Shown here: piece by piece, positions 1 through 64,000 of the stretch
Layout of the letters: every line of letters starts with the position of its first letter
Numbering within the stretch: the first letter of the stretch is position 1
Assembly: GCA_050124795.1 (NCBI GenBank)
Contig: JASFEO010000002.1
Location: 36,754-100,753 of the forward strand
Source: Candidatus Pacearchaeota archaeon
GTDB taxonomy: Archaea; Nanobdellota; Nanobdellia; Pacearchaeales; GW2011-AR1
Reading direction: 5' to 3'
Length of the DNA: 64,000 nt
Position numbers and translations under genes: made by a program
The notes under the pieces: generated by a model
The model's input: the letters and a program-made list of their open reading frames with translations, nothing else
What the model was told of the DNA's origin: nothing
Databases searched by the model: none

Positions 1-81
1 GCATTAATTTCTTCATTACTAAATATGCCTGTTGGTGTAAGATTTGCAGCTTTAACAAAAGAAGGAATAATTGATTTGTAA
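1..81 (+). CDS. 3' end of an unidentified gene running in from outside the window
   Basis: Frame 1 open from base 1 (ALISSLLNMPVGVRFAALTKEGIIDL) to TAA at 79-81; next ATG at 83. Confidence 0.55.
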   Translation, partial: ALISSLLNMPVGVRFAALTKEGIIDL

Positions 82-82
82 A

Positions 83-319
83 ATGACATTTGATAATTGG
101 GATGATGAAGAAATGAAAGACTTGCTTTATGAAGGGTGGCAGGTAGCGTGTTTTCCAGGAGGGGGTTTTGAATATTTGAATAGCCCTTCAGGGAAAAGAT
201 ATAATTTTGAAGATATTAATGAACTGCAATCTAAAGTTTTTCGTCATGAACTTCCTTTGTCTCCTGAAGAATCATCTGCTTTAAAATTATATAATCTTTC
301 TTCAAGAATGTATAGCTAA
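83..319 (+). CDS. Hypothetical protein (tandem family member 1)
   Basis: ATG at 83 right after upstream TAA; shares E-x(0-2)-G-[WF]...P-[DS]-[GK]-K pattern with next two ORFs. Confidence 0.65.
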   Translation: MTFDNWDDEEMKDLLYEGWQVACFPGGGFEYLNSPSGKRYNFEDINELQSKVFRHELPLSPEESSALKLYNLSSRMYS

Positions 320-326
320 TTTTAAA

Positions 327-659
327 ATGAAAAACATAGAAGATTTAACAGAACAAGAAATTCTTGGAGAAATCATGAGTCTTGAAGAACAAGGTTTTCA
401 GTTTTTTGTTGATTCTCATTCTGATAAAGAAACTCCTTTTTATGTTCCTGACAGAGTAAAACTTCCAGATGGAAAAATTCTTGAAGAAAAAGAATTGCGT
501 TCTGAATTAAAAAAAGATCCTTACAATAAGAATTTTCAAAATGGATTATATTTATTTGATTTATGTTTTTCAGAACAATATGGCGATGATAGATTTACTC
601 ATTATAGTTTTGATGGAGATGAAGATGTTGAAAATTGCCGTTGGAAATATGAAAAGTAA
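327..659 (+). CDS. Hypothetical protein (tandem family member 2)
   Basis: 110-aa ORF; EEQGFQF...LPDGKI; TAATTTTAAAATG junction. Confidence 0.65.
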   Translation: MKNIEDLTEQEILGEIMSLEEQGFQFFVDSHSDKETPFYVPDRVKLPDGKILEEKELRSELKKDPYNKNFQNGLYLFDLCFSEQYGDDRFTHYSFDGDEDVENCRWKYEK

Positions 660-667
660 TTTTTAAA

Positions 668-1057
668 ATGACAAAATTTAATCCTAGAAAACATGAAGTC
701 TTTGATTTTCTAACTTTTGAATATAGTCAGGATTATCTTGGTTATGCAAGAGAAATGGATTTTTCAAAAGAAGAAATCAGTGATTTAGAAAGAGGATTAG
801 AAATGGAGAGAAATGGCTGGGGCTTTTTAGAATTTAAAAATTGTATAGTTTATCAAGGGAAAAAAAGGGAAATAAAAGACAGAACTTATTTTATTGTAAC
901 TCCTGATAAAAAAATTGTCCCAACATCTAAATTAAATAATTCTAAACTTGTCTTTGGAAATCCTGAATCTATTTTATTAAAAAAAGTTGGAGACTATTTT
1001 GGAATTTGTAAAATTCTATTAGATGAAACTGCATTTGAAAGAGCAGGAAGTTTTTAA
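668..1057 (+). CDS. Hypothetical protein (tandem family member 3)
   Basis: 129-aa ORF; ERNGWGF...TPDKKI; TAATTTTTAAAATG junction. Confidence 0.65.
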   Translation: MTKFNPRKHEVFDFLTFEYSQDYLGYAREMDFSKEEISDLERGLEMERNGWGFLEFKNCIVYQGKKREIKDRTYFIVTPDKKIVPTSKLNNSKLVFGNPESILLKKVGDYFGICKILLDETAFERAGSF

Positions 1058-1065
1058 TTTGTAAA

Positions 1066-1975
<910 letters not shown>

Positions 1976-1989
<14 letters not shown>

Positions 1990-2956
1990 TCTTCAACTCC
2001 TTCTTGTTTTTACCAAGAACAATAACTCGTGAAACTTTTTGTTCACCTAAAATTTTATAACCAGTTCCTTTTAGTTCCTTAATTAATTCTCTACTAAATT
2101 TTTTTATCTCTTCATGAGTTGGCATTCTGTCATACCCTAGTCTTTCACGAGCAAAACCCACTGACATATATCCTTTAACCTCAATAAACTGTGGAGAAGA
2201 TTTTTTAATTAACTTAGCATATCCTTCAATATCATCCATGTTAATTCCGCGAATCAAATTAATTCTAAAAACAGTTCTGCAATTTAACTTAGGTAAAATT
2301 TCCAAGGTTTTATTTAATTTCTTCCATGCATCTTTTTCAATACTTCTATGAAACTTTTTATAATCTTTTTCATTTGTTGAATTAACACTTACATAAAGTT
2401 GTGTCGGCAATTGATTTTTATTTTTTAACTCTTTTATTTTCTCAGGATAAAGCCCATTAGTTACTAAAAAAGAAGTTTTTTTCCTACGACGAAGTTCACT
2501 AATTAATTCTCCTAACATTGGATAAAGACTTGGTTCCCCAGAAAGTGAAATTGCAAACTGCATGGGCTCCTGCGATTCAAAATATTTTTTTTGATTTGCT
2601 TTTGATAATTGCTTTTTCTTGCTTTTCGGATCCTGCTTAAACCCTTGAAGTAATTTCCTTTGCGCATTTATACATCCGTCAATAATTTCAGATGGTGAAT
2701 TAATTTTCCCTGGAATCTTTTTATCCTTAGTAAACTCAATTGCACGCCAACAATGAACACACGAATTCGGGCAAAATAGCGACGGAGTCATTTGACAGCA
2801 TAAATGACTTTTAATTCCATAAAACTTTTCCTTATAACAAACACCTTCATTACGAAGAGACTTTTTTGTCCAACGACAAACCTGCACCGCAGAATGCTCT
2901 CCAACAATTTCATAATGCTGTTTTTTTAATAATTGCTTTACTTTATTTGATAACAT
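1976..2956 (-). CDS. taw1: Radical SAM 4-demethylwyosine synthase TYW1/Taw1
   Basis: HSAVQVCRWTKKSL, CYKEKFYGIKSHLCCQMTP, CxxxCxxC (CPNSCVHC), AISLSGEP, FIEVKGYMSVG. Confidence 0.93.
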
Positions 2957-3023
2957 AAAAAAATAAAAAATAATCAGAATTTAAATTTTTTGCGAAAGTA
3001 GAAATTAAACCTATTCAATAGAA

Positions 3024-3098
3024 TCACTTCTTCTTTTTCTTAGTGGTTTTTTTCTTTGCGGGCTTTTTTGCAGGTTTTGCTTTTTTCTTTGCAGCCAT
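3024..3098 (-). CDS. Very small Lys/Ala-rich basic peptide (histone H1-tail-like), 24 aa
   Basis: MAAKKKAKPAKKPAKKKTTKKKKK*; TTTTAAAA TATA-like box about 25 nt upstream; too short for the ORF track. Confidence 0.6.
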   Translation of the reverse strand: MAAKKKAKPAKKPAKKKTTKKKKK

Positions 3099-3255
3099 TT
3101 TTTTAAGAGGTTCAAGAAAACTTTTAAAAACTTTCTCTTGCCTTTTTCCTCCTTTTAATTGCATTACTTACTATTCAATTCCTTAAATACTTTTCTTTTT
3201 AGAAATTTTATTCTGTTTTATCGAATATAAAATCTTAATTATCGACGTTAAAAGT

Positions 3256-4677
3256 CTATAAAAAACTAACAACCCAAAAGATCATTAAAACAAAAAGTAT
3301 AAACAGGAAAAAATAAGTTGAAAACCTAAACCACCTCTCAGCTGTTTTTTCTTTTTTTGTTAAACTCAAAATTGTCAAATAGAAAAATCTGCCGCCGTCG
3401 AAAATTCCAACAGGAAGCATGTTAATCAAGGCAACACTAATGCTGATTAAAACAACCCACCAAAGAAGATTATAAATAAATTCACTGGCTCCAAAACTTG
3501 GTTCATAATTTGTATAAGGCTCTTTAAACGAAGAAACCCTATCAACTAATTTGCCCATGACTCCTGTTCTTGTCCTGTCTGAAAAACCAATCCCAATATA
3601 TGCTGCACCCTCCTTATCTGGGTTCTCTGCCAAAATTATCTCATAAACCCCTTCAGTAGTTTCAACTTCAACTTCATCCCCCGGAGAATATTTCACAAGT
3701 TCATTTGTTAAATCCTCAAGACTATTAACTTTCTTATTATTAATTCCAGTAATTGCCCCTTTAATTTCCGCATTCACTGCCGGCGCATCATCAAACAAAA
3801 TCAACTCTCCCTGCGCATCAAACAATTCCTTGTTTGCAGAATTGTTCAGCAAATCCATTGTAACTAAATAAGTTCCGCCTGTTGTCATAATTTTTGTAAG
3901 CCCGTCATTGTTTGCTAAATTCAAAACATCTGCATAACTTGGATTACTAACTAAGACAGAATTAATAGACAAGATGCCTGAAACATCAACTGCAGAATAC
4001 TGATAACTGTCAAACATAACTCCATGGGGGGTAAATGCAAAAGAGAAAAATCCAATTAAGATTATAAAAAATAAAATTGCAGTTATCACATTTGCAAAAG
4101 TTCCTGCAGATAAAACCGCCATTTGTTCAAAATTCTTTTTTTTCACCATGCTCTTTTCATCCTGCTCAACAAATGCTGCTAAAAATATCGGAAAGAAAAA
4201 AGGAAAAAATCCAAAACCAGTTGACTTTATCTTTATGTTATATCTTTTCATTAAAATTCCATGCGCAAATTCATGAGTAATTGCAATTATAGCGAGGATA
4301 ACAATCCAGTAAGTAAAATAAAAACTTGGTAGCCCCGGAACAACCTTGTCAATATAAGGAACAAGAGGAGTTATCGGCGGAACTTTTAAAGTCCTTACAA
4401 CATCAGGACGAAAAACATAAATTTTCAAAATTGAATAAGCTAAATAAAACATCCCAATCATTAACAAGTATCCAGTTCCAATTGAAACATAACTCAAAAA
4501 TTTCAGACTTCGTTTATATTTACTTCCCACATAATCAATTAACTTCATTCCAAGTTTTGTTCTGTATAAATATAATAGACCTTCTCGCTTGAGATTCTTT
4601 CGATGAGTATAAAGAAAAATTCCAACAAACAACACAAATGCTGTAAGGAAAATCAAATCATAAACTACAAATGCCAT
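3256..4677 (-). CDS. Site-2 protease (M50) membrane metalloprotease with PDZ-like insert
   Basis: HEFAH, AGTFAN, NMLPVGIFDGG motifs; multiple TM segments. Confidence 0.9.
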   Translation of the reverse strand: MAFVVYDLIFLTAFVLFVGIFLYTHRKNLKREGLLYLYRTKLGMKLIDYVGSKYKRSLKFLSYVSIGTGYLLMIGMFYLAYSILKIYVFRPDVVRTLKVPPITPLVPYIDKVVPGLPSFYFTYWIVILAIIAITHEFAHGILMKRYNIKIKSTGFGFFPFFFPIFLAAFVEQDEKSMVKKKNFEQMAVLSAGTFANVITAILFFIILIGFFSFAFTPHGVMFDSYQYSAVDVSGILSINSVLVSNPSYADVLNLANNDGLTKIMTTGGTYLVTMDLLNNSANKELFDAQGELILFDDAPAVNAEIKGAITGINNKKVNSLEDLTNELVKYSPGDEVEVETTEGVYEIILAENPDKEGAAYIGIGFSDRTRTGVMGKLVDRVSSFKEPYTNYEPSFGASEFIYNLLWWVVLISISVALINMLPVGIFDGGRFFYLTILSLTKKEKTAERWFRFSTYFFLFILFVLMIFWVVSFL

Positions 4678-4723
4678 TTTATCACCTAAACTCTAACGAG
4701 AAGTTTATTTTTAAAAGTATCAG

Positions 4724-4885
4724 TTATTTTTTCTTTAAAGGTCGAAAAGCACTGCTCTTGCACTTTCTGCATTTTACTTTTCCTTTGAGAATCTTCTGAG
4801 GATCTGCTCTCATTTTAGCTTTGCATTTTTTGCAAACAAAAACATTCTTAAACATCCGATCTTGAGCTTCTGCAATCTTTGCCAT
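4724..4885 (-). CDS. rpl40e: 50S ribosomal protein L40e
   Basis: 53 aa MAKIAEAQDRMFKNVFVCKKCKAKMR...CRKCKSSAFRPLKKK; manual translation, absent from track. Confidence 0.9.
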   Translation of the reverse strand: MAKIAEAQDRMFKNVFVCKKCKAKMRADPQKILKGKVKCRKCKSSAFRPLKKK

Positions 4886-4924
4886 AATTAAATTATGAGA
4901 ATAAGGCTTTTAAAACTTTTTTAT

Positions 4925-5663
4925 TCATACTTTTTGATATTCTCTGTGGTTTAATATCTCTTTTGCAGTTGGGTAATGATTCCGGATTCTTTCAACTAAA
5001 GAAACAAATTTTTCTTTTGGTTTGATAATTTTATTTATAAAATTAGCCCCAACATAATAAAAAAAAGTATCCCCATTTTTCATACAAGAAATCAATTCTG
5101 AGTCATTTGTTTTTTCCCACTTTTTAAAAGAAGCTGAAACTCTAGATTTATCCAAATAAGTATTTAAAACATCTTCACACCAAGTAAAACTAGTCTTTGA
5201 TAAACAAAACTGAGATGAAGTAACCATAGCAACTCCTTCAAGTAATGTTAAATAAATCAGTTCTGCTTTGTTTCCTTTTCTTTTTGCATATTTATCTGCA
5301 GATATTATTTTATTAAATCCAAGATGATTCAATTCATGAGGGAACACCCATCCTTTTAGAAGATCTCTCTTTTCAAGAGCCAACAATGGTTTTGTAAAAA
5401 ATCAGGATGTGAGGAATCAATAAAACTTCCATCTGGTTTGTATAATTTTTTATCAAAAATAGTAATCTTCTCAGTTGCAGTTTCATCTAAGTCATTGTTA
5501 TTTAGGGAATAATCTAAATCATCTTTATAAAATATCGCCATCGAATAATTTAATCTCCTTGAATCTAAAAATAAAAATCACTTAAATCAACCCATCCCAA
5601 CTTATCATACTTATTAATTACACTATTTAAAGATTCTAAACAATCCTCATTTGTGATTTCCAT
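4925..5663 (-). pseudogene. Frameshifted HExxH (zincin-like) ORFan
   Basis: ATG 5663 (MEITNEDCL..) shifts frame in T tracts near 5566-5578 into ORF 5356-5541, then again near 5356-5386 into ORF 4925-5386 with PHELNH...EGVA. Confidence 0.55.
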
Positions 5664-5678
5664 TTTAATAAATAAATT

Positions 5679-6068
5679 TTACAACTTTCTCTTAACAATC
5701 CTCTCGCCTTCAATATCCCAATATTCAACATTTGAATTTTCTTCCAAAGTTGATTTGATCTCTACATCACATGGAACATCAATTGTCTCAAAGTTTTCCA
5801 AATCCATTACACTTATTGTTGAGTCTCCAATTGATAGCACCTGCGCTTTTCTTTTGTCAACATTTGGCACTTCTAATCTATCATGGCCCGGGATAACAAA
5901 AACTTTTTTATTTCCATCAATTATTCCAACAGCTTCAATCCTTGCCTTTGCATGACCATGTTTTCCTGTTTTAGAAATATCAATCTTTTTTACAACACAG
6001 GGCTTGCCATCAACTAAAATATTTGTTCCAACCCTTGCCTCTGTTGCATTAATAATTTTCAACACCAT
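5679..6068 (-). CDS. eif5a: Translation factor aIF-5A
   Basis: SKTGKHGHAKAR hypusine motif. Confidence 0.95.
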   Translation of the reverse strand: MVLKIINATEARVGTNILVDGKPCVVKKIDISKTGKHGHAKARIEAVGIIDGNKKVFVIPGHDRLEVPNVDKRKAQVLSIGDSTISVMDLENFETIDVPCDVEIKSTLEENSNVEYWDIEGERIVKRKL

Positions 6069-6142
6069 AAAAAAATCAAGAAAATTTAGTTTATAAAATT
6101 TTAGGAAGTTTTTGATAAATAAAAAACTTTTTTTCAGAAAAA

Positions 6143-6174
6143 TTTAAATACTACTTATTACTACTTAATACTAC
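6143..6174 (+). promoter_or_regulatory. TATA box plus three phased TACTAC repeats (putative RHH operator)
   Basis: TTTAAATA 6143-50; TACTAC at 6149, 6159, 6169 (10-bp period) just before ATG 6176. Confidence 0.6.
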
Positions 6175-6175
6175 A

Positions 6176-6403
6176 ATGGAAAATATCAGTCTTAAACTTG
6201 AACCGAAATTTTTAATTGCAATAAATAAGGTAATGAAGAAACACCACTATATGACCAAGGCGGAGTTCATCAGAGAGGCTCTTAGAGATAAGATAAAAAT
6301 ACTGGAAGAAAAGGAAATCCTAAATGATAAAGAACTAATGTCCCAGATTAAAGCAAGCGAAAAAAATATTAAGAAGGGAAAATTAAAGGAATTTGAATAT
6401 TAG
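6176..6403 (+). CDS. Ribbon-helix-helix (CopG/antitoxin-like) protein
   Basis: ISLKL...TKAEFIREALRDKI; C-terminal SEKNIKKGK typical of RelB-like antitoxins. Confidence 0.75.
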   Translation: MENISLKLEPKFLIAINKVMKKHHYMTKAEFIREALRDKIKILEEKEILNDKELMSQIKASEKNIKKGKLKEFEY

Positions 6404-6412
6404 TAAATTATT

Positions 6413-6431
6413 TTCGCGCCAAAGGCGCGAA
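6413..6431. other. GC-rich perfect hairpin upstream of DGR target
   Basis: TTCGCGCC-AAA-GGCGCGAA, 8-bp stem. Confidence 0.8.
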
Positions 6432-6508
6432 TAAAAACATTTTTAATAACTATTTTAAAAAAGTAACAAAACAAAAGATTTAAATAATTTGATTTTTCTG
6501 TAAATTTT

Positions 6509-7162
6509 ATGAAAACAAACAAACCTCTTGTTAAGCGAGTTGAACTTGTGACAATTGAAGGTCATGATGAAATATCTGATGTCCTATATAGAGAAGAAAA
6601 TGCAACTTACAGACTATATGACAATTTAACTAAACCAATGACTTTGCCTGAACTCTCAAAATATTCTGCAAAAGAAAAAGAAAAAGGAAATCCTTATGTT
6701 CCTAATTCTGAAGAATTGTGGAGTGTCTTTACTGCAATTGCAAATTCAGAAAACCCTGAACTTATTTCAAGAGTTAGAGATGAATTAAGAGGCAAATGGA
6801 TAAGAACATTAACTGCAATTGACTGGTATTCAAATAGAAATTCAAGAGTTATTCATAATGTCAAAACTCCAGATGCTTATTTTAAACAAAGAAAAGTACT
6901 CGGTGAAGATGGGTTTATCCATCAAGTTAAATCTAAAAAACTTCTTGAAAATGTTCTTGGAACAAATAATGTGAAGAAGATCAATAGTGTTTCTCAAAAA
7001 ATAAATCAAACTCCAATGTATCAATGGAGAATAAATTCTAAACCTGATAAAAAACTTAGAACAAGTGTGGAGCTCTACGCGGGTTCCGGCAGGTTGTTCC
7101 TGGATTGCGGCGGGGATCCCTTGGATGAGTGTCCTGCTTTCCGGGTATTAAGAGTTGATTAA
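6509..7162 (+). CDS. DGR target protein with C-terminal variable region
   Basis: 217 aa; codons 186-213 (7064-7147) match TR 7478-7561 except at TR adenines; ends ..PAFRVLRVD like CLec-type VR ends. Confidence 0.9.
   Translation: MKTNKPLVKRVELVTIEGHDEISDVLYREENATYRLYDNLTKPMTLPELSKYSAKEKEKGNPYVPNSEELWSVFTAIANSENPELISRVRDELRGKWIRTLTAIDWYSNRNSRVIHNVKTPDAYFKQRKVLGEDGFIHQVKSKKLLENVLGTNNVKKINSVSQKINQTPMYQWRINSKPDKKLRTSVELYAGSGRLFLDCGGDPLDECPAFRVLRVD
7064..7147 (+). repeat. DGR variable repeat (VR)
   Basis: 69/84 identical to TR; 12 A>G and 3 A>T relative to TR. Confidence 0.93.
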
Positions 7163-7212
7163 GTCTGACTGCATTGCTCGCTAGACATTGTTGAACCTAA
7201 CTCTTTATTTTG

Positions 7213-7225
7213 TCGCGAAGCGCGA
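7213..7225. other. Short GC-rich hairpin downstream of VR (candidate DGR cis-acting stem-loop)
   Basis: TCGCGAAGCGCGA: CGC-GAA-GCG mini-hairpin or TCGCG-AAG-CGCGA, about 50 nt after target stop. Confidence 0.55.
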
Positions 7226-7477
7226 AAAATTTTTAAGAGACGCTTTCTTAATCTTTTTGCCCAGAAGAGTTTTTTCGTTTGAGAAGCGAGAGAACTTAAT
7301 GGACTACACGCCGGTTAATCAGCGCATTATTAAGGTTTATTTTAAGCCATGAAATTCAACAGCGACAATTAGTAGCAATAAAAGTGAAAATCTGAAGTTG
7401 TGGTGCTTCCCTTGAAATCTCTTCATGGATTTCATTTGCCAGAAGATCTCTTTTAGAGAAGATTAATTGGCTATAAA

Positions 7478-7561
7478 AGTGTGGAGCTCAACGCGAATTC
7501 CGACAGGTTGAACCTGAATTGCAACAGGAATCCCTTGAATGAGTATCCTGCTTTCCGAATA
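7478..7561 (+). repeat. DGR template repeat (TR)
   Basis: Intergenic; 24 adenines, seven AAY codons in VR frame; all 60 non-A positions identical to VR. Confidence 0.93.
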
Positions 7562-7634
7562 GTTTACTGGGCATTTTTTAATCTGCGCAGCATATTATCG
7601 AAGGATTTTTAAGCATAATTTTTCTAAAAATTCT

Positions 7635-8300
7635 ATGAAACTAAACAAAGGCGACTTTATTGAAATAAAATTCACAGGAAAAATTAAAGACACAGATGAA
7701 ATCTTTGATTCAAATGTTGAAGAAGATATAAAAAAATCAGGACTAAATTTAAAATCAGAACCTTTTATTTTTGCTTTAGGTGAAGACATGTTCTTAAAAG
7801 GAGTTGATGAGTTTTTAATTGATAAAGACTTAGGAGAATATTCTGTAGAACTCTCTCCTGAAAAAGCATTTGGAAAAAGAGATTCAAAATTAATCAACAT
7901 GGTTCCTTCAAAAGTTTTCAAAGAGCAAAAACTAAACCCTTTCCCTGGCGCAGTCTTTAACTTCGACGGACGAATGGCAAAAGTCCTGTCTGTTTCAGGC
8001 GGAAGAGTCATGGTTGACTTCAACAATCCAATAGCAGGAAAAGTTGTAAAATATAATTTAAAAGTTCTAAGAAAAATTGAAGACATAAATGAAAAAATAA
8101 AATCACTAAATAATTTCTTTTTTAGAAAAGACTTTAAGTTTGAAACAAAAGACAAAAAATTAATTATCAATGCTGACAAGCCATATATCAAATTCATTGA
8201 AATGTTTAAAGATAAATATAAAGAAATTCTCAATTTAGATTTAGAAGTTAGGGAAGTTGAAATTAAGCAGGAAACAAAATCTGAAACCCAATCACAATAA
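7635..8300 (+). CDS. slyD: FKBP-type peptidyl-prolyl isomerase (SlyD-like)
   Basis: GDFIEIKFTG, IFDSN, LSPEKAFGKRD, VDFNNPIAGK. Confidence 0.9.
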   Translation: MKLNKGDFIEIKFTGKIKDTDEIFDSNVEEDIKKSGLNLKSEPFIFALGEDMFLKGVDEFLIDKDLGEYSVELSPEKAFGKRDSKLINMVPSKVFKEQKLNPFPGAVFNFDGRMAKVLSVSGGRVMVDFNNPIAGKVVKYNLKVLRKIEDINEKIKSLNNFFFRKDFKFETKDKKLIINADKPYIKFIEMFKDKYKEILNLDLEVREVEIKQETKSETQSQ

Positions 8301-8399
8301 TTCTTTTTACATAATAAAAGAATATCCCCGATTCTCACAAAATAAATCATTGCGAAGCACTGCAATAATCCTTATAAACAATATAATTTTTAATTCTTC

Positions 8400-9503
8400 A
8401 TGGAAGAGATTTACCAAAGAGAGGAAAGTTTTATTTCTGCTCAATCATCTGAATTAAAAGATATTGATAGGGAACTTGCAGAGTTATTAAAAAAGCAAAC
8501 AGCAAAAATAAAAGTTATTGGCTGCGGAGGCGGAGGAGGAAATTCACTCTCGCGAATGAGAGAAATTGGAATTAAAGGAGGAGAATTAATTGCAATTAAT
8601 ACAGATGCTCAGGATTTACTTTATGCAAATGCAGACCAGAAAATTTTAATTGGAAAAGAATTAACTCAGGGATTAGGTGCAGGAAGCAATCCAAAAATCG
8701 GGCAAGAAGCTGCAAAAGAGTCTGAGTCAGAAATAAAAAAGAAAATTGCAAATTCAGATATGATTTTCATAACCTGCGGATTTGGAGGAGGAACCGGAAC
8801 TGGTTCTGCACCGGAAGTCGCAAAACTCGCAAAAAAACAAGGAGCACTAACTATTGGCGTCGTGACTTTGCCGTTCACAATTGAAGGAAGAAAAAGAATT
8901 GAAAATGCAATGGACGGACTCGAAAGAATGGAATCAGTTGTTGACACCTTAATTGTAATTCCAAATGATAAACTTCTGGAACTAGCGCCAGACTTGCCCT
9001 TGCACACAGCTTTTAAAATTGCCGACGAAATTCTAACAAACGCAGTAAAAGGAATAACTGAACTTGTAACAACTTCTGGTTTAGTGAATTTGGATTTTGC
9101 AGATGTAAAAGCAGTAATGGTTGGCGGAGGAGTTTCATTAATCGGAATGGGTGAATCAGATACAGAACAAAGAGCAATTGACGCAGTTGAAAAAGCAATA
9201 CAAAATCCCTTGCTTGACGTCGACATTTCAAACGCAACTGGTTCATTAGTAAATATAATCGGCGGACCAAACATGAGTTTAGATGAATGCAAAGCAATAA
9301 TCGAGCACATCGGTGAAAGGCTTTCTCCAGATGCAAAATTAATCTGGGGAGCGCAAATCGCAGAAGACATGGAAAAGTCAATCAGAGTTTTATTAATTGT
9401 AACCGGTGTGAAATCCTCGCAAATTTTAGGTCACGGAGAATCAATTGACAACATAAAACACAAAGAAATCGAAGAAGAATTGGGAATAGAGTTTTATGAA
9501 TAA
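8400..9503 (+). CDS. ftsZ: Cell division protein FtsZ
   Basis: GCGGGGGN, NTDAQDL, GGGTGTG tubulin signature, VNLDFADV. Confidence 0.98.
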   Translation: MEEIYQREESFISAQSSELKDIDRELAELLKKQTAKIKVIGCGGGGGNSLSRMREIGIKGGELIAINTDAQDLLYANADQKILIGKELTQGLGAGSNPKIGQEAAKESESEIKKKIANSDMIFITCGFGGGTGTGSAPEVAKLAKKQGALTIGVVTLPFTIEGRKRIENAMDGLERMESVVDTLIVIPNDKLLELAPDLPLHTAFKIADEILTNAVKGITELVTTSGLVNLDFADVKAVMVGGGVSLIGMGESDTEQRAIDAVEKAIQNPLLDVDISNATGSLVNIIGGPNMSLDECKAIIEHIGERLSPDAKLIWGAQIAEDMEKSIRVLLIVTGVKSSQILGHGESIDNIKHKEIEEELGIEFYE

Positions 9504-9840
9504 AATGACAAAAGAAATTAAGGGACAAAAAGAATTTAATGAATACTTAGAAAGAATACCTACAAAAGACAATCCTTTTGAATGTCCTAATTTGAGAGTT
9601 TTGCCTGAAGATATTAATTTCAGAGACAATATAATCTGCAGTCATGATTATTCAGAAGGAACTTTAATTTGTAAAAATTCATCTGAATTGGATGGTCATG
9701 CAATGTTAGACCATTATTGTGGAGTTTTTGGAAGAGTTTATACTAGAAACGGAAAAATATTTGTTGGATATAATTCTCATAAAAGAAAAACTCTTGAAAT
9801 AGAAATTAAAATATTAAATTTAGCTAATGGTAAAAAATAA
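9496..9840 (+). CDS. Hypothetical protein (ORFan)
   Basis: 114-aa ORF overlapping ftsZ stop. Confidence 0.55.
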   Translation: MNKMTKEIKGQKEFNEYLERIPTKDNPFECPNLRVLPEDINFRDNIICSHDYSEGTLICKNSSELDGHAMLDHYCGVFGRVYTRNGKIFVGYNSHKRKTLEIEIKILNLANGKK

Positions 9841-10054
9841 TTACGGATTTAGTACAAGTAAATCAAGATACAGAAATAGAGGAGATAATGGAAGCAGTAA
9901 AAATCGCGACCCAACGCAAAAAGTTTATGAAATAATTAATGAAATTACTTCTCCTAAAAATCCAAAAGACCTTTTATTTGGATTTGGGCATAAAGTAATT
10001 AATGGAAATTCTCTCGAAGGAATTACAACTGCAACAACTTCAGAGAAAAAATAG
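9827..10054 (+). CDS. Hypothetical protein (ORFan)
   Basis: 75-aa ORF overlapping previous ORF. Confidence 0.45.
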   Translation: MVKNNYGFSTSKSRYRNRGDNGSSKNRDPTQKVYEIINEITSPKNPKDLLFGFGHKVINGNSLEGITTATTSEKK

Positions 10055-10095
10055 AGAATACAAATTTTTAAAAATAGCTTTTTTCTTCAAAAATT

Positions 10096-10413
10096 ATGCA
10101 GGTAAAAGGAAAATATTTTTTAGAACAGGTTTCTGAAAGCGAAGCAGAACATTTGAAAAAACAATTTTCAAGAAAAAAGAAAACCCCTATTTCAAGGGGA
10201 GGGGACGTCGATTTAACGAAATTCATTTTAGGATACAGCCCTTCTTCAGAAGTTTTTGAAGTTTTTCAGAGGAATGGAGACAAACAAAGACATAGAATAA
10301 TCACAGAATCTTCTCTCGAGGCTGATTTAATACAAAAAGTTCTTATTGATCTACTTAATGAATGTAGGGAATCTCACGCAGATCAAGATTATGTTAAGAA
10401 TTATATTTTTTAA
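10096..10413 (+). CDS. Hypothetical protein (ORFan)
   Basis: 105-aa ORF with TTTTAAAA box about 25 nt upstream. Confidence 0.55.
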   Translation: MQVKGKYFLEQVSESEAEHLKKQFSRKKKTPISRGGDVDLTKFILGYSPSSEVFEVFQRNGDKQRHRIITESSLEADLIQKVLIDLLNECRESHADQDYVKNYIF

Positions 10414-10458
10414 ACTCAAAATCAAATATTTTAAAAACTCCGAATTTCTTTATTTATC

Positions 10459-10638
10459 ATGGCAAAATTATTAACCCAAACAAAATCATTTTTTCTAAAA
10501 TGCAAACGTGTTTGGCATATCATGAAAAAACCCTCGAAAAAAGAATACACAACAATCGCCAAAGTCTCTGCAATCGGCATCGGAGTTTTAGGAATCCTGG
10601 GTTTTGCAATCTCAATCATCATGAATGTTTTCAAATAA
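10459..10638 (+). CDS. secE: Protein translocase subunit SecE/Sec61-gamma
   Basis: 59 aa ..RVWHIMKKPSKKEYTTIAKVSAIGIGVLGILGFAI..; canonical ftsZ-secE-spt5-rpl11 order; manual translation. Confidence 0.92.
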   Translation: MAKLLTQTKSFFLKCKRVWHIMKKPSKKEYTTIAKVSAIGIGVLGILGFAISIIMNVFK

Positions 10639-10747
10639 AAAGTTTTATAAACCTAAAATTTTAACTAATTACATCTTTCTAAGATTGTTTAAGTCTTAGA
10701 CGGAGCTAAAGAAAAAATAAATAAAGAATGAAACATTCCAAACTAAG

Positions 10748-11203
10748 ATGATTTTCATAATAAAAGTAACAACAAACAAAGAAGAACGAGCACTTGACAT
10801 GATTGCAGACCGCTCTGAGAAAAAACAATTAAGAGTTTATTCTGTTTCGCGCCCCTTTGGTCTTCGTGGCTACATCTTGCTCGAGGCTGAAGACAGGGAA
10901 TCTGCCGAAGAAGCAGTTTTCAATCTGCCTTATGTAAAAGGGATAATCGGAAAAACAATTGAATACGACGAAATAAAAGGAATGGTGGAACCAACTGCAG
11001 CAACAGTATCAATCAAAGAAGGCGACATTGTCGAAATCCTGGCAGACTCATTTAAAAAAGAAAAAGCAAAAGTTTTAAGAATAGACAAGCAAAAAGAAAA
11101 AGTAGTTGTGAGTTTGTTAGGCGCAGTAGTGCCCCTGCCGGTAACAATCAATTTAGACAGTGTAAAAGTTATCAGACGTGAAGGAGAAGAAGACAATGAA
11201 TAG
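10748..11203 (+). CDS. spt5: Transcription elongation factor Spt5/NusG
   Basis: NGN (LRGYILLEA) plus KOW (EGDIVEIL) domains; synteny. Confidence 0.93.
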   Translation: MIFIIKVTTNKEERALDMIADRSEKKQLRVYSVSRPFGLRGYILLEAEDRESAEEAVFNLPYVKGIIGKTIEYDEIKGMVEPTAATVSIKEGDIVEILADSFKKEKAKVLRIDKQKEKVVVSLLGAVVPLPVTINLDSVKVIRREGEEDNE

Positions 11204-11399
11204 ATTAATAAGATTTTATAATGAGAAAATAAGATTGCCTATTCTAGAAGAGAGAATCTACGGAATTGAATCAAGAATAGAATCTGAAGAATTAAATGGT
11301 CCAAAAAGAAATTTCGCATACATAGATTCTTTATCTGACCTGCTTAATGGATTAAAACAAAGGAAAAATAAATTAAAACAAGGATTAGAAATTAATTAA
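11196..11399 (+). CDS. Hypothetical protein inserted between spt5 and rpl11
   Basis: ATG 11196 overlaps spt5 end (ATGAATAG); 67 aa. Confidence 0.5.
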   Translation: MNRLIRFYNEKIRLPILEERIYGIESRIESEELNGPKRNFAYIDSLSDLLNGLKQRKNKLKQGLEIN

Positions 11400-11432
11400 A
11401 ATGAAAAATCAACTAATTAAATACTGGAAACC

Positions 11433-11530
11433 TCATCTTGTGCGATTTTCGGCGGAGGCAATTAAAAAAATCGCTTCACCGGAACAAGAAGGGAGATTCC
11501 AAAGAACCGCTTAGGTTCTTTTGATATGCA
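11433..11530 (+). repeat. Dispersed element family B, copy 1 (abuts rpl11 start)
   Basis: 90/98 identical to 55407-55504; stems GCGATTTT/AAAATCGC and AAAGAACC-GCTTA-GGTTCTTT. Confidence 0.9.
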
Positions 11531-12152
11531 AATTAAAATTTTAGCAGAAGGCGCAAGCATGAAACCAGGACCAGCACTTTCTCAAAAACTTGGACCAGCT
11601 GGAATAAACATAGGACAAGTTATCTCAAAAGTTAATGACGCTACAAAAAATTTCAAAGGAATGAAAGTCCCTGTTGAGCTTGATGTTAATCCAACAACAA
11701 AAGATTTTGAAGTCCGGGTTTTCTCACCTCCTGTTTCAGAACTATTAAAAAAAGAATTAAAAATTGAAAAAGGTTCAGGAGAACAGGCGCAGGTTAAAGT
11801 TGCAAATGCCTCAATCGAGGACATAATAAAAGTCGCAATAACAAAATTCCCAAACATGCTCTGCAATAATTTAAAAACTGCTGTTAAAACTGTTGCAGGA
11901 AGTTGCGTAAGCTTAGGAATTTTAATTGAAAACAAAACTGCATCAGAAATTGAACAAGATATTGAAGACGGGAAATTTGATAAAGAAATAAATTCTGAAA
12001 AAACAGAAACTGAAACAGAGAAGAGAAAAGAGCTTGATGAATTTTTTTCTAAAGTAAAAGGTGAGCAGGATAAAGTAATAAAACAAAAAGAAGCAGCTAA
12101 AGCCGCTGAAGCAGAAAAAGATGAAAAGAAAGCTGAAAAAGCTAAGAAATAA
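11526..12152 (+). CDS. rpl11: 50S ribosomal protein L11
   Basis: PGPALSQKLGPAGINIG, GMKVPVEL, PPVSELLKK; charged C-terminal extension. Confidence 0.95.
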   Translation: MQIKILAEGASMKPGPALSQKLGPAGINIGQVISKVNDATKNFKGMKVPVELDVNPTTKDFEVRVFSPPVSELLKKELKIEKGSGEQAQVKVANASIEDIIKVAITKFPNMLCNNLKTAVKTVAGSCVSLGILIENKTASEIEQDIEDGKFDKEINSEKTETETEKRKELDEFFSKVKGEQDKVIKQKEAAKAAEAEKDEKKAEKAKK

Positions 12153-12200
12153 TTTTATAATAAAGTTTTTAAGGAGATATAGGATTGTTTATTTAATATT

Positions 12201-12273
12201 GGGGATATGGGGTAGCCTGGTAGCCTTTCAGGTTTGGGACCTGACGACCGCGGTTCAAATCCGCGTATCCCCA
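12201..12273 (+). tRNA. tRNA-Pro(TGG)
   Basis: Acceptor GGGGATA/TATCCCC; anticodon arm TCAGG-TT TGG GA-CCTGA; GGTTCAAATCC T-arm. Confidence 0.95.
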
Positions 12274-12278
12274 TTTTT

Positions 12279-12301
12279 AATATTCAACTTCGTTGAATAT
12301 T
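12279..12301. terminator. Perfect hairpin right after tRNA-Pro
   Basis: AATATTCAAC-TTC-GTTGAATATT, 10-bp stem followed by T tract. Confidence 0.55.
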
Positions 12302-12324
12302 TTATTTCTGTGCGGTGTTTGCGT

Positions 12325-12423
12325 AACTCAAGAACAATTAATCCTCAAATCCCGAGCAATTACGTGGTAGAAGTCCAAAACATTCAAAATAAAAAACTAA
12401 AAACTTCGTGCGTGATTGGGAGT
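12325..12423 (+). repeat. Dispersed element family A, copy downstream of tRNA-Pro
   Basis: AACTCAAGA..CGAGCAATTACGTGGTAGAAG..AAAAACTTCGTGCG-tga-TTGGGAGT. Confidence 0.8.
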
Positions 12424-12500
12424 TAGTATCCACCTTTATCGCAAATTGAAAATTTTTCTTAACAATAACCTTTAAAAACCAATTTCTAATCTTTATAATA

Positions 12501-12662
12501 ATGGCAAAACAAACTATTTATGGAGATGAGAATCTTAGTTACACAGTTAAGGCAAAAGATATGTCTCCTATAATCGACGGAATCTACATGCACTTGCCTT
12601 CAGAAAGAATCTGCGCTCTTGACAAAAGAATGAAAGACGGAGAATTAAAATTACGAGAGTAA
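12501..12662 (+). CDS. Small hypothetical protein (53 aa)
   Basis: MAKQTIYGDENLSY...KLRE*; TTTAAAA box upstream; ends 6 nt before rpl37ae. Confidence 0.45.
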   Translation: MAKQTIYGDENLSYTVKAKDMSPIIDGIYMHLPSERICALDKRMKDGELKLRE

Positions 12663-12668
12663 ATTAAT

Positions 12669-12887
12669 ATGCCCACTAAATTAAAAAAAACAAAATCAGC
12701 AGGAAGGTTCGGTGCAAAACACGGAATCAGAGTAAGAAAAAAATTAGTTAAAGTAGAGGAAAAACAAAGAATTAAACAAAAATGCCCATTTTGCGAAAAG
12801 CTTGGTGTCAAGAGATTATCAAAAGGAATCTGGCACTGCAAAAAATGCAATAAAAAATTCGCAAGCGGCGCATACACAGTCGATTAA
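12669..12887 (+). CDS. rpl37ae: 50S ribosomal protein L37Ae
   Basis: AGRFGAKHG, CPFC...GIWHCKKC..FASGAY. Confidence 0.95.
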   Translation: MPTKLKKTKSAGRFGAKHGIRVRKKLVKVEEKQRIKQKCPFCEKLGVKRLSKGIWHCKKCNKKFASGAYTVD

Positions 12888-12888
12888 A

Positions 12889-13119
12889 ATGGCAACAGAA
12901 CAACAAATTGAATATGCAAGTGATTTTGTTAGTTGCATTGAGCACATAAAAGAAACTAAGGGGAAGGCTCCTAGATGGGCTACACAATGTAATATTGGGT
13001 ATGCAAGAAGATGTTATGCTAAAATCAACGAGATAAAAAGTATTGTTGTTGGAACTAGTTTAAAAGAATTAAATGCTCTTGAAAAGGAATTCAATTGGGA
13101 GGAAACAAAAATTAATTAA
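12889..13119 (+). CDS. Hypothetical protein inserted between rpl37ae and rpoP
   Basis: 76 aa from ATG 12889; flanked by 13-bp direct repeat ATTAAAATGGCAA. Confidence 0.6.
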   Translation: MATEQQIEYASDFVSCIEHIKETKGKAPRWATQCNIGYARRCYAKINEIKSIVVGTSLKELNALEKEFNWEETKIN

Positions 13120-13120
13120 A

Positions 13121-13258
13121 ATGGCAATTTATAAATGTTTTAAGTGCGGCAAGAAAATCAAGTCAGCAGACCTTGACAAAAGATTTGTCTGTCCTCATTG
13201 CGGAAGCAAGGTTTTCTACAAGCCCCGAACAAAAGTAAAAAAAATAAAAGCAGAATAA
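13121..13258 (+). CDS. rpoP: RNA polymerase subunit Rpo12 (RpoP)
   Basis: YKCFKCGK...CPHCGSKVFYKPR zinc ribbon; synteny. Confidence 0.92.
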   Translation: MAIYKCFKCGKKIKSADLDKRFVCPHCGSKVFYKPRTKVKKIKAE

Positions 13259-13277
13259 TTGCTTTTTGAAATTTAAT

Positions 13278-13607
13278 ATGGTAGAAAAAGATCAAAATCA
13301 AAAAATACAGGAAATGCAAATGCTTGAACAAAATTTGCAAAATATACTTATGCAAAAACAAGCTTTTTCAATGGAACTCAACGAAGCCGCAGCAGCACTA
13401 AAAGAAATTAATTCTGCAAATGACGAAGTCTTTAAAATTGTCGGACAGCTCATGATAAAAACAGACAAAAATAAAATAATTGAAGAACTAACTTCAAAAG
13501 AAAAAATCCTTAGCCTAAGACTCAAGTCAATTGAAAAACAAGAAGAAACAATGACAAAAAAACTCTCTGAATTAAGAGATGAATTTATGAAAGGTATGAA
13601 GAAATAA
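13278..13607 (+). CDS. pfdB: Prefoldin subunit beta
   Basis: Coiled coils flanking EVFKIVGQLMIK; synteny. Confidence 0.9.
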   Translation: MVEKDQNQKIQEMQMLEQNLQNILMQKQAFSMELNEAAAALKEINSANDEVFKIVGQLMIKTDKNKIIEELTSKEKILSLRLKSIEKQEETMTKKLSELRDEFMKGMKK

Positions 13608-13608
13608 A

Positions 13609-13935
13609 ATGACTGAAGTAAATTTAGAAAAACTTGGGAATGCTGAAAGATACTTTTGTAGGCAATGCAAGAGTGTCGGCTTATTGCCAAATTCTATGCC
13701 TCCCAAAGCTAAGGAAAAACATGATTTGCCTTATGATTTTATTATTCCTTTGAGTTGGCCATTTGGTGGAAAAGAAAACATGGAAAATGAAATAAATAAT
13801 ATCATAAAATATGCTAATGAAACCTCACAACTTTTTAGAAAAGTTGCGCACTATGAAGGTTTACATCCAGTTGCAGGAGGGGCTTTAGCAATTTACCTCG
13901 GATTTGAAAATTATTTTGAATCAGGAATGATTTAG
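13609..13935 (+). CDS. Hypothetical protein (ORFan)
   Basis: 108 aa, TAAAATG coupling to pfdB. Confidence 0.55.
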   Translation: MTEVNLEKLGNAERYFCRQCKSVGLLPNSMPPKAKEKHDLPYDFIIPLSWPFGGKENMENEINNIIKYANETSQLFRKVAHYEGLHPVAGGALAIYLGFENYFESGMI

Positions 13936-13986
13936 AATTTAATTATTAATATAAATATTTTTAAATATTAAATCACTAATTTAATT

Positions 13987-14319
13987 ATGGATTATGAAGT
14001 AAACCTTTACAAAGATTCTTTTCAAAGAGAGATAATTCATGGAAAATTTCCGCATCTTCCTGTACCCAGTACAATAGAATTGGGAAGAACATATGATGAG
14101 GTTGCTTTAAAAATACTAAAGACAATCCCAGAAGAAACAAGCAGATTAACTGTTATTAATAATGAAAAATATTTTTCACTAGATGCTTCTAAAAATGAGA
14201 TGTCTCCATACAGTGCAGGAATTTCAATTGAGCGAGAAATTTTTGATTTCATAAAAGACGAATTATTCAAAAAAAGAAAAGACTTGACTTATATATCCCT
14301 GCGGCCAGCTTCTTTCTAA
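13987..14319 (+). CDS. Hypothetical protein (ORFan)
   Basis: 110-aa ORF. Confidence 0.55.
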   Translation: MDYEVNLYKDSFQREIIHGKFPHLPVPSTIELGRTYDEVALKILKTIPEETSRLTVINNEKYFSLDASKNEMSPYSAGISIEREIFDFIKDELFKKRKDLTYISLRPASF

Positions 14320-14519
14320 CATTTATCTCTAAACTTTCTACAACTCTCAACAACTCGATCTTTAAAATCCCTAACAAAACAATATCCTCGTAAAAACTGT
14401 TCTCCCCCAAGACAATCCATAAAAAAAGCATAATTCTTCCATCTTGCTGAATTGTCTTCACGACTCTCACAGGAAATCTCTTCAGGACCTTTGTTCAAAT
14501 ATCTAATTAATCCTTTCAT
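14316..14519 (-). CDS. Hypothetical protein (ORFan)
   Basis: 67-aa ORF, TTTAAGG box upstream. Confidence 0.4.
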   Translation of the reverse strand: MKGLIRYLNKGPEEISCESREDNSARWKNYAFFMDCLGGEQFLRGYCFVRDFKDRVVESCRKFRDKC

Positions 14520-14615
14520 AACTTATTTAGTAATTTCAACCTTAAATAAATTTATACCCGGACATATATACAAAATCCCCGAAATCTTTATAAATATTCA
14601 GTTTATGAAATTAAC

Positions 14616-15005
14616 ATGGTATTTGATAAAATAAAAAAAGCATTCTCAGGCGGGGACATTGATGCAGAAAATGAATATCTTGAAATTGACTTAGGACAAA
14701 AAGAAAAACAAGACAACAAAGTCCTTGTAAAATTATTCACACTAAAAAACTACGACGACGTTAATGAAATCCTAAACTCATTAAGAGAAGGTTACACAAT
14801 CGCGATAATTGATATAAAAGTCTTAAGACAAAAAGATCCAATTGAATTAAAGCGTGCAGTTTCAAAAATTAAAAAAACAACAGATGCTCTTGAAGGTTCA
14901 ATTGCAGGATTCGGAGAAAATACCATTATTGTGACACCTTCATTTGCAAAAATTCACAAGGAATCAGAAAAACCTGCTGAAGAAAAAAAATCTCGCTGGG
15001 ATTAA
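14616..15005 (+). CDS. sepF: Cell division protein SepF
   Basis: LREGYTIAIIDIK, ELKRAVSKIKK, IIVTPSFAKI. Confidence 0.9.
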   Translation: MVFDKIKKAFSGGDIDAENEYLEIDLGQKEKQDNKVLVKLFTLKNYDDVNEILNSLREGYTIAIIDIKVLRQKDPIELKRAVSKIKKTTDALEGSIAGFGENTIIVTPSFAKIHKESEKPAEEKKSRWD

Positions 15006-15054
15006 TTCTAAAAAACTTTAAAACTTCTCTTTACATTTTATTTTGATGAAAAAA

Positions 15055-15321
15055 TTAATAATGCCTCTTTGCATAAATTAAATAAAAAACTAAAGTCATA
15101 TTAAAAGAATAATTTACATACAGCGGAAAATGAGTTATCTTTAAAATCAAATCATCAATTAAAATATAAGTAAATGTAAATACCTCTCCAAATAACCAAA
15201 AAAATAAAAACAACCATGAAAGGTCTCCTGCTTTTTTTGTCCTCCATGTTTTAATTACCTGAGGAACTGCGCAGATTGCAAATAAAAACGCCCCGGCCCA
15301 ACCAACAAAAATATGAATCAT
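15055..15321 (-). CDS. PQ-loop/SemiSWEET-like membrane protein
   Basis: AVPQVIKTWRTKKAGDLS; 3 TM. Confidence 0.8.
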   Translation of the reverse strand: MIHIFVGWAGAFLFAICAVPQVIKTWRTKKAGDLSWLFLFFWLFGEVFTFTYILIDDLILKITHFPLYVNYSFNMTLVFYLIYAKRHY

Positions 15322-15380
15322 AAATTTCTATTATTCTCTAATTTAAAAAGTTATTTAAATAAATCCCTTTTTTTATTCTA

Positions 15381-15992
15381 ATGAAAACCTTATTCATACC
15401 TGCAAAATCAAAACAAGAAATTAATAAAAAAGAATTATTAATAATTTCTAAATCTCTCCCAAAAGAAATCGCAATATTTTATTCAATTCAATATTTTAGT
15501 CAGGCAAAAGAAATCAAAAAAATATTATCTAAAAAAAAAATAATTTCATTTAAACAAGTTTTAGGTTGCTCAAAACCAAAAATTTCAAAAAACACAAAAG
15601 CAATCCTCCTAATTTCCGACGGAAAATTCCATGTAACTTCAATTGCACTTGAAACAAAACTTCCAACATTTATTTTTATAAACAATAAACTAACAAAAAT
15701 AAGTGATGAAGAAATTAAAAATTTAGGAAAAAGAAAAAAAGCTGCATTTGTGAAATTTCTCAATGCAGAAAAAATTGGCATTTTAGTTTCAATAAAACCC
15801 GGCCAGGAAAACTTAGAACAAGCAATGAAGCTAAAAAGCAAATTAAAACAAAAAGATTCTTACTTATTTTTATCTAATAATATAAACACAAATGAATTTG
15901 AAAATTTCCCGCAAATTCAAAGTTGGGTAAACACAGCCTGCCCGCGAATGGATATGAATGAAAAAGGAATTGTTAATATTTATGATATTTAA
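15381..15992 (+). CDS. dph2: Diphthamide synthesis protein Dph2 (short form)
   Basis: QVLGCS, DGKFH, SIKPGQ, NTACPR. Confidence 0.88.
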   Translation: MKTLFIPAKSKQEINKKELLIISKSLPKEIAIFYSIQYFSQAKEIKKILSKKKIISFKQVLGCSKPKISKNTKAILLISDGKFHVTSIALETKLPTFIFINNKLTKISDEEIKNLGKRKKAAFVKFLNAEKIGILVSIKPGQENLEQAMKLKSKLKQKDSYLFLSNNINTNEFENFPQIQSWVNTACPRMDMNEKGIVNIYDI

Positions 15993-16005
15993 TTTTACAA
16001 AAAAT

Positions 16006-16404
16006 TTAAATCTTAGTAATACTAAACACACTTCTTAAAGCCACAATAATCGTCGCGGGAATAAATAAAACCAAAAGCGCCCCAAAAATTTCCTGGCCCA
16101 TTAAACCAATTCTTGTTATTCCAAGTAAAGAACCCCCAAACCTGTCAACAAAACCATCAAGTCCGAATTTGCTCACAATAACTAAAACTGTTCCTGCTAA
16201 TAAAAAAGTATTTATGTCATCATCTCTGACGTCAACAAAACCAATAATAATCCCCATTAATAATAAAATAACATAAAACAACTGATTAAAACTAACAAAA
16301 ACATCAATTGAAAAAGACTTCACAACAGCGAGCACAATCGCCACAACAACACCTGTCAAAAACGCCCATGCCCCGAGTGAATTCTCTTTTGATCTTATCG
16401 CCAT
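16006..16404 (-). CDS. Hypothetical 4-TM membrane protein
   Basis: Start at MAIRSKENSLGAWAF; hydrophobic helices. Confidence 0.7.
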   Translation of the reverse strand: MAIRSKENSLGAWAFLTGVVVAIVLAVVKSFSIDVFVSFNQLFYVILLLMGIIIGFVDVRDDDINTFLLAGTVLVIVSKFGLDGFVDRFGGSLLGITRIGLMGQEIFGALLVLFIPATIIVALRSVFSITKI

Positions 16405-16511
16405 CTTAAAATAACAGAATATTAATATATAAATATTTCGAAGGAGAATTAAAATATATATTCCAGAATAGAAAACTTTATAAACCATAGTAACTCCGGA
16501 ATGATTACAAA

Positions 16512-18173
16512 ATGAAAGCTAAAAATTTAACTTTGATAAGTTTAAGCATTTTAATAAGTTTAGTTCTAATGACTCTGGCAAGTGCAACTTTAACAATCTC
16601 ATCTCTTGACTATCCGACAAGTGTTGATGATATTGAAGGCTCATTCATATTCACTTTTAATATAACTGATACTTCAATAACCCCTATAAGTGTTACTTTT
16701 GCTGATTCTACAATTTCTTTTGGTTCTATTTCAATTACTGATTTAACTAATGAAGATTTAACAACTGCAAAACAAATAACAGGGGCAATTTCTAATTTTG
16801 CAGATCAAGGTGGGAACACAATGACTATCACAATTGTTGCAAATGAAACAGAAGACCCAACTAATTTAGATTCTGAAACTTTTTCAGTAAACATTAATTT
16901 AACTATTCCTTCAGAAGTAACAGAGTGTGAATCAACTGGAAACCCCGGAAGTGATTTAAGAATCAAAGAAATTGAATTTACAAACAAAGGAATGAAAATT
17001 GGAGACACAACAAAAGAATTTGGGGATGATGATGCATGGTTCCCTTTGGATGATATTGAAGTCGAAATCACAATTGAAAACAATGGAAACGACGACATAG
17101 ATAATATTGAAGTTAATTGGGGATTATGGGATACCGAAGCAAACGACTGGATAATCGAATTAGATGATGAAAAAGATTTTGACTTAAAAGATGATGATGA
17201 AGAAACATTGGCAATCTCATTCAACCTTGAAAGTTCATTAGATATTGACTTAGAAGATTTAGAAGACGGAAACCATTACAGATTTTATGTAATTGCAGAA
17301 GGAGAAAACACAGACATTGACGCAGATGTTTGTGAATATGATTATGAAGATACAGAAATAGTAATTGAAAAAGACTTTGTAGTCTTGGATAATTTTGAAT
17401 TTCCTGAAAGTGTTTCATGCGCAGATGAAGTTCAGATAATCGCAGACACCTGGAATATCGGAGACAGAGACCAGGATGATGTTTATATAAGAATTTATAA
17501 CACAGAACTTGGAATCAACAATAAAATCGTGGACATCGGCGACATAGATGCATTTGACCATGAAGACTTAAACACAATAATTCAAATTCCGGAAGATGCA
17601 AAAGAAAAAATATACCAGCTTAACTTTGAGGTATATGATGAAGATGATGATATTTATGAAACAGACTTTGACAATGATGACTCAAGTTTCTACATTCTCT
17701 TAAATGTTGCAAGCTGCAAAACCCCGGCAAAAGCAATTGTTTCAGCCACACTTGAATCAGGAGGGGTCGCAGGAGAAGAATTAGTTGTAAGAGCAACAAT
17801 TGTAAATTCAGGAAGTGATACAACTTATAATTTGAACTTAGCAGGATTCAGCACATGGGCAGATTCAGGAAACTTTGATTCAAACACAGTAACTCTTGGA
17901 AAAGGTGAACAAAAAGATGTTCTAGCTACATTCCTTGTTAAAGAAGATGCTTCAGGTGAGCAAACTTTTGATATTGAAGTTTTATCAGACGGAGATTTTG
18001 TTTTAACTCAGCCAGTTGCAATAACAATCGAAGAAGCACCAAAAGGATTTTTATCAGGAATAACCGGAAATGCAATTGGAGGCGGAAATACATACTTGTG
18101 GATAATCGGCGCTCTAAATGTAATCCTTGTTGTTATAATTATAATTGTTGCAATAAGAGTTGCAAGAAAATAA
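16512..18173 (+). CDS. Acidic surface / putative S-layer-associated protein with C-terminal TM anchor
   Basis: Signal peptide, Asp/Glu-rich Ig/CARDB-like segments, GITGNAI motif then TM and RVARK tail. Confidence 0.75.
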   Translation: MKAKNLTLISLSILISLVLMTLASATLTISSLDYPTSVDDIEGSFIFTFNITDTSITPISVTFADSTISFGSISITDLTNEDLTTAKQITGAISNFADQGGNTMTITIVANETEDPTNLDSETFSVNINLTIPSEVTECESTGNPGSDLRIKEIEFTNKGMKIGDTTKEFGDDDAWFPLDDIEVEITIENNGNDDIDNIEVNWGLWDTEANDWIIELDDEKDFDLKDDDEETLAISFNLESSLDIDLEDLEDGNHYRFYVIAEGENTDIDADVCEYDYEDTEIVIEKDFVVLDNFEFPESVSCADEVQIIADTWNIGDRDQDDVYIRIYNTELGINNKIVDIGDIDAFDHEDLNTIIQIPEDAKEKIYQLNFEVYDEDDDIYETDFDNDDSSFYILLNVASCKTPAKAIVSATLESGGVAGEELVVRATIVNSGSDTTYNLNLAGFSTWADSGNFDSNTVTLGKGEQKDVLATFLVKEDASGEQTFDIEVLSDGDFVLTQPVAITIEEAPKGFLSGITGNAIGGGNTYLWIIGALNVILVVIIIIVAIRVARK

Positions 18174-18232
18174 TTCTTACTTTTATTTTTCTCGAATTAA
18201 AATTATTTAAACCCTGATTTATTAAATAGTCC

Positions 18233-18772
18233 ATGAACAAAAAAGAAAAAGAGGTTTATGGAATTCTCGCAAGATATCTTTTAATAATTTTTGCAGCCGC
18301 CTCAAACCTTTTTATTTTTTACTATATATTCACACCATTAACTGTTTATCATGTTTATTTTTTACTTCAGATTTTTTTAGATGTAAAATTGTCCGGTAAT
18401 GTAATCTCCCTCGGCCATTATGCAATATGGATAATAAAAGCATGCATTGCAGGTTCTGCATATTATCTTTTATTTATTTTAAATCTGTCAATTCCAAAAA
18501 TAAATTTAAAAAAAAGATTAAAGATGATTTCTTTTTCATTTTTGGTTTTGTTAGCCGCAAATATTTTAAGAATAATAATTCTTGTTTTGCTTCTTGGTTC
18601 TTTTTGGTTTGACTTTACCCACAAACTTTTCTGGAATCTACTAAGCACAATTTTTGTCGTCGGAATTTGGTTTCTTGAAGTAAAATTATTTAAGATAAAA
18701 AAAATCCCTTTTTATGATGATATAAAAATCCTTTATAAAAACTCTTTCTTTAAGAAATCTAAGAGAAAATGA
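18233..18772 (+). CDS. Archaeosortase/exosortase-family protein (pacearchaeosortase-like)
   Basis: Multi-TM with Cys (IIKACIAGSAYYLL), Arg (NILRI), His (FTHKLFW); adjacent to TM-anchored surface protein. Confidence 0.8.
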   Translation: MNKKEKEVYGILARYLLIIFAAASNLFIFYYIFTPLTVYHVYFLLQIFLDVKLSGNVISLGHYAIWIIKACIAGSAYYLLFILNLSIPKINLKKRLKMISFSFLVLLAANILRIIILVLLLGSFWFDFTHKLFWNLLSTIFVVGIWFLEVKLFKIKKIPFYDDIKILYKNSFFKKSKRK

Positions 18773-19392
18773 TACCTGAATTTTTTTCAAACCTGATTGA
18801 TTATCTCCTTGATTTTTCTCTTTCAGTTGGTTATATTGGAACTTTTATCTGGATGCTAATTGAAAGTTCATTTGTTCCATGGCCAAGTGAATTATTATTA
18901 ATTCCTCAGGGAGCTTTGGTTGCGCAGGGAAAATTAAATTTCTTAGGAGTTTTAATTGCAGGAATTTTAGGAAGTCTTGCAGGAGCATTAGTAAATTATT
19001 TACTTGCATTTTATCTCGGAAGAAAAACTATTAATAAACTTATCTTTAGATATGGAAGATTTCTTTTTATTGATGAAAAAAAAATAATAAATTCTGATGG
19101 TTATTTTAAAAAGCACGGAAACATAACAACATTTGTTGGAAGATTAATTCCTGGAATAAGGCAGTTAATTTCACTTCCTGCTGGTTTTTCAAAAATGAAT
19201 CTTTCTAAATTTTGTTTATTCACTTCATTGGGCGCGGGAATTTGGGCGACCGCATTAATTGCAATCGGCTTCTTTTTTGGAAGCAGTATTGATCCGGCTC
19301 TAAAAAAAGAAATAACTTTTCTGGCGGTGATTTTTTCTTTTTTAATCATGTTAATTTATTATTTAACTAAAAAAAGAAAATCTAAAAACTAG
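18769..19392 (+). CDS. dedA: DedA family membrane protein
   Basis: ESSFVPWPSE, GRLIPGIRQLISLPAG. Confidence 0.92.
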   Translation: MIPEFFSNLIDYLLDFSLSVGYIGTFIWMLIESSFVPWPSELLLIPQGALVAQGKLNFLGVLIAGILGSLAGALVNYLLAFYLGRKTINKLIFRYGRFLFIDEKKIINSDGYFKKHGNITTFVGRLIPGIRQLISLPAGFSKMNLSKFCLFTSLGAGIWATALIAIGFFFGSSIDPALKKEITFLAVIFSFLIMLIYYLTKKRKSKN

Positions 19393-20039
19393 TTTTGCGC
19401 ATATGCTTGAATAAATGCTTCAAGCATTAATTTTTCAGTTGCCTTTAATATCTCGCAATCTGCAACATTTAAATCATATGAATTATCATTTTTTTGGACA
19501 ATGCTTGTTTCATTTGCTTCTTTAATATTAAGAAACATGTAATTACTCTGGGGAATATAAACTTTTATTTCACTTTCATTTTTTGCAATTAAATTAACTC
19601 TTAAAACTTCAAGTTTCTGCAAATTTCCAATCGCGATTACCCAATCCCCGTCGCAAAAAAGATTTTCAGTATTAACCCCTACAACCATGTTGGGCCTGAA
19701 AATAATTTCTCCTTTAATAGGAATGTCATCTAAATCTCTTGGGTCATTTCTCAAATAAATATTATAATCTGCATCAACTATTTTCCCCGTTATTCCATCT
19801 CCGTATGAGACAGGTATGCTTACTCTATAAGGCGCGATCTCGTCGACAATTGTAAATCCAACACCCTTGTATTCAAAATTTTTCATTGAATTAGCAAATA
19901 AATATGCAAACAGAACTATAACAACAATCATCCCGAGAACAATAAAAATATTCCTTAATAATTTATTTTGCTTTTCAATTTCCTTTTTAATATTCACTTC
20001 AAGTTTTTCATGCTCTTTTTTATTAATCTTTTTTTCCAT
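19389..20039 (-). CDS. Hypothetical membrane-anchored protein
   Basis: N-terminal TM, FEYKGVGF motif shared with neighbour. Confidence 0.7.
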   Translation of the reverse strand: MEKKINKKEHEKLEVNIKKEIEKQNKLLRNIFIVLGMIVVIVLFAYLFANSMKNFEYKGVGFTIVDEIAPYRVSIPVSYGDGITGKIVDADYNIYLRNDPRDLDDIPIKGEIIFRPNMVVGVNTENLFCDGDWVIAIGNLQKLEVLRVNLIAKNESEIKVYIPQSNYMFLNIKEANETSIVQKNDNSYDLNVADCEILKATEKLMLEAFIQAYAQN

Positions 20040-20078
20040 ATTTAATCTTCTATTATGAACTTTTTAAATTTTATTGTG

Positions 20079-20654
20079 CTAATCTATATTCATTATTTTA
20101 AATAAAAATTCATCTGCAATCTGCGTGAGATTTCCTTCAGGCCCCTCAATAAAAACACAATTATCCTCCTGAGTTATTTTTACTTCCTCGGCTTTTTTAA
20201 TTATTATAAAATTATCTTCACAGGTTTTTATTGGCGAATTTTCATCACAATCTTCTTCTAAACAAGCTGATTGCGTCCTCTGCACAATCCTTGTATTATA
20301 AAATAAATTCCTATAAATTTCAGAACTTGCAAATCCATCCTCAGAATAAATATAAAGCGGCTTGCCTGAATAACTATTTAATAAATTTATCTCTCCTGAA
20401 ATTCTTTCAACTTCCCCTGGATTATAAGAAAAATAAAAATTATAATTTCCAAGTTCAAGAAACCAATATCCATTTTGGTTAATAAATTCAAAACCATTGT
20501 AAGTAACTTTCTCTGATGAACTCTCTGTTTTGCTCCCTCCGCTGAATGCATAACCCGCAACACTAATAAACATTACAATAACTAAAATCACTCCGAGAAT
20601 TATCTGATTTCTTCTGTCATTGTTTTTCTTTTTTTCTAAAATACTTCGTCTCAT
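20079..20654 (-). CDS. Hypothetical membrane-anchored protein
   Basis: N-terminal TM, TYNGFEF motif, Cys cluster. Confidence 0.7.
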   Translation of the reverse strand: MRRSILEKKKNNDRRNQIILGVILVIVMFISVAGYAFSGGSKTESSSEKVTYNGFEFINQNGYWFLELGNYNFYFSYNPGEVERISGEINLLNSYSGKPLYIYSEDGFASSEIYRNLFYNTRIVQRTQSACLEEDCDENSPIKTCEDNFIIIKKAEEVKITQEDNCVFIEGPEGNLTQIADEFLFKIMNID

Positions 20655-20689
20655 AATTTATTTATTTTTTTAGAATATAAAAACTTTAC

Positions 20690-21472
20690 TTAATCATAAA
20701 AAGGATGTCTTAAATTTCCTTTATTATCTTTTTTTAACTTCCCAAGTACTAAATGTTCGCATTTGATGCTCGTGTCGCAATAAATTTTAAATCCCTTTTT
20801 TCTTGCTTCTTCACAAAAATAAATATCATCTGTGCTTTTTATTCCCGGAATTTCCAAGAGTCCATATTTAATTTTTTCAAAAACCCCTCGTTTAATTAAC
20901 ATGCACCCTGCAGAAGGGATTTTAACTTCTATGACTTTTTCGCTTTCTTCCTCTTCTCGGGTAAGATGGCGCCTTAAGTCTTCATGTGATTTTACAATTG
21001 AAGGGAGTTTAATTTTTTTTGATATGCTTTCAAAATCATCGGGGGTTATGCTTCTCCATGCAACAGGTCTTAGTTTTTGTTTGCAGTCAATAATAAAATA
21101 ATTATAATACAGCCCGCTTATTATATCTTTATCATAACTTAATAACTTTTTAAGAATATCTTTTGGCGGAATAACATCTGCATCCATCATTAAAATATAA
21201 TCATAATTATTTTTTATCCCATATTCCAAAATTTTATTCCTGCTGCTAACCACTCTAAAACTATTTTTCTTTTCAGGAGTGTTATCTTTGATTAAGGTAA
21301 TCCCTTTAATCTCTTTTAATTTATAAAAAAATTCATTTTTTACTGAATTGTCTATTAGCAATATTTCATAATCTTCGTAATCAAATTCCTTTATTCTTTT
21401 TAGAAATTTTTCAATGCAATAATCCATTCTGTCATATACAGGACAACCAACCAGAATTTTCTGAGTTTTCAT
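20690..21472 (-). CDS. Glycosyltransferase family 2
   Basis: ILVGCPVY, LLIDNS, MMDAD, AGCMLIKR, DDIYFC. Confidence 0.85.
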   Translation of the reverse strand: MKTQKILVGCPVYDRMDYCIEKFLKRIKEFDYEDYEILLIDNSVKNEFFYKLKEIKGITLIKDNTPEKKNSFRVVSSRNKILEYGIKNNYDYILMMDADVIPPKDILKKLLSYDKDIISGLYYNYFIIDCKQKLRPVAWRSITPDDFESISKKIKLPSIVKSHEDLRRHLTREEEESEKVIEVKIPSAGCMLIKRGVFEKIKYGLLEIPGIKSTDDIYFCEEARKKGFKIYCDTSIKCEHLVLGKLKKDNKGNLRHPFYD

Positions 21473-21568
21473 TATCTCCTGAAAATAATATTTGTTTATA
21501 TATTTTTTCTAGGGTTCTTACCAGAACTTAAAAAAATAAAAGAAAAAGAAAAAATAAAATTAATGAAT

Positions 21569-23932
21569 TTATGCAGTTGTAGTAACAAGAGTTGCACTTG
21601 TAGATGAAGTTCCCTTGTATTCTTTGCCTGTATCTACTGTTTGGGTAGTCAAGTATTTAGCAGCATTAACTGTATCTGCAGCTTCATAACCAGCAACAAC
21701 TAAAGCAATCTTGCCAGTAGAGTATGCTCCACTAACACCTTTAATCAGGAATTGTCCTGATCCTACTCCAGTTGCAGTTGTAAAGGCACTTCCACAAGTT
21801 CCTTGTGAAACACCCAATGCAGTCGCAGCAGCCGAATTAATGCAACTTCCACCAACAATAACTAAGTTCTTTGAACTTACACTGCTGACTTCAGTATCCT
21901 TAACAAGAACTTCTCCAAGTTGTGTGCCTGAACTAGTTGATCCACTTGAACCAGCAGTAACAGTTGTACTAGGAGCAGTTACATAAACTTCCCCAAATGC
22001 TTCGTCGCCATGGTATGTAATCTGGAATTCATATTGGTCTCCGGATTTATCCCATAATAGTTCTGAGGCAAGAGCAGTATACTTGAAACTTCTCCATACT
22101 TTTGTACTTAGAATTTCATCAAAAGTAACTGATTCGTTTCCTACATCACTTACATAAGCTTCTTTTGTAGAAGCAGAGTTCCAACCAAGTTGAGCAGTAA
22201 TGTTCCCACCATCTCCGATATTACCATTCTTGTCTTCTTCACAGAAGATAAGATCATAAGTTGGTATATTATGCAAGGGTGTTGCTGTAAGATTCAAATA
22301 ACCTGAACCTGCAGTAGCACTATCATAAGGTAGGAAAACTTCTAATCCTTCTTTTGAATAAAGAGTGTGGAAGTTTACACTTGTTCCACCTGTAATAGAA
22401 ACTGTTTTTTGAGTTTTTTCAACTGTTCCAAGTGTTAGTTCTACATTTCCTATTGAAGCGACATCATCAGGTTTTCCTTCTACCTTTACATCACTCCAAG
22501 AACCATCTTTTCTGTATTGGATTGTAGTTTTATTCACACTATTTTCTGTTTTGAAATTAGTTGCTCTCATTAAATAAGATTCTGCATTTGTTCCATCATT
22601 AAATGATGCTACAAAATAGTCATCTGTATCTCCATCAAAAACAATAACATTTGACATGTTTGTTCTTAATTTATGAGTTGCATCTTTACCAATACCAGTC
22701 CAGTTCAAACTATCTCCATATAAAATAGCAATATCTTCAGTACTATCTTTTAATGGAAAGTCCTCTAAGGTCATGTAAGTAGTTCCGCCATGTTTAACAG
22801 TAACCACTTCTTCAGTAGGATAAAGCATACCTGTAGTAGTTAATTTAACTGCTTCAAAACCAGGCATTAAAACTTCACTATCTGGAGTCACGAATAAATC
22901 ATCTTCTGCCTTCCATTCAATTACAATCGAACTAATTGTTGCAGGGTCTGCAGCGGTTGTAGTAATGAATGTTTTCATGTCAGAAATAGATTCATCATTT
23001 ATCTCTATATCTGTATCATGTTTAAGGACTAATTTACCAGTTCCCACACTGAATTCAACAGTCTTTGTTCCTCCAGCGTAATCCTGAACATTAATTTCTT
23101 TAATTCCAACATAATCTCCGCCACTTAACTTCTGAGTTTCTGCAGCAGCTAAACTATTTGTTATTTCTCCGTCAACATTTAATTTAACTGAACTACTTCC
23201 AATAAAAGAGATAGAAACTTCGTGACCATTTACCGTAGCTGTTTCACCTTCTGATAAAGTAGTTGTTTGGGCAGAGTCAAGCAGGTTTATTGTAGTATTA
23301 GCTGTTGAACTTAATACGAAATATTCTTTTCCCATTAATTCAATAGTTGTTGTATCAATATCATCCCATTCTGGCTCATCAGTAAAGTCAACTGTATAGT
23401 TTAATACATGAGCCGCGCTTGCGATTCTAATCCCGACTGTTGGTTCATCTGACTTATAATCATTGTCTTCAAACATTGCTAAAGTTAGATTAGCCATATC
23501 AATTTTCTGAGTATAGTCTTGTTCATCATTATCGCTATCAACATATTTTCCATCTGCTAAAAGAACTGGAAGTCCGCTTCCAGGACTATCATCTGTAATT
23601 GCAGTTGCAACAATATCAGTTACTCCTTTACCTAATTGGAACTTTGTTGAAGATTTTTCTATCTTAACACTATCTCCTCCGCTTGTAGTTGATGTAGATG
23701 CACTGGTTCCGCCACCTAAGTAAGACTGCAAATTTGTCTGAATGTTTCCTGCCTGGATTACATCAAGTGAAGAAACTCCTGAGCCAGTTCCATAAACAAT
23801 AGCTACATTAGCGCTTCCTCCTGACACAAATGGTGCGGGATAACTTGCAGCAGCAGCAAACCCAATAGTCGAAACAGCCATTAAACCACAACTTAAAACC
23901 GAAGTTATTTTTCTAAAGTTTAATTTTCTCAT
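21569..23932 (-). CDS. S-layer protein
   Basis: Signal peptide + YPAPFV..AIVYG N-terminus; C-terminal NLVIVGGSCINS...VVAGYEAADT; SD GAAAGGAGG upstream. Confidence 0.88.
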   Translation of the reverse strand: MRKLNFRKITSVLSCGLMAVSTIGFAAAASYPAPFVSGGSANVAIVYGTGSGVSSLDVIQAGNIQTNLQSYLGGGTSASTSTTSGGDSVKIEKSSTKFQLGKGVTDIVATAITDDSPGSGLPVLLADGKYVDSDNDEQDYTQKIDMANLTLAMFEDNDYKSDEPTVGIRIASAAHVLNYTVDFTDEPEWDDIDTTTIELMGKEYFVLSSTANTTINLLDSAQTTTLSEGETATVNGHEVSISFIGSSSVKLNVDGEITNSLAAAETQKLSGGDYVGIKEINVQDYAGGTKTVEFSVGTGKLVLKHDTDIEINDESISDMKTFITTTAADPATISSIVIEWKAEDDLFVTPDSEVLMPGFEAVKLTTTGMLYPTEEVVTVKHGGTTYMTLEDFPLKDSTEDIAILYGDSLNWTGIGKDATHKLRTNMSNVIVFDGDTDDYFVASFNDGTNAESYLMRATNFKTENSVNKTTIQYRKDGSWSDVKVEGKPDDVASIGNVELTLGTVEKTQKTVSITGGTSVNFHTLYSKEGLEVFLPYDSATAGSGYLNLTATPLHNIPTYDLIFCEEDKNGNIGDGGNITAQLGWNSASTKEAYVSDVGNESVTFDEILSTKVWRSFKYTALASELLWDKSGDQYEFQITYHGDEAFGEVYVTAPSTTVTAGSSGSTSSGTQLGEVLVKDTEVSSVSSKNLVIVGGSCINSAAATALGVSQGTCGSAFTTATGVGSGQFLIKGVSGAYSTGKIALVVAGYEAADTVNAAKYLTTQTVDTGKEYKGTSSTSATLVTTTA

Positions 23933-23934
23933 TT

Positions 23935-24205
23935 TTTAACCTCCTTTCAACTCTATTCAATTTGTGTTGTCTATGACAACAACCCCAACCAAATAGTCAT
24001 AGGGTAAACCATTTTTCGTTGAGTGAATTTAATTACTGAAAAATTTTTCATTTTCAGTTTTACTGTTCATTGTTTCCAATGAAATTCCCTATAGAACACC
24101 TTTAAGGTGTATTAGAAAAAACCTAATTTTCTTTAAAAACCTTATTCTCTTCTTTTTCGGTTTAGGTTAGATATATACTCAAAATACTGGTTTTACTTAT
24201 AAATG
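23935..24205 (-). promoter_or_regulatory. Long structured 5' leader and promoter of S-layer gene
   Basis: TTTATAAG box near 24197-204; hairpins 23965-81, 24035-58, 24066-83, 24096-110; SD near 23939-47. Confidence 0.55.
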
Positions 24206-24383
24206 CTTCGTTATCACTTAATTATTAATACACTATTCTATTTTTCTATGTTTCCGGCGAAAACAAAAGATTTATTAATATATAGTTATTAAGTTTAATA
24301 TATATTAAAGATTAACATATAACTATAAAATATATACTTAAGATCTATAATTTAAAATAATAGATATATGAAATTTAATCAAA

Positions 24384-24737
24384 ATGGCAAAATCAAAAAC
24401 ACGGGAAATTACAATTAATACGTCGAGAGGAGGATTTTCTCTTTTTAAAAAATCTTCATCTTCAAAAAAAGATTATGATTTTTCAGGAGTCCTTGCATTA
24501 AGGCAGCTTTTGAGCAATGAAAAAGCAAGAATTTTGCATACAATAAAAACTCAAAAACCAATATCAATTTATGGCTTGGCAAAAAAATTAAACAGAGGAT
24601 TTAAATCAGTAAATGATGATATAAAACTCCTTAAAAGATTTGGATTTATTGAACTTGTTGAAGAAAAAACTAAAAAAAGAATTAGACACAGACCAGAGAT
24701 AATCGTAGACACAATGACAATTCATTTTAAAATCTAG
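24384..24737 (+). CDS. HTH transcriptional regulator (HVO_A0114-like)
   Basis: LLSNEKARILHTIK..PISIYGLAKKLNRGFKSVNDDIKLL..GFIEL. Confidence 0.8.
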   Translation: MAKSKTREITINTSRGGFSLFKKSSSSKKDYDFSGVLALRQLLSNEKARILHTIKTQKPISIYGLAKKLNRGFKSVNDDIKLLKRFGFIELVEEKTKKRIRHRPEIIVDTMTIHFKI

Positions 24738-24796
24738 TCTGTCTAAAATTGATCTTCCGAAGGAATTTCGCAATGACAATTCATTTTAAAATTTAA
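24712..24796 (+). repeat. 22-bp duplication of regulator 3' end around a 37-bp insert
   Basis: CAATGACAATTCATTTTAAAAT at 24712-33 and 24771-92; TTCC-GAA-GGAA hairpin 24755-65. Confidence 0.85.
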
Positions 24797-25317
24797 TAAT
24801 AAACATTAAAAATAATTTCAATATCCTCTTTTCCTAATTCCTGCAAGGAACTTTTATAATTATTTGTCGCATTCCCTTCACCAAATTCAAGCAAAATATC
24901 TCCTCTTGAAGAAATCTTTAAATTATACCCCTTTATCGGACTATCTTCATAGACTTGCCAGGAATTTTCTATAATATTTTCCAAATCATCTTTCAAAATA
25001 TCACATGTTTTTTGTTCATCAAGGCATTTCTCTTTTCTTTCACAGGCAATAATCAGTTTTTCAATTGAATAATACTGCGGCTCATAACTATCTGCGCAAT
25101 CTGTTGTATATTGCAAAAATGATTGAATAAAGCTCTCAATTTCATAACTCTCAACATTTTCAAACTCTGGGTTCTTTAAAGAATACCCCAAAAATACTAA
25201 TAACACAACCGCAACAATTATAATAATCAGCGCAAAACCAATCATCTCTTCCTGCCCGGTTTTATTCTTTAACCAATTTCCAAAATTTCTCAATATTTTT
25301 TTAGATTTTTTTAGCAT
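24793..25317 (-). CDS. Class III signal-peptide (pilin-like) protein
   Basis: NKTG/QEEMIGFALIIIIVAVVLL. Confidence 0.75.
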   Translation of the reverse strand: MLKKSKKILRNFGNWLKNKTGQEEMIGFALIIIIVAVVLLVFLGYSLKNPEFENVESYEIESFIQSFLQYTTDCADSYEPQYYSIEKLIIACERKEKCLDEQKTCDILKDDLENIIENSWQVYEDSPIKGYNLKISSRGDILLEFGEGNATNNYKSSLQELGKEDIEIIFNVYY

Positions 25318-25841
25318 TCTTCTCCATAATTATATTTTATCATAATTTTTCCCACCTCGCATTTATCATAACTTCTTCCTTCATAAGTTTCCTTTCTGCA
25401 CAAAGACACAAAATTTGAAACATAAACCCCTTCGCCTTCATCTTCACTTACCTTGATTACATTACAATCAGGATAATTTCCTCTGTCACACTCCCTGTCC
25501 TTGTCTTCAGGATAAATTTTTCTTATTTCAATATTTGTTACATCCCAAAATCCTTTATATTCTTTCATGCTATCTTTCAAAATCAGGACTTTATCTGTGT
25601 CGATACAGTTCACCCTTGTGCCGCCAAATGCCTCTCCGCATGAAAACTCAGGAGAATTCGCAAGTTTTGTTGCAAGAAGCACAGCATTTTTCTCGCAAAG
25701 TTCTGTAGCAGATTTTTTTATTCCTGAAAACGAAATCACCAAAAGAAACATCCCCACAAGAACAAAAAACAAGGTCACAGCTATCAACATAAAAGTCATT
25801 TGTTGTATTTTCATTTGCCCCCTCTTTTTTTCTTTTTTCAT
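25311..25841 (-). CDS. Class III signal-peptide (pilin-like) protein
   Basis: KKRG/QMKIQQMTFMLIAVTLFF; start placed at MKKEKKRGQ. Confidence 0.75.
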   Translation of the reverse strand: MKKEKKRGQMKIQQMTFMLIAVTLFFVLVGMFLLVISFSGIKKSATELCEKNAVLLATKLANSPEFSCGEAFGGTRVNCIDTDKVLILKDSMKEYKGFWDVTNIEIRKIYPEDKDRECDRGNYPDCNVIKVSEDEGEGVYVSNFVSLCRKETYEGRSYDKCEVGKIMIKYNYGEEC

Positions 25842-25842
25842 T

Positions 25843-26769
25843 TTACCATAATTTGCAGCTTGCAAGATTATTTTCTCGTCCAACCTCTTCAGAAATCATG
25901 CTAATAACCTTAAGCTCCTTTGAACTCTCAAGACCCTCGGCAATTGTTGCAAGACTTAATAAATTTAAATTAGAATCACAATCCTTTTTTAAAACGAATT
26001 TAGACTTGCCCCCATATAAATTTGCAAGACTATTCAATCTTTTCATAAGCCTTTTTATCTGGCACTCATAAACCTCTTCTTCTGAAAATATCGCAGCATA
26101 CATTAATGCGCCCCCGTAAAAATCAATTGTTCCATTATTTTTAAAAACCTGTTTTGTTGCAAGATTAACCTTTATGTCGCAGCTTCCTGAAAAACAAACC
26201 TTTATTGCATTTTTCGAACAATTCCCAACAAGCAAATTTGGCTGATTAAGAAATAAAAGTTCTTCCTCAATTTCCCCAGGCGAATTTAAAAAACAATACT
26301 CCTCCTCTGAAGAAGTGATAATAATTAAATCACTTACCTTAAATGGCATGAAAAATGGTTTTGAAAACACATAAAATTTCTCCCCTTCTGTATACCCCTC
26401 TGAAAAAATATATTTATTTGAAAAACCAGGATTAATATTTGTTTCACTCCACTGATTAAAATTCTTTTGTGAAACTTTTATTATTTGCCTTCCAAATTCT
26501 CCGTTCGTGTTGCACAAATTATAAATTCTTGTCTCCGTAGGAAAACTCAGTGAATTTGTCTTGCCGGATTCAAAACCAGTCTCAAGAGGATTTAATAAAA
26601 CTCCAATCTCCTTTCCTGTCTTAGCATCCTGAATTGTCTGCTCTGTTTTAATTAACTTTGTTGAAAGAAAAATAGCTAGGAACAAAATAACTGCTCCGAC
26701 TAAAAGCGCAAAAAGCCATGCAAAAGAAATCTGCAAATAACCCCTTTTATTTCTAATCCTCTTTTTCAT
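25843..26769 (-). CDS. Class III signal-peptide (pilin-like) protein
   Basis: NKRG/YLQISFAWLFALLVGAVIL. Confidence 0.75.
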   Translation of the reverse strand: MKKRIRNKRGYLQISFAWLFALLVGAVILFLAIFLSTKLIKTEQTIQDAKTGKEIGVLLNPLETGFESGKTNSLSFPTETRIYNLCNTNGEFGRQIIKVSQKNFNQWSETNINPGFSNKYIFSEGYTEGEKFYVFSKPFFMPFKVSDLIIITSSEEEYCFLNSPGEIEEELLFLNQPNLLVGNCSKNAIKVCFSGSCDIKVNLATKQVFKNNGTIDFYGGALMYAAIFSEEEVYECQIKRLMKRLNSLANLYGGKSKFVLKKDCDSNLNLLSLATIAEGLESSKELKVISMISEEVGRENNLASCKLW

Positions 26770-26823
26770 GTAATAATTAAATAAAAAAACTTTAAGAATG
26801 TTTTTATGGTTTGTTTTAAATTT

Positions 26824-27321
26824 TTATCTCTCAATAATAACTCCTTCCTCGCCATAATCTCTTTTTATTGTTAATATAACTTTCCCGTCAATATTCTCAA
26901 TACAATAAGGATTTTCCTTCCTTGTGATGTTTTCTATATTAATATGTTTTATTTCAACTGCATTAAGACCTTGCGCAGAACCAATCGGATAAAAAATCAA
27001 ATTCTCAAATTCATAATAAACCTGCCTTAATTTTATAAACAAATCCTGATTATCTCCTCTTGAAGGCGCAGAAAAATCAATAAAACATGCAAGCTCAACT
27101 TTCCTCGGCAATTTATATCCGTCAGGATCCCTAAGAGAACCCGAGCCTCTCCAAATTTTATCAATATCATTTTCTAAATCTTCCTTAAATATCAATACCT
27201 TGCTTTGACTCTGGCTTTGAAGTAGAAGTTTAATCACGTAAAATGCAAATGTCAAAAAAACAATTATTAAAATTATTGAAAAAATCATTCCAAAAGATAA
27301 TTTCATTTGTCCTCTTTTCAT
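26824..27321 (-). CDS. Class III signal-peptide (pilin-like) protein
   Basis: MKRG/QMKLSFGMIFSIILII. Confidence 0.75.
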   Translation of the reverse strand: MKRGQMKLSFGMIFSIILIIVFLTFAFYVIKLLLQSQSQSKVLIFKEDLENDIDKIWRGSGSLRDPDGYKLPRKVELACFIDFSAPSRGDNQDLFIKLRQVYYEFENLIFYPIGSAQGLNAVEIKHINIENITRKENPYCIENIDGKVILTIKRDYGEEGVIIER

Positions 27322-27360
27322 AAATAAAATAAATAATCAGGACTTATAAATTTTAGTGAA

Positions 27361-28791
27361 TTAAAAATTTTTCTCACAAATATACTCCCCCCACGATGTT
27401 TGGTAAACGCACATATTATCTGAATCGCAAGACTCCTGTTCTTCAAAATTCCCTTGCATAGAATCTCTCATTAAATCTTCTAAATAATGCTCCATATACT
27501 CTTTATTAATTTTGCAGGTTACATCTTTTTCTATAGGTGAATCAACTCTGTGCAAAATACATTTTTCTGATTCAATACCTTTTATTTCCATAAAGGAAGT
27601 TAAAGTTATTGTCCCGTCTGTATCGGAGGACTGAACATTTCTTTCATATGAAACTTTCGCAAGCCTGCATTCAATTGCAAGATTTTTAAAACAATTAATA
27701 TCTCCTTCACAATCAACAACCTCTTCTGCATACTCGCAATCTATTTCCTTGTTTGGTTCATTATAAAATGTATCGCATGAATTTAAATCCCTGCATTCCC
27801 TTATTTTTTTTCTATTTACACAAAAACTCCAATTACCGCATGCCCAATCTTCAACACACTCTTCTTCATCTAAATCACACACTCTTTCTCTGTTTGGCTT
27901 ACTTAATATACTCCCGCAATTATTTAAATCTTCACAATTTCTTGTTTGTTTGCCTTCAACACAAGAACTCCAATTTTCACACATCCAACTCTCAGTGCAA
28001 TTAATTTCTTCATCACTAGAAGTGCAATTTCTAATCATCGCAGGTTTATCCTCGATTATCTCACAAGAATCAATAGCACTGCAATCTCTCATTTGAGTTC
28101 CGTCTATACAAGAACCCCAGTTTTCGCAAAACCATTTTCCAACACAAGTTGAATTATCTGTAAAATTAATTGGAACATTCACGGAGTTATTTACTAACCT
28201 CTCTAATTTATCCAAATTATCTGCAGTTGATGCATTCCGAATATTTTTTTCTAACTCAGGTAAATCTTCTTCTGAAAATTTCTCTCTTGCTTTTTCAATA
28301 ACACTATTTTTCCTTTCTTCAAACTTTTGTTTTTCCTCTTCATAAATTCTTCTCATATAAACCTGCGGCACACCATTATTAATTCCAGCCAACTTAACAA
28401 TAATGTCAGAAAGACCATCACTATTAATATCAACCCTTATCTCCTCTCCGATTTTTATATCCAATTCAATGGGCTCACTATGAATAACTAAACTAATTGA
28501 ATCAAGGCCGACTGAATTTATTTTTATAAAATGCTCTTCATCACCGACTGTAAACTCTGCTTGTTTGTTTTCCTTTAACTCAATTGTCGCGCCCTCCACA
28601 AAAGCAGTATCAGAAATTGTTTCATCAGATAAATTCACATAAATAAAAATAACTAATCCAAAAATCAACAATGCAGGAATAATAAACATAAGCCAGATTT
28701 TCCAATTCGAACTCTTTTCAGGATAATCAGTATATCCATACTCCTCTTTTCCACCTTCATAATCATTCATCGGATAATAAATAAAATTCAT
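27361..28791 (-). CDS. Membrane-anchored surface protein with three Cys/Trp-rich (thrombospondin-like) repeats
   Basis: N-terminal TM; repeats CxxxWxCxxWxxC...RxC...C x3. Confidence 0.75.
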   Translation of the reverse strand: MNFIYYPMNDYEGGKEEYGYTDYPEKSSNWKIWLMFIIPALLIFGLVIFIYVNLSDETISDTAFVEGATIELKENKQAEFTVGDEEHFIKINSVGLDSISLVIHSEPIELDIKIGEEIRVDINSDGLSDIIVKLAGINNGVPQVYMRRIYEEEKQKFEERKNSVIEKAREKFSEEDLPELEKNIRNASTADNLDKLERLVNNSVNVPINFTDNSTCVGKWFCENWGSCIDGTQMRDCSAIDSCEIIEDKPAMIRNCTSSDEEINCTESWMCENWSSCVEGKQTRNCEDLNNCGSILSKPNRERVCDLDEEECVEDWACGNWSFCVNRKKIRECRDLNSCDTFYNEPNKEIDCEYAEEVVDCEGDINCFKNLAIECRLAKVSYERNVQSSDTDGTITLTSFMEIKGIESEKCILHRVDSPIEKDVTCKINKEYMEHYLEDLMRDSMQGNFEEQESCDSDNMCVYQTSWGEYICEKNF

Positions 28792-28831
28792 TATAAAAAT
28801 ATTTCTATAAATTTTATTTTAGAAAATTTTC

Positions 28832-30889
28832 TTAAAACGCCCGAACTTCGATACTGCAAACATTCGACGGCTGAGGAGAATTTCCATAATTGTCTTTGCA
28901 TTTAATATAAAGATTTGTCTTTGTATTCCAGTCTGTAAAATGTTCAAGCCCTTCAGAAGTTGCCATTGTTGTTCCGTCGTCAAACAAATAACCGCAGTCA
29001 GTAGTGTCATAAACACATTCTGCTTCTTCATTAGTAATTATTTTTAAATACGGCTCATCATGATATGCTCTCACAATCAAAGGCGCATCATTATCTGACT
29101 CAACAATAAAATTAATTTCCTTTGTTTCTGAATTTCCTCCGAGGTCAATACACTTTATAAAATATTTATAATCCCCTGCTGACAGCCACAATTCCTGTGA
29201 GTGCTCATAAGAAATTGTATTATAAAACATTACATAATTCTCTTCATCATCAGAACTGTAAAAACATGTTGACTCTCCTTCCTTATACCCTGCAGAAGTC
29301 TTTGCCCTTAATGTCACCTTCACTGCCTCGCTTGAATCTTTTATTGTTTCATTATCTGGTTCAACCTCGTCAATCACTAAAGGCTGTGTCCCAAGTAATA
29401 TAAATTTGTAAGATTCTGTATTCACATTTCTATCGCTTGTTTCAAGTGGCTGATCCTTGCATCTAAAATAAAATTCATTTTCAAAATTATTTTTTAATCC
29501 TGTCAAAGTTGTCGAGCACGGATAAAGTGACTGCGAATTCATTTCTTGTACACTGCTTGAGCAGCTCATTTCATTTTCCATGTCATCATAACCTTGGTCT
29601 AAATGACTCCACTTGCATTCAGCAGGCTCATTAATATAGACTTCCAAATCAACTGAACTCTGATTATAACTAATTGGCATGCCGTTTATTAAACTTGTTC
29701 CGACGATTAAAGGCGGGGTTGTGTCAGGACCCTCTTCAACACAGAACTTAAAAACAAAATTCGCAATATTTACATTCCCGTTTGCATCCTGGCATCTTGT
29801 ATATAATTCAAACTGGCCGTTATTATTCAAAGTAATATTTTCATCTTCAAGATTGTCAGGCCCCGGAAGGCTCATTGCCTGAGTATGATTATACTTCAAT
29901 AAAGAATCATCTCCAAAATAATATTCCATCTCATCAAACGAGTCCTTTCTTAAATAATCTATCTTGCATTTTGCAGGTTCATCAACAGTTATCCCGAATG
30001 TAAAAGGAGTAAATGCTTTTGCGCATCCCTCATCAGAATTCTGGTTTATAATTTTCACTCCTCTGTCTGGCGGAGAAATCGCATTATCAGGAGTATATTT
30101 ATATCCGTCGAAAAGAACATCTGAATTTGGTCCTATAATTGGCGGGCCAACATCTTTTGGATTAACCCATATGCATTTTTCCTGTGTTGTTCCCGGATTT
30201 ATTAATTCACATGCCTGCCCCAAACTTCTGCACTGATATTCTGAACAAGGCAAACTTTGCTCATTGCACTTTTCACAACTGCTCCCCCCTGTTGCAGCAT
30301 CCCAAGGGTTACAATCATATGTAATAATTTTTTTCTTAATCTTTGAATAACTTAAAACATAAATAATAATTGCTACAGCAATTCCAATCCCAAGCGCCCA
30401 TCCAGTGCTTAATCCAAGATTCCAGATTCCATTCGGACCAAATAAAGTATATGCTCCTTTTCCAACAAAATATCCCCATGAGGCAGCTGTAGACGCAGCA
30501 CTAACAACATTTGAATCAAGACCAAGAAATCCTCCGATTAATTGAACAATTCCATAAACCAAGACCGCGCGGTATGCTCCCTGAAGTATCCCTGATGCAG
30601 AATATCCCCAACCAGTTTGGGTTGTTCCTGGCCCAAAAAAATGTTCCCATGCTACTCCCGCATAACCATGTGTTGGAGTCCCACTTGAAGAAATCCCTTT
30701 TAAAATTTCATCATATCTTGCTTTTTCTTTAGGAGTTAAAGAAGAATAATCTTTTCTCGCTGCAGTTAGGGTTTCCTCGTTAATCGCACTAACAGATTTC
30801 ACTTCACTTCCCACAATATAAGAAATACTAATTATATTAACAACTAAAATAACTATCTGTAAAAATGATAATGCTCCTCTTTTATGCAT
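28832..30889 (-). CDS. Large Cys-rich secreted/membrane protein with KRG/A N-terminus
   Basis: MHKRG/ALSFLQIVILVV; Gly-rich TM region; repeated Ig-like units ending RC-x-D. Confidence 0.75.
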   Translation of the reverse strand: MHKRGALSFLQIVILVVNIISISYIVGSEVKSVSAINEETLTAARKDYSSLTPKEKARYDEILKGISSSGTPTHGYAGVAWEHFFGPGTTQTGWGYSASGILQGAYRAVLVYGIVQLIGGFLGLDSNVVSAASTAASWGYFVGKGAYTLFGPNGIWNLGLSTGWALGIGIAVAIIIYVLSYSKIKKKIITYDCNPWDAATGGSSCEKCNEQSLPCSEYQCRSLGQACELINPGTTQEKCIWVNPKDVGPPIIGPNSDVLFDGYKYTPDNAISPPDRGVKIINQNSDEGCAKAFTPFTFGITVDEPAKCKIDYLRKDSFDEMEYYFGDDSLLKYNHTQAMSLPGPDNLEDENITLNNNGQFELYTRCQDANGNVNIANFVFKFCVEEGPDTTPPLIVGTSLINGMPISYNQSSVDLEVYINEPAECKWSHLDQGYDDMENEMSCSSSVQEMNSQSLYPCSTTLTGLKNNFENEFYFRCKDQPLETSDRNVNTESYKFILLGTQPLVIDEVEPDNETIKDSSEAVKVTLRAKTSAGYKEGESTCFYSSDDEENYVMFYNTISYEHSQELWLSAGDYKYFIKCIDLGGNSETKEINFIVESDNDAPLIVRAYHDEPYLKIITNEEAECVYDTTDCGYLFDDGTTMATSEGLEHFTDWNTKTNLYIKCKDNYGNSPQPSNVCSIEVRAF

Positions 30890-30954
30890 AAGAAGAATTA
30901 AGAAATTATGTTTTATAAATATTTCATTTGTCAAAAATTCTTAAAGAATAAAAA

Positions 30955-31308
30955 TTATTGTATAATCGGCTTTGCATTTCCATCTTTATCATAAATAATA
31001 CATTCTTCTTTATCACAAACTTCCCATCCTGCTCCTTTGCCGGTAATAGTCCCTTCGTAATCTTGTTTAGCGCTTTCAAATGCTGCATCTATTTCTTTCT
31101 TTCCCATATGTATCTTAAGCTCGTTTTCTCGTTGATATCTGCCTGATTGCATAAAAGCAGGAGCATGGTCATAAAAGTCGTTTTCAACCCCCCTTACAAT
31201 TTGCTCAAAACAACCATAACACATACTAACTGTTGGAATAACAACTAATGCTGTTGTATTTCTTATTAGTTTACCTAAGCTTATTTTCATGCTTTTTCTA
31301 AGAATCAT
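30955..31308 (-). CDS. Hypothetical protein (ORFan cassette)
   Basis: 117 aa; flanked by 15-bp direct repeat TGTCAAAAATTCTTA. Confidence 0.6.
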   Translation of the reverse strand: MILRKSMKISLGKLIRNTTALVVIPTVSMCYGCFEQIVRGVENDFYDHAPAFMQSGRYQRENELKIHMGKKEIDAAFESAKQDYEGTITGKGAGWEVCDKEECIIYDKDGNAKPIIQ

Positions 31309-31367
31309 AAGTATTTAAACCTTTCGTTTTTGTTGTTATCCCAAAGGAGTGTCAAAAATTCTTACTT

Positions 31368-32858
31368 TCAATACCCAGGCAAACCCAGATAATTTCTACT
31401 GTCCCCGCAGTCTGTAATTGATGTGCAAATTTGTTTCATCTTTGCTTTCCATGAATCTAACAAGCACTCGCAATTCAAAATGCATTTGCTTCCTCCAACC
31501 ATTTTTTTCCTGATTAAAACAACGCAGGTTGCATCTCCCATTGAACATAAAGAATTCACATCCCCGCTTGATTCCCAAAAATCAACACCCGGAGAATAAA
31601 GCGGCACACATGCCCCCCCGCTTTGTTTTACTAATCCCGGAGTGTCTCCTTGTTTTGGAACCCATCCTGCATCAATCCATTTGCAATCCCTTTTATCTTC
31701 ATCCTCGCAATTTCTCTTATTTTGCTGAGAATAGCATTCCTGCCAGCGGTTCACTCTGCATGCAGCAGTTTTAAACCCATTAACTTCTGACTGAAGACAA
31801 ACTTCCTGGCGATAATCTGCACAAGACTCTATACTGACTTCACCATTATAACAAACTAACCTAAAATTTCTGCTTCCCGGAAGATTATCATCAACCCCCT
31901 TTGCATCAGCGCACCATGTTTCCCCGTGCTTATATTTTTCCCCTTCATAAACACAATCAAGGTCATGGCAAATATTATCTCCATATATCGGTGAGATTGA
32001 AGTCTTTGTCTTGCATGTGCTTCCAAGATAATAATTGCAATTCCCGCAGATTCTCGAATCTGCATTCCCCTCGTCATTATTAAATCCGCAGCTGTCTTCC
32101 TTTCCAACTATTTTTGACCAATAACTCTTATCCCTTATTCTGGTTGCATCATAAATGTTCGCTAAGTTCCCGCAGCTATCTAAAAAGTAAACCTCATCAC
32201 GTCCTTCAACACAAGTTGTTTGTTCAGTTGGCCCGCAATTAGTTCCAAGACTTTCATCAGAACAAAGATAATCTTCATAAAAATCTGCCTCTGTTCCGGA
32301 GCCTTCCAATTCCTTGCATTCCTTTTTTGTTATAAGTAAGCAAGTCTTTTCAAATTCCTTTTCAAAAACACACGCACCCTTGACATCTGAAGTCGCGCTC
32401 TCAATGCATTCAATCTCATTACCAAAATTTGTCTTAAAAAGAATTTCCAATCCATATAATGAAGATAATCTCTTGCATCTTGTCTGCGTTACATACGCGG
32501 CCTGATCTCCAATAAGACAGCAACCTAATTGGCACTGCGGCAAATCTTCTGGCTCTCCTGCTTCCCACACCCCTCCATTATCTTCACAACTTTTCTGAGG
32601 AGTGTTTGGGTCACACGTTCCTTCCTGGCTGTCATAGCATGTTCCCTTTTTGCAATAACTTGTTGCCTCGCATGAGGTAGGCGCTTTTTTAAAATCCTCA
32701 TCACAATTTTCTTCAGGAGCATTCTGGCACCATGCCCCCCCGGAACCATCTGACTCTAAAGAAGTTTTCTCACAACAATAAGAAACTTCAGAATTTGCAA
32801 AACTCATTAATCCGACTAACAAAACCACTAAACTAATTATTAAAAATATTTTTTTCAT
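31368..32858 (-). CDS. Cys-rich secreted protein
   Basis: Signal peptide; many Cys (YCCEKT, CQLGCC, DSCGN). Confidence 0.8.
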   Translation of the reverse strand: MKKIFLIISLVVLLVGLMSFANSEVSYCCEKTSLESDGSGGAWCQNAPEENCDEDFKKAPTSCEATSYCKKGTCYDSQEGTCDPNTPQKSCEDNGGVWEAGEPEDLPQCQLGCCLIGDQAAYVTQTRCKRLSSLYGLEILFKTNFGNEIECIESATSDVKGACVFEKEFEKTCLLITKKECKELEGSGTEADFYEDYLCSDESLGTNCGPTEQTTCVEGRDEVYFLDSCGNLANIYDATRIRDKSYWSKIVGKEDSCGFNNDEGNADSRICGNCNYYLGSTCKTKTSISPIYGDNICHDLDCVYEGEKYKHGETWCADAKGVDDNLPGSRNFRLVCYNGEVSIESCADYRQEVCLQSEVNGFKTAACRVNRWQECYSQQNKRNCEDEDKRDCKWIDAGWVPKQGDTPGLVKQSGGACVPLYSPGVDFWESSGDVNSLCSMGDATCVVLIRKKMVGGSKCILNCECLLDSWKAKMKQICTSITDCGDSRNYLGLPGY

Positions 32859-33223
32859 TTTAATTCTCCATCCAGATTTTCCCGTATCATTTTCTTTTCT
32901 TTAATCTTTTCATAAGCATACCCTATTAATGCTCCAAGAACTATGTAAAACCCTAATATAAATATTACTGCAAGAATCCCTTTCGCACTTGTCCCAAGAT
33001 TTTTCAAAAAACCTATTTTCACAATCGAAGAAGGAAACCCCAGAAGTTGGATATATTTTATCCAAAAACAATTAAAAAAAGTTTCTTTACCGTCAATGCA
33101 TGCAAACCTGTCAAAATTTGGCAAATAATTTACAACAAAAAAATAAACAAGACTAAAAAAAACTCCAATAATCCCGCCGCTAATCCAGCATTCTCCTTTT
33201 TTTACCTTATCATCTTCTTTCAT
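32855..33223 (-). CDS. Hypothetical membrane protein
   Basis: 122 aa, 2 TM, ATGA overlaps on both sides. Confidence 0.6.
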   Translation of the reverse strand: MKEDDKVKKGECWISGGIIGVFFSLVYFFVVNYLPNFDRFACIDGKETFFNCFWIKYIQLLGFPSSIVKIGFLKNLGTSAKGILAVIFILGFYIVLGALIGYAYEKIKEKKMIRENLDGELK

Positions 33224-33996
33224 AATATCACCACATCTGTTCTATACCCCGGAGGCCATGCAACACTTCTGGAAGCAAACTGAAACTTCTCATCTGTATT
33301 CCTGTCAGTCAAAACATAAATCGTTGTCCCGTCAGTTTGCTTTTGCTTTTCAACCTTGACATCATGATAATAATTCATATACAATGTGGTCTCTGAATCC
33401 CCATACTCTGCTTCCCACGATAAAATGCTATTTGCAATGCTTAATAATTCATAAAGATTTTTATCAAAAGAAATTTTAAAAGATTCATAATTCTCAGTTG
33501 ATTCTCTCTCAAGAGTTAAAGTATTATTAAAAATTACAGAAACTTCCCCCGGCGTAATCTCAACTCCCATCTCTGCCCTCTTCAAATTAACAGAATATCT
33601 CTTTCTTTCATAACTTTCAACAAGGGAATCAAAACATTCATCTGCAGTCTCTTCAATATACTTTTTAATCTCTGTTTCAATGTGCCTCTTCAACAAAGGC
33701 TCCTGCATCACGCATGTTAAATAATATTCATTTGTATAACAAAGATATCCGATTTTCTCATCATTCTTCAAAAAATAAAATTTAGGTTTAATATATCCTC
33801 CATGAATTGATAATTCCGCAATTGAATCTTCAACTTCATCCTCAATGCAATTCCTGATAAATGCTGAAGGAGTTTTTGCCTCTGTTTCAAAATTTGTCTT
33901 TATATCCGGATAAAACATATAAATTAAAATTCCCAAAACCACAATTATAATCCCAACAATTATAAAAATAGTCACTTGCCCCTTTTTATTTTCCAT
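33220..33996 (-). CDS. Class III signal-peptide (pilin-like) protein
   Basis: MENKKG/QVTIFIIVGIIIVVL. Confidence 0.8.
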   Translation of the reverse strand: MENKKGQVTIFIIVGIIIVVLGILIYMFYPDIKTNFETEAKTPSAFIRNCIEDEVEDSIAELSIHGGYIKPKFYFLKNDEKIGYLCYTNEYYLTCVMQEPLLKRHIETEIKKYIEETADECFDSLVESYERKRYSVNLKRAEMGVEITPGEVSVIFNNTLTLERESTENYESFKISFDKNLYELLSIANSILSWEAEYGDSETTLYMNYYHDVKVEKQKQTDGTTIYVLTDRNTDEKFQFASRSVAWPPGYRTDVVIL

Positions 33997-34041
33997 ATAA
34001 AAATCATGGAAAAGATGTTTATAAATTTTCCTTCAATGAAA

Positions 34042-34458
34042 TTAATCTTGCCAGGCATCAACTAAATTATTCAAATAAATCTTTTCGTTCTCAGGAAGTT
34101 TTCCTTTGCTAAATAAGCCAAGCAAATTATCCAGTCTTTTCGCAGTATGAAAAATTAAATCAATATCATTTCCCTCCGACTTCATTAACAACGGAATCAG
34201 ATAGTCTGCTTTATTTAATCCCTCAACTGTTTTAGAATCAAAACTAAATTTTCTATTTTTCATATCCTCTCTTAATTTTCCAATTCCATGAATCATACTT
34301 CCGAGATATTCTTCTCGAACAATATTAATATTTCTTTTATGTGTCTGAGTAATTGAAACTCCTGCCAAATCAGAAATAACTGCATTACTCACTATGCTCA
34401 ATGAAGCCCATAATCTATTTGGGATTTCTCCTTTCTTTGTATAATCAATTTCTTCCAT
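34042..34458 (-). CDS. Hypothetical protein (ORFan)
   Basis: 138 aa, starts 3 nt after PCNA stop. Confidence 0.55.
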   Translation of the reverse strand: MEEIDYTKKGEIPNRLWASLSIVSNAVISDLAGVSITQTHKRNINIVREEYLGSMIHGIGKLREDMKNRKFSFDSKTVEGLNKADYLIPLLMKSEGNDIDLIFHTAKRLDNLLGLFSKGKLPENEKIYLNNLVDAWQD

Positions 34459-34461
34459 TTT

Positions 34462-35187
34462 TTAGTCTTCAGTTTCAACCCTCGGAGCCAAAATAAAATT
34501 TAATTCCATGTGTTCTGCTTTCACATCCATTTTTAACGGATGATCTTCAGCAAAATTTAAAATTGTTTTATCTGTGAGTTTTGAAGCCTTGATAAATTTT
34601 GACAAATATTCTAAACTATATCTTGACTTGCAGTCTTCAGCTTTTATTTCTGCTTCATCACTTGAAAACTCTGACCTTGCTGAATTTAATCCCTTTGCTT
34701 CAATTATAAATTTCCCCTCATTAATCATAAATGCGCAGGCATCAGCAACAACAGAAGCATCCTCAATCGAAGCAATCAAATCAACAGAATTTAAATTCAC
34801 CCTCGAAGAAAATTCCAAATTTGGCATTTCCTTGTCCTCACTTTCAACTTCAACTAAATTAAGACTAAAATTTCTTCTTATCCTGTCTTCAATTAAAATA
34901 TTCAATTGATTTTCTTTTTTTTCTATTGTTAAAGAACTTCTTACCCCTGCTCTCTTTAGAATTTTTTTTAAACTATCCAAATTAACTCCCAAAACTTCGC
35001 TGTCTGTTTCAAATTGAATAAAAGCAGATTTCGGCAGCTTAAAACCAACCATCGCAACATTTGCCGGATCAATTGCAGTTATACTCATTCCAAATTCATT
35101 AACCTTTAACCTAACTTCCGTAACAAGTTCATTAATCAAATCAATTGCTTTTGAAAGAACCTGCGGCTTATCCAATTTAATTAACAT
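34462..35187 (-). CDS. pcn: DNA sliding clamp PCNA
   Basis: AIDPANVAMV, YSLEYL, FILAPRVE. Confidence 0.95.
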   Translation of the reverse strand: MLIKLDKPQVLSKAIDLINELVTEVRLKVNEFGMSITAIDPANVAMVGFKLPKSAFIQFETDSEVLGVNLDSLKKILKRAGVRSSLTIEKKENQLNILIEDRIRRNFSLNLVEVESEDKEMPNLEFSSRVNLNSVDLIASIEDASVVADACAFMINEGKFIIEAKGLNSARSEFSSDEAEIKAEDCKSRYSLEYLSKFIKASKLTDKTILNFAEDHPLKMDVKAEHMELNFILAPRVETED

Positions 35188-35327
35188 ATTTAGAATAAAA
35201 TAATTTCTCTTTTAAATATTATTGTGTTGATATGCATTCAAAATCCCTCAATAACTTTATAAATAGAAATTTCTTCAAAATTAAATCCGTTTAGGAAAGA
35301 AGATTAAAAACTTCTGGATAATTTCAA

Positions 35328-36095
35328 ATGTCTAAAGTAATTGTAATAACATCCGGAAAAGGAGGAGTTGGAAAGACAACAACTGCAATAAATTTAGGCG
35401 CTGCTATGAATTATTTTGGCAAAGATGTATTGGTTGTCGACGGAAATTTGTCAACTCCCAACATTGGAATACATTTAAATTCACCTGAAGTGCCGGTAAG
35501 TTTAAACCATGTGTTGTCAAAAAAAGCAGACATTAACGAGGCTGTTTATGAACATTATTCAGGAATGAAAATTATCCCCTCTTCATTATCAATAAAAGAA
35601 TTAAAGAAAATCAGGCCCCAAAAATTAAAAGATTTTAAAGAAGATTTTGGAAAAATTTCTGACTATATAATTATTGACAGCGCCGCGGGATTAGGTGAAG
35701 AAGCAACAAGCGCAATTGAAGCAGCAGATGAATTAATTTTAGTTACAAACCCTGAAATACCTGCAATAACTGATGCATTAAAAACTGTGAAATTAGCTGA
35801 AACAATGAACAAGCCTGTAAAAGGAATAATAATCACCCGTGTAAGAAAAGATGAAATTGAAATGCAGCCCGACGCTGTCAAAGAAATGCTTGAGGCACAA
35901 ATTTTAGGAATGATTCCTGAGGACATGACAATAAAAAAATCACTTAACTTAAAAGATGCAGTTGTTCACATTTACCCAAAAAGCAAATCCGCACGTGCTT
36001 ACAAAGAAATCGCAGCAAAAATCCTTGATGTAAATTATGACTCAGACATAGACAAGCCAAATTTTTGGTTTAGAATTTTTTCAAGAGATTATTAA
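35328..36095 (+). CDS. minD: MinD/ParA-family ATPase
   Basis: SGKGGVGKTT, IIDSAAGLG, VTNPE. Confidence 0.9.
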   Translation: MSKVIVITSGKGGVGKTTTAINLGAAMNYFGKDVLVVDGNLSTPNIGIHLNSPEVPVSLNHVLSKKADINEAVYEHYSGMKIIPSSLSIKELKKIRPQKLKDFKEDFGKISDYIIIDSAAGLGEEATSAIEAADELILVTNPEIPAITDALKTVKLAETMNKPVKGIIITRVRKDEIEMQPDAVKEMLEAQILGMIPEDMTIKKSLNLKDAVVHIYPKSKSARAYKEIAAKILDVNYDSDIDKPNFWFRIFSRDY

Positions 36096-36165
36096 TCATA
36101 TACTTTATTATATATAATTGAATATATATTTTACATTATATATGTTGTAAAATATATTTTAGAAT

Positions 36166-36567
36166 TCAATTTAAAATTCTTTCCACATAACCATGCAATA
36201 TTCCGCAAGCAAATTTTTTATCAATTAATCCTCTAAAAATCTTTTGTTCATAAGTTTTATCAACCCATCTGATTTTAATCTGGCCATTCTCCATTTTATA
36301 TTCTCCAATTAACCCCCCTGAAACATTGTATCTATCAGGGTTGAATTGTTCTTGTAAAAATTCCTGAAAACCATGATTGTCAATCTCAAAATCTTCTGTT
36401 GGATGATGAAAGCCAGTTTCTAAATTTCCTCCTTCATAAAATACAATTGTATTTGGATCTACAGGCTGCTCATCAACTGAAAACAAACCTAAAACACCTC
36501 TTCCATTAAAACTCTTTGTTATCCTTGTTAAATTTTTTCCGTCAAATAAATAAAATTTCATAATCAA
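36166..36567 (-). CDS. Hypothetical protein
   Basis: 133-aa ORF. Confidence 0.55.
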   Translation of the reverse strand: MIMKFYLFDGKNLTRITKSFNGRGVLGLFSVDEQPVDPNTIVFYEGGNLETGFHHPTEDFEIDNHGFQEFLQEQFNPDRYNVSGGLIGEYKMENGQIKIRWVDKTYEQKIFRGLIDKKFACGILHGYVERILN

Positions 36568-36611
36568 ACTTAGTTTTGATTCTTTAAAAATATTATTGTA
36601 ATAAAATTAAA

Positions 36612-36902
36612 TTATATTAAATAAAGTTTTCTTAAAATTTCTTCAATTGTATTTTTATATTCTCCTTCATCTTTGAAGTCTGCGCGTTTTTTTGTCCAGT
36701 CAATAATTGCATAATTTTTTCCGTCAGAATGAAGTTTTATATAACACCGAAATGCATCCTTATCTAAAACTTTCCTGAATATTTCAACTCCATATATTTT
36801 TCTGATTGCTTTTCCAACTTTGCTGACAGGGTAAGTATCAAAATTTCTAAGGGGGTCAAAAAATCCGTCAGTTGAATTGCTCATAATAAATTCCTTAAAC
36901 AC
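36612..36902 (-). CDS. Hypothetical protein, probable paralog of 39956-40210
   Basis: IRKIYGVE...YAIIDW..ADF..Y pattern. Confidence 0.55.
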   Translation of the reverse strand: MFKEFIMSNSTDGFFDPLRNFDTYPVSKVGKAIRKIYGVEIFRKVLDKDAFRCYIKLHSDGKNYAIIDWTKKRADFKDEGEYKNTIEEILRKLYLI

Positions 36903-36928
36903 GATTATAAAAAGATTATTGTGATAGA

Positions 36929-37774
36929 TTATTTATTTCTAAATTCCTTTAAAAAATGCTTCCTCATTTCCTCTGCTAAATTTTTGTCTTTATTCATTGT
37001 AACGCGAATTATTGATTTTTCTTCTAAGACTTCTCTTAACAAATTAAAAACATCTTTTTTCTTAAGATACTTCTTCATTTTCTCCTTTAAATTTTCAGGA
37101 ATAAAAATCTGAATAAAGTAATCCCCGAATACAATTGAATCATTTGAAACTGTTTGCTTTACTGTTTTATGATTCACCCCGATTAATGAATAAAATTTTG
37201 CAAGCTGTTCTTCAATCCATGAGCTCCCGCAATTAATAAAATAAAATTTATGATTTCTTTTCCCCAGTTTTTTAAAATAATTATATTCTGCCCTCAAATA
37301 AAAAATCGGCTTCCACTCATTCGCAGTTTTGTAGCACACAACATCATCCTTAGTTTTTATTAATTCATTTTTTATAAAATAATATAGGTATTTCTCAGCG
37401 TCGAAAATTGTTTCAAAAGTCAGCACAATAAAATCTTCTCCCTTATTTGATTTGTGAACCCCGGACAAAGTCTTTACTTTTTCTTTTGCATAATAATTTG
37501 TTTCAACTATGTCAGTAAAACTCTGCAATTTCTTAACCCATGAAATATTTATTTCATATTTCTTGTCAAATTTTTTCAAAACATTTTTTGAATATAACTC
37601 ATTAACAGCCTTATAAACAGATTGGTAGGTTGCTGAATATCCATATTGCTTTTTTATTCTAAAATAAATCTGTCTTAGTGAAAGCGGCCACTCAAAAGAA
37701 AGAAGAGTAATCACTGCGTCTTTTGTTGTTTTAGGTTTTGCAGAAAGTTCAGGCACAATTAAATCAAATGTCAT
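36929..37774 (-). CDS. Winged-HTH transcriptional regulator-like protein
   Basis: WPLSLRQIY..TYQSVYKAVNEL..KKYEIN N-terminal wHTH. Confidence 0.7.
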   Translation of the reverse strand: MTFDLIVPELSAKPKTTKDAVITLLSFEWPLSLRQIYFRIKKQYGYSATYQSVYKAVNELYSKNVLKKFDKKYEINISWVKKLQSFTDIVETNYYAKEKVKTLSGVHKSNKGEDFIVLTFETIFDAEKYLYYFIKNELIKTKDDVVCYKTANEWKPIFYLRAEYNYFKKLGKRNHKFYFINCGSSWIEEQLAKFYSLIGVNHKTVKQTVSNDSIVFGDYFIQIFIPENLKEKMKKYLKKKDVFNLLREVLEEKSIIRVTMNKDKNLAEEMRKHFLKEFRNK

Positions 37775-37864
37775 GAAGAATTTTAATAAATTTATTTAAT
37801 AAACTTTTTGGTTTAATTTTTTTTAAACCTTAGGTTAATAATAAATTAAGAATTTTAGTTTTGC

Positions 37865-38302
37865 ATGTCAAAAAAAGAGATTAAAAAAAATTTAACAACT
37901 CTCACAAAAACATTTAGAGACATCTTGAAAATTTCAAAAAAATATTCTTATCTTTGGGATAATGATGAAAACTTCAAAGAAAATCAATACAATTATGTGG
38001 ATAAAAATATTTACCTTGCCCGCGGATTTATTGCCGCAGATGAATCTTTTAGTATTTTCATAACAAGGAAAAATAAAAAGTTTGTTTTTGACGGCAGAGG
38101 GTTTTGCAGTAATGAATCAGGATTAAATGCAACTGAAGCTGCAAAAAGAATTCTCATGCGTTTTGATGGATATAACATTACTGAAGAAAAATTAAGAAGA
38201 AGATATTTTGAAGGGTTAAAAGAAATTCTTTCTAGGGACATTGCAAGAAAAGGATTAAAAGAAATTGGTCTGGAAAATGAGGTAATGAAGAATGAAGAAT
38301 AA
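37865..38302 (+). CDS. Hypothetical protein
   Basis: 145-aa ORF, first of a 4-gene run. Confidence 0.55.
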   Translation: MSKKEIKKNLTTLTKTFRDILKISKKYSYLWDNDENFKENQYNYVDKNIYLARGFIAADESFSIFITRKNKKFVFDGRGFCSNESGLNATEAAKRILMRFDGYNITEEKLRRRYFEGLKEILSRDIARKGLKEIGLENEVMKNEE

Positions 38303-38669
38303 GTCTCCAATTAAATTTTCTCCAGAACTTCCGTTAAATGCAATTCTTTTGGAGAGTGTTTTATGTGACGAAAAAAATCCTGAAAAATTAAAATTAATAA
38401 TAGACTCTTATGCAGATAAAAAAGATTCACGCTGGCATCATTTAACAACAATTTCTCAGTCAATAGCATCAAGAGGAGAATTGTATAACTCATGTGATGC
38501 TGTTGCAAGACAAACTTATGTGGGTTATGTCGGAGACAAGTCCTCAGGAAAAATCTGGGGCATTCATCCAACAAATCCGATTGCAAGAGTTTACTCTCTG
38601 GATGAAAAAAGGGGTAGGGAATATTTTGAAGAATTAAAAAGAAGGGGGCTATGGAATGATTCAAATTGA
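38292..38669 (+). CDS. Hypothetical protein
   Basis: 125-aa ORF, overlapping neighbours, GAGG SD. Confidence 0.55.
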   Translation: MKNKSPIKFSPELPLNAILLESVLCDEKNPEKLKLIIDSYADKKDSRWHHLTTISQSIASRGELYNSCDAVARQTYVGYVGDKSSGKIWGIHPTNPIARVYSLDEKRGREYFEELKRRGLWNDSN

Positions 38670-39063
38670 CTCTCAAAATTACTTAGCTTCAATTGTAAGC
38701 AAAAATAAAAAGGAATATTGTTCTGCTCTTGAAAAATCAGGAATTTATAATGCATGCGAGGAAAATCTAAAAGGACTTCTTGAATTATTAGATCCATTTT
38801 TTGATTTGTTAAATAAAACCTTCTGGCTTCACGAACCTGGAAACCTTCATGTTTTTCCAAAAAACCCCTGGGAAGAGGCTCTTTTTCAGGGCCTTTTCCA
38901 GATGAATCTTGTCTCAAATGACAAAACTCATATCTCACTAACTAAAGAAGGCTATGATTTAATCCCTCTTTATAGAAAAAAGAAAAATCTTCCGACTAAA
39001 CAAGAAGAAAGGCAAATGATAATTGATAGGATAATTGCATATTCAGAAAAACTTGGATGGTAA
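38656..39063 (+). CDS. Hypothetical protein
   Basis: 135-aa ORF. Confidence 0.55.
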   Translation: MIQIDSQNYLASIVSKNKKEYCSALEKSGIYNACEENLKGLLELLDPFFDLLNKTFWLHEPGNLHVFPKNPWEEALFQGLFQMNLVSNDKTHISLTKEGYDLIPLYRKKKNLPTKQEERQMIIDRIIAYSEKLGW

Positions 39064-39088
39064 AAAAGATGAAAGGAGGTAAATTAAA

Positions 39089-39436
39089 ATGGATTTATAC
39101 ACATTAGTAGCACAGGATAAAATTGCTCTTGGAAAAGAGATAGAAGAACCTGCCCCGGATAAACTTACTCTGGACATAAAATACCATCTCAAGGAAGATG
39201 AATTTGAAATTAATTCAAACATAAGAGAAGGCGGAAGAAAAGATTTAGTTGAAACTTTTCTAAGAAGCCAAATAGGAAAAGGCAAAGACAAAAGAAAAGC
39301 AAATGAAAGAGATGTTTATAGTATCAGATTGGAATGGTATCCGCAAAACGACGATATAATTGTAAGCAGTGATACTGGAAACAAAGGTTTAAGAGAAGGA
39401 ATTCTTATGCACTATCTTGAAACATTAGATGACTAA
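39089..39436 (+). CDS. Hypothetical protein
   Basis: 115 aa; strong SD AAGGAGGT. Confidence 0.65.
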   Translation: MDLYTLVAQDKIALGKEIEEPAPDKLTLDIKYHLKEDEFEINSNIREGGRKDLVETFLRSQIGKGKDKRKANERDVYSIRLEWYPQNDDIIVSSDTGNKGLREGILMHYLETLDD

Positions 39437-39465
39437 AACCAATAAAATTATTTTATTATTTTTTA

Positions 39466-39819
39466 TTATCTATAAGAAAATCTCCTGCTGATAATTTCTA
39501 AGGATTTTCTCGAGGGAATTTCCAAATAATCATCGCAATTATTTTCATCTAAAATATTTGCAAGTTCAATTTGTTTTTTTAATTTTTTTAAATTCTCAGG
39601 ACTCGTGTCTTCAAGGTCATATTTTATTATTATACTCGTGTGAGAAAAAGGTCTTCCTGAAATCCCCTTTGATTCTGCAATCTTTTGCCACGGTTTTAAC
39701 TCTTTACTCCAGACATGCCCTCCTCTTAGCTCATACTTCTTTGGATATTTTTCAATAACATCGTTATAATCAATTCCATTATTAGAGTCTAATGTCCACA
39801 TAAAAAATTCAGTCTTCAT
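39466..39819 (-). CDS. Hypothetical protein
   Basis: 117-aa ORF. Confidence 0.55.
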   Translation of the reverse strand: MKTEFFMWTLDSNNGIDYNDVIEKYPKKYELRGGHVWSKELKPWQKIAESKGISGRPFSHTSIIIKYDLEDTSPENLKKLKKQIELANILDENNCDDYLEIPSRKSLEIISRRFSYR

Positions 39820-39955
39820 GAGTTTATATTAATTATTATTCTGGAAAACATATAATCAAAATAACACTTGTTTAATGAGCAAGATAAAATTAAAACCAAT
39901 TAAGATTAACCTTTTAAAACAAGTCTTGCATTTTTCTTAATTAAATTAACTGACT

Positions 39956-40210
39956 TTAATGCATTGAAATTTTTTCCCTATAGCAATCGCTTCCAAAATC
40001 CCCGACTTTTTCCTGCCAGTCAATAACACTGTAAACTTTATCATTTGAAATCATTTTTACAACTCCAAAAAGAACGTCCTCTCTTCGCATTTTTTGCGCA
40101 ACCTCAAGACCGTGCCTCTCTCTAATAAAACCTATTGCTTCTCTCAATTTATAAAATTTGCAGCCTTCTTCAAAAATCGTTTCCTCAGGCATTTCATATA
40201 ATTCATCCAT
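39956..40210 (-). CDS. Hypothetical protein, probable paralog of 36612-36902
   Basis: IRERHGLE...YSVIDW..GDF..Y. Confidence 0.55.
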   Translation of the reverse strand: MDELYEMPEETIFEEGCKFYKLREAIGFIRERHGLEVAQKMRREDVLFGVVKMISNDKVYSVIDWQEKVGDFGSDCYREKISMH

Positions 40211-40284
40211 TCAAATCAAACCAAAAAACTCCTTATAAAAATTATTGCAATAGAAAACTATATTTGCATTATATATAATCTATA

Positions 40285-40536
40285 TTAACTAACCTTCATC
40301 CCAACCTTGACATCTTTCTCAGGCGAGATAACAGAATCATTAACCAATGGAACAACCAAATTATTTTCCTTAATCCCGACAATTATTTTCTTCCCCTTTT
40401 TCACATTAATTTTTTGTTTCAATTCCAGAACTTTTTCACCAACATCAACTTTAATATTTTCTTCATCTATTTCAACAACTTCTCCGACTATTAAATCAAC
40501 TTTCATCCAATCTTCAAAATTAATTTCTGGTTTCAT
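40285..40536 (-). CDS. Shortened tRNA-binding OB-fold (Trbp111/MetG-C-like) paralog
   Basis: INFEDWMKVDLIVGEV..VDVGEK..ISPEKDVKVG; lacks NL.P...G..S.GM motif. Confidence 0.7.
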   Translation of the reverse strand: MKPEINFEDWMKVDLIVGEVVEIDEENIKVDVGEKVLELKQKINVKKGKKIIVGIKENNLVVPLVNDSVISPEKDVKVGMKVS

Positions 40537-41099
40537 TTTTTATAAACTGATTTAATGAATGATCTTATTTGTGAAGCGACAATTTCAATAAGCTCGTTTA
40601 ACTTTAAAACAAACACAGGGTTAATATCAACTTTCTCATTTAATAATTTTTCTTTTACAGAAATTCCCCTTGACAAAAGGATTGATTTTATTTTTGAGTT
40701 TAGTTCATAATTTAATAAGTTTCTTGAATTTTTGCAAACAATAACTCCTAATTGCAACTCAGCATTTTTTAATGAAGATAAAAACAAATCAACATCTGTT
40801 GAATCAATTAATTTATATTTAATCTGCAAACCCAATTTAACTTCTCCTAAAAATCCCACACTAAAATTAAGAAATCCATCAATACCTCTATCTCTGGTTT
40901 TTGGAGTTTTAACTAATGCTATATTCATATACTCAAAAAATTCATAGATTATTTCTTCAAATGTGAAACCTTTATTTTCCGAGGATTCAATTCTTTTTTT
41001 AACTCTTTCAAAAATAAACTCTTTAATTTTTTCTTCTTCAAAACAAATGTCTTCATCAAAGGTTATTTCTTCTTCTAAACTTGAAAAAAGATTATTCAT
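40533..41099 (-). CDS. Mrr-like PD-(D/E)xK restriction endonuclease domain protein
   Basis: FEEII..TPKTRDRGIDG...LQIK pattern of Mrr_cat. Confidence 0.7.
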   Translation of the reverse strand: MNNLFSSLEEEITFDEDICFEEEKIKEFIFERVKKRIESSENKGFTFEEIIYEFFEYMNIALVKTPKTRDRGIDGFLNFSVGFLGEVKLGLQIKYKLIDSTDVDLFLSSLKNAELQLGVIVCKNSRNLLNYELNSKIKSILLSRGISVKEKLLNEKVDINPVFVLKLNELIEIVASQIRSFIKSVYKK

Positions 41100-41449
41100 T
41101 TTACAAAATTAATTTTGCTCCCATTTTCTTTTTTCTCCTTTGGAGAGATTAAAACACAAACATTCTCTTCTTTACTTCCTGCTGCTAAAAGCATTCCTTC
41201 ACTTAATATACCCCTCATTTTTCGAGGAGCTAAGTTAGCTAAAACAATTATTTTTTTATTTAGAAGTTCATCTTTAGAATAATATTTCTTAATTCCTGCG
41301 CAAATTGTTCTCATTTTTTCTTCACCTAAATCAACACTTAATTTGTAAAGTAAATCAGCTCCTTCTATTTCTGTGGCTTCTTTTATCTCACCAACTCGCA
41401 AATCAAGTTTCATCCAGTCTTCAAAATTAATTTTTGCTATTCCCTCCAT
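41096..41449 (-). CDS. tRNA-binding protein (MetRS C-terminal domain/Trbp111/CsaA-like)
   Basis: DWMKLDLRVGEI, GADLLY, RTICAGI, NLAPRKMRGILSEGMLLAA. Confidence 0.9.
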   Translation of the reverse strand: MEGIAKINFEDWMKLDLRVGEIKEATEIEGADLLYKLSVDLGEEKMRTICAGIKKYYSKDELLNKKIIVLANLAPRKMRGILSEGMLLAAGSKEENVCVLISPKEKKENGSKINFVK

Positions 41450-41495
41450 AATTAATTAAGAATTAGGCGGTTTAAATAATTAATTATTTCAATAT

Positions 41496-41915
41496 TTATA
41501 AAATATCCCTTGCTCTTCTTTCTGATTTCCTTAATGCTTTTATATGTTCAGCATTTGTTATTGCTTCTTTACAAGCCCCCCCATAACCTTCTAAAAAATC
41601 TTTTTCATTCTTAGGAGATATCCCTTTTGAATCTATGAGGGTATAACCCTTTTTACCAGAAACTTTTTGATTATATGTCTCTTCCGCGGATAAAACAATT
41701 TCAAGACTTTTAGGGTCAACTAATTTTTCCAACCCCCTTCCAAATTCAAGCCCGAGTATAAAAGATCCCAAAGAGCGACCTTCATATTCCATAGTTCCTT
41801 CTTTGAGAAGGGGCGATTTACAGCAATAAGTATGCTTTGTTTTAAAAAATCTCTTAATTCCTCCCGGAACATAAGTTTTCTTAAACAGCAAAACCTGATT
41901 ATCTTTTAATTCCAT
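41496..41915 (-). CDS. Hypothetical protein, paralog of 42758-43159
   Basis: MELKDNQVLL, CKSPL, LEIVLS, GISxxxxxxFLxGY shared. Confidence 0.7.
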   Translation of the reverse strand: MELKDNQVLLFKKTYVPGGIKRFFKTKHTYCCKSPLLKEGTMEYEGRSLGSFILGLEFGRGLEKLVDPKSLEIVLSAEETYNQKVSGKKGYTLIDSKGISPKNEKDFLEGYGGACKEAITNAEHIKALRKSERRARDIL

Positions 41916-42000
41916 TTTCTATCTTTCTAAAAAGTATCTCGCCTTTTTTAATATTATTATTCTGTGAAATATATTTTCGAAGTTAATTATCAATTAATCC

Positions 42001-42483
42001 TTAAATTTCTTTTCTATTTTTATAATATGGAGAATCTGAAGGAAAGGCTTTAATCTTCTTAGTGTCAGGTTTAGTAGCTTTTGATTTGTTAGTAATCACC
42101 CCCGTAGGAACAGGAGTTATTTTATTTAATTTTTTTCTTTCAGGAACTCTTAATCTCATTCTTCGATCTCTTTTCCAAAATCTTTCCTTTAAGTTATTCT
42201 CTAAATTTTCTATTTTCTCTTTTTCATTTTTCCCATCTGCATAGGCAGTTATTTTTTCTCTGTCTCTTGGAAAATTTCCCAATCCCGGATTAAATTCATA
42301 CAGGACACTGCAATCCAAAAGGTGATAGGTAACACTCCCTCCAATATAGCGCAATCTATTTGCTTCATTTTTCCCATTCACATATCCGTCTTTATTAAGT
42401 TCATGAAAAACTTCCAAAACTTTCCATGGATACAAAAAATCATTATCTGTTAATGAATCCTGCTCGTGAATTATTTTAGGCAT
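42001..42483 (-). CDS. Hypothetical protein
   Basis: 160-aa ORF, TAAAATG coupling. Confidence 0.55.
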   Translation of the reverse strand: MPKIIHEQDSLTDNDFLYPWKVLEVFHELNKDGYVNGKNEANRLRYIGGSVTYHLLDCSVLYEFNPGLGNFPRDREKITAYADGKNEKEKIENLENNLKERFWKRDRRMRLRVPERKKLNKITPVPTGVITNKSKATKPDTKKIKAFPSDSPYYKNRKEI

Positions 42484-42484
42484 T

Positions 42485-42754
42485 TTATTTTTGCCAAGGC
42501 AATTCTCCTTTTAGATAAGCCTCGCGATAATCTTTATGATTTAACCTTTGAGGGTTATATTTTTTAATATATTCTTCTGCATCTTTATAATCCTTAGAAT
42601 AATCTCCAATGAAATTTCCATCTTCATCCCAATCAGTATTATGAGTAGCAATAATTAATTGTCCATTTTTCATGACAACTCTTTTTATTGCCCTCTCAAC
42701 CATTGCTTCTCCGCATGAAACAAAATAATTATCACTTGATTCTTCAATTGTCAT
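42485..42754 (-). CDS. Hypothetical protein
   Basis: 89-aa ORF. Confidence 0.55.
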   Translation of the reverse strand: MTIEESSDNYFVSCGEAMVERAIKRVVMKNGQLIIATHNTDWDEDGNFIGDYSKDYKDAEEYIKKYNPQRLNHKDYREAYLKGELPWQK

Positions 42755-42757
42755 TTT

Positions 42758-43159
42758 CTATTTTTTTCTTTTAAAATTTTGAAATTGTTGATCATAAAAT
42801 GCTTCATAACCTCTTAAAAAATTTCTTTGCTCTCTAAATGAAATTCCACTTGAAATTATATGGCGAAATTCTTTTTTATCATTCGAAAGAAGACTTCCAT
42901 TATATTCAATATCTCCTGACAAAACAATTTCAAGATCTCTCGGTTCAATTAATTCAATCTTCTCGTCTTTTAATTTTCCTCCAAACATTTCCCCAAGATA
43001 AAAAAGATCATTTAATGGATGACGAGTAGAGATCATGCCTGATAAAGGAGACTTGCAAAAATAAAAAGGAGAATCTTTTCTTGGAAGCATTCTCTTAAAA
43101 AAATTCCGATAAATTAATATATTTTTTATCAACAAAACCTGATTATCTTTTAATTCCAT
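42758..43159 (-). CDS. Hypothetical protein, paralog of 41496-41915
   Basis: Start MELKDNQ at 43159, 1 nt after metG stop. Confidence 0.7.
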   Translation of the reverse strand: MELKDNQVLLIKNILIYRNFFKRMLPRKDSPFYFCKSPLSGMISTRHPLNDLFYLGEMFGGKLKDEKIELIEPRDLEIVLSGDIEYNGSLLSNDKKEFRHIISSGISFREQRNFLRGYEAFYDQQFQNFKRKK

Positions 43160-43160
43160 T

Positions 43161-44633
43161 TTATATTTTCTTAAAAAGGATTTCACCTTTTTTAATTTTA
43201 TTGTGTTCAAGAAGTGGTTTTTTTATTTCATTCCAACTGATTTTAAATCCAAACTGCTCTGCTATTTTCTCACTTGTCGACGGAATAAAAGGGGAAAGTA
43301 AAATTGCAATAGACTTTATCATATTAGCGACTTCATATAAAATTTTTTTGTTTTTGGTCTCCCAAGGCTTTGTTGATTGAATATATTCATTACAAATATC
43401 TATCTCTTCAAATAAAAAGTTTAATGCTCTGTCAAATTGAAAACTATCCATAACTCCCTCAATCTTTTTATTTAGAATGGTGGATGCATAAAGAATAGAT
43501 TGGTCATCGTTTTTTCCTAATTTTTCCATTCCATTCTTCTCAACAAGTCCACTAACTCGCGAAACTAAATTTCCTAATTTATTTGCAAGTTCATTATTGT
43601 GCCTGTCAATCAAAGCCTCTTTTGAGAAATCCCCGTCAGAACCAAATGGAATTGTCCTCATTAAATAATATCTTAAAGTATCTGCTTCATATTCCTCCAA
43701 AAGTTCTAAGGGAGCCACGACATTTCCAACAGACTTTGACATTTTCCTTCCATTAACAGTTAAAAAACCATGTACAATTAATTCTTTAGGCAAAGGTAAA
43801 CCAAGACTCAAAAGCATTCCTGTCCAAATTCCTGCATGGAACCTGTGCATATCTTTTCCTGCAACGTGAACATCACATGGCCAATATTTTTTGTATTTTT
43901 TATCAGGATATCCTATTCCTGTCAGGTAATTTCCAAGAGCCTCGCACCACACATACATAACCTGGTTATCGTCGCCAGGAACAGGAATACCCCAAGGCAA
44001 ATGCTTTTTCTCTCTTGAAAAACTCACATCAGTCAACCCTTCCTTAGCCAAACCAAGAAAATCATTTTTCCATTGCTTTGGATAAATCTTATACTGATCT
44101 TCTTCAATTATTTTTTTAATCTCTTCAGAATACTTGCTTAATTTAAAAAAATAATTCTCCTCTGAAATCTTTTGAATTTCTAAACTTGGGTGGTCAGGAC
44201 ATTTTTCATCCACAAGGTCTTTTTCTGTAACAAATCTCTCGCAACCAGAACAATAAAAACCAGTATACTTTTTTTTATAGATGTCACCTTTTTCTGCTAA
44301 CTTCTTCCAGATATCTAGAACCCCTGGCCAATGCATTTTTTTATCTGTTGTCCTAATAAAAAAAGTATTGGAAATATTCAACTTCTTTGTTAGTTCCTGA
44401 AAATATCCTGAATTCATATCAACAAATTCCTTTGGTTCCATTCCAAGTTTTTTAGCAGTCTGATAATTCTTAGTTCCATGTTCATCTGTTCCTGTTAAAA
44501 AAAATACATCCTTCCCTTTAAGCTTGTTCCATCTTGCAAGAATATCTGCAGTAATTATTTCCAATGCAAAACCAATGTGCGGAGGCGCATTTGCATAAGG
44601 AATTGTCGTTGTAATGTAAAACTTTTTTTTCAT
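43161..44633 (-). CDS. metG: Methionine--tRNA ligase
   Basis: FYITTTIPYAN.PHIG, TGTDEHG, KMSKS. Confidence 0.96.
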   Translation of the reverse strand: MKKKFYITTTIPYANAPPHIGFALEIITADILARWNKLKGKDVFFLTGTDEHGTKNYQTAKKLGMEPKEFVDMNSGYFQELTKKLNISNTFFIRTTDKKMHWPGVLDIWKKLAEKGDIYKKKYTGFYCSGCERFVTEKDLVDEKCPDHPSLEIQKISEENYFFKLSKYSEEIKKIIEEDQYKIYPKQWKNDFLGLAKEGLTDVSFSREKKHLPWGIPVPGDDNQVMYVWCEALGNYLTGIGYPDKKYKKYWPCDVHVAGKDMHRFHAGIWTGMLLSLGLPLPKELIVHGFLTVNGRKMSKSVGNVVAPLELLEEYEADTLRYYLMRTIPFGSDGDFSKEALIDRHNNELANKLGNLVSRVSGLVEKNGMEKLGKNDDQSILYASTILNKKIEGVMDSFQFDRALNFLFEEIDICNEYIQSTKPWETKNKKILYEVANMIKSIAILLSPFIPSTSEKIAEQFGFKISWNEIKKPLLEHNKIKKGEILFKKI

Positions 44634-44672
44634 AAAATATCTAGAATTAATTGGTATAAAAGTTTATCTTTT

Positions 44673-47147
44673 CTAAAACCACTTTCCCAAACCTTCCTGC
44701 TTTTTCCCGTCAACAATTTCTTTAATATTAATTCCAAAGACTTCAAAAATATTTTCAACTGCAGGCATTACCTGTTTATTTAAATAATATTCAATATTAT
44801 ATTCATCTTCTTCATGCGGAAGTTTAACTTTGTCACGAACTAATTTTTTTTTGTCTTGCGTTTCAGCAATGAAATATTCAATCAGCCCTCCCTGCTCAAC
44901 TGGAATTTTTTGTTCTTTCATTTTTTTTGCCGCAACAACATGGGGCGAAAGAGTCTTGTATTCTGAAATTGGTTTTTTTAATTGCGTCCGAATAATCAAA
45001 TCTTCTTTTTTTACTTCCCTTGATTTTATTTTCTTAATAATTTCTTTTACAAATTCTAATGCTTTTTTTTCATTTCCGTCTTTTAGTATTTGCAAAATTA
45101 TTTTATTTTGCAACTTCCTTGCTAACTTGCACCAATCCCGACGAACAGTTTCAAAACCCCTTATTTTTAATTTACAGTATTTATCAATAACTGCATATTT
45201 TTTCTTTGCACCTGTTGTTCCCCCGCGAGTTTTAACCCAAAGCCCTCTTTTGAAAAAACCTTCAAGTTCCAATTCCATAACCCCTGGTAATTCAGAATTT
45301 AATTTTTTCAAAAATTCTTTTACTTCTTTTTCAGATTTTTCTTTCATTAAAAATCCTTCAGAATCAGTGTCGCCAAAAATAACTTTGTAACCAACGTCTT
45401 CAGTTTTTTTAATTATGTCTTTATTAAACTGTCTAACAAAGCCTAAAATTGAAGCAGAAGATTCTTTTGAATAATACCTCGCTCCAAAAAAACCAATATA
45501 ACCATGTATCGACGCTGACAAAAGTTTAAATGCATTGCTTCTTGCAAGGGTGATCCTGTTTGGATTTTTTTTATATTCTGCTTTGTATTTTTTTCTTTTT
45601 CTAAAAAGTTCCTCAACAAGTAGTGGAATAAATCCTTTTTCATGCGAAAAATAAAATTTCTTTTTCTCTCCATTGAACATCACTTCAGGAGATTCAAAAC
45701 AACCTTTTTCTTTTTTTTCTAATAATGTAGATTTGGAAATATTCATTGAAATAATTATGCTTGTGTGCATCGACGTAAAATCAAAAATTGCAATATCTTC
45801 ATAAAGCCCTGCTTCAGGAGAAAAAACATACGCTCCTTCAACTCCCCCGCTCTGCCGACGGGAACTTATCTCAGAATGAATCGGTCGCTTCTCAGGAATC
45901 TCATTATGCTTTTCCAGATTATGCAAAATATAATTTTCAACTTGCTTTGACAAACCATTTCTTGAAACATCAAACACAGGTTCACCAACTACTTTTGAGA
46001 ATTCTAATAAATCAGGCCAGAACTTCATAAATAATCCATAAGTTAAAACAGAATCCTGCAAATTATATTCATAATACTCTCTAAAATCTTTTTCACCTAA
46101 TTTTGACGAATGCTTAATTTCAAACTTTTTTTTCTTATCCTGCAAAAATTCCTTTGCAACTTCATTAAGAGTCAAAGTTTCAGATTGCATATATTGCGCA
46201 TAAGCAGTTCTAATAAAACGCAAAATATCGACGTGAACAATACCGTCAACTTTTGCTTGTATGTTAACTCCACGCGAAAACTTTGGTTCACTGCCGTCAA
46301 TTCCAAAATTAATTTTAACTTTATTTTTCATTGCCCGCGCTTTTATATACGGCAAATCAAAACCATCTGAATAATAACCAACTAAAAAATCAGGGGAGAT
46401 TTCTTTAACATACTCTGAAAATTTCTCAATCAATTCTGCTTCATCCTCGACATACTCAACATAATCAGGCTTTTTGTCTTCAACTTTTTTCCATGTTATA
46501 ACTTTTTTAAAATTCTCCCCCCCCAAAGAAACCATTAAAATCTCTCCCTCGCCAATTTTCAATTCATCAGTTTCAATGTCATAAGCCAAAACTTTAGGCA
46601 AAAAATTTTTCTCTTCAATTTTTTTATATCCTTCCAACTTAATGCAAATGTCAACATCTAAGCTCGTATCAATTTGATTAAACTCCAAGGAATTGTGTAA
46701 AACTTCCCCAGTAATTTCATACCAATTTAATGGATTAATTTTTCTCTCAATTATATAATGAGTTACAAAACCTAAGTCATATCCTCGGCGAAAATCAATT
46801 TCTTCTAAGTCTAACTTGTCTGCAATGTCATGCAAGTCTTTATAATTCGTTGCAAAAATTTTCAGAGCTTTTACTTTTTTCCCTGAAAAATTTTTTTCAC
46901 AAAGTTCGACTTTTTCAACTTTTGTTTCTCTTCCTTTAACATCAAGTTTTATTTTTTTTATCTTTTCAATTAATTTATCAATTTTTTCTTTTGATAAATT
47001 ATTTTTTAAAATCGCCCATAAGTAAACAGGACATGAATCAATCACGCAAACTCTTTTTCCGGAATCACTTCTTCCGACTATCTTTGCATAGTTTCTTCCT
47101 TTAAAATCAAAATATGAATAATCAATTGGAATAAAGTTTAATTTCAT
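44673..47147 (-). CDS. polB: Family B DNA polymerase
   Basis: Exo motifs YDIET, FDLPY; GDTDS; KKKYA; RGFETVRRDW. Confidence 0.93.
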   Translation of the reverse strand: MKLNFIPIDYSYFDFKGRNYAKIVGRSDSGKRVCVIDSCPVYLWAILKNNLSKEKIDKLIEKIKKIKLDVKGRETKVEKVELCEKNFSGKKVKALKIFATNYKDLHDIADKLDLEEIDFRRGYDLGFVTHYIIERKINPLNWYEITGEVLHNSLEFNQIDTSLDVDICIKLEGYKKIEEKNFLPKVLAYDIETDELKIGEGEILMVSLGGENFKKVITWKKVEDKKPDYVEYVEDEAELIEKFSEYVKEISPDFLVGYYSDGFDLPYIKARAMKNKVKINFGIDGSEPKFSRGVNIQAKVDGIVHVDILRFIRTAYAQYMQSETLTLNEVAKEFLQDKKKKFEIKHSSKLGEKDFREYYEYNLQDSVLTYGLFMKFWPDLLEFSKVVGEPVFDVSRNGLSKQVENYILHNLEKHNEIPEKRPIHSEISSRRQSGGVEGAYVFSPEAGLYEDIAIFDFTSMHTSIIISMNISKSTLLEKKEKGCFESPEVMFNGEKKKFYFSHEKGFIPLLVEELFRKRKKYKAEYKKNPNRITLARSNAFKLLSASIHGYIGFFGARYYSKESSASILGFVRQFNKDIIKKTEDVGYKVIFGDTDSEGFLMKEKSEKEVKEFLKKLNSELPGVMELELEGFFKRGLWVKTRGGTTGAKKKYAVIDKYCKLKIRGFETVRRDWCKLARKLQNKIILQILKDGNEKKALEFVKEIIKKIKSREVKKEDLIIRTQLKKPISEYKTLSPHVVAAKKMKEQKIPVEQGGLIEYFIAETQDKKKLVRDKVKLPHEEDEYNIEYYLNKQVMPAVENIFEVFGINIKEIVDGKKQEGLGKWF

Positions 47148-47187
47148 CTAAAAATCAGGAATCTGAATTATTTAAAATTTGGGATTA

Positions 47188-47302
47188 CGACTCGAGCAGG
47201 AATCTACTCCCAACCTCGCACGAAGTTTTTAATTTAGACACTGAATTTTTTGAGCTTCTACCACGAAGTTGCTCGCCTGCGCAAATAAATCTCTCTTGAG
47301 TT
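47188..47302 (-). repeat. Dispersed element family A copy plus duplicated tRNA-Ser 3' end
   Basis: Minus strand AACTCAAGA..CGAGCAACTTCGTGGTAGAAG..AAAAACTTCGTGCG-agg-TTGGGAGT, then ATTCCTGCTCGAGTCG (15/16 to tRNA 3' end 47324-39). Confidence 0.8.
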
Positions 47303-47323
47303 TAAGCAGGATTTAATTCTAAA

Positions 47324-47405
47324 CGCCTCGAGCAGGAATTGAACCTGCGCGTCCCGAAGGACCTCGGTTAGCAACCGAGTGCAATAACCACTATGCGATC
47401 GAGGC
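47324..47405 (-). tRNA. tRNA-Ser(GCT)
   Basis: GCCTCGA/TCGAGGC acceptor; CTCGG-TT GCT AA-CCGAG; long variable arm. Confidence 0.95.
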
Positions 47406-47502
47406 TTGAACTTATTAAAAATATCTGGCTTAAAAAGATTGTTATTTCAATTAATCTCGATTTATCCATTATCTTTTTAAATTATTTTTTATTCTTAATC
47501 AT

Positions 47503-48735
47503 ATGAAAAAAGAGGTTGAATTAAAAGAGGCTTATGAAAAATCAATTCAAATTTTAAAATCATGCTCAACTCCTTTTGGATTTCGCGCCGCCCAAATAAG
47601 CGAAGGACCTTATTCAAGAATATGGGGAAGAGACAGCATGATTTGTTCAATTGCTGCATTAACAACTAATGATAAATCTTTAATCAAACAAGTAAAAAAA
47701 TCCTTAAAGACACTTTTAAAATTTCAGCACAAACAGGGCCAGATTCCAAGCAACGTTGATATGAAAACAAAAAGAGTAAGTTACGGCTGGTCTGCAGGAA
47801 GAATCGACGCTCTTCTTTGGTTTTTAATTGGCTTTTCTCAATACGTCAAGCGAACTCATGACAGAAGATTTTTAAAAAAACATTATGAAGCTTATAAAAA
47901 AGCATTCAGGCTCGCTCAGGTTTATGAATTTAATAATAGGGGATTTATTTATGTCCCAAAAGGGGGCGACTGGGCAGACGAATTCATCCAGGAAGGTTAT
48001 GTTCTCTACGACGAACTTCTTTATTATCGCGCGTTTGAGGAATTTATTTCATTAAGAAAAAAAATATACAAGAAAAATGATTTCTATGAAAAAAAGAAAT
48101 CAGAAATCAGAAAAAAAATACTAACAAATTTTTTGCCCAATAAATCCAAAAAAAATTCAGAATCTGTTTATAATAAAATCTTATTTGAAAAAACATTGCA
48201 AAAAAAGAAATATCACACACCTTATCTTTTGCCGTTTTTTTCTCCGTCCTCATATGGCTTTAGATTTGATGGTTTTGCAAACACTCTTGCGATTTTATTT
48301 GGGATATTAGATAAAAAAAATGAAAAAAAATTATTAAAATATGTCTTCAACAATTTTGGAAAAAAAACAAATTACCTTCTTCCTGCATTTTCTCCTCCGA
48401 TTACAAAAAAGGATCCTGAATGGCAGCACTTGATTGAAAACTACTCAATCAAATTTAAAAATAAACCTCATGAATATCACAACGGAGGACTGTGGCCGGT
48501 TGTAACAGGTTTTTTTGCTGCAGCAATTTCAAAGAAAAATCCTAAAGAAGCAAGAAATTATCTTTTGGGAATCAACAAGGCAAATTCGCAAAACGGAAAA
48601 TCTTCATGGGACTTTTATGAATATTTAAACAGCAAAAACTTCAAAGCAAAGGGAACAAAAAAACAAGCATGGAGTGCAGCAGCAGGAATAATCGCCTACA
48701 ACTCTGTAATAAAAAAGGAAGCTTGTTTTATATGA
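47503..48735 (+). CDS. Glycoside hydrolase, GH100/alkaline-neutral invertase-like
   Basis: WGRDS, DALLWF, GGDWAD, YHNGGLWP, QAWSAA. Confidence 0.8.
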   Translation: MKKEVELKEAYEKSIQILKSCSTPFGFRAAQISEGPYSRIWGRDSMICSIAALTTNDKSLIKQVKKSLKTLLKFQHKQGQIPSNVDMKTKRVSYGWSAGRIDALLWFLIGFSQYVKRTHDRRFLKKHYEAYKKAFRLAQVYEFNNRGFIYVPKGGDWADEFIQEGYVLYDELLYYRAFEEFISLRKKIYKKNDFYEKKKSEIRKKILTNFLPNKSKKNSESVYNKILFEKTLQKKKYHTPYLLPFFSPSSYGFRFDGFANTLAILFGILDKKNEKKLLKYVFNNFGKKTNYLLPAFSPPITKKDPEWQHLIENYSIKFKNKPHEYHNGGLWPVVTGFFAAAISKKNPKEARNYLLGINKANSQNGKSSWDFYEYLNSKNFKAKGTKKQAWSAAAGIIAYNSVIKKEACFI

Positions 48736-49553
48736 AAAAAATTCTTATTGCTACAGATCTCGACAGAACACTTCTCCCAAATGGAAATCATAAATTAAGC
48801 AAGGGCGCAATAAATTCATTTAAAATATTAATAAAAAAAACAAATAAAAAAATAATTTTAATCTATATTACAGGAAGAAATAAAACTTTAATTTTGCAGG
48901 CGATAAAAAAATACAATTTGCCAAAACCTGAATTTTGCATTTCAATGGTCGGAAGTGTGATTTACAAATATGAAAAAAATTCTCTTATCGAGGACAAAAA
49001 CTGGGAAAACCATTTAAAAAAATCTTCTAAAAATTTTAATTCTGAAAAAATAATTTCTTCTTTAAAAGATATAAAACAATTAAAATTGCAGCCAAAAAAA
49101 TATCTCAATGATTTCAAAGTTAGTTATTATCTAAAAAATAAATCATTATTAAAAAGCACTTTAAAAAAAATAAAATTAGAATTAAAGAAAAATAAAATTA
49201 ATGCAAAGGTGATTTATAGTTTTGATGTTAATAGAAAAATTGGCTTAATTGATGTCATGCACAAAAATGCAAATAAATTGTCAGCACTTTATTTCTTGCT
49301 TGATAAATTAAAAATCAAAAAACAAAACATTGTTTATTGCGGAGACTCTGGAAATGATTTGGAAATTTTTAAATCAGGAATTAAATCTATTTTAGTAAAA
49401 AATGCGTCATATGATTTTAAAGAAAAATTAAAAAAAGAAATTAAGAAAAACAAAAAAATGAAAATTTATTTTGCAAGGGGGAATTTCAAAAATCTAAACG
49501 GAAATTATGTTTCAGGAATTCTTGAAGGAATTAACCACTACAAATTTGTTTAG
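48732..49553 (+). CDS. HAD-IIB hydrolase, sucrose-phosphate phosphatase-like
   Basis: ATDLDRTLLPNG, ITGRN, GDSGND, GILEG; start at MKKILIATD overlapping GH stop. Confidence 0.82.
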   Translation: MKKILIATDLDRTLLPNGNHKLSKGAINSFKILIKKTNKKIILIYITGRNKTLILQAIKKYNLPKPEFCISMVGSVIYKYEKNSLIEDKNWENHLKKSSKNFNSEKIISSLKDIKQLKLQPKKYLNDFKVSYYLKNKSLLKSTLKKIKLELKKNKINAKVIYSFDVNRKIGLIDVMHKNANKLSALYFLLDKLKIKKQNIVYCGDSGNDLEIFKSGIKSILVKNASYDFKEKLKKEIKKNKKMKIYFARGNFKNLNGNYVSGILEGINHYKFV

Positions 49554-49953
49554 TCGGCCAAACATATTCCAAATTATCTGGAACTTCTTTTGAAAACTTA
49601 AAATAAAACTCTTTATCTTTTCTTAACAAATTACTTTTGTGTGAATCATGAAATTTTTTATCCCCCATCCATTTAGGTAAAATTATTTTTCCTTCTATAA
49701 TTTCTAATTTCATTGTGTTTTTGTAACCTTTTGAAATCCATAATTTAACTGCTTTATTAAAATAAAGTTTAAGTGCATTTTCATAACCAGCCCACATTTT
49801 AACAGCAGGATGATTTTTCCAGCCTTGCTTTTTTGTTCGTTTTAGTAAAATATTCAGAATTTGAAATGCTTCAACACGTTGTTTTCCAAGTCTTCGACTA
49901 TCAAGAACTTTTAGTGACTTTTTCAGATTTGGATATGGCATGAATGTTTGCAT
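49531..49953 (-). CDS. Pyrimidine-dimer DNA glycosylase-like (MSMEG_6728 family)
   Basis: MQTFMPY, LDSRRLGKQRVEAFQI, NHPAVKMW, SHKSNLLRKD, YVWP. Confidence 0.85.
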   Translation of the reverse strand: MQTFMPYPNLKKSLKVLDSRRLGKQRVEAFQILNILLKRTKKQGWKNHPAVKMWAGYENALKLYFNKAVKLWISKGYKNTMKLEIIEGKIILPKWMGDKKFHDSHKSNLLRKDKEFYFKFSKEVPDNLEYVWPTKQICSG

Positions 49954-50003
49954 AAAAATATCTTTGGATAATCTGATTAAAAAGTTTTTGATTGCTTAGA
50001 AAA

Positions 50004-50537
50004 TTATTCTAAATAAAATCCAATTATGAGAATTAATATGTTTACTATGACAATTAAGATATAAATTAAATTTCTTACAAATTCTCTGCCACTAATTTTA
50101 TTTTCTAATTCTTTTTTTTCACCAATCAATTTATTATGTGCCTCAATAAATTCTTTTTCTTTTCTCTCTCGTTCTTCAAGGAGTTCTTTATCACTTAGCG
50201 AATTCAAATAGGTTAGATTAATGTCTCCTTTTGAGAGGGCATTAATATTTGCTAAGACTATTTCTCTTGAGAGAGTTTCAAAGAATGTAGTGTCTGCTGA
50301 ATCATTTAAGGCAATTACAGAATTTTTTGTTATATCTGCAATAGCTAATTTTATTTTTTGGTTTGAAGTTAATAAGAGGTTCACTTCATCATAACCTTTT
50401 CTTTCATCAATATTATTTAATTGTTCATTGATCTTAGATAAATCCATATCTATAGAATATAGGATGATACAAGAGAGAATTAATAGGATAATTGATAGAG
50501 TAATACGTACTTTTTTTAGAGATGATATCTTTTTCAT
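50004..50537 (-). CDS. Hypothetical 2-TM coiled-coil protein
   Basis: Start at MKKISSLKK (upstream part of track ORF is tRNA). Confidence 0.6.
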   Translation of the reverse strand: MKKISSLKKVRITLSIILLILSCIILYSIDMDLSKINEQLNNIDERKGYDEVNLLLTSNQKIKLAIADITKNSVIALNDSADTTFFETLSREIVLANINALSKGDINLTYLNSLSDKELLEERERKEKEFIEAHNKLIGEKKELENKISGREFVRNLIYILIVIVNILILIIGFYLE

Positions 50538-50548
50538 TTGAATAAAAA

Positions 50549-50624
50549 TAGCGAGGGCAGGATTTGAACCATGCGACCTCCGGGTTATGGGCCCGACGAG
50601 CACTCCAGACTGCTCCACCTCGCT
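50549..50624 (-). tRNA. Initiator tRNA-Met(CAT)
   Basis: A1-U72, GGG/CCC in anticodon stem, CAT anticodon. Confidence 0.92.
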
Positions 50625-50664
50625 ATGTTAATTGATAATTTATCCAACTTTTAAAACTTTCTAA

Positions 50665-50736
50665 TGCCCCTGCGAAGATTCGAACTCCGATCGCCTCGAC
50701 CGCAACGAGGTATTCTATCCATTAAACTACAAGGGC
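50665..50736 (-). tRNA. tRNA-Arg(GCG)
   Basis: CCTCG-TT GCG GT-CGAGG; GTTCGAATC. Confidence 0.92.
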
Positions 50737-50780
50737 ATAAACAATTCTTAATTAAAACAATATTTAACTTTTATTATTCA

Positions 50781-50860
50781 CGCCCGCAGCAGGAATTGAA
50801 CCTGCGAGCCAAAAAGGCCACGATTTCCAGTCGTGTGCAATACCACTATGCGATGCGGGC
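50781..50860 (-). tRNA. tRNA-Ser(GGA)
   Basis: CACGA-CT GGA AA-TCGTG; variable arm; GCCCGCA/TGCGGGC acceptor. Confidence 0.94.
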
Positions 50861-50884
50861 ATAGCAATTTACAACCTGTTAAAT

Positions 50885-51259
50885 TTAAAAATCTTTAAAC
50901 ATCCCCAAATCATTAGCAAGTGAACCAATCTTTTTTCTAATCTCCTTTCTTTGCTTATGTAATCTTGCAAGTTCACTAAGTCTTCTTTCTTCCTCTCTTT
51001 GATTTGTCATTTTTTGATTAACTCTCATTAAAAGACCAGATTGCAGTCTTATATCTAATCCATCAGAAGATCTAAAGAAATGGATTGCTTCTCTCCACCT
51101 ACCATATCTATTAAGATATTCTTCACTATAGATATTCCCTCTGATAAATATCTTCCCTTCAGGAGTTTTAATATCATAAAATTTTTCAAAATCTAAAGGG
51201 AGTCCTCCGAGTTTGAGATTAGAATCTATTTGCAATTCCTGATAATTTTTCTGGCTCAT
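50885..51259 (-). CDS. Hypothetical protein
   Basis: 124-aa ORF with TTATATA box upstream. Confidence 0.55.
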   Translation of the reverse strand: MSQKNYQELQIDSNLKLGGLPLDFEKFYDIKTPEGKIFIRGNIYSEEYLNRYGRWREAIHFFRSSDGLDIRLQSGLLMRVNQKMTNQREEERRLSELARLHKQRKEIRKKIGSLANDLGMFKDF

Positions 51260-51358
51260 GTTCTTTAATAGTTATATCACTATATAAGTTTTTATATAAT
51301 AATCTTCTCAAAACTAAAACATCCAAATCTTTTTATACTCAAAATTTTTATTTTTTTA

Positions 51359-52030
51359 ATGAAAGAATTTGAACTTGGAATTGACGACGCAGGAAGAGGC
51401 CCTGTAATCGGCCCAATGGTTCTCGCAGGATGTTTAATTGACAAAAATACCGCAGCAAATTTTAGAAAACTCGGTGTAAAAGATTCTAAAGACTTAACCC
51501 ACAAAAGAAGAGAGTTGTTAGTTGGAAAAATAAAAGAGCAAGCTGAAACTTTTGAAATTGTTCTTGCAACACCAAATGAAATCGACGGAAACTTTAATGG
51601 CGGCTCAAACCTAAACAAGCTTGAAGCAAAAAAAATGGCAGAAGTAATAAACAAAATAAACAAAGGTTATGCAAAAATAAAAGTCATAATCGACTGCCCC
51701 TCTGTCACAATCTCTGTATGGACTGACTACTTAAAAACCCACATAAAAAATTTATCAAACTTGGAAATTATTTGCGAGCATAAAGCAGATAAGAACCACA
51801 TCTCTGTTTCTGCAGCCTCAATAATCGCAAAGCACATCCGCGAAATTGAAATGACAAAACTCAAAGAAAAATACGGACCTGAAATCGGCTCAGGATATTG
51901 CTCAGACCCTTTAACAATAAAATTCCTAGAAAAACACGCAATAAAACATGAACACGATGGAATCTTTAGAAAAACCTGGGCAACATGGAAAACAATTTGC
52001 CAGAATATAAATCAGAGAAAGTTGTTTTGA
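51359..52030 (+). CDS. rnhB: Ribonuclease HII
   Basis: GIDDAGRGPVIGPMV, GVKDSK, HKAD..VSAASIIAK, GSGY.SDP. Confidence 0.95.
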   Translation: MKEFELGIDDAGRGPVIGPMVLAGCLIDKNTAANFRKLGVKDSKDLTHKRRELLVGKIKEQAETFEIVLATPNEIDGNFNGGSNLNKLEAKKMAEVINKINKGYAKIKVIIDCPSVTISVWTDYLKTHIKNLSNLEIICEHKADKNHISVSAASIIAKHIREIEMTKLKEKYGPEIGSGYCSDPLTIKFLEKHAIKHEHDGIFRKTWATWKTICQNINQRKLF

Positions 52031-52034
52031 AAAT

Positions 52035-52484
52035 ATGTTTGAAATTACACCGCCAAAAACCATAGAAAAAAAATCCGATGGAGGTTATGATTTTTTTCAT
52101 GAAGAATTTTTCAAATTAATTGACAAGTTAGAGAATCAAATGGCTTCTTTAAGATTTTTTAACGCCCTTTATGATGAATGTTTAGGAGTAATTAATTGTT
52201 ATGGGATAAAAGTTGATTTTTTAGGAAGAGAAATTGCATTTTCAGTAGAAGACACTAACTTAGGATTGGGATTATATTTAGAACATCAAAAGAAATTTTT
52301 TTCTAGAGAAATAATTATAGATTTTAGTAATGAAAGTGATGGTATAGAAAGAATTCTTTGCATGAGTAAAATAAAAGATAATTTCTTTTCTCAATTAAGG
52401 CCTTATGGACTCCATTTTCAAAATGCCCGCGGGGATATATTAAAAGAACACAATTATGACAAACTTTTTGAAGAAGATAATTAA
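52035..52484 (+). CDS. Hypothetical protein (ORFan)
   Basis: 149-aa ORF between rnhB and smc. Confidence 0.55.
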   Translation: MFEITPPKTIEKKSDGGYDFFHEEFFKLIDKLENQMASLRFFNALYDECLGVINCYGIKVDFLGREIAFSVEDTNLGLGLYLEHQKKFFSREIIIDFSNESDGIERILCMSKIKDNFFSQLRPYGLHFQNARGDILKEHNYDKLFEEDN

Positions 52485-52547
52485 ATCTCATTTTTTAAAA
52501 TCTAATATTAATTAAAATTTTAAAAACCCCAACTCCCTTTCTTCTTT

Positions 52548-55406
52548 ATGACCTTTATAAAAAAATTAGTGATGCATGGTTTCAAAAGTTTTGCAAGAAA
52601 AACAGAACTCCCATTTACCCCCGGAATCAATGTTATCCTTGGACCAAATGGTTCAGGAAAAAGTAATGTTTCAGATGCTCTGTGTTTTGTCCTCGGTAGA
52701 TTAAGCATAAAATCAATGCGCGCAGCAAAAGCAAAAAATTTAATTTTCCTTGGAACAAAAGTTGCAGCACCATCAAAAGAAGCTTCTGTTGAAATTGTTT
52801 TTGATAATTCTTCAAATAGTTTCACAATAGAAGAAAAAGATGTTTCAATAAAAAGAATTGTAAGGCGCAACGGCCAAAGCATTTACAAAATAAATAATCA
52901 AACAAAAACACGCCAGGAAGTTTTAAGTTTATTAGCTCAGGCAGGAATTGACCCAAATGGTTTTAACATAATCCTGCAGGGAGAAATCCAGAACTTTGTA
53001 AAAATGATGCCAGAGGAGCGAAGAAAAGTAATTGAAGAAGTCGCAGGAATTTCAATTTATGAATCACGAAAAGAAAAATCATTAAAAGAATTAAATAAAA
53101 CTGAGGAGAGATTAAAAGAAGTCAATGCGATTCTTAGAGAGAGAACTGCTTATTTAAATAATTTAGAAAAAGAAAGACAGCAGGCATTAAGATTTAAAAA
53201 AATTGAAGAAGATATAAAAAAATTCAAGGCAAGTATTATTTTTCAGAATTTAAAATTAAAGAAAAAAGATTTGGAAGTTATCGGGGGAAATATTAATAAA
53301 AAAAATAATGAAAAAGAAAAAATAAAAACAGGCATAAAAAATTTAGAAAAGAAAATATTTGAGAACAATTCAAAAGTCGATTCAATCAACCAGACTATAA
53401 AAAAGCAAACAGGATATGAACAGGAAAAATTAAATCAGGAAATCGCCAACTTAAGAGCAGAACTTGCAGGCTTAAATGTGAATTTATCAAACCTTGAAAA
53501 TAAATTATCTTCTATAAAAAAGGAAAGAGAAGAATCAAAAAATTCAATTGAAGAAAATGAAATTTCAATTAGGGAACTAAAAAAAGAATCCCCGACTTTG
53601 GCAAAAAAAGAAAAAGAGGTGGAGGCAAAAAAACAAAGACTTGAAGAACTTGAAAAAATCAGAAAAAAGTTTTACATGACAAAGTCTGAATTAAAATCTT
53701 TAAGAGACAGAATTAGTGATAAAAAAACTCTTCTTCAAAATTACACAGATGAATCAGATTTTTTAATTAAACAAATTGAAAAAATTTCTCTTGAGTTGTT
53801 TGACAAAAAAACAAACAAGGAAAAACTTGAAGACTTAAAATTTTCATTAAAAGAAAAAAAAGAATTATTAGAAGAACTCAGGCGCGAAGAAATTAATTTA
53901 GAAAAAACTTCTTCAACAAATGAATATGAAATTGACAAGCAAAAAAAATTAATCGACACTGTTTCAAAAATGGATATTTGTCCCGTGTGCAAAAATAAAA
54001 TCACAAACCAACATGTTCATTCAATAAATAAAGAAACAAATGAAAAAATTTCCTCATTAAATAATGAAATAAAAAACTCTGATTCAAAACTAAATTTAAT
54101 CTACCAAAAAAAAGATATTCTCGATAAAGATATTGAAAGTTTAACTTCTGAAATTCAAAAAAGAGAATCTGATCTCATGAACTTATTAAATATTAATGAG
54201 AAAAAAAATCAAATTAAATCTTTGCATGAAAAAATTAATATCGCAAAAGAAGAATTAACAGAACTTGAAAAAATCGAGAAAAAATTAAAAACTAATTTTG
54301 ATGAAAATTCAAATATTGAAACAAAATATGAAACACTTGCAGTTGAAGTCCAGGAAGTCTCTTTGCGGACAAAAGAAAATTTAAATTCAGAAGTTTCATT
54401 TAAAGAGCGCGAACTTGAGCGAGCAAAAATTTCTCTAAAAGAACTTGCAAGAAATTATGAGGATTTTTCTGAAGAGTTAAAGGAAGTAAAAAAGAAATTA
54501 GAAGAAAAAGAAAAATCATTAAAATCAAAAAAAGAAAAAGAAGAAAAACTTTCCATGGAGTTTCAAAAATTAATTAGTGAGCGGGATTCTTATTCAAAAG
54601 AAGCCAGAGAAATTGAATTAAAAATTTCAGGCCAGAATAATTTAATCTATAATATTGAACAGGAAATTAATAACATGAAAATTGAAAATGCAAGAGTCTC
54701 AGCAGAAATTGAAAACTTTGAAACTGAAATGCTCGGGTTTCCAAATATTGAAATAATAAAACAAAATAAAAATATTTTATCTGAAAGGTTGGCAAAGGCG
54801 CAGGAAATAAGCTCCAGAATTGGTTCAGTAAATATGCGTTCTCTCGAAGTTTATGACTCAGTAAAAAAAGAGTATGACACAATAAGCGAGAAAGTCGAAA
54901 TAATTGAAAAAGAAAAATTAGGAATTTTAAAAATCATAAATGAAATTAATATTAAGAAAAAGAAAACTTTTTTGAAAACCTTAACAGAACTTGATGAAAT
55001 TTTTTCAAGAAACTTTTCCCAATTAAATGCAAAAGGAGTTGTGTCTTTAGAACTTGAAAACAGAAAAAGCCCATTCGACGACGGAGTAAACATAATTGTA
55101 AAAACAGGACATGGAAAATATTTTGATGTTAAAAGTCTTTCAGGAGGAGAACAAACTTTAGTTGCGCTATCCTTAATTTTTGCAATACAGGAATTAAAAC
55201 CATATTACTTTTATATTTTAGATGAAATCGACGCAGCACTTGACAAAAGAAACTCAAGTCGCCTTGCAGACTTACTAAAAAAATACATGCAAAAAGGACA
55301 ATACATTGTAATCAGCCATAACGACGAAGTAATCGGAAATGCAACAAATCTTTATGGAATTAGTATGCATGATGGTGTCTCGAAAACCGTAAGCCTTAAA
55401 GTTTAA
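52548..55406 (+). CDS. smc: SMC-family chromosome segregation ATPase with central CxxC
   Basis: GFKSF, GPNGSGKSN, LSGGE, LDEIDAALD; long coiled coils; CPVC at aa 478-481. Confidence 0.88.
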   Translation: MTFIKKLVMHGFKSFARKTELPFTPGINVILGPNGSGKSNVSDALCFVLGRLSIKSMRAAKAKNLIFLGTKVAAPSKEASVEIVFDNSSNSFTIEEKDVSIKRIVRRNGQSIYKINNQTKTRQEVLSLLAQAGIDPNGFNIILQGEIQNFVKMMPEERRKVIEEVAGISIYESRKEKSLKELNKTEERLKEVNAILRERTAYLNNLEKERQQALRFKKIEEDIKKFKASIIFQNLKLKKKDLEVIGGNINKKNNEKEKIKTGIKNLEKKIFENNSKVDSINQTIKKQTGYEQEKLNQEIANLRAELAGLNVNLSNLENKLSSIKKEREESKNSIEENEISIRELKKESPTLAKKEKEVEAKKQRLEELEKIRKKFYMTKSELKSLRDRISDKKTLLQNYTDESDFLIKQIEKISLELFDKKTNKEKLEDLKFSLKEKKELLEELRREEINLEKTSSTNEYEIDKQKKLIDTVSKMDICPVCKNKITNQHVHSINKETNEKISSLNNEIKNSDSKLNLIYQKKDILDKDIESLTSEIQKRESDLMNLLNINEKKNQIKSLHEKINIAKEELTELEKIEKKLKTNFDENSNIETKYETLAVEVQEVSLRTKENLNSEVSFKERELERAKISLKELARNYEDFSEELKEVKKKLEEKEKSLKSKKEKEEKLSMEFQKLISERDSYSKEAREIELKISGQNNLIYNIEQEINNMKIENARVSAEIENFETEMLGFPNIEIIKQNKNILSERLAKAQEISSRIGSVNMRSLEVYDSVKKEYDTISEKVEIIEKEKLGILKIINEINIKKKKTFLKTLTELDEIFSRNFSQLNAKGVVSLELENRKSPFDDGVNIIVKTGHGKYFDVKSLSGGEQTLVALSLIFAIQELKPYYFYILDEIDAALDKRNSSRLADLLKKYMQKGQYIVISHNDEVIGNATNLYGISMHDGVSKTVSLKV

Positions 55407-55504
55407 TCATGCTGTGCGATTTTCGGCGGAGGCAATTGAAAAAATCGCTTCGCAGGGACAGGAAGGGAGATTCTAAAGAACCGCTTAGGTTCTTTTGATA
55501 TGCA
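55407..55504 (+). repeat. Dispersed element family B, copy 2
   Basis: 90/98 identical to 11433-11530. Confidence 0.9.
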
Positions 55505-55541
55505 TGACGGAGTTAGTAAAACTGTTAGTCTTAAGGTTTAA
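55500..55541 (+). repeat. Second, synonymous copy of smc 3' end (MHDGVSKTVSLKV*)
   Basis: Same 13 aa + TAA as 55365-55406; 8 codons differ, all synonymous. Confidence 0.9.
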
Positions 55542-55607
55542 TTCAATGTCCAATCCAAAACCATTTCAATCCAATTTAATATATTAGAAAAAATTATTGC
55601 AAGCATT

Positions 55608-55943
55608 TTAGAAATTTATTTTTTTATCTATGTTATCTTTAGGTGCAGCAATTTCCTCAAGACTTCCCTCAGGGATTTTTCTAAATTGTGTCTCTTTTAT
55701 TTTTGATCCCAAAAGATAAAATATACATGGCGCCATAATCTTTACCCCTAAACTTTCCATGCTTTTGTTTTCTAAATAATCTCCTATTAGAGTAATCACA
55801 GCTCCTGATCCTCCAACGCCGTACACAAGAGGCTCTATTAATCTATAAAATCTATTCTTTGTTTTCTTATATGTCTCATTTATCATTTTAGAAATATTGG
55901 ATTTATCTTCCTGTAACATAACACGCATCATAGGCGCCTGCAT
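55608..55943 (-). CDS. Hypothetical membrane protein
   Basis: ORF with 2 hydrophobic segments; start uncertain. Confidence 0.5.
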   Translation of the reverse strand: MQAPMMRVMLQEDKSNISKMINETYKKTKNRFYRLIEPLVYGVGGSGAVITLIGDYLENKSMESLGVKIMAPCIFYLLGSKIKETQFRKIPEGSLEEIAAPKDNIDKKINF

Positions 55944-56193
55944 TTTTTAGTTCCATTGCTTTTGTTATAAAATCTTCTTGCTGATTGCCAAAATCTCTTC
56001 CATCATAATTTTCACGCATTTTTAATAAGATAAATTCAATCCCATATCCTAGTTTGCTACAATCTATTACTGAACTTAATATAGGAGGGAGTCTTCTTTC
56101 TTCTCTTTTGAATCTAGCTTCATCTAATATTTCAGACCCCAGATTGATTCTTTTTCTATCCTTCTCAGTTGTTCTAATCTCTGTTTTGTACAT
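55903..56193 (-). CDS. Hypothetical protein
   Basis: 96-aa ORF. Confidence 0.55.
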   Translation of the reverse strand: MYKTEIRTTEKDRKRINLGSEILDEARFKREERRLPPILSSVIDCSKLGYGIEFILLKMRENYDGRDFGNQQEDFITKAMELKNAGAYDACYVTGR

Positions 56194-56252
56194 TTTTGTT
56201 ATTATTATATAGTAATGATACTTTATATACTTTTCTATCCAAAAAATATTTC

Positions 56253-56711
56253 TTATGCACTCCTTCCACCAAAAGAGGGTTTATATCTTTTTCTTAATCT
56301 TTTAATTATCCCTTCTCTTAATTCGTTATACATTTTGCTATATTTCTTAAGTTCATTTGCATCTGTAATCACTTTTCTTTCATCTCCGGTAATTTCAACA
56401 ACTCTTTCAAGAATATCTTTTTTAAAGTCTGTATCTTTTTTTAAACTGATATTTGTCTCATTAAAAATATCTTCTAAAATATATCTTTTGTTTCCCTTTC
56501 TTGCAATCATCACATTCTTGTTTAAACTTTTCTTATCTTCAAAAGAAAATGCTCCTTGTTGATAAGTAATCTCATCAAATTCTTTAATATCTTTCATGCA
56601 GATCTTTCTATTATTTAAAAAATTATATCCAATAAGAATACTCGCGCAAGAGACTAACGCTGCTGCTATAATCCTGTTTGTTGGTTTTTTTAAAAATTCT
56701 ATGAGTGTCAT
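56253..56711 (-). CDS. Hypothetical protein with N-terminal TM
   Basis: 152-aa ORF. Confidence 0.55.
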   Translation of the reverse strand: MTLIEFLKKPTNRIIAAALVSCASILIGYNFLNNRKICMKDIKEFDEITYQQGAFSFEDKKSLNKNVMIARKGNKRYILEDIFNETNISLKKDTDFKKDILERVVEITGDERKVITDANELKKYSKMYNELREGIIKRLRKRYKPSFGGRSA

Positions 56712-56744
56712 CTTAATTTTTTGTTTGTTTAAATTTAAAGTTTA

Positions 56745-57226
56745 TCAATCAACAAAATTTACTTTGTAATCTTCTGGAAAACCCCCCACCACTTTTTTCT
56801 CAATTAGATATTTTGCTTTTTTATATTCAGGTTCTGTTAATTGTCTTGAAACTGTTTTAACAACTAAATTTTTAAGAGGTTCATTTTCAGGATCGTATTC
56901 TATTTCATCAATTTCAAATTGATTATATAAATCGTTGAATAAACCTGTTTTTTCATTACAGGCAAGATAAGGAAGTGTTCTATAAATATGCGCTGCTGAA
57001 TCAGGAGATTGAAATGCGCCATAGGTAGTCTCTGCAACTCCAAGTTTCTTGTTGCTCTCAAAATCCTCATATAACCATCTTCAGAACATTTTAAAGTCTC
57101 GGGGAGGGTTGCAGTTCCTCTTTGTCTGTTTAGGGTTCTGTTGATTAACTTTGATTGAAGACTATGTCTTTCTGATTTTTCTTCTAATAACTTAGCCAGT
57201 TCTTGTTTTGTTTTTTCGTTTGTCAT
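56745..57226 (-). pseudogene. Frameshifted ORFan
   Basis: MTNEKTKQ..CSEDGY shifts near 57070 into an open frame YEDFESNKKLG...YKVNFVD* (TGA 56745-47). Confidence 0.55.
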
Positions 57227-57297
57227 TTTAATAATTTTAATTTTTTAAAATAAAAAGGAGAAAGTAAATAAAATAAAAAAGAAAAAATAAAGGAAAA

Positions 57298-58521
57298 TTA
57301 GTAATAACTTTCTCCGAATTCTTCAGTCTTTTCTGGCTTCTTACCTAAAAGAACAATCAACACAACAAGTAAAACCAAGAAGATTATTGCTAAGACAATT
57401 GTCAAAACAACAACCGGGTTTGTTGCAGTGTTTGTCATACCTTCAACATCTAAGTTGAATTTAACTGAATCAGCAATTGCTTCTCCAGTGATTACATCAA
57501 CATTGAAGTCATATTGTCCTTCTTCAGATGCGCTCGCTGTAATTGTAACTGTTTCGCTTGAACTAGCTGGAACTGCTACAACAGACTGAGATACACTAGT
57601 TGTAAGAACACCTGTTGATTCAGCCACAATTCTGTAAACTTTTAATTTGTCAGTTGGGTTAACAAGTAACAAATTGTATGTAGCGTCCTCGTTTGTTCCT
57701 GCAGTTTTTCTCAACGTTGTGGCGATTGCTGTATTTGAGAAATCATTCTCAATAACAATCTGTCCAACTGCTGTAGAAACTGTGTCGTCGTTAGAAGCTT
57801 CAACTGTAACAGTGTAAACTCCTGTTTCAACATCATATGGAACAGCCAAGTAAAGTCTTCCGCTTACAGTGTCTGTGTCATCGTCATCTATTTCTTCTAC
57901 AACCAAGTCACCGAAATAAGCTGATTTGTGCAAGTTCAATGCATCAATACTTACAGTTACATATAAGTCATCAAGGTCATTGTAACCTCTGTTCTTAATC
58001 ACAATATCAACAGGGAAAGTTTCTCCTGCAGAAACAGTGCTTGAAACAGAAACTGACTTAATGTCTGCATTGTATGATTCTCTTTGAACTCTCAAAGTTA
58101 GGCTATCTTCAGTCTTAAAATCTGCGTTCCAGATTTTAAGAGAAAGGTCAATATCATCACTAACTTCATCTTTCAATTCATAAGGAACTTTTAATGTTAA
58201 AGTCTTAACATAAGACTTGTTTTCCTCAATATCAAAAGTTGAAGTTCGCTCAGTTACATCAACTTTTTCACCTTCAAGTTCAGCCTTAATTCTTACATCA
58301 GTTGCATCTTCAAGAGCAGTGAAATATACTTTCACTTCAATTGTGTCACCTGCGATAACTGCGACGTCATCACTAACACTATCAGCATAAATTCCATCTA
58401 CCTTAATTCTTACATCGTCTGCAATATCTGCAGCACTGATAGTTGCAACTAAAGTCAAAACAAGTGCGACTGCCAAAAAAGAAACCAAAGTTTGTTTGGT
58501 CTTCATTTTTTTGTTTTCCAT
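57298..58521 (-). CDS. Acidic surface protein (CARDB/Ig-like) with C-terminal TM anchor
   Basis: Signal peptide, IKNRGYNDLDDLYV, TM then KKPEKTEEFGESYY; resembles 16512-18173. Confidence 0.75.
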   Translation of the reverse strand: MENKKMKTKQTLVSFLAVALVLTLVATISAADIADDVRIKVDGIYADSVSDDVAVIAGDTIEVKVYFTALEDATDVRIKAELEGEKVDVTERTSTFDIEENKSYVKTLTLKVPYELKDEVSDDIDLSLKIWNADFKTEDSLTLRVQRESYNADIKSVSVSSTVSAGETFPVDIVIKNRGYNDLDDLYVTVSIDALNLHKSAYFGDLVVEEIDDDDTDTVSGRLYLAVPYDVETGVYTVTVEASNDDTVSTAVGQIVIENDFSNTAIATTLRKTAGTNEDATYNLLLVNPTDKLKVYRIVAESTGVLTTSVSQSVVAVPASSSETVTITASASEEGQYDFNVDVITGEAIADSVKFNLDVEGMTNTATNPVVVLTIVLAIIFLVLLVVLIVLLGKKPEKTEEFGESYY

Positions 58522-58735
58522 TGTTTAATTAATGCAGAAAACCTTTGTTTACTGCTGGAAAAAGGACTCCAATTCCATTTATAAACTTTATGGTGACAAC
58601 ATCTATTCATAATTATAAAGTACTAAATGTAAGTAACACTCAGTATTTTTACTCTGCGAAAATTTTGAATAATTTTATCGACGGAAAAAAGTTAGCATCA
58701 GATAATTTTATAACTAATCTTTCTTTTATCATTTT

Positions 58736-59197
58736 ATGAAAGAGGTAGAAAATTTAGCGAAGTTCTTATCCCAAAAACTAAGACCTTTTTGCAAAAGATT
58801 AAGAGTTGCAGGAAGCATAAGACGCCATGAAAAAAATCCAAAAGATATTGACATTGTTTTAATTCCAAGAAATAAAGAAAGATTAGAAGAATTTTTTAAA
58901 AATAAATTAAAAGCAAAATTTATTCAGGGTGGTGAATATGAATCAACCTGGAAATTCAAAAAAGTAAAAATTGAACTTTATTACACAAATGAAAAAGAAT
59001 GGGGAGCAGAACTTCTTGCATACTCAGGGAAAAAAGGCTCAAATATTGGGCTGCGTTTAGTTGCAAAAAGAAAAGGTTTCAAATTAACTAATCACGGATT
59101 ATTTAATGCAAAAACTAAGAAAAGAATTGCAGGAAAAACTGAGGAAGAAATTTATTCTGCACTTGGCAGGACTTATAAAAATCCTGAGGATAGGTGA
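58736..59197 (+). CDS. polX: Minimal family X DNA polymerase / nucleotidyltransferase
   Basis: AGSIRR..KDIDIV, YSG..N..LR..AKRKGFKL..HGLF, TEEEIY.ALG..Y.NPEDR; 153 aa only. Confidence 0.85.
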   Translation: MKEVENLAKFLSQKLRPFCKRLRVAGSIRRHEKNPKDIDIVLIPRNKERLEEFFKNKLKAKFIQGGEYESTWKFKKVKIELYYTNEKEWGAELLAYSGKKGSNIGLRLVAKRKGFKLTNHGLFNAKTKKRIAGKTEEEIYSALGRTYKNPEDR

Positions 59198-59229
59198 AGA
59201 TTTAAATAATCTTATTTTTGCAAATAATT

Positions 59230-59676
59230 ATGAAATTAAGCGAATTTTTAGTAAAAGCAAAAATTGCAACTTATGCAAGCGAAAGTGGAGCAAACGAAAA
59301 AATCTTGGAGGATGGAGCAAAGGAATTAACTTCTGAAAAAGGAGAATTCAAATATCGGGATAGGTATTATGGGTTTAATCCTTTTTCAGGAGAAGAAATT
59401 GTTTGGAAGAAGGATAAGATTATTTGGGGGATGAATTATTTCGGAAAAATCTCCTCAGATATTGTTTCAGGGAAAGAAGTTTACAATTTTTTAAAAAAAG
59501 CAATGAGGCAAGTTAAACAAGATAGACCTTTCAGAGGCCCAAATAAATTTAATCTAGGAAATTTTAGATATGTAGATGAATCAACAGGGGATGTAAATAG
59601 GTTCAGAGGAATTGAGAAGATATTTTTTAATAATCATGAAATTTATTGCTTAGATTATCATGGGGGGATAATGTAA
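59230..59676 (+). CDS. DUF5680-like protein
   Basis: FLVKAKIATYA, YRDRYYG..PFSGEE, WGMNY.G, PFRGP, YHGG. Confidence 0.75.
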   Translation: MKLSEFLVKAKIATYASESGANEKILEDGAKELTSEKGEFKYRDRYYGFNPFSGEEIVWKKDKIIWGMNYFGKISSDIVSGKEVYNFLKKAMRQVKQDRPFRGPNKFNLGNFRYVDESTGDVNRFRGIEKIFFNNHEIYCLDYHGGIM

Positions 59677-59692
59677 AATGCATTCGGCGTTT

Positions 59693-60865
59693 CTATAAAC
59701 CCAACAACTCAATTTCTGTATCAGTTGAAGAAAAATTACTAGCAACAATTACCTTAACACCAACTTCTTCAGAACTTTCTAAAATAGTTTTTGTCACATT
59801 TCCATCAATCACAATCACTAAAGGTTTTTCCCTGCCTCTCTTCAGCGAAGCTGCCAAACCTTTTGCAGAAACTTTTTTTATTTCTTCTAAATTAGAATCA
59901 AGTAAAATTGCTTTTCCTGTTTTTTTATTTTGATTATTTATTTTTTTTAATTTTTCTTTGTCAATTTCTTCAATCTTAAAATCAGAAAAAGGAGAAGAAG
60001 CAGACCTTCTTCTGTCTGCTTCCCGAGAATAGTTTCTTGAATTTCTTTTTTCTCTTCTAAAAAATTCTTCAACAGAAACTTTTTTTCTCAAATTCATTAA
60101 AATTTCTTTTCCAGTCAACTCCTCAACTTCCTTTCCGTCAGGAGCTGTTGCTACATACAAAACATCTGCATTATCTGAAACATTCTGAACAATGAGTTTT
60201 CCTCCTCTGTCTCCATCCACAAACAAAGTAATTTCTTTTTCCTTGCTTAATTCCTTGATTTCGTCAGGAAGTTTTGTTCCATTCATTGCAATGCAATTGT
60301 CAATTCCGTTTCTCATGAGATTCAATACATCTGCTCTTCCTTCAACAACAATTAATTCTTTTTCATCCATATTGCCGTAAGGAAGTTTGGAACTTCCGTA
60401 TTCCTGAACTTCAGACATTCTTGAAGAATCCTTGATTTCATTTGAAATTTCCCTTGAATCAGTTGAACCCTCAATAGACTTCATTAGTTTCTTGGCTCTC
60501 TCAATAATGTAATCTCTTTTGCTTCCTCTGACATCTTCAATTCTCTCAACTTCAAGCTGTGCATCACTCGGACCAACTCTCTCAATAGTTTCAATCGCAG
60601 CGGCAATCAAAGTTGTCTCAGACTGATCAAGTGCAGTTGGAATCTTAATCATCCCTGTTGTTCTCTTATCCTTTCTTTCAAGATCAACTTCAATTCTTCC
60701 AATCTTTCCTTCTTTTTGAAGTTCTCTCATCTCAAGTTCTGCTCCAAGCAAACCTTCAGTCTGACCGAAAATCGCGCCAATTACATCAGGCTTTTCCAAA
60801 GCTCCCTCTGCAGTAAAAATTGCATGTATCATATATTTTATTGATACCGGACTTACTTTCGCCAT
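59693..60865 (-). CDS. dnaG: Archaeal DnaG (TOPRIM, exosome-associated)
   Basis: KPDVIGAIFGQTEGLLG, VVEGRADV, FVDGDRGG, APDGKEVEEL. Confidence 0.95.
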   Translation of the reverse strand: MAKVSPVSIKYMIHAIFTAEGALEKPDVIGAIFGQTEGLLGAELEMRELQKEGKIGRIEVDLERKDKRTTGMIKIPTALDQSETTLIAAAIETIERVGPSDAQLEVERIEDVRGSKRDYIIERAKKLMKSIEGSTDSREISNEIKDSSRMSEVQEYGSSKLPYGNMDEKELIVVEGRADVLNLMRNGIDNCIAMNGTKLPDEIKELSKEKEITLFVDGDRGGKLIVQNVSDNADVLYVATAPDGKEVEELTGKEILMNLRKKVSVEEFFRREKRNSRNYSREADRRRSASSPFSDFKIEEIDKEKLKKINNQNKKTGKAILLDSNLEEIKKVSAKGLAASLKRGREKPLVIVIDGNVTKTILESSEEVGVKVIVASNFSSTDTEIELLGL

Positions 60866-61116
60866 TTCGTTTTCTCCATTTTAATTTGTAAAGTTCTTAT
60901 GAACTTCTTAGAAAAATACCTAATTTATCGTCGTGCATTAATTTTAGACTCGCTAAATAAATGTGAATGTGAGTATGAATAATCTATATAGATATTTTCC
61001 TAATAACAAAATATAATTTAGTTGGTTTTTAAAGTTTTGGTTCTATTTCCTTCTGTGTTATCAGATTAATTAACTCAATTAATGTCTTTCTTTTCAATTT
61101 CATACGCTGATTTACA

Positions 61117-61431
61117 TCAGCGTTGAGAACTAATTTTCGGATAACACAGTTCTATTTCCTTCAAAGCATGAATAATTGCATAGTGGGAATTATCGTGAAC
61201 ATCATAATTAACAACTTGCTCCCTTTCTTTTGTAAACATTGCAAATCCAACACAATTTTCAAGATTCATGCCTGTTTTTCCTAAAGCTTCTTTAGCTTTT
61301 CTTAAAACTATTTTTTCCCCGAGTTGGTATATAGGCACAACACTCCTAATTAAACCAGGTCTTCCAAAAGATTCATATCCTGCTTCTTTTATTCTCTCTA
61401 AATCAATATTTGTATAATAACCTTTCATCAT
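61117..61431 (-). CDS. Hypothetical protein
   Basis: 104-aa ORF. Confidence 0.5.
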   Translation of the reverse strand: MMKGYYTNIDLERIKEAGYESFGRPGLIRSVVPIYQLGEKIVLRKAKEALGKTGMNLENCVGFAMFTKEREQVVNYDVHDNSHYAIIHALKEIELCYPKISSQR

Positions 61432-61489
61432 TGATTTTTAAGGATTCGTTTATTTATAAAAATAATTATCCTCAAAAAATATATATTCC

Positions 61490-62053
61490 TTAAATATTTT
61501 CAATTCCGCTTCTGATAACTTCACTCTCTTTGAATTTTCCCAGTTTTTCATATAAATTAACTAACTTATTTTTTATTTCTCGTTCTTCCTGATGGCTTAA
61601 TCTCATTTTCAAAAGTCTCTCATAAATTTTAGAAGCCTGATTTCTTTTCATTTCCATTTCATTTTTCTCCGCCTCATGAAGATAAAATCTTTTTATATGA
61701 AAAACAATTTCAGACTTCTGAGAAGCATTTGCATCATTCATTGCCTTTTTTATTGCAGCATTGACATTGTCAAAACATCCTGACTTAATATAGCTCTCTG
61801 CTTCTTTTAGATGAAATTTTATTTTCTCACTAAATGCAATCGACGCAATAGCAGCATTATCAAACATCTTTGCAGCATTACCCGGCATCTTTAACTTCTC
61901 ATAAATCCCTGCAAGTTTCAAATAAACAAACTTTTTCATATCAAGACTCAACTCCTCGCGCAAAAACTTTGTCAGCAAATCTATCTTTACAAAATCCCCT
62001 TTTGTTGAGAGCTCTTCTTCAACCTGCGATTTCGACATCCCTCGATTTAGCAT
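61490..62053 (-). CDS. Hypothetical helical (TPR-like) protein
   Basis: 187 aa; LAGIYEK..AAKMF, LYEKLGKFKE. Confidence 0.65.
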   Translation of the reverse strand: MLNRGMSKSQVEEELSTKGDFVKIDLLTKFLREELSLDMKKFVYLKLAGIYEKLKMPGNAAKMFDNAAIASIAFSEKIKFHLKEAESYIKSGCFDNVNAAIKKAMNDANASQKSEIVFHIKRFYLHEAEKNEMEMKRNQASKIYERLLKMRLSHQEEREIKNKLVNLYEKLGKFKESEVIRSGIENI

Positions 62054-62084
62054 GAAAAAAATAATACTTCAGACTATATAAGAA

Positions 62085-62384
62085 TTATTGAACTGGAGTT
62101 CCAGGAATAATTTTTGTTTTGAGAATCTCCCTATAATAATCATTATTTTTCCCCCCTAATGAATCCAGACTGGGGCAGACTGAAAGTGTGTTTTGGGCCC
62201 AATTAATAAATTCCATTCTTACTTTATTTTTTCTCTCAGAATTTTCATAATTAACATCTAGATTATCAAAAACTCTCCCCCATCTTCTCTTGCCTTTATT
62301 AGAAATGCCACTACTATGATAATCTCCCCCGTTAATATTAATTATAACCCCTGCTTCAATTTTGTTTTGTAATTGTTTTGTCAT
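62085..62384 (-). CDS. Hypothetical protein
   Basis: ORF from ATG 62384. Confidence 0.5.
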   Translation of the reverse strand: MTKQLQNKIEAGVIININGGDYHSSGISNKGKRRWGRVFDNLDVNYENSERKNKVRMEFINWAQNTLSVCPSLDSLGGKNNDYYREILKTKIIPGTPVQ

Positions 62385-62441
62385 AGTTCTTTTCACTAGA
62401 TAGATATTATTGTTTAAAAATTTTAAGAATTAAAAATAAAT

Positions 62442-63725
62442 TTATTTTTTATCAGTAATTTCAGTGCACATCCCTGCTGCAACAGTTGCGCCTGCATCTC
62501 TTACTGCAAATCTACTCATGAAAGGATTGTCCTTTTGAGTTTCAAGGCACAAGTTTCCTGCAGGTCTGATTTTTACTTTAGCAGTATCTCCGTTTTTCAA
62601 GAAGTCAGGATTTTGTTTTATAGCTTGTCCTGTCTTTGGGTCAATTTGTTCAATTAATTCAACAAACTGGCAAGGCACCTGCGCAGTATGCACATGGAAT
62701 ACTGGGGTGTATCCTTTTGCTAAAACAGTTGGATGATTAATTACTGTGATTGTTGCGATGAATTCTTTAACAACTGGAATGGGTGCTGCAGCATCGCAAA
62801 CGACATCTCCTCTTGCAATGTCTTTCTTGCCAACTCCGCGAATATTAATTCCTACATTATCACCTGCATCTGCTTGAGGCAAAGTTTCATGGTGCATTTC
62901 AATTGTTTTTAATTCTCCTTCAATACCTTCTCCAGTTCTGCCAGGAAGAACCTTAACTTTCATTCCTTGTTTCATAACACCAGTTTCAACCTTCCCAACA
63001 GGAACAGTTCCAATACCAGTAATATCATAAACATCCTGAACAGGCATTCTCATAGGTAAATTAGTTGGAGGCTCTGGAGCAGGGAATAAATCAAATTGTT
63101 CCATTATTGTTGGTCCTTTATACCAAGGCATATTTTCAGATTTCTTAAAAATATTATCTCCCTTTAATCCTGAACATGCAATAAATGTAGTTGTCTCCGG
63201 GTTGACCCCAACACCCTTTAACAATTTTCCAACATCTTCTTTAACTTTATTATAAGTTTCTTCAGAATATTCAGCTGCATCCATTTTATTCACAAGAACT
63301 GCAATATTTTTTACACCCATTGTTCTTAAAAGCCATAAGTGTTCAGTAGTTTGCGGCTGAACTCCACTTGGAGCAGCAATCACTAAAAATGCACAATCAG
63401 CTTGTGAAGCACCAGTAATCATATTCTTAACAAAATCTCTGTGACCAGGCGCATCAATAATTGTAATCTGCCATTTATTAGTCATAATCTTCTTATACAT
63501 AAGGTCAATTGTAACCCCTCTTTCACGCTCTTCCTTAATCTTATCCATAATATAAGCAAATTCAAAACCAGCCTTTCCATGCTTTTCAGCTTCCTCTCGA
63601 AGTTTCTTCATTTCCTGTTCAGAAACTGCACCTGACTGGAACATAAGCTGTCCAACACAAGTTGACTTTCCAGCATCAACATGTCCGACAAACACAACAT
63701 TCATATTTGCTTTTTCTTTTGCCAT
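62442..63725 (-). CDS. tuf: Elongation factor 1-alpha
   Basis: GHVDAGKST, ERERGVTID, DAPGHRDFVKNMITGASQAD, NKMD; start at MAKEKANM. Confidence 0.97.
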   Translation of the reverse strand: MAKEKANMNVVFVGHVDAGKSTCVGQLMFQSGAVSEQEMKKLREEAEKHGKAGFEFAYIMDKIKEERERGVTIDLMYKKIMTNKWQITIIDAPGHRDFVKNMITGASQADCAFLVIAAPSGVQPQTTEHLWLLRTMGVKNIAVLVNKMDAAEYSEETYNKVKEDVGKLLKGVGVNPETTTFIACSGLKGDNIFKKSENMPWYKGPTIMEQFDLFPAPEPPTNLPMRMPVQDVYDITGIGTVPVGKVETGVMKQGMKVKVLPGRTGEGIEGELKTIEMHHETLPQADAGDNVGINIRGVGKKDIARGDVVCDAAAPIPVVKEFIATITVINHPTVLAKGYTPVFHVHTAQVPCQFVELIEQIDPKTGQAIKQNPDFLKNGDTAKVKIRPAGNLCLETQKDNPFMSRFAVRDAGATVAAGMCTEITDKK

Positions 63726-64000
63726 TGTATTAATATAACTTTTTAAGTGAATCAATAAAAAAAATTGGGTTTATAAACATTTCGCTATCGCGAAATTAGA
63801 AATGTTTATAGCAAAAATTTATACCCCTTAATAAAAAATCTTTGAGTTCAAGTGGCTCCTATAAATTTTCCTAAGTGTGTTCAGAAGAGACATATGTCGT
63901 AAGGAACCGAAAATTAGTTCGCAGGTGAAATCCTGCGAAATTGATGAAAAAAGAATTAATCCGAAAAGAATTTTTTAAACTAAAAAACAAAGGTCATTCA

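Follow-up and report, generated by a model that had tools for sequence, protein, structure and literature searches.

Direct repeats at gene ends in a Pacearchaeota genome do not share one origin

The stretch of DNA analysed here (the window) comprises 64,000 nt of a Candidatus Pacearchaeota archaeon (GCA_050124795.1, contig JASFEO010000002.1, positions 36,754 to 100,753, forward strand). The sequenced stretch is present in only one DNA run. The host genome is 1.06 Mb long and 1431 genes were called in it; the calls omit some short genes, including those for L37ae and RpoP. A preliminary description of the window had listed six pairs of direct repeats as copies of gene ends that bracket inserted DNA, and each pair was confirmed at its coordinates:

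74..82, + strand: left copy of the 9-bp repeat of site 1 (ATTTGTAAA), a stop/start junction preceding the first of three orphan ORFs
71-319, 327-659 and 668-1057, + strand: the three-ORF array of orphan ORFs at site 1
1057..1065, + strand: right copy at site 1, just before position 1066, where homology to a second reverse transcriptase (RT) gene starts
1066..1935, + strand: DGR-type reverse transcriptase gene (RVT_1), 5'-truncated
12883..13127, + strand: site 2, 13-bp junctions 12883-95 and 13115-27 (ATTAAAATGGCAA; stop TAA, A, ATG GCA A) bracketing an orphan ORF
12889-13119, + strand: orphan ORF of site 2, between the L37ae and RpoP genes
24712..24795, + strand: site 3, the end of an HTH gene (last 7 codons and stop), a 34-nt spacer and a second copy
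30929..31364, - strand: site 4, exact 15-nt copies 30929-43 and 31350-64 bracketing orphan ORF 30955-31308 in a pilin-like cluster
47187..47405, - strand: site 5, tRNA-Ser(GCT) at 47324-47405, a spacer, the core of hairpin element B at 47202-47279 and a copy of the tRNA 3' end at 47187-47203
55365..55406, + strand: site 6, copy 1, the working last 13 codons and stop of the SMC gene (52548-55406)
55500..55541, + strand: site 6, copy 2 (the echo), ATG, 12 codons and stop, with the identical 13 residues

How many such repeats are expected by chance? Exact direct repeats 20-1500 nt apart within the window were compared with those in 30 order-3 Markov shuffles made in 4-kb blocks. The window holds 2277 repeats of at least 9 nt (2078 ± 100 expected), 46 of at least 13 nt (24.3 ± 4.4 expected; 11-30 at larger distances in the unshuffled sequence), 11 of at least 15 nt (2.8 ± 1.4 expected) and 2 of at least 22 nt (0 expected). 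Sites 3, 5 and 6 exceed chance, and for these the description as gene-end copies bracketing inserts holds; it fails at sites 1 and 2, where chance and a coupling motif account for the repeats.

The 9-bp pair of site 1 is a chance match, because repeats of that length are about as numerous in the window as the shuffles predict (2277 against 2078). Its right copy marks the breakpoint of a 5'-truncated RT duplicate: window positions 1065-1969 are 92% identical to C2:799-1705, and the RT copy on contig C2 has 64 additional N-terminal residues that are missing from the window RT. Site 2 consists of two instances of the standard TAAAATG translational-coupling junction plus six chance bases. TAAAATG is found at 94 junctions in the genome, with 31 adjacent pairs; one such pair shares six extra bases against 0.21 expected, which is not significant. 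Genome-wide it is the second commonest same-strand junction (51 of 1040). The 15-nt pair of site 4 is present but indistinguishable from chance, and is possibly of chance origin. A search with up to three mismatches gave 20 matches where 20.4 were expected. A start codon lies 40-56 nt downstream of each copy.

Were the orphan ORFs inserted by a process that duplicates its target? Comparison with the loci of 29 relatives confirms that in the window orphan ORFs interrupt ftsZ-secE-spt5-rpl11 and rpl37ae-rpoP; of four window ORFs lying between the FtsZ and L11 genes, none was detected at those 29 loci. L37ae and RpoP are joined directly by TAAAATG in four relatives, and other inserts occupy this junction in G020, G008, G013 and G010. 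The orphan ORFs have only self matches among 5.8 billion proteins. Relatives carrying them stably at the same sites had been named as evidence against insertion, and the ORFs were found in none of the relatives examined (0/40). Inserts of at least 120 nt occur at 31 of the 181 operon junctions measured in relatives, and no junction duplication flanks these 31: the longest word shared by left and right sides averages 6.23 nt, against 6.21 ± 1.23 nt in shuffled pairs. Synteny with relatives bears out inserts at conserved junctions but not a flanking duplication. Neither the window repeats, nor the gene ends genome-wide, nor these inserts show a flanking direct repeat of fixed length beyond chance, as would mark the target-site duplication of a transposon or MITE. 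Small genes specific to a lineage, the orphan ORFs come and go at operon junctions across the Pacearchaeota-like family, without target duplication.

Genome-wide, the terminal 45 nt of each of the 1431 called genes were compared with the 1500 nt downstream and the 1500 nt upstream. Matches of at least 14 nt show no downstream-specific excess (21 downstream, 23 upstream, and 7.8 ± 3.1 in 20 permuted pairings), which speaks against the one process of insertion behind genes that the preliminary description had envisaged. A real class does exist, in which the true 3' end of an intact gene is followed by a short element and then by a displaced copy of that end. It is made up of 14 tRNA genes with element B (site 5 included), the SMC gene with an element termed A, and one HTH gene.

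Element B is a small hairpin that also occurs at two further places in the window:

12349..12427, + strand: element B hairpin, 75 nt beyond the end of tRNA-Pro(TGG) (12200-12274); R1 score, 72.4 bits
~1414-1504, in frame inside the window RT gene: B-like hairpin with a (TC)n loop; R1 score, 49.8 bits

There are 18 matches to B in the host genome, and matches in just 7 of 40 relatives. Its structure is an 8-bp helix, an internal loop, a 5-bp helix and a variable loop. Pairing is kept in 96.4% of cells, with changes on both sides in 8 of 13 pairs, a level of covariation reached by 0 of 500 shuffles. At one pair, 11 of 13 copies have U-G, a sign of an RNA on the tRNA strand. Copies of B lie behind 14 of the 36 predicted tRNA genes, on the same strand and always in the order tRNA, spacer, B hairpin, 9-21-nt copy of the same tRNA's 3' end. 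At site 5, where the hairpin has an R1 score of 67.7 bits, the copy is 17 nt long and agrees with the end of tRNA-Ser(GCT) at 16 of 17 positions (47187-203/47323-39); at tRNA-Arg(TCG) it is 21 nt long. Scored for 3'-end copies, the 16 tRNAs that have B downstream reach 11.3 and the 20 that lack it reach 6.7 (null 7.0 ± 2.2). No integrase or ORF lies within the tRNA-B units, which span ~80-250 nt.

What kind of element is B? One of the 18 copies (51.3 bits) is the 63-nt intron of tRNA-Gln(CTG), at the canonical position 37/38; its removal restores the cloverleaf, as expected of an archaeal intron. Further copies lie inside one A element and inside two RT genes, and in the window RT the in-frame hairpin corresponds to an extra ~25-35 residues relative to 11 homologues. 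Given copies in these different settings, B is an intron-family element that has spread. The host encodes a tRNA splicing endonuclease (PF01974, 103 bits, C11:19984-20238). The hallmark of a bulge-helix-bulge intron is two 3-nt bulges 4 bp apart at the splice sites; trailer copies drawn by hand gave a near-canonical motif at tRNA-Arg on contig C4 and no regular motif at site 5. Each trailer module may be a partial tRNA 3' copy whose T-loop is interrupted by B, and could have arisen by recombination at the conserved T-loop and 3' end, either att-like or cDNA-mediated, with the upstream tRNA left intact. B ties a true tRNA intron to the trailer modules, which bears on the spread of archaeal introns and tRNA fragments.

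The second element, A, has two copies in the window:

11436..11525, + strand: element A, directly upstream of the L11 start codon (11526), 93% identical to the site 6 spacer
55407..55499, + strand: the site 6 spacer, a copy of element A that ends directly at an ATG

The host genome has three copies, and A was found in 3 of 40 relatives. Its hairpin is conserved and the loop of that hairpin invariant, and the element runs exactly up to the start codons of genes for L11, RpoP, L24e, S3Ae, a rhodanese and a coiled-coil protein. These features point to a leader RNA, reused or mobile, that is placed before unrelated genes, ribosomal and other, and is undescribed in Rfam: neither A nor B matched any Rfam 15 covariance model, even at E up to 10.

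The SMC echo of site 6 is the most interesting of these findings. The two copies (55365-406/55500-541) differ by 10 base changes in 8 codons and encode the same 13 residues and stop. Codon usage is typical in the echo and atypical in copy 1, which falls in the lowest 3.6% of terminal 13-codon stretches genome-wide. Echoes are found in 9 of 110 related lineages (about 8%), scattered and with differing spacers; in a quick tree they fall in at least three separately supported clades, beside lineages that have none. Every echo begins at exactly the same ATG, and in four lineages leader-type RNA elements end exactly at that ATG. Over the nine lineages, 39 codons are changed between copies, 35 synonymously and 4 non-synonymously; a neutral simulation gave a mean of 32.8 non-synonymous changes, and 4 or fewer in 0 of 20,000 runs. 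Both window copies carry a Thr that is found in no other lineage, and variants particular to one lineage are common to both copies in L105, L189 and L144 as well. Synonymous sites are near saturation in four of the copy pairs. In L144, L145 and L146 the copies are identical or nearly so, and L146 has three tandem units, which fits recent tandem duplication.

Judged by its codon changes, the SMC echo looks preserved by selection, and would be expressed, as a 13-residue peptide or an alternative 3' exon, rather than decaying as a scar. The part of the SMC head that matches it, the C-terminal strand, is where the kleisin binds. A synonymous-only pattern could also arise without function, through replacement of one copy by a diverged allele or supply of a copy by an integrating element. 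At site 3 the repeat is exact over 22 nt (24712-33/24771-92) and matches at 24 of 25 positions over 24712-36/24771-95; its second copy adjoins sequence homologous to that following the stop codon in the closest relative. This echo is confined to the host genome (0 of 29 relatives) and represents a single 59-bp event. The echoes of sites 6 and 3 both consist of C-terminal codons running from an in-frame ATG through the stop.

The six repeat pairs therefore differ in kind and have three origins. The explanation as a whole, in which chance and a common motif, B trailers at tRNA genes, and echoes of C-terminal codons at the SMC and HTH genes together account for the pairs, has in our estimate a probability of about 0.55. 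A bolder reading, which we hold only tentatively, joins these parts: the SMC echo would be a working module, A and B would be mobile at the RNA level, and together they would amount to a new, harmless route of insertion into essential genes. In such a module, a leader RNA would drive a 13-residue peptide or supply an alternative last exon, kept identical to the C-terminal strand by selection, and the module would have arisen or persisted in many Pacearchaeota-like lineages. A and B might derive from endonuclease-spliced introns or leaders, spread via cDNA made by the resident RTs, and recombine at conserved gene ends.

Could the echoes be functionless scars instead? On this view, DNA of a mobile element or a diverged donor, itself carrying a version of the conserved end of a tRNA gene or of SMC, would have recombined there, like the attL/attR of tRNA-integrating elements or by homology-anchored illegitimate recombination, and the synonymous-only differences would have accumulated before the recombination. 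Repeated tRNA 3' ends in direct orientation are the classic mark of such integration (Sugahara et al. 2012, PMC3293823). The atypical codon usage of copy 1 next to a typical copy 2, the synteny break downstream of SMC, and the last copy adjoining ancestral downstream sequence in site 3 and L146 also suit a scar. All nine SMC inserts, however, are just 27-172 nt long and contain no integrase. Where shared lineage-specific residues accompany near-saturated synonymous sites, as in four pairs, the donor would have had to be both very close and very diverged. Nor can one element bring each matching 3' end to 14 tRNA genes of 12 amino-acid identities. On balance, scars are a rather doubtful explanation.

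Untargeted and unselected replication errors are less probable still. Short repeats and palindromes would have provoked template switching or slippage, with tandem duplication of gene ends and sometimes captured filler. The tandem units of L146 (three copies) and L144 conform to this, as do the invariant ATG of the SMC echoes and a host S19e gene with a tandem duplication that includes the stop/start junction. Candidate slippage sequences exist at SMC: the gene contains ATGCATGA, and the inverted copy of this, TCATGC, follows closely on the stop. TCATGC or TCATGG occurs within the 25 nt that follow the first stop in 5 of 9 lineages with an echo against 3 of 101 without. Neutral decay of a spare copy that was identical when it arose, however, predicts mostly non-synonymous differences, which make up 4 of the 39 changed codons, and errors leave unexplained the leader-type RNAs that end exactly at the echo ATG in four lineages.

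A single machinery that inserts ORFan cassettes and mini-elements behind genes while duplicating the gene end is highly improbable and already largely refuted: the order of gene end, insert and gene-end copy behind an intact gene at sites 3, 5 and 6, its recurrence at 14 tRNA loci and the different inserts held by different genera at conserved junctions speak for it, but sites 1 and 2 need no such process, gene-end repeats are not in excess downstream, the 31 inserts in relatives lack junction duplication, and the various inserts, namely A, B, the 27-nt spacers and the ORFans, are unrelated in sequence.

Why do these echoes matter? What has been repeated is the stretch encoding the C-terminal 13 residues of an essential protein that organises the chromosome, and it evolves as coding sequence does. 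Should the echo prove to be translated or spliced, it would represent a new type of small module with a regulatory or fail-safe role; should it prove to be neither, it preserves a clean natural trace of how recombination works at conserved gene ends in tiny archaea.

How do these arrangements compare with known systems? As in integrons, small promoterless ORFs stand in a row and are tightly coupled. In contrast to integron cassettes, there is no adjacent integrase, attI, attC-like site or repeat beyond the coupling motif. No recombinase gene adjoins the array or any other site in the window, and the two tyrosine recombinase (Phage_integrase) matches are on contigs C3 and C5; inspection of the cassette boundaries showed only TAAAATG or the 15-mer and no attC-type inverted repeats. 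Gene-end targeting by one system and integron-like capture, as first proposed, are unsupported. Cassette capture without att sites is an attractive idea, and the B family, leader A and the SMC echo, all testable, take its place.

Diversity-generating retroelements (DGRs) resemble sites 3 and 6 in having RT genes and, close to a gene, a non-translated repeat of its end. A true template/variable repeat pair lies at 7063-7143/7477-7557, with mismatches that obey the adenine rule. The differences between the SMC and HTH copies are of all kinds and not restricted to the adenines of one copy, and so do not follow that rule.

[quoted passage not shown] The units described here differ from attL/attR pairs in spanning only ~80-250 nt with no integrase between the repeats, in their variable repeat length (9-21 nt), and in a single hairpin family lying behind 14 tRNA genes of 12 amino-acid identities in a 1.06-Mb genome. 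In the tRNA-disruption model of Sugahara et al. 2012 (PMC3293823), the att copy can bring an intron with it.

The spread of B also recalls the introns of Thermoproteales in that a similar family occupies many tRNA loci, and one member sits at the canonical 37/38, where it is presumably cut by the splicing endonuclease. Fujishima and co-workers reportedly found that archaeal tRNA introns in that order transpose between positions and genes. Most B copies, unlike these introns, are outside the mature tRNA, in the 3' trailer, inside a duplicate of part of the T-arm and acceptor end, and others lie in a leader RNA and two RT reading frames.

Reuse of promoters and leaders has been described in prokaryotes as "putative mobile promoters" (PMC3575422). 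Element A resembles those cases: genes that are unrelated, in one genome or in different ones, are directly preceded by homologous copies of it. It differs from them in its conserved hairpin, invariant loop and exact end at the ATG, and one copy of A heads not a gene but a 13-codon echo of the preceding gene.

Six pairs of direct repeats in the window (sites 1-6, with left copies at 74-82, 12883-95, 24712-33, 30929-43, 47188-203 and 55365-406) had been attributed in a preliminary description to one process that inserts short DNA behind genes and leaves them intact. All six are present at these coordinates. The genome, G000, comprises 1.06 Mb in 38 contigs (C-numbers) with about 31% G+C; the window is C2:36754-100753 of this genome and carries the following genes.

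Genes of the window identified with Pfam (window positions)
1057-1935, RVT_1 reverse transcriptase (RT)
8400-9503, FtsZ
10459-10638, SecE
10748-11203, Spt5
11526-12152, L11
12669-12887, L37ae
13121-13258, RpoP-like zinc ribbon
52548-55406, SMC
also in the window: prefoldin, PolB and EF-1alpha

Do the repeats exceed chance? Maximal exact direct repeats at a spacing of 20-1500 nt were counted in the window against 30 order-3 Markov shuffles in 4-kb blocks; an order-5 shuffle was disregarded because it overfits such blocks. Repeats of at least 9 nt numbered 2277 (2078 +/- 100 expected), those of at least 13 nt 46 (24.3 +/- 4.4), those of at least 15 nt 11 (2.8 +/- 1.4), and those of at least 22 nt 2 (0 expected), while eight larger distance bands of the real sequence held 11-30 pairs of at least 13 nt. 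Paralogues at 40-43 kb and the low-complexity SMC coiled coil account for most of the excess 15-mers. The paralogous repeats (window 40481-43202, around a tRNA-binding-domain gene and MetRS) are 49-81 nt long and recur at intervals of about 907 and 1230-1244 nt. Site 3 (22 bp), site 5 (16/17 nt, at a tRNA end) and site 6 (encoding an identical peptide) are real repeats; the other half of the set is chance or motif, and a single insertion mechanism uniting the six finds no support. What is real, at 16 loci of G000, is an arrangement in which the 3' end of an intact gene is followed by a short structured element and then by an echo, a displaced copy of that 3' end.

Site 1 (9 bp) is noise. The window's RT gene duplicates C2:799-1705 at 92% identity, and the copy at C2:799-1705 has 64 extra N-terminal residues and a TR-like sequence upstream. 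Since homology between the two begins at window 1065/1066 and the other copy is longer, the right 9-bp repeat sits at the breakpoint of a 5'-truncated duplicate. Site 2 is ordinary for a 13-mer. TAAAATG is the second commonest same-strand junction in home-made calls of 1431 genes (51 of 1040, after the 4-base ATGA overlap with 138), or occurs at 94 junctions when open frames of at least 45 residues on both sides are counted. The two bases before and four after it are common to 30 of 4371 junction pairs; by this rate 0.21 matching pairs would arise among 31 adjacent junction pairs, and the one observed is site 2. In four relatives TAAAATG links L37ae directly to RpoP, which marks it as ancestral at this junction.

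Site 4 (15 bp) is borderline between repeat and chance. Each 15-mer lies 40-56 nt upstream of a start codon, in one case that of an orphan ORF (31308) and in the other the probable ATG of the gene that follows (30889), and the two intergenic stretches share no further likeness. As a shared operator the 15-mer was rejected, with 20 matches at up to three mismatches against 20.4 expected.

Are the orphan ORFs at these junctions captured cassettes? The splitting of conserved gene strings by such ORFs holds when the inserts are checked against relatives. ORF 12889-13119 and ORF 30955-31308 were found in none of the 40 relatives searched, every one from a genus other than that of G000, and match only themselves among 5.8 billion proteins in a search requiring shared 5-residue words. 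Four ORFs between FtsZ and L11 were not found in the loci of 29 relatives, and a 53-residue ORF (12501-12662) was found only in one relative, G008, at a different place. At the FtsZ/SecE, SecE/Spt5, Spt5/L11, L37ae/RpoP and RpoP/prefoldin junctions of relatives, inserts of at least 120 nt occupy 31 of 181 measured junctions (three genomes being counted twice through overlapping locus sets) and vary from genus to genus. The splitting of conserved strings at such junctions is a family-wide habit.

The duplication of a target by these insertions is unsupported. The longest word common to the left and right junctions of an insert averages 6.23 nt, against 6.21 +/- 1.23 in shuffled pairs. In the kind of genome-wide scan proposed in the preliminary description, the last 45 nt of genes in G000 gave 21 matches of at least 14 nt in the next 1500 nt and 23 in the previous 1500 nt (7.8 +/- 3.1 in permuted pairings), a local excess due to tandem paralogues. 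At C8:32975-35509, at least five tandem paralogous genes have identical last 45 nt. Among sequencing runs, a single DNA run, probably the source, and no RNA run contained this DNA. When window 12001-32000 was compared with contigs from that DNA run, one contig spanned it all, and neither an empty-site variant nor a joint at sites 2, 3 or 4 was seen. On the minus strand of C3 (about 19012-19641 in plus coordinates), 20 nt comprising the end of a ribosomal-protein gene, presumably S19e, plus TAAAATG recur 326 nt downstream. They bracket the upstream member of a diverged tandem pair of paralogous orphan ORFs; this first ORF has terminal residues copied from the gene before it, and the whole is a tandem duplication that took in a junction.

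The spacer of site 5, which separates tRNA-Ser(GCT) from its 3'-end copy, belongs to a repeat family, element B, whose copies were located by a mismatch search (a strict regular expression gave none). An alignment of 13 copies has two conserved blocks flanking a variable middle, and the blocks fold as helices of 8 and 5 bp in which 96.4% of cells are paired. Changes on both sides are seen in 8 of the 13 pairs, none of 500 shuffles reaches this pairing, and in slid controls pairing falls to 30-47%. At one position 11 of 13 copies have a U-G pair, consistent with an RNA on the tRNA's strand. A covariance model (R1) finds 18 copies in G000 and five in the relative G005; six other relatives have a single copy each, and 33 of the 40 have none. 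On 80 metagenome loci the model gave only 5 weak matches. No Rfam family matches element B, at the gathering cut-off or at E values up to 10.

One of the 18 copies is a 63-nt intron at the canonical position of the sole tRNA-Gln(CTG) gene. At C4:18264-19199, ARAGORN predicts a tRNA-Gln(TTG) with an 841-nt intron, a doubtful call. Fourteen copies lie 22-171 nt downstream of co-oriented tRNA genes (Lys, Leu, Pro (two), Ser (two), Glu, Arg, Gly, Cys, Asp, Ala, Val and Ile), and a copy of the neighbouring tRNA's 3' end stands behind each. The mean best ungapped score of this copy is 11.3 for 16 tRNAs with B downstream and 6.7 for 20 without, compared with 7.0 +/- 2.2 in shuffled pairs; its length is 21 nt at tRNA-Arg(TCG), 17 nt at tRNA-Arg(CCT) and site 5, and 10-12 nt at several others. 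At several loci the bases directly 5' of B copy the T-loop or T-stem, so B sits within a partial copy of the 3' part of the tRNA. G000 encodes a splicing endonuclease, two tyrosine recombinases away from the window, and two Y1 (HUH) transposases of the IS200/IS605 or REP-associated type (C26:1630-1992 and C27:8518-8871). The transposases were considered as candidate movers of B, but there is no B match on their contigs; no match to the TnpB-type TNB domain (PF07282) was found in the genome.

Of the remaining copies, one interrupts a copy of element A (the spacer of site 6) on C23, and one lies inside each of two RT genes. These B-like hairpins are additional to what 11 homologues contain. That of the window copy measures 81 nt and keeps the frame; that of the full-length copy measures 83 nt and shifts the frame within the (TC)n loop. 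The full-length copy, at C2:500-1725 (loci L070/L043), is a second DGR-type RT with a template-like repeat upstream, and its frame is broken only by the (TC)n tract, 2 nt longer, inside the hairpin. If the hairpin is spliced out, this gene would be intact. The window's own DGR has its variable repeat at the end of ORF 6509-7162 (repeats 7063-7143 and 7477-7557); the template carries adenine at every mismatch, and an Rfam RT-16 RNA (84.4 bits, window 7261-7479) lies just upstream of it. A DGR origin of sites 3 and 6 was rejected because their mismatches are not adenine-specific. A 153-residue ORF (window 58736-59197) comprises just the palm and thumb domains of a DNA polymerase of family X and looks truncated or split.

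At site 3, the last seven codons and stop of an HVO_A0114-family HTH gene recur 59 nt downstream; the copies differ at one synonymous position and end in different stop codons, and the echo occurs in none of 29 relatives. The sequence 3' of the second copy matches that following the stop in the relative G020, which makes the second copy the old gene end and the first copy, with the spacer, the addition.

Element A, the 93-nt spacer of site 6 and a leader-type RNA, has two further copies in G000, one directly preceding the start codon of L11, with 93% identity, and one on C23, and is present in 3 of 40 relatives by BLAST. Its 3' end abuts an ATG: of L11 and a rhodanese gene in G000, of RpoP, L24e and S3Ae in G010 (L074, L078 and L081), of a coiled-coil protein gene in G005 and G020, and of the SMC echo at site 6. 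Two of the three G010 copies share an identical 25-nt left flank starting with TAAAATG. A hairpin with a stem covarying between genomes bears an invariant 9-nt loop motif, and a terminal hairpin stands immediately 5' of the ATG. A consensus fold of four copies, too alike for covariation, and single-strand folds of the site-6 spacer (z-scores -1.15 and -2.12) are uninformative. A small protein gene was rejected, as no frame is open in all copies and the open one varies by copy. No Rfam family matches element A, at the gathering cut-off or at E values up to 10.

The C-terminus of SMC is highly conserved, and a second copy of its last 13 codons and stop stands within 400 nt in 9 of 110 rows, made up of the window, 29 loci of GTDB relatives and 80 metagenome loci. 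The echo rows are the window, L105 (= G016), L144, L145, L146, L162, L189, L197 and L214, and in each the echo starts at the same in-frame ATG. The spacers range from 27 to 172 nt and fall into several types. Those of the window, L145 and L162 resemble element A, as does the 3' half of the L144 spacer; L146 and L214 have a GC-rich 27-28-mer, and L189, L197 and L105 have others. L146 has three units, the last of which lies next to the ancestral TAAAATG junction with the following gene and bears a Gly-to-Arg change; its order, with the old end last, is that of site 3. The L144 insert is flanked by a 72-nt perfect repeat. L162:5877-6133 holds an extra partial gene-end copy and an A with a long insertion in the first hairpin loop. 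In 5 of 9 echo rows, against 3 of 101 others, the first stop is followed by a hexamer matching the inverted complement of the echoed segment's start.

The echo rows are scattered in a quick tree, where the L105 clade (99) includes two echo-less rows and the L197 clade (96) five. L144 is the window's sister (89% identical, SH-aLRT 99); its SMC copies are mutually identical and have three residues unlike both window copies. A threonine in both window copies is absent from the other 109 rows. Copy 1 of the window uses rare codons (lowest 3.6% of terminal stretches), and copy 2 is typical.

Why does the echo persist? In the nine pairs, 35 changed codons are synonymous and 4 non-synonymous; the same number of random changes gives a mean of 32.8 non-synonymous codons, with four or fewer in none of 20000 simulations. 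A neutral spare copy would decay mainly non-synonymously, so the copies have diverged either as working gene ends or under selection. The first alternative, in which an integrating element or imported allele brought together ends that had been working in different genomes, would account for the synonymous bias and is hard to square with the rest: lineage-specific residues are common to both copies, yet synonymous sites are near saturation, and the inserts are always tiny. For these reasons selection on the echo is favoured. Within the overall reading, we put at about one half the probability that it is selected, in which case it may encode a 13-residue peptide expressed from a leader-type RNA or serve as an alternative last exon. 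An assembly artefact is unlikely, given several independent projects, the constant ATG and identical tandem units that assemblers would collapse.

To our knowledge, an apparently selected echo of this kind has no described counterpart. Literature searches on tRNA-trailer modules and promoter reuse returned no description of tRNA-trailer intron modules in DPANN. Among known kinds, the tRNA loci with element B come closest to tRNA-gene integration scars and intron transposition, and element A to promoter reuse.

Follow-up and report, generated by a model that had tools for sequence, protein, structure and literature searches.

This locus raises the question of what kind of sequence can sit at the start of rpl11 and again at the end of smc while leaving both genes unbroken. 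The window, that is, the whole 64,000-nucleotide stretch of Pacearchaeota DNA analysed here, carries two 98-base repeats that an earlier note had pointed out, and these are real: 11433-11530 and 55407-55504 are 90/98 identical, on the same strand and 43,974 bases apart (BLAST E 1.5e-35 in the own genome, G000). Coordinates are window positions unless a contig is named.

Two repeats share a three-hairpin core

The two stems described for the repeats, GCGATTTT/AAAATCGC and AAAGAACC/GGTTCTTT, do not vary between the copies; all 8 differences fall elsewhere. The ATG within TGATATGCA indeed opens rpl11 (NF002232) in copy 1 and encodes the Met of the duplicated smc tail in copy 2. On the other hand, the description as a 98-bp, two-hairpin element had to be revised: the repeat stands, but its conserved core spans less than 98 nt (about 11442-11528 and 55416-55502), with a third, variable hairpin in its centre. 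Nor is the shared TATGCA end wholly part of the element: the CA after the ATG is that of the flanking genes (the rpl11 Gln codon and the smc His codon). Family B, as we call these repeats, is a three-hairpin element of about 85 nt, and a genome-wide BLASTN search added a third copy on another contig, so there are more than two in this genome.

11442..11528, plus strand: element core of copy 1 (H1, H2, H3, then the rpl11 ATG as its end; fold backed by covariation)
11442-11449/11467-11474, plus strand: H1 of copy 1, its loop with a near-invariant GAGGCAA
About 11475-11491, plus strand: H2 of copy 1, the variable hairpin
11501-11508/11514-11521, plus strand: H3 of copy 1
55416..55502, plus strand: element core of copy 2 (H1 55416-55423/55441-55448; H3 55475-55482/55488-55495; ATG 55500-55502)
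G000:C23:8732-8652, minus strand: third copy, ending in GATATGG and followed by a rhodanese gene

In the third copy, a second repeat module is nested inside the last hairpin. Across the family, covariation supported the fold: two-sided changes occurred at 9 of the 15 pairs, a value matched by 0/500 shuffles, and slid controls scored lower. G-U outnumbered A-C by 16 to 4, which favours the element strand, and a four-way junction was predicted for one locus (L150). The 3' end is fixed and the 5' end variable, with many copies ending in TCAA. Searched against Rfam, B had no match at the gathering score, nor at E values up to 10.

Insertions spare the genes around them

Copy 1 occupies the joint between spt5 and rpl11.

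10748..11203, plus strand: spt5 (TIGR00405), upstream of the joint
11196..11399, plus strand: orphan ORF with no Pfam match, wedged between spt5 and copy 1
11401..11514, plus strand: 37-codon uORF, starting 1 nt past the upstream stop and traversing the element
11526..12152, plus strand: rpl11 (NF002232), host gene of copy 1

The ATG of the orphan ORF overlaps the spt5 stop, which is where rpl11 starts in relatives with an empty joint. The 37-codon frame, already noticed before, was confirmed; its stop codon falls within the H3 loop, 11 nt ahead of the rpl11 ATG, and the frame likely keeps rpl11 translationally coupled. Among 30 genomes compared at this joint, 13 were empty, 4 carried B according to the HMM and 3 more a partial copy judged by eye, 8 had the orphan ORF only, and 2 had other inserts.

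This arrangement recurs. In total, 81/143 copies end 0-5 nt ahead of a gene's ATG, compared with 2.8% of random positions. At operon joints, 18/20 coupled frames stop at -17 to +12 nt of the new ATG versus 4/40 unused frames, and no coupled uORF fuses with the downstream gene. TATGCA had been proposed as the target, but the tabulated 3' flanks are variable and the ATG alone recurs. The 3' ends of B abut not only ATG starts but also tRNA 5' ends, and reverse copies abut the ends of genes, tRNAs and 16S. Some copies lie inside tRNA introns, others ahead of unrelated genes or in reverse orientation. Finally, in-frame sense copies were found in nine Pfam-recognised genes, which argues against splicing. 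B sits at start codons, in gene ends and in reading frames, and the genes are unbroken.

A probable replacement tail and a guide-like segment at the end of smc

Copy 2 lies directly behind smc, between two copies of the gene's tail.

52548..55406, plus strand: smc, host gene of copy 2 (best matches TIGR02169/TIGR02168, below their curated cut-offs)
55365..55406, plus strand: working smc tail, reading MHDGVSKTVSLKV and then stop, in codons rare elsewhere in smc
55407..55412, plus strand: guide-like segment TCATGC, directly after the stop codon and complementary to 55502-55507 (closing helix P0)
55500..55541, plus strand: displaced second smc tail, with the same peptide as the working tail and 8/13 codons silently different (10 nt)

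From its codons, the working tail at 55365-55406 appears to have come in with the element, and the displaced tail at 55500-55541, which fits the codon use of the host, would be the original gene end. The same layout characterizes gene-end copies in general: they are flanked by two gene-tail copies whose differences are almost all silent. In 19 tail/head pairs we counted 75 silent and 10 replacement codon differences (78 and 8 after frame correction), against a neutral silent share of 0.23. Long direct duplications surrounded 21/143 copies but only 2/425 swapped ones; duplication length ranged from none to about 50 nt, ending at gene boundaries.

Past the stop codon of gene-end copies, a segment of 6-9 nt base-pairs with the beginning of the second tail; where the target changes, the segment changes with it (GTG vs CAC in L361, GTC vs GAC in L143). 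At least six contiguous pairs were present in 8/9 B-filled smc sites versus 2/61 single-tail loci. Judged by the G-U pairs of this helix, the element strand was better in 10 cases, worse in 5 and tied in 3, so that they are no better a fit to DNA than to RNA. Most start-codon copies have neither a guide nor a long duplication, so a single mechanism for all classes is an assumption.

Family B is patchily distributed

Family B occurred in 48/151 genomes of this Pacearchaeota-type family, with 1 to at least 24 copies per genome; these counts are lower bounds, since scoring was confined to 28 candidates per genome. Occupancy of orthologous sites varies. Of 50 loci compared at the end of smc, most have a single tail, and orthologous sites at smc and rpl11 carry B in some genomes and lack it in others. 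This speaks for the earlier note's picture of a dispersed, non-autonomous and apparently mobile hairpin element and against the alternative that it had set beside it, a cis-regulatory RNA fixed at these loci. One smc site (L149) holds a single long insert that by eye resembles a Fic-type gene, and no B.

Among themselves, copies of the own genome have an identity of 0.92, compared with 0.70 to the copy at rpl11 in another genome (G054). Overall, mean identity within genomes was 0.73 (108 pairs) versus 0.68 after shuffling, and 0/1000 shuffles reached it. Copies that different genomes carry at one locus were as alike (0.75, 24 pairs), so part of the pattern is vertical inheritance and conversion. 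As both the copies and the genomes are related, these statistics overstate.

An excised circle or a strain-level empty allele was not seen. DNA contigs of five sequencing runs contained no joint removing the element from the own genome, and the joints found belonged to other organisms. Three B patterns and one smc-tail pattern gave 0 matches each in IMG/VR. An ORF-bearing long form was absent from 52 metagenome loci (44 with the H1 5' half within 4-7 nt by pattern, 7 with a variant H1 by eye, 1 cut by the contig end) and from the 30 examined of 58 smc-tail matches in 401 genomes searched. The literature searched, largely outside subscription papers, held no description of the element.

Candidate mobilising enzymes do not carry B

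The earlier note had also proposed MITE-like, REPIN-like or IS200/IS605-like membership and a search for an autonomous partner with the same ends. The consensus core ends without terminal inverted repeats, and the short, fixed-length target duplication typical of MITEs is absent; the pairing of B with its flanks is site-specific. The IS200/IS605 or REPIN link was not borne out, as no B sequence lay at the ends of 31 TnpA or 26 TnpB loci. There, whole and half models picked up nothing beyond distinct copies in the vicinity (L191, L194) and a single weak match at chance level (L175). None of 30 RT loci had B as a part. More broadly, no TnpA, TnpB, RT or integrase carried the ends of B or co-occurred with it beyond chance: family-wide overlaps, counted by hand with B counts as lower bounds, were 18 for TnpA (about 15 expected), 4 for TnpB (about 5) and 22 for RT (about 18).

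The own genome, which is 90% complete, has two Y1 genes with ends unrelated to B, a DGR-type RT and two XerA/IntI-like recombinases (G000 C3, C5), neither of which was found to adjoin B; a search for TnpB or an IS110 transposase returned none. In REP/REPIN-RAYT systems the repeats flank a RAYT gene and have a GTAG-type foot, and no such foot was present in the B consensus. Neither was a fixed 4-5-nt target found at the left end; flanks are variable. The traits of PATEs, namely no terminal inverted repeats, near-terminal palindromes and no ORF, do occur in B. An attC site is a single long hairpin with RYYYAAC/GTTRRRY boxes (R and L boxes); B lacks this form, being a three-hairpin, multi-branch fold without attC boxes. 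The B repeats are also a family separate from the repeats of the own genome's integron-like arrays. Comparison by eye with group II ends and with hammerhead, K-turn and BHB motifs led to the rejection of each.

A proposed folded mini-cassette and its rivals

We consider it very probable that B is mobile at the DNA level and is translated rather than spliced. It is a non-coding three-hairpin DNA insert that likely moves as a folded, single-stranded mini-cassette. The mobile unit would comprise a front segment and the core, inserted by a putative recombinase supplied in trans. Tandem cassettes with three synonymous tails at L076 and the two XerA/IntI-like recombinases of the own genome fit this reading. 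In gene-end copies, this front segment would consist of a gene tail, copied as a replacement, and a short guide. Once the unit is excised and circular, base pairing of the guide with the start of the tail would rebuild a short duplex with the target's sequence; insertion at a matching site would then leave the gene intact, the incoming tail being the working one and the old one displaced. In operon-joint copies, the front segment would be a leader that begins with ATG and maintains translational coupling, and a new ATG would close the core. Less exact insertions at ATG-like sites may survive only at start codons, in tRNA introns, at gene ends or in frame. As a whole, this mechanism of a non-autonomous, self-guiding, host-sparing mini-cassette is our preferred reading, held tentatively, at slightly below an even chance. 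We regard as doubtful the bolder proposal that DPANN archaea own a programmable integration system, in which ORF-less cassettes of about 135 bp carry a 6-9-nt cis guide pairing with the target, a recoded gene end or leader spares essential genes, and a shared trans enzyme recognises structure, not sequence. This last feature is suggested by several unrelated hairpin cores at the same smc site.

Two rivals are, in our judgement, about equally improbable. If B homed by gene conversion, a trans nuclease would cut empty alleles, repair would copy the recoded, resistant tail with the element and displace the old tail, and B would be an ORF-less remnant or passenger. The layout is that of yeast WHO elements at FBA1 (PMC7282813) and Glomus atp6/cox2 (PMC3630166), going by the excerpted text of both sources. 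Homing also agrees with the mean score of the downstream tail (-0.87), which is nearer to empty-site tails (-0.95, sd 0.19) than that of the working tail (-1.07), with TCN at Ser codon 9 in 4/12 working tails versus 2/39 empties, and with tandem clusters (L076, with cassettes carrying three synonymous tails, L097 and L144). However, no nuclease gene lies between the tails at any B-filled site examined, identical tails (L150, L066, L110, L116, L340) would confer no resistance, a co-varying guide helix would be unneeded, and spread over dozens of unrelated loci is left unexplained. The other rival is retro-mobility, where a host (DGR-type) RT would reverse-transcribe a cloverleaf-like element RNA, which would be joined at RNA 5'/3' ends or nicked sites. 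It would account for the fixed 3' and variable 5' ends, the abutted gene and RNA boundaries in both orientations, the predicted four-way junction and the one-strand G-U bias, and the own genome's RT could serve it; against it stand the chance-level co-occurrence and empty RT loci given above, tail differences without the adenine-specific pattern of DGRs, and their silence, since a fresh target duplication would decay randomly.

Three further readings fare worse. That B is a leader RNA, a uORF with hairpins controlling translation genes in cis and copied between operons, is very unlikely: many copies are hosted by translation or replication genes, selection acts on the uORF stops and H3 adjoins the ATG, yet B is missing from most orthologous sites, also lies before unrelated genes, reversed, in tRNA introns and in coding frames, and has no Rfam match. 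Still less credible is the earlier idea of a PATE- or REPIN-type IS200/IS605 derivative moved by a Y1 transposase. The lack of terminal inverted repeats, the sub-terminal hairpins, the many TCAA ends and the two Y1 genes fit it, while the dissimilar ends and chance co-occurrence of TnpA and TnpB loci and the want of a fixed 4-5-nt target do not; moreover, PATEs make no duplications according to the part of the source consulted (PMC3119063), as opposed to the long ones at 21/143 copies of B. We give the least credence of all to a mini-intron, whether spliced out of RNA by the tRNA splicing machinery or self-splicing. Some copies do lie in tRNA introns, and the GTGCG...AT ends resemble group II ends, but a spliced element would need neither in-frame coding copies nor selected uORF frames nor replaced tails, and there is no bulge-helix-bulge at mRNA sites (by eye) and no match to an Rfam intron model.

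Transposase-free repeats are common, but B is located where a minimal genome is most tightly packed and least dispensable, in ribosomal operons, smc and tRNAs. It spares its host in three ways, by providing a new start codon together with a coupled uORF, by a replacement gene end or by in-frame read-through. A guide that covaries with its target offers a direct experimental handle on site choice, and if a trans enzyme were found, the system would be a very compact one for site-directed insertion. In DPANN archaea, B is also a possible route by which gene ends are swapped from one lineage to another and tRNA introns and operon inserts arise.

Comparison with known systems

Integron cassettes differ from B, which has a multi-branch fold without attC boxes and lies outside the own genome's integron-like arrays. 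Both nevertheless form tandem arrays, have a folded site closed by the cassette's own start, insert non-canonically and have sites more alike within a genome, as far as the consulted parts of the attC/attG reports go (10.1101/2022.02.06.479319; 10.1101/2022.09.11.507474).

PATEs, as portrayed in the excerpted source (PMC3119063), are small mobile repeats of Haloquadratum whose palindromes match IS605-type ends. They resemble B in being archaeal and transposase-free, in lacking terminal inverted repeats and in their near-terminal palindromes and repeat-in-repeat nesting. Unlike PATEs, B has no match among the local IS200/IS605 ends; it favours ATG, and it may bring along a replacement gene end with a guide. 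Rickettsia palindromic elements and intragenic MITEs (PMC10969869) and yeast mitochondrial GC clusters (PMC4478555) share with B that they are GC-rich palindromic inserts in AT-rich genomes, with in-frame insertions, module merging and no assigned mobiliser. The portions of these two papers available to us do not describe the rebuilding of a start codon with a coupled uORF or the guided tail replacement seen in B (PMC10969869, PMC4478555).

A similar layout is that of WHO homing elements at FBA1 (PMC7282813) and of fungal mitochondrial mORFs with a carboxy-terminal duplication (PMC3630166). Judging from the excerpts of these studies, they and B place the replacement 3' end upstream and the native end downstream, diverge silently between the two ends and form tandem clusters. 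WHO and the mORFs encode an endonuclease and are kilobases long, whereas B has no ORF and measures about 135 bp with its tail. Unlike them, B is found at many loci and carries a guide helix that matches its target.

Copies, family and fold of element B

The window contains two copies of the hairpin repeat family under study, element B, on the same strand:

11433-11530, copy 1, at the spt5-rpl11 joint
55407-55504, copy 2, at the end of smc

As the earlier note had described, both 98-bp copies are real and identical at 90 of 98 positions. BLAST against the whole 1.06-Mb genome (G000) matched both and a third copy, on contig C23; the family HMM found no copies in G000 beyond these. The gene content suggests that the host is a Pacearchaeota-type DPANN archaeon. 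Other repeats sit within the loop of the first hairpin (H1) or within the third (H3), e.g. in the C23 copy. Using a covariance model built from 11 copies, we detected B in 48 of the 151 genomes of the host's family, which is a lower bound; positive genomes carried from 1 to 24 or more matches. Rfam gave no match to B, and three B patterns did not find it in IMG/VR.

The core is about 85 nt long and runs from H1, with a conserved GAGGCAA loop, through a variable H2 to H3, which ends in TTTTCA or a variant. In the alignment of 59 distinct copies, 97% of cells were paired. Two-sided changes occurred at 9 of 15 pairs, a level matched by 0 of 500 shuffles and above that of slid controls, with the alignment fitted to the model and the copies related. 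G-U exceeded A-C in the stems (16 versus 4), which favours the written strand as the one that folds. Prediction gives a four-way junction with a guide helix as its closing stem, the guide being a short segment behind a stop codon that is complementary to the start of a second, displaced gene end.

The host's own copies shared 0.92 identity with one another; against other copies they reached at most 0.81, and against the rpl11 copy of a relative (G054) 0.70. Overall, within-genome identity was 0.73, versus 0.68 with shuffled labels. Same-locus copies from different genomes were 0.75 alike (85 copies), so old shared insertions and conversion, as judged from these identities, also contribute to the pattern.

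Insertion sites

Counting 143 distinct copies, we found 81 that stop 0-5 nt 5' of an ORF's ATG, compared with 2.8% of random positions. An ORF here has at least 40 codons, or at least 25 where the locus end truncates it; for a few copies the end could not be called, and certain loci are present in several genomes. Named by eye from their N-termini, the hosts include ribosomal proteins, RpoP, SRP54, PheT, EF-2, TBP, Smc and Mre11. The proposed TATGCA target is not common to the copies, which share the ATG alone. Among the remaining 62, some lie in tRNA introns (antisense where seen) or at tRNA 5' ends, and others run in reverse at the ends of genes, tRNAs and 16S; there are also copies at gene-end duplications and copies inside coding sequence, in frame. 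Nine of the last, leaving out a tenth candidate (L040), are in sense, in genes for LigD_N (2), Trm5, RsmB, topoisomerase, methyltransferase, ERCC4 (2) and Ogt; in four of them the Pfam stretch contains B.

In two loci (L204, L236) a duplicated tRNA-Glu 5' end adjoins B, and a short insert separates its two copies. A second hairpin repeat, the GTGGTAGAAG module, has about 14 matches in G000, two of them in the window:

12353-12425, + strand, GTGGTAGAAG module
47275-47206, - strand, GTGGTAGAAG module

This module is mostly found 3' of tRNA genes whose end is duplicated, makes up a tRNA-Gln intron in one case (C3:77523), and is also nested inside B.

The spt5-rpl11 joint

At copy 1, an orphan ORF is followed by a 37-codon uORF that reads through B. 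Of 30 relatives, 13 have an empty joint, the stop overlapping the ATG or lying at most 7 nt from it; 4 carry B there by HMM, 3 a partial B recognised by eye, 8 nothing but an orphan ORF, and 2 a different short insert. The wedged orphan ORFs differ (L285, L289, L292, L297, L301, L305, L306, L307), and several begin at the old overlapping ATG.

In 18 of the 20 copies whose uORF is coupled to an upstream stop, the uORF itself stops within -17 to +12 nt of the new ATG, the figure for unused frames being 4 of 40; no uORF of the 20 is fused to the gene. Therefore, the insert is translated and under selection to keep the coupling. A spliced intron would need no such coupling, yet the uORF frames are selected.

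Duplicated tails at smc and the guide

The 135-bp insert at copy 2 consists of a tail with its stop, TCATGC and the core, with the second tail 3' of it. Both tails give the same peptide, including a Thr absent from 39 of 39 empty sites, but 8 of 13 codons differ silently. We parsed 50 smc loci: 39 are single-tailed, 10 double-tailed and 1 is cut by a contig end. The double-tailed loci hold B in 4 (HMM), a B variant in 1 (by eye), unrelated short inserts in 4 and a gene in 1. The site is thus a shared hotspot, because unrelated inserts use it: 25-100-nt inserts with a duplicated tail were seen in L137, L147, L155, L161, L339, L364, L148 and L130. L149 (G124:C7) lacks B; there, two exact 72-nt smc-end copies enclose a gene of 302 aa that looks Fic-like by eye. 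In run X3, compared over window 54612-55539, the smc of a relative, about 86% identical, runs into unrelated sequence beyond its stop; a separate contig of comparable depth carries a tail-like piece, and the same site may there hold a larger element.

Long duplications flank 21 of 143 B copies, versus 2 of 425 with swapped flanks, and also occur outside smc, at other gene ends and, on the opposite strand, at one gene head. The 19 B-associated tail pairs differ by 75 silent and 10 replacement codons (78 and 8 after frame correction of L100), against a neutral expectation of about 23% silent, pairs within L076 and L097 being non-independent. On average, the downstream tail is closer than the working tail to empty-site tails and host codon use, clearly so in the host's own genome, with L137, L143 and L147 as exceptions. 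This suggests that the working tail arrived with the element and displaced the old one.

For 95 copies, the mean energy of 5'/3' flank pairing was -5.6 kcal/mol versus -4.1 in swapped pairs, and 25% versus 7% reached -8 kcal/mol or below, with strong pairing concentrated at duplicated sites and tRNA introns. A fixed-register test matched the segment just behind the stop to the opening bases of the second tail. Runs of at least 6 contiguous pairs were present in 8 of 9 B-filled smc sites versus 2 of 61 single-tail loci, where some genomes occur twice and one of the two positives resembles a remnant. Target changes are mirrored in the guide in L361 and L143. One of 6 non-B smc inserts passed the same test; some show shifted pairing by eye. 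The guide helix has 6 bp at copy 2. At copy 1 a comparable lead-in of 9 nt is retained, with identity at 7 of the 9 positions and no pairing with rpl11, consistent with a putative descent from an smc-type copy.

Search for a mobilizing enzyme

G000 encodes a DGR-type RT, two Y1 transposases and two XerA/IntI-like recombinases, and gave no match to TnpB or IS110. The autonomous partner that the earlier note sought did not emerge: not one of 31 TnpA, 26 TnpB, 30 RT and 2 recombinase loci had ends formed by B, its co-occurrence with TnpA, RT and TnpB across the family genomes was at chance level, and no ORF-bearing long form was seen among the loci searched. The following features lie in the window:

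1084-1797, + strand, DGR-type RT gene, start apparently missing; near-copy at G000:C2:818-1533; in-frame insert resembling the tRNA-associated module, with a (TC)n run
6509-7557, + strand, DGR-like module without adjacent RT
7063-7143, VR, in the module's target gene
7261-7479, Rfam RT-16 RNA
7477-7557, TR; VR/TR differences mainly at adenines

A 27-member, integron-array-like repeat family adjoins the two XerA/IntI-like genes (G000 C23, C24, C29-C31, C3, C5).

Mechanism and comparison with known systems

B is a real, mobile-looking and host-sparing element. A folded single-stranded cassette is the reading that covers most of the facts. In a putative circular form, pairing between the guide and the start of the cassette's own tail would present a duplex matching the target. 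Of the other routes, homing driven by a nuclease seems unlikely to us, and we consider an RNA intermediate in mobility just as doubtful. The folded cassette can be likened to the folded attC of integron cassettes, which can also enter genomes outside att sites (10.1101/2022.09.11.507474); B itself is not an attC.

Among the papers covered, our literature search returned no description of B. A single family here combines start-codon behaviour, tail duplication and a co-varying guide, with negative partner tests. B departs in a defining property from each of PATE, RPE, the GC cluster and WHO/mORF elements. It works most like the transposase-free mobile repeats PATE, RPE and GC cluster, and its layout is also end-replacing: at smc a replacement gene end would come in and work while the old end is displaced, as shown for WHO elements (PMC7282813) and Glomus mORFs (PMC3630166).

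What the first reader, a model, noticed from the sequence alone, without database searches (positions are those of the whole stretch)
55365..55541. smc 3' end encoded twice with purely synonymous recoding around element B
Seen: 55365-55406 ATG CAT GAT GGT GTC TCG AAA ACC GTA AGC CTT AAA GTT TAA and 55500-55541 ATG CAT GAC GGA GTT AGT AAA ACT GTT AGT CTT AAG GTT TAA both encode MHDGVSKTVSLKV*. Ten nucleotide differences in 8 codons are all silent, including TCG vs AGT serine. Element B fills the gap. Inference: both ends evolved under protein selection, so one arrived from a diverged lineage or on an element that integrates at TATGCATGA and supplies a replacement C-terminus, as gene-restoring integrative elements do, but here the whole insert is only 135 bp with no integrase.
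Basis: partly seen in the sequence, partly recalled or inferred. Interest (0 to 1): 0.85.

Follow-up and report, generated by a model that had tools for sequence, protein, structure and literature searches.

The report
Doubled smc gene end around insert
The last 13 codons of the chromosome-organising gene smc are written twice around a small inserted hairpin element, and the same odd arrangement recurs in many related tiny archaea, so it marks a repeatedly used insertion spot rather than an accident.

Summary
The same 14 codons recur at 55500-55541 with 10 differences, all silent. A 93-nt element lies between the copies.

It is neither an artefact nor unique. A second assembler's contig from the probable source run spans the region without change. 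A second tail downstream of smc occurs in 9 of 80 metagenome relatives, in 25 of 274 tail-bearing genomes of the same order, and in 15 of 80 species genomes titled Pacearchaeota, Woesearchaeota or Nanoarchaeota.

The inserts vary: window-type structured elements, single-copy 24-34-nt hairpins, and gene cargo (Fic, toxin-antitoxin-like). Nearly all join exactly at ATGCAYGA. Arrays of three tails exist.

The downstream tail resembles the single tail of close relatives, and it alone carries disabling changes. The upstream tail is the outlier. In one sister pair the mismatch rate jumps 3.4-fold exactly at the tail.

Best reading (about 0.5): a cassette of replacement tail plus element was joined at ATGCAYGA, and the native tail was pushed downstream. 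This resembles att repeats of gene-restoring integrated elements, but is miniature and lacks an integrase.

Main rival (about 0.25): both tails are expressed. In one genus the downstream tail has changed only silently since two species split.

The parts
52548..55406 (+). smc ORF (952 codons plus stop), ending in tail 1
   Evidence: ORF list; translation shows Walker A at the N-terminus and ...LYGISMHDGVSKTVSLKV* at the end. Relatives are 76-89% identical over the last 201 aa.
55365..55406 (+). Tail 1: in-frame last 13 codons plus TAA, the functional end. It uses codons that are rare in this genome. Read as the copy that came with the insert.
   Evidence: Codon usage: sum of log relative use is -16.4 against -10.9 for tail 2 (GTC 0.09, TCG 0.05, ACC 0.07, AGC 0.10). 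In relatives tail 1 is the outlier.
55365..55375 (+). S1: conserved join core ATGCATGATGG (ATGCAT is a palindrome). GCATGAT (55367-55373) is an inverted repeat of ATCATGC at 55406-55412.
   Evidence: The join falls at this ATG in nearly all duplicated loci. The inverted repeat changes in step in L040 and L085 (GCACGAT with ATCGTGC). The S1:S2 hairpin appears in the minimum-energy fold.
55407..55499 (+). Element B: a 93-nt copy of a multi-copy structured element. Hairpin P1 is 55416-55423 with 55441-55448, with GGAGG in its loop. Hairpin P2 is 55475-55482 with 55488-55495, followed by TTTTGAT.
   Evidence: 92% identical to copy A. Covariance-model hit at 55405-55499, 92.9 bits. P1 shows compensatory changes. 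No Rfam family matches.
55500..55541 (+). Tail 2: displaced second copy of the 13 codons plus TAA. It starts at an ATG that abuts the element's 3' end, as real genes do at other copies. It uses common codons. Read as the resident native end.
   Evidence: In relatives tail 2 matches the single tail of the closest species, and only tail 2 or tail 3 carry disabling changes.
11431..11525 (+). Element A: sister copy of element B. It ends directly at the ATG of ribosomal protein L11 (11526-12152). Its 3' junction GATATGCA shares TATGCA with the smc join.
   Evidence: An element also precedes L11 in another genus (L238).

Best explanation
The window holds one instance of a recurrent structure in Pacearchaeota-type DPANN archaea. 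DNA is inserted exactly at the ATG of the 13th-from-last codon of smc (core ATGCAYGA). The inserted unit is a replacement tail (13 codons plus stop) followed by a small GC-rich hairpin element, here a 93-nt member of a multi-copy family that usually abuts start codons. Tail 1 (55365-55406) now ends smc. The resident tail (55500-55541) was pushed downstream and is no longer part of the gene.

The two tails act like the attL and attR direct repeats of a gene-restoring integrated element. They also serve as conserved homology arms: the smc body on the left and the tail on the right. These arms would let the insert pass between related genomes by recombination.

The differences are purely silent because both tails spent nearly all their history as working smc ends, in different genomes of one genus-level gene pool. 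In that pool the peptide is fixed while silent sites are saturated.

Shown: recurrence, the join site, which copy is native, decay of downstream copies, cargo and stacking.
Inferred: horizontal arrival of tail 1, and the joining mechanism. The join could be short-homology recombination or a recombinase supplied in trans; two tyrosine recombinase genes lie elsewhere in the genome.
For: 1. Recurrence. A second tail is present in 9 of 80 metagenome relatives. It is present in 25 of the 274 genomes that hold the tail pattern, out of 401 searched; the reversed-pattern control gave 0 in every row shown. It is present in 15 of 80 species genomes. Duplicated loci are scattered over the smc tree (quick tree).

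2. Join site. In the loci printed tail 2 starts at ATGCAYGA whatever the insert. Exceptions are G119 (33 nt further upstream), G355 (11 nt further in) and two truncated remnants.

3. Tail 2 is native.
- L058: tail 2 is 2 nt from sister L055 and tail 1 is 8 nt from it.
- L037 against L031: tail 2 differs at 6 and tail 1 at 10.
- L085 against L053: upstream mismatches run at 3.1 per 30 nt right up to the tail, then tail 1 differs at 15 of 42 (both Ser codons switch family) and tail 2 at 8 of 42.
- In the window, tail 2 uses common codons and tail 1 rare ones.

4. Only downstream copies decay. Examples are G4 changed to D, R, C or S, loss of the ATG, and an early stop.

5. Stacking and cargo. G142 reads tail, 29 nt, tail, a 578-nt toxin-antitoxin-like pair, then a tail without ATG. 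G299 has three tails. G119 carries a Fic gene between tails.

6. Silent recoding needs no special process. Three species of genus g17 encode the same unusual peptide MQEGLSKVISLKI with 9-13 silent differences, including Ser family switches.

7. Repeat length. The 42-nt tail lies within the 29-69 bp (median 45) reported for archaeal att sites. 14 of 68 thaumarchaeal integrated elements sit in 3'-distal parts of protein genes (passages of PMC6563490).
Against: 1. 10 of 32 duplicated loci have tails with 0-3 differences. In L017 the repeat runs 32 nt beyond the tail. At least some events therefore duplicate the resident tail.

2. G063 and G140 are two species of one genus. Their smc bodies differ silently at 46 of 100 codons. 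Tail 1 against tail 1 differs at 7 of 14 codons, and tail 2 against tail 2 at 8 of 14. None of these changes an amino acid, and the insert is 30 of 31 identical. This looks like vertical inheritance with tail 2 under coding constraint. My reading requires separate or repeated acquisitions.

3. No integrase, no free or circular form and no empty-site contig was found. The short inserts are single copy in 5 of 5 genomes. Tails 66-76 bp apart are too close for easy looping by known recombinases (recalled, not tested).

4. Across 22 diverged pairs, tail 1 is farther from single tails than tail 2 in only 10. The distances are equal in 6 and reversed in 6.

5. Inserts followed by an unrecognisable tail are rare: about 5 of 149 single-tail loci, judged by eye. 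A pure-relic reading would predict more of them.
Confidence: 0.5

Rival explanations
1. Tail, hairpin and tail form a functional module, and both tails are translated in the same cells. At other copies the element's 3' end abuts real start codons, so the ATG of tail 2 would start a 13-codon mini-ORF. The mini-ORF could be reached by element-driven initiation or by re-initiation after the tail-1 stop. Its product, or the act of translating it up to the native stop and the next gene's start, is under selection.
For: - G063 against G140: tail 2 differs at 8 of 14 codons, all silently, at the same rate as the smc body, and the insert is 30 of 31 identical.
- 8 of 22 diverged pairs have identical peptides despite 6-13 nucleotide differences. 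Overall, 146 codon differences are silent and 24 change an amino acid.
- The G154 insert is 29 of 31 identical to that of another genus, although the flanking smc differs at 9 of 24 nt.
- The short insert is single copy and found only at this locus in 5 of 5 genomes.
- 17 of 29 window-type elements end exactly at the ATG of a real ORF.
- In G299, L058, L093 and G286 the last tail keeps the native stop/start overlap with the next gene.
- Few inserts are followed by a fully decayed tail.
Against: - Roughly a quarter of downstream tails carry disabling changes: loss of the invariant Gly, loss of ATG, or an early stop.
- In the window no + strand gene follows tail 2.
- G355 has partial tail copies without ATG that also differ only silently.
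- No role is known for a free copy of the last strand of the SMC head.
- No RNA data could be obtained.
- My pattern search can only find tails that still look coding, which inflates apparent conservation.
Confidence: 0.25
2. The duplication is purely local, with no horizontal arrival. Replication slippage or template switching at the TATGCA/ATGCAT microhomology copies an element from elsewhere in the genome (copy A ends GATATGCA) into smc and duplicates the resident tail. The tails then diverge in place.
For: - Identical or nearly identical pairs in 10 of 32 loci.
- Tandem arrays with identical units in G299 and G250, and overlapping repeats of period 34 in G355.
- The 3' junction of copy A shares TATGCA with the smc join, and B is 92% identical to A.
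- In L017 the repeat extends into the element.
Against: - In-place divergence with a neutral tail 2 would give mostly amino-acid-changing differences. 10 random changes kept the peptide in 0 of 300,000 trials.
- L085 tail 1 differs from its sister's tail 3.4 times more than the adjacent gene body does. In-place drift cannot produce this.
- The short inserts have no other copy in the genome to serve as a template.
Confidence: 0.12
3. RNA-level removal or skipping. Tail 1 plus the element would be an archaeal bulge-helix-bulge intron, or a gap bypassed by the ribosome, so that tail 2 becomes the end of part of the SMC made.
For: This would explain constraint on both tails. The inserts are GC-rich hairpins in AT-rich genomes. 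The palindromes UGCA and CAUG in the core could form the 4-bp central helix that such an intron needs (reading).
Against: Checked by hand at the two registers with palindromic 4-mers, in the window and in G063: neither the outer nor the inner helix forms. No common fold appears across 10 loci. Start-to-start spacings are in frame in only some loci (66, 69, 72 and 135 are; 70, 71, 73, 74 and 76 are not). Bypassing would leave part of one tail unconstrained.
Confidence: 0.04
4. Assembly artefact: two strains' smc ends were collapsed into one contig.
For: The genome is a metagenome bin with 4% contamination.
Against: A second assembler gives one contig across the region with 0 differences and even depth. 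The shared word is only 9 nt. The same layout is seen in dozens of unrelated assemblies.
Confidence: 0.01

Closest known systems
Integrated mobile elements of archaea inserted in the 3'-distal part of protein-coding genes (tyrosine-recombinase att sites)
   Same: Direct repeats that include the gene's end flank the insert. The insert-side copy restores the reading frame with its own stop. The repeat length (42 nt) lies within the reported 29-69 bp. Tandem or stacked insertions occur at one site. Cargo is typical of small mobile islands, here Fic and toxin-antitoxin-like pairs (passages of PMC6563490).
   Different: No integrase lies in or next to any insert. Inserts are 24-1,051 nt, never a plasmid or provirus, across 274 plus 80 genomes. 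The repeats are often recoded at silent sites rather than identical. The commonest insert is a single-copy hairpin of about 30 nt. No excised form was seen.
Islands that integrate in a gene and replace its end, such as the dusA-specific integrase islands
   Same: The element supplies a replacement for the gene end it displaces, so the gene stays intact (abstract of PMC4482086 as listed; details recalled).
   Different: Those islands target the 5' end, are kilobases long and carry their own integrase.
Small GC-rich hairpin insertions in AT-rich genomes: mitochondrial GC clusters and translational bypass elements (recalled, not read here)
   Same: GC-rich hairpins of 27-55 nt inserted in or next to coding sequence of AT-rich genomes, flanked by matching codons.
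   Different: Here 14 whole codons including a stop are repeated, so no bypass is needed. Both copies look constrained. The short insert is single copy.
Cis-acting leader RNAs or repeat elements at gene starts (for element B itself)
   Same: Conserved two-hairpin structure with compensatory changes. Multi-copy, 1-24 per genome. The 3' end abuts the start codon of housekeeping genes in 17 of 29 copies. The same genes (L11, TBP, RFC) carry it in different genera.
   Different: It is in no Rfam family. Its distribution is patchy, in 43 of 151 genera. Copies within a genome are more alike than copies between genomes. At smc it precedes only a 13-codon ORF.

Membership tests
Integrated element with att repeats at a gene's 3' end | Direct repeats that include the gene end flank the insert, and the upstream copy keeps the gene intact | tested here: met
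Integrated element with att repeats at a gene's 3' end | Repeat length typical of archaeal att sites | tested here: met
   The repeat is 42 nt. The reported range is 29-69 bp with median 45 (passage of PMC6563490).
Integrated element with att repeats at a gene's 3' end | Integrase or recombinase gene within or beside the insert | tested here: not met
   The 93-nt insert holds no ORF. No neighbouring ORF matches an integrase. The two PF00589 genes lie on other contigs. No insert longer than 1.1 kb occurs in any relative.
Integrated element with att repeats at a gene's 3' end | Empty site in close relatives | tested here: inconclusive
   Met for other loci (L085 against L053, L058 against L055, L037 against L031, L018 against L020). 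For the window, the nearest relative L017 is also occupied, and the genus has no other species in the collection.
Integrated element with att repeats at a gene's 3' end | Excision product or circular form | not testable with these tools
   Only Logan contigs of one run were available; they show no joint.
MITE-like transposable element | Many copies per genome | tested here: met
   Window-type element: 3 copies here, and 1-24 copies in 43 of 151 genomes. Not met for the short inserts, which are single copy in 5 of 5 genomes.
MITE-like transposable element | Terminal inverted repeats and a short target duplication at each copy | tested here: not met
   Only 2 of 23 copies at gene starts have a flanking shared word beyond shuffled controls.
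Archaeal bulge-helix-bulge intron | Two 3-nt bulges separated by a 4-bp helix, with flanking helices, formed by the two junctions | tested here: not met
   Checked by hand on the window and G063 at the registers with palindromic 4-mers; no flanking helices form. Minimum-energy folds of 10 loci show no common junction fold. No program dedicated to this motif was run.
Diversity-generating retroelement variable/template repeat pair | Differences confined to adenines of one copy | tested here: not met
   Of the 10 differences, 2 have A in tail 2 and 2 have A in tail 1.
Structured cis-acting RNA (element B) | Conserved secondary structure with compensatory changes | tested here: met
   P1 is paired in 94.9% of cells, and 5 of 8 pairs show changes on both sides. 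The covariation score is 0.159 against 0.101 in shuffles, reached by 0 of 500 shuffles. The alignment was fitted to the model, which favours it. The P2 register was poorly set.
Structured cis-acting RNA (element B) | Membership of a described Rfam family | tested here: not met
   No hit at the gathering threshold or at E up to 10 on copies A, B and C.

The most novel reading that the evidence does not exclude
Tail, hairpin and tail form a conserved, selected module of smc in Pacearchaeota-type archaea. The second tail would be translated as a 13-residue copy of the last strand of the SMC head, or swapped in as an alternative gene end. It would be kept by purifying selection over speciation time together with a single-copy hairpin of about 30 nt. 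That would be a gene ending encoded twice on purpose, with no known parallel.
Probability: 0.25. Interest if true: 0.85.

Novelty: new variant of a known kind. Interest (0 to 1): 0.62.

Why it matters
If the main reading holds, the end of an essential, universally conserved gene serves as a portable landing pad. The duplicated tail and the gene body give any inserted DNA two conserved homology arms. Small cargo such as hairpin elements, toxin-antitoxin pairs and Fic could then move between species of reduced-genome archaea without carrying an integrase. That would be a simple and so far undescribed route of gene flow in DPANN archaea, and a practical marker for finding their mobile DNA.

If the rival holds, a 13-codon copy of a protein's end is kept by selection, which would need a new function.

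Either way the work uncovers two element families that match no Rfam family (window-type) and that four library searches did not find described. One is a multi-copy structured element that abuts the start codons of L11, TBP, EF-2, RFC and other core genes. The other is a single-copy hairpin specific to smc.

Tried and rejected
Tried without result:
- Rfam on the window and on copies A, B and C: nothing for the element.
- Sequencing runs: one DNA run, the probable source, and no RNA holder listed.
- Laying that run: contigs only, no joint and no empty-site form. Two low-depth 151-nt contigs of relatives could not be read further.
One search was sent in the same turn and returned a format error.
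- Four paper searches found nothing on this structure: bulge-helix-bulge with DPANN; Pacearchaeota with repeat element; archaeal integrated elements with attachment site; DPANN with integrase and target site. Only passages of PMC6563490 were read. Its supplementary table S2 of integration sites was not opened and could bear on att lengths. Other papers were seen only as listings.

Considered and rejected, or left without support:
- Adenine-specific mutagenesis by the nearby diversity-generating retroelement: the differences are not at adenines.
- Read-through or a frame link between the tails: spacings are in frame in only some loci.
- IS200/IS605-type hairpin elements: there is no conserved flanking tetranucleotide, and copies sit at start codons (reading).
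- Canonical integron attC ends: not present (reading).
- An ORF running through the element: its frame differs between copies (reading).
- GC3 of tail 1 against tail 2 across 22 pairs: no trend, Wilcoxon p = 0.39.
- Nearest-neighbour distances: only a weak tendency for tail 1 to be the outlier, 10 against 6 with 6 ties.
- Larger inserts: none beyond 1.1 kb within up to 10 kb of flank in 80 loci.
- A possible tail remnant 1.3 kb downstream in L053 was left unresolved.

Limits on the numbers:
- One search used a wrong spacer length and returned only noise. One search corrected it.
- The tree is the quick tree, because the careful search did not finish.
- The first alignment used wrong coordinates for L009 and was redone.
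- The set of 32 duplicated loci was fetched on purpose, so 32 of 127 is not a frequency.
- The tail pattern only finds copies that still look coding.
Full report
**1. The observation**

Its last 13 codons and TAA (55365-55406) recur at 55500-55541. The two copies differ at 10 nucleotides in 8 codons, including TCG versus AGT, and none of the differences changes the peptide MHDGVSKTVSLKV*. TATGCATGA stands at both junctions.

Chance does not explain this. 10 random substitutions kept the peptide and stop in 0 of 300,000 trials.

A Logan contig of 16.7 kb from run X1 crosses the whole stretch with no difference and even depth. X1 is probably the source sample, so the data are the same but the assembler is different. 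The contigs show no joined or empty form, but contigs drop rare variants.

In this genome no other gene end is re-encoded downstream, apart from a tandem gene family on another contig.

**2. The element between the copies**

The 93 nt at 55407-55499 has two further copies in this 1.06-Mb genome.
- Copy A lies at window 11431-11525. It is 92% identical to B and ends exactly at the ATG of ribosomal protein L11.
- Copy C lies on another contig. It carries a 60-nt internal insert and ends at the ATG of a rhodanese-like ORF.

A covariance model built from ten copies finds the family in 43 of 151 genomes of the family, one genome per genus, with 1 to 24 copies each.

In 17 of the 29 best copies, the 3' end (...GGTTGTTTTCAA) abuts the ATG of an ORF of at least 40 codons. 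By my reading of the N-termini these ORFs are L11, L24e, EF-2, TBP (twice), RFC (twice), SRP54 and DNA ligase.

Helix P1 is paired in 94.9% of cells, and 5 of 8 pairs show changes on both sides. The covariation score exceeds all 500 shuffles (the alignment was fitted to the model). P1 carries GGAGG in its loop, and the 16S rRNA of this genome ends ...GGATCACCTCCTAA. No Rfam family matches. Flanking direct repeats are the exception, found in 2 of 23 copies.

Element B is therefore a member of a structured family that normally sits as a leader directly in front of start codons. At smc it sits in front of the ATG of tail 2.

**3. The doubled tail is recurrent**

I searched metagenome contigs with the last 201 residues of SMC. 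This gave 80 loci at 76-89% identity. 9 of them carry a full second tail after the stop: L017, L018, L033, L037, L058, L064, L083, L085 and L093. Two more carry truncated remnants.

A degenerate pattern of the tail was run on 401 genomes of the order. It hit 274 of them, and the reversed-pattern control gave 0 in every row shown. 24 genomes have two or three hits on one strand, and in one more the two hits lie on contigs that abut. That makes 25 of 274.

Among 80 species genomes titled Candidatus Pacearchaeota, Woesearchaeota or Nanoarchaeota, 15 have at least two tails. The duplicated loci are scattered over the smc tree (quick tree).

**4. What lies between the tails**

(a) Window-type elements, found in the window, L017, L018, L033, G080, G220, G237, G268, G408 and G430.

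(b) A second type ending ...CTTCGCATA, sometimes in tandem arrays (L058, L093, G122, G250, L019).

(c) Hairpins of 24-34 nt, the commonest kind. Their 5' end is CATGAC or TGCATGGAC and their 3' end is CCGTCGT. The inner stem changes by compensation: AAACG/CGTTT in G286 and AAAGC/GCTTT in G135. This hairpin is single copy, present only at smc, in 5 of 5 genomes tested. It is 29 of 31 identical between two genera whose flanking smc differs at 9 of 24 nt.

(d) Genes. G119 carries a Fic gene in a 1,051-nt insert. G142 carries a PBECR2/DUF4258 plus DUF2283 pair between its second and third tails.

Three tails occur in G142, G299 and G355. No two tails are more than 1.1 kb apart, and no insert holds an integrase. 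The own genome has two tyrosine recombinase genes, both on other contigs.

In nearly all loci the downstream copy starts exactly at ATGCAYGA. The exceptions are G119 (33 nt further upstream), G355 (11 nt further in) and the truncated remnants.

**5. Which copy is native**

Where a close relative with a single tail is available, tail 2 is the closer copy.
- L058: tail 2 differs from sister L055 at 2 nt, tail 1 at 8.
- L037: tail 2 differs from L031 at 6 nt, tail 1 at 10.
- L085: its gene body differs from sister L053 by 3.1 mismatches per 30 nt right up to the tail. Tail 1 then differs at 15 of 42, with both Ser codons switched between families. Tail 2 differs at 8.

In the window, tail 2 uses common codons and tail 1 uses rare ones. 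Changes that would disable SMC occur only in downstream copies. These are loss of the invariant Gly, loss of the ATG, and an early stop. In several loci the last tail keeps the native overlap of its stop with the next gene's start.

Across all 22 diverged pairs the outlier status of tail 1 is only a weak trend.

**6. Why the differences are silent**

Three species of one genus (G016, G228, G369) encode the same unusual peptide MQEGLSKVISLKI with 9-13 silent differences, including Ser family switches. The peptide is therefore fixed at genus level while silent sites are saturated between species. A tail that evolved as a working smc end in a related genome would then look 'purely synonymously recoded' next to the resident one.

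Over 22 diverged pairs, 146 codon differences are silent and 24 change an amino acid.

**7. What does not fit a simple arrival-and-relic story**

- 10 of 32 duplicated loci have tails with 0-3 differences. In L017 the repeat runs 32 nt into the element. Tandem arrays have identical units. At least some events therefore copy the resident tail.
- In genus g60 both species carry the structure. The gene bodies differ silently at 46 of 100 codons. Tail 1 against tail 1 differs at 7 of 14 codons and tail 2 against tail 2 at 8 of 14, with no amino-acid change in either. The insert is 30 of 31 identical. This looks like vertical descent with tail 2 under coding constraint.
- Inserts followed by an unrecognisable tail are rare, about 5 of 149 single-tail loci by eye.
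- My searches find only tails that still look coding, which inflates the apparent constraint. This bias cannot, however, create 8 silent changes with no replacement change.

**8. Reading**

I take the structure to be the product of insertion at a hot spot: the ATGCAYGA core, 13 codons before the smc stop. The unit brought in is a working tail followed by a small hairpin element or cargo, and the resident tail is displaced. This matches the logic and the repeat length of integrated elements in the 3'-distal parts of archaeal protein genes (passages of PMC6563490). It differs in having no integrase and in its miniature size.

Because the smc body and the tail are conserved across species while the downstream neighbourhood is not, the doubled tail gives the insert two portable homology arms. 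Transfer into a genome with a single tail would be resolved at the conserved core and would leave that genome's own tail as tail 2. This step is inference.

The first duplication may arise locally, at the TATGCA or ATG microhomology shared by the element's 3' flank and the Met codon.

I give this reading about 0.5. The main rival, that both tails are expressed and the module is selected, gets about 0.25 on the strength and of the conservation of the single-copy hairpin. Local duplication alone, RNA-level removal and artefact get the remainder.

**9. Novelty**

The kind of event is known: a gene-restoring insertion with direct repeats of a gene end. The form found here did not turn up in four library searches. 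What distinguishes it is its miniature size, the lack of an integrase, its recurrence in roughly a tenth to a fifth of species of an archaeal order, the silently recoded repeats, and a single-copy conserved hairpin.

Noticed in passing
window 7063-7557 (repeats at 7063-7143 and 7477-7557; RT-16 RNA at 7261-7479; ORF 8400-9503): A diversity-generating retroelement. Two 81-nt repeats are 84% identical, and every difference is an A in the second copy, so the second copy is the template repeat and the first the variable repeat. An Rfam RT-16 RNA hit (84 bits) lies between them, and a 367-codon ORF lies downstream.
   Followed up: partly
window 11431-11525; G000:C23:8649-8738 (L003): Sister copies of element B end exactly at the start codons of L11 and of a rhodanese-like gene. 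Copy C carries a 60-nt internal module that recurs in the smc insert of L085.
   Followed up: yes
L233-L262: The window-type element precedes the same core genes in different genera: L11 in G000 and G154, TBP in G186 and G008, RFC in G213 and G225, and an MGILD... protein in G005, G303 and G316. Many copies are preceded by a conserved AT-rich block starting AAAATGAAAAAT.
   Followed up: partly
relatives, just after the smc stop: In many single-tail relatives the smc stop abuts or overlaps the start of a protein-L-isoaspartate methyltransferase gene (TAAAATG). The repeated tail contains Asp-Gly, a dipeptide prone to isoaspartate formation (recalled). This may be coincidence.
   Followed up: no
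L085, L033, L136 (G154), just after tail 2: HicB-like antitoxin genes begin shortly after the downstream tail in three unrelated loci. Two of them share a promoter-like AAAAACTTATATA.
   Followed up: no
L019 (from 3106 to the contig end); L139 (G250): Tandem arrays of the second insert type follow smc, with a period of about 50 nt in L019 and tail plus 44 nt in G250. They run into a contig end or an assembly gap.
   Followed up: partly
L198, L208: Two contigs with this archaeal smc are titled Bacillota bacterium and Parcubacteria group bacterium. They are probably mis-binned.
   Followed up: no
window 41670-43202: Direct repeats of 56-81 nt, 71-85% identical and about 1.24 kb apart, suggest two adjacent paralogous genes.
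   Followed up: no
G000 genome-wide: Only 150 of 746 long ORFs have a Shine-Dalgarno-like word upstream, although the 16S rRNA ends in CCUCC. Upstream regions are A/T-rich up to the ATG, which suggests mostly leaderless or Shine-Dalgarno-independent initiation.
   Followed up: partly
G000:C8:32971-35509: A tandem family of genes shares identical N- and C-terminal dodecapeptides (MKKLTQAEIDAK..., ...ADLSGVKKGDNA).
   Followed up: no
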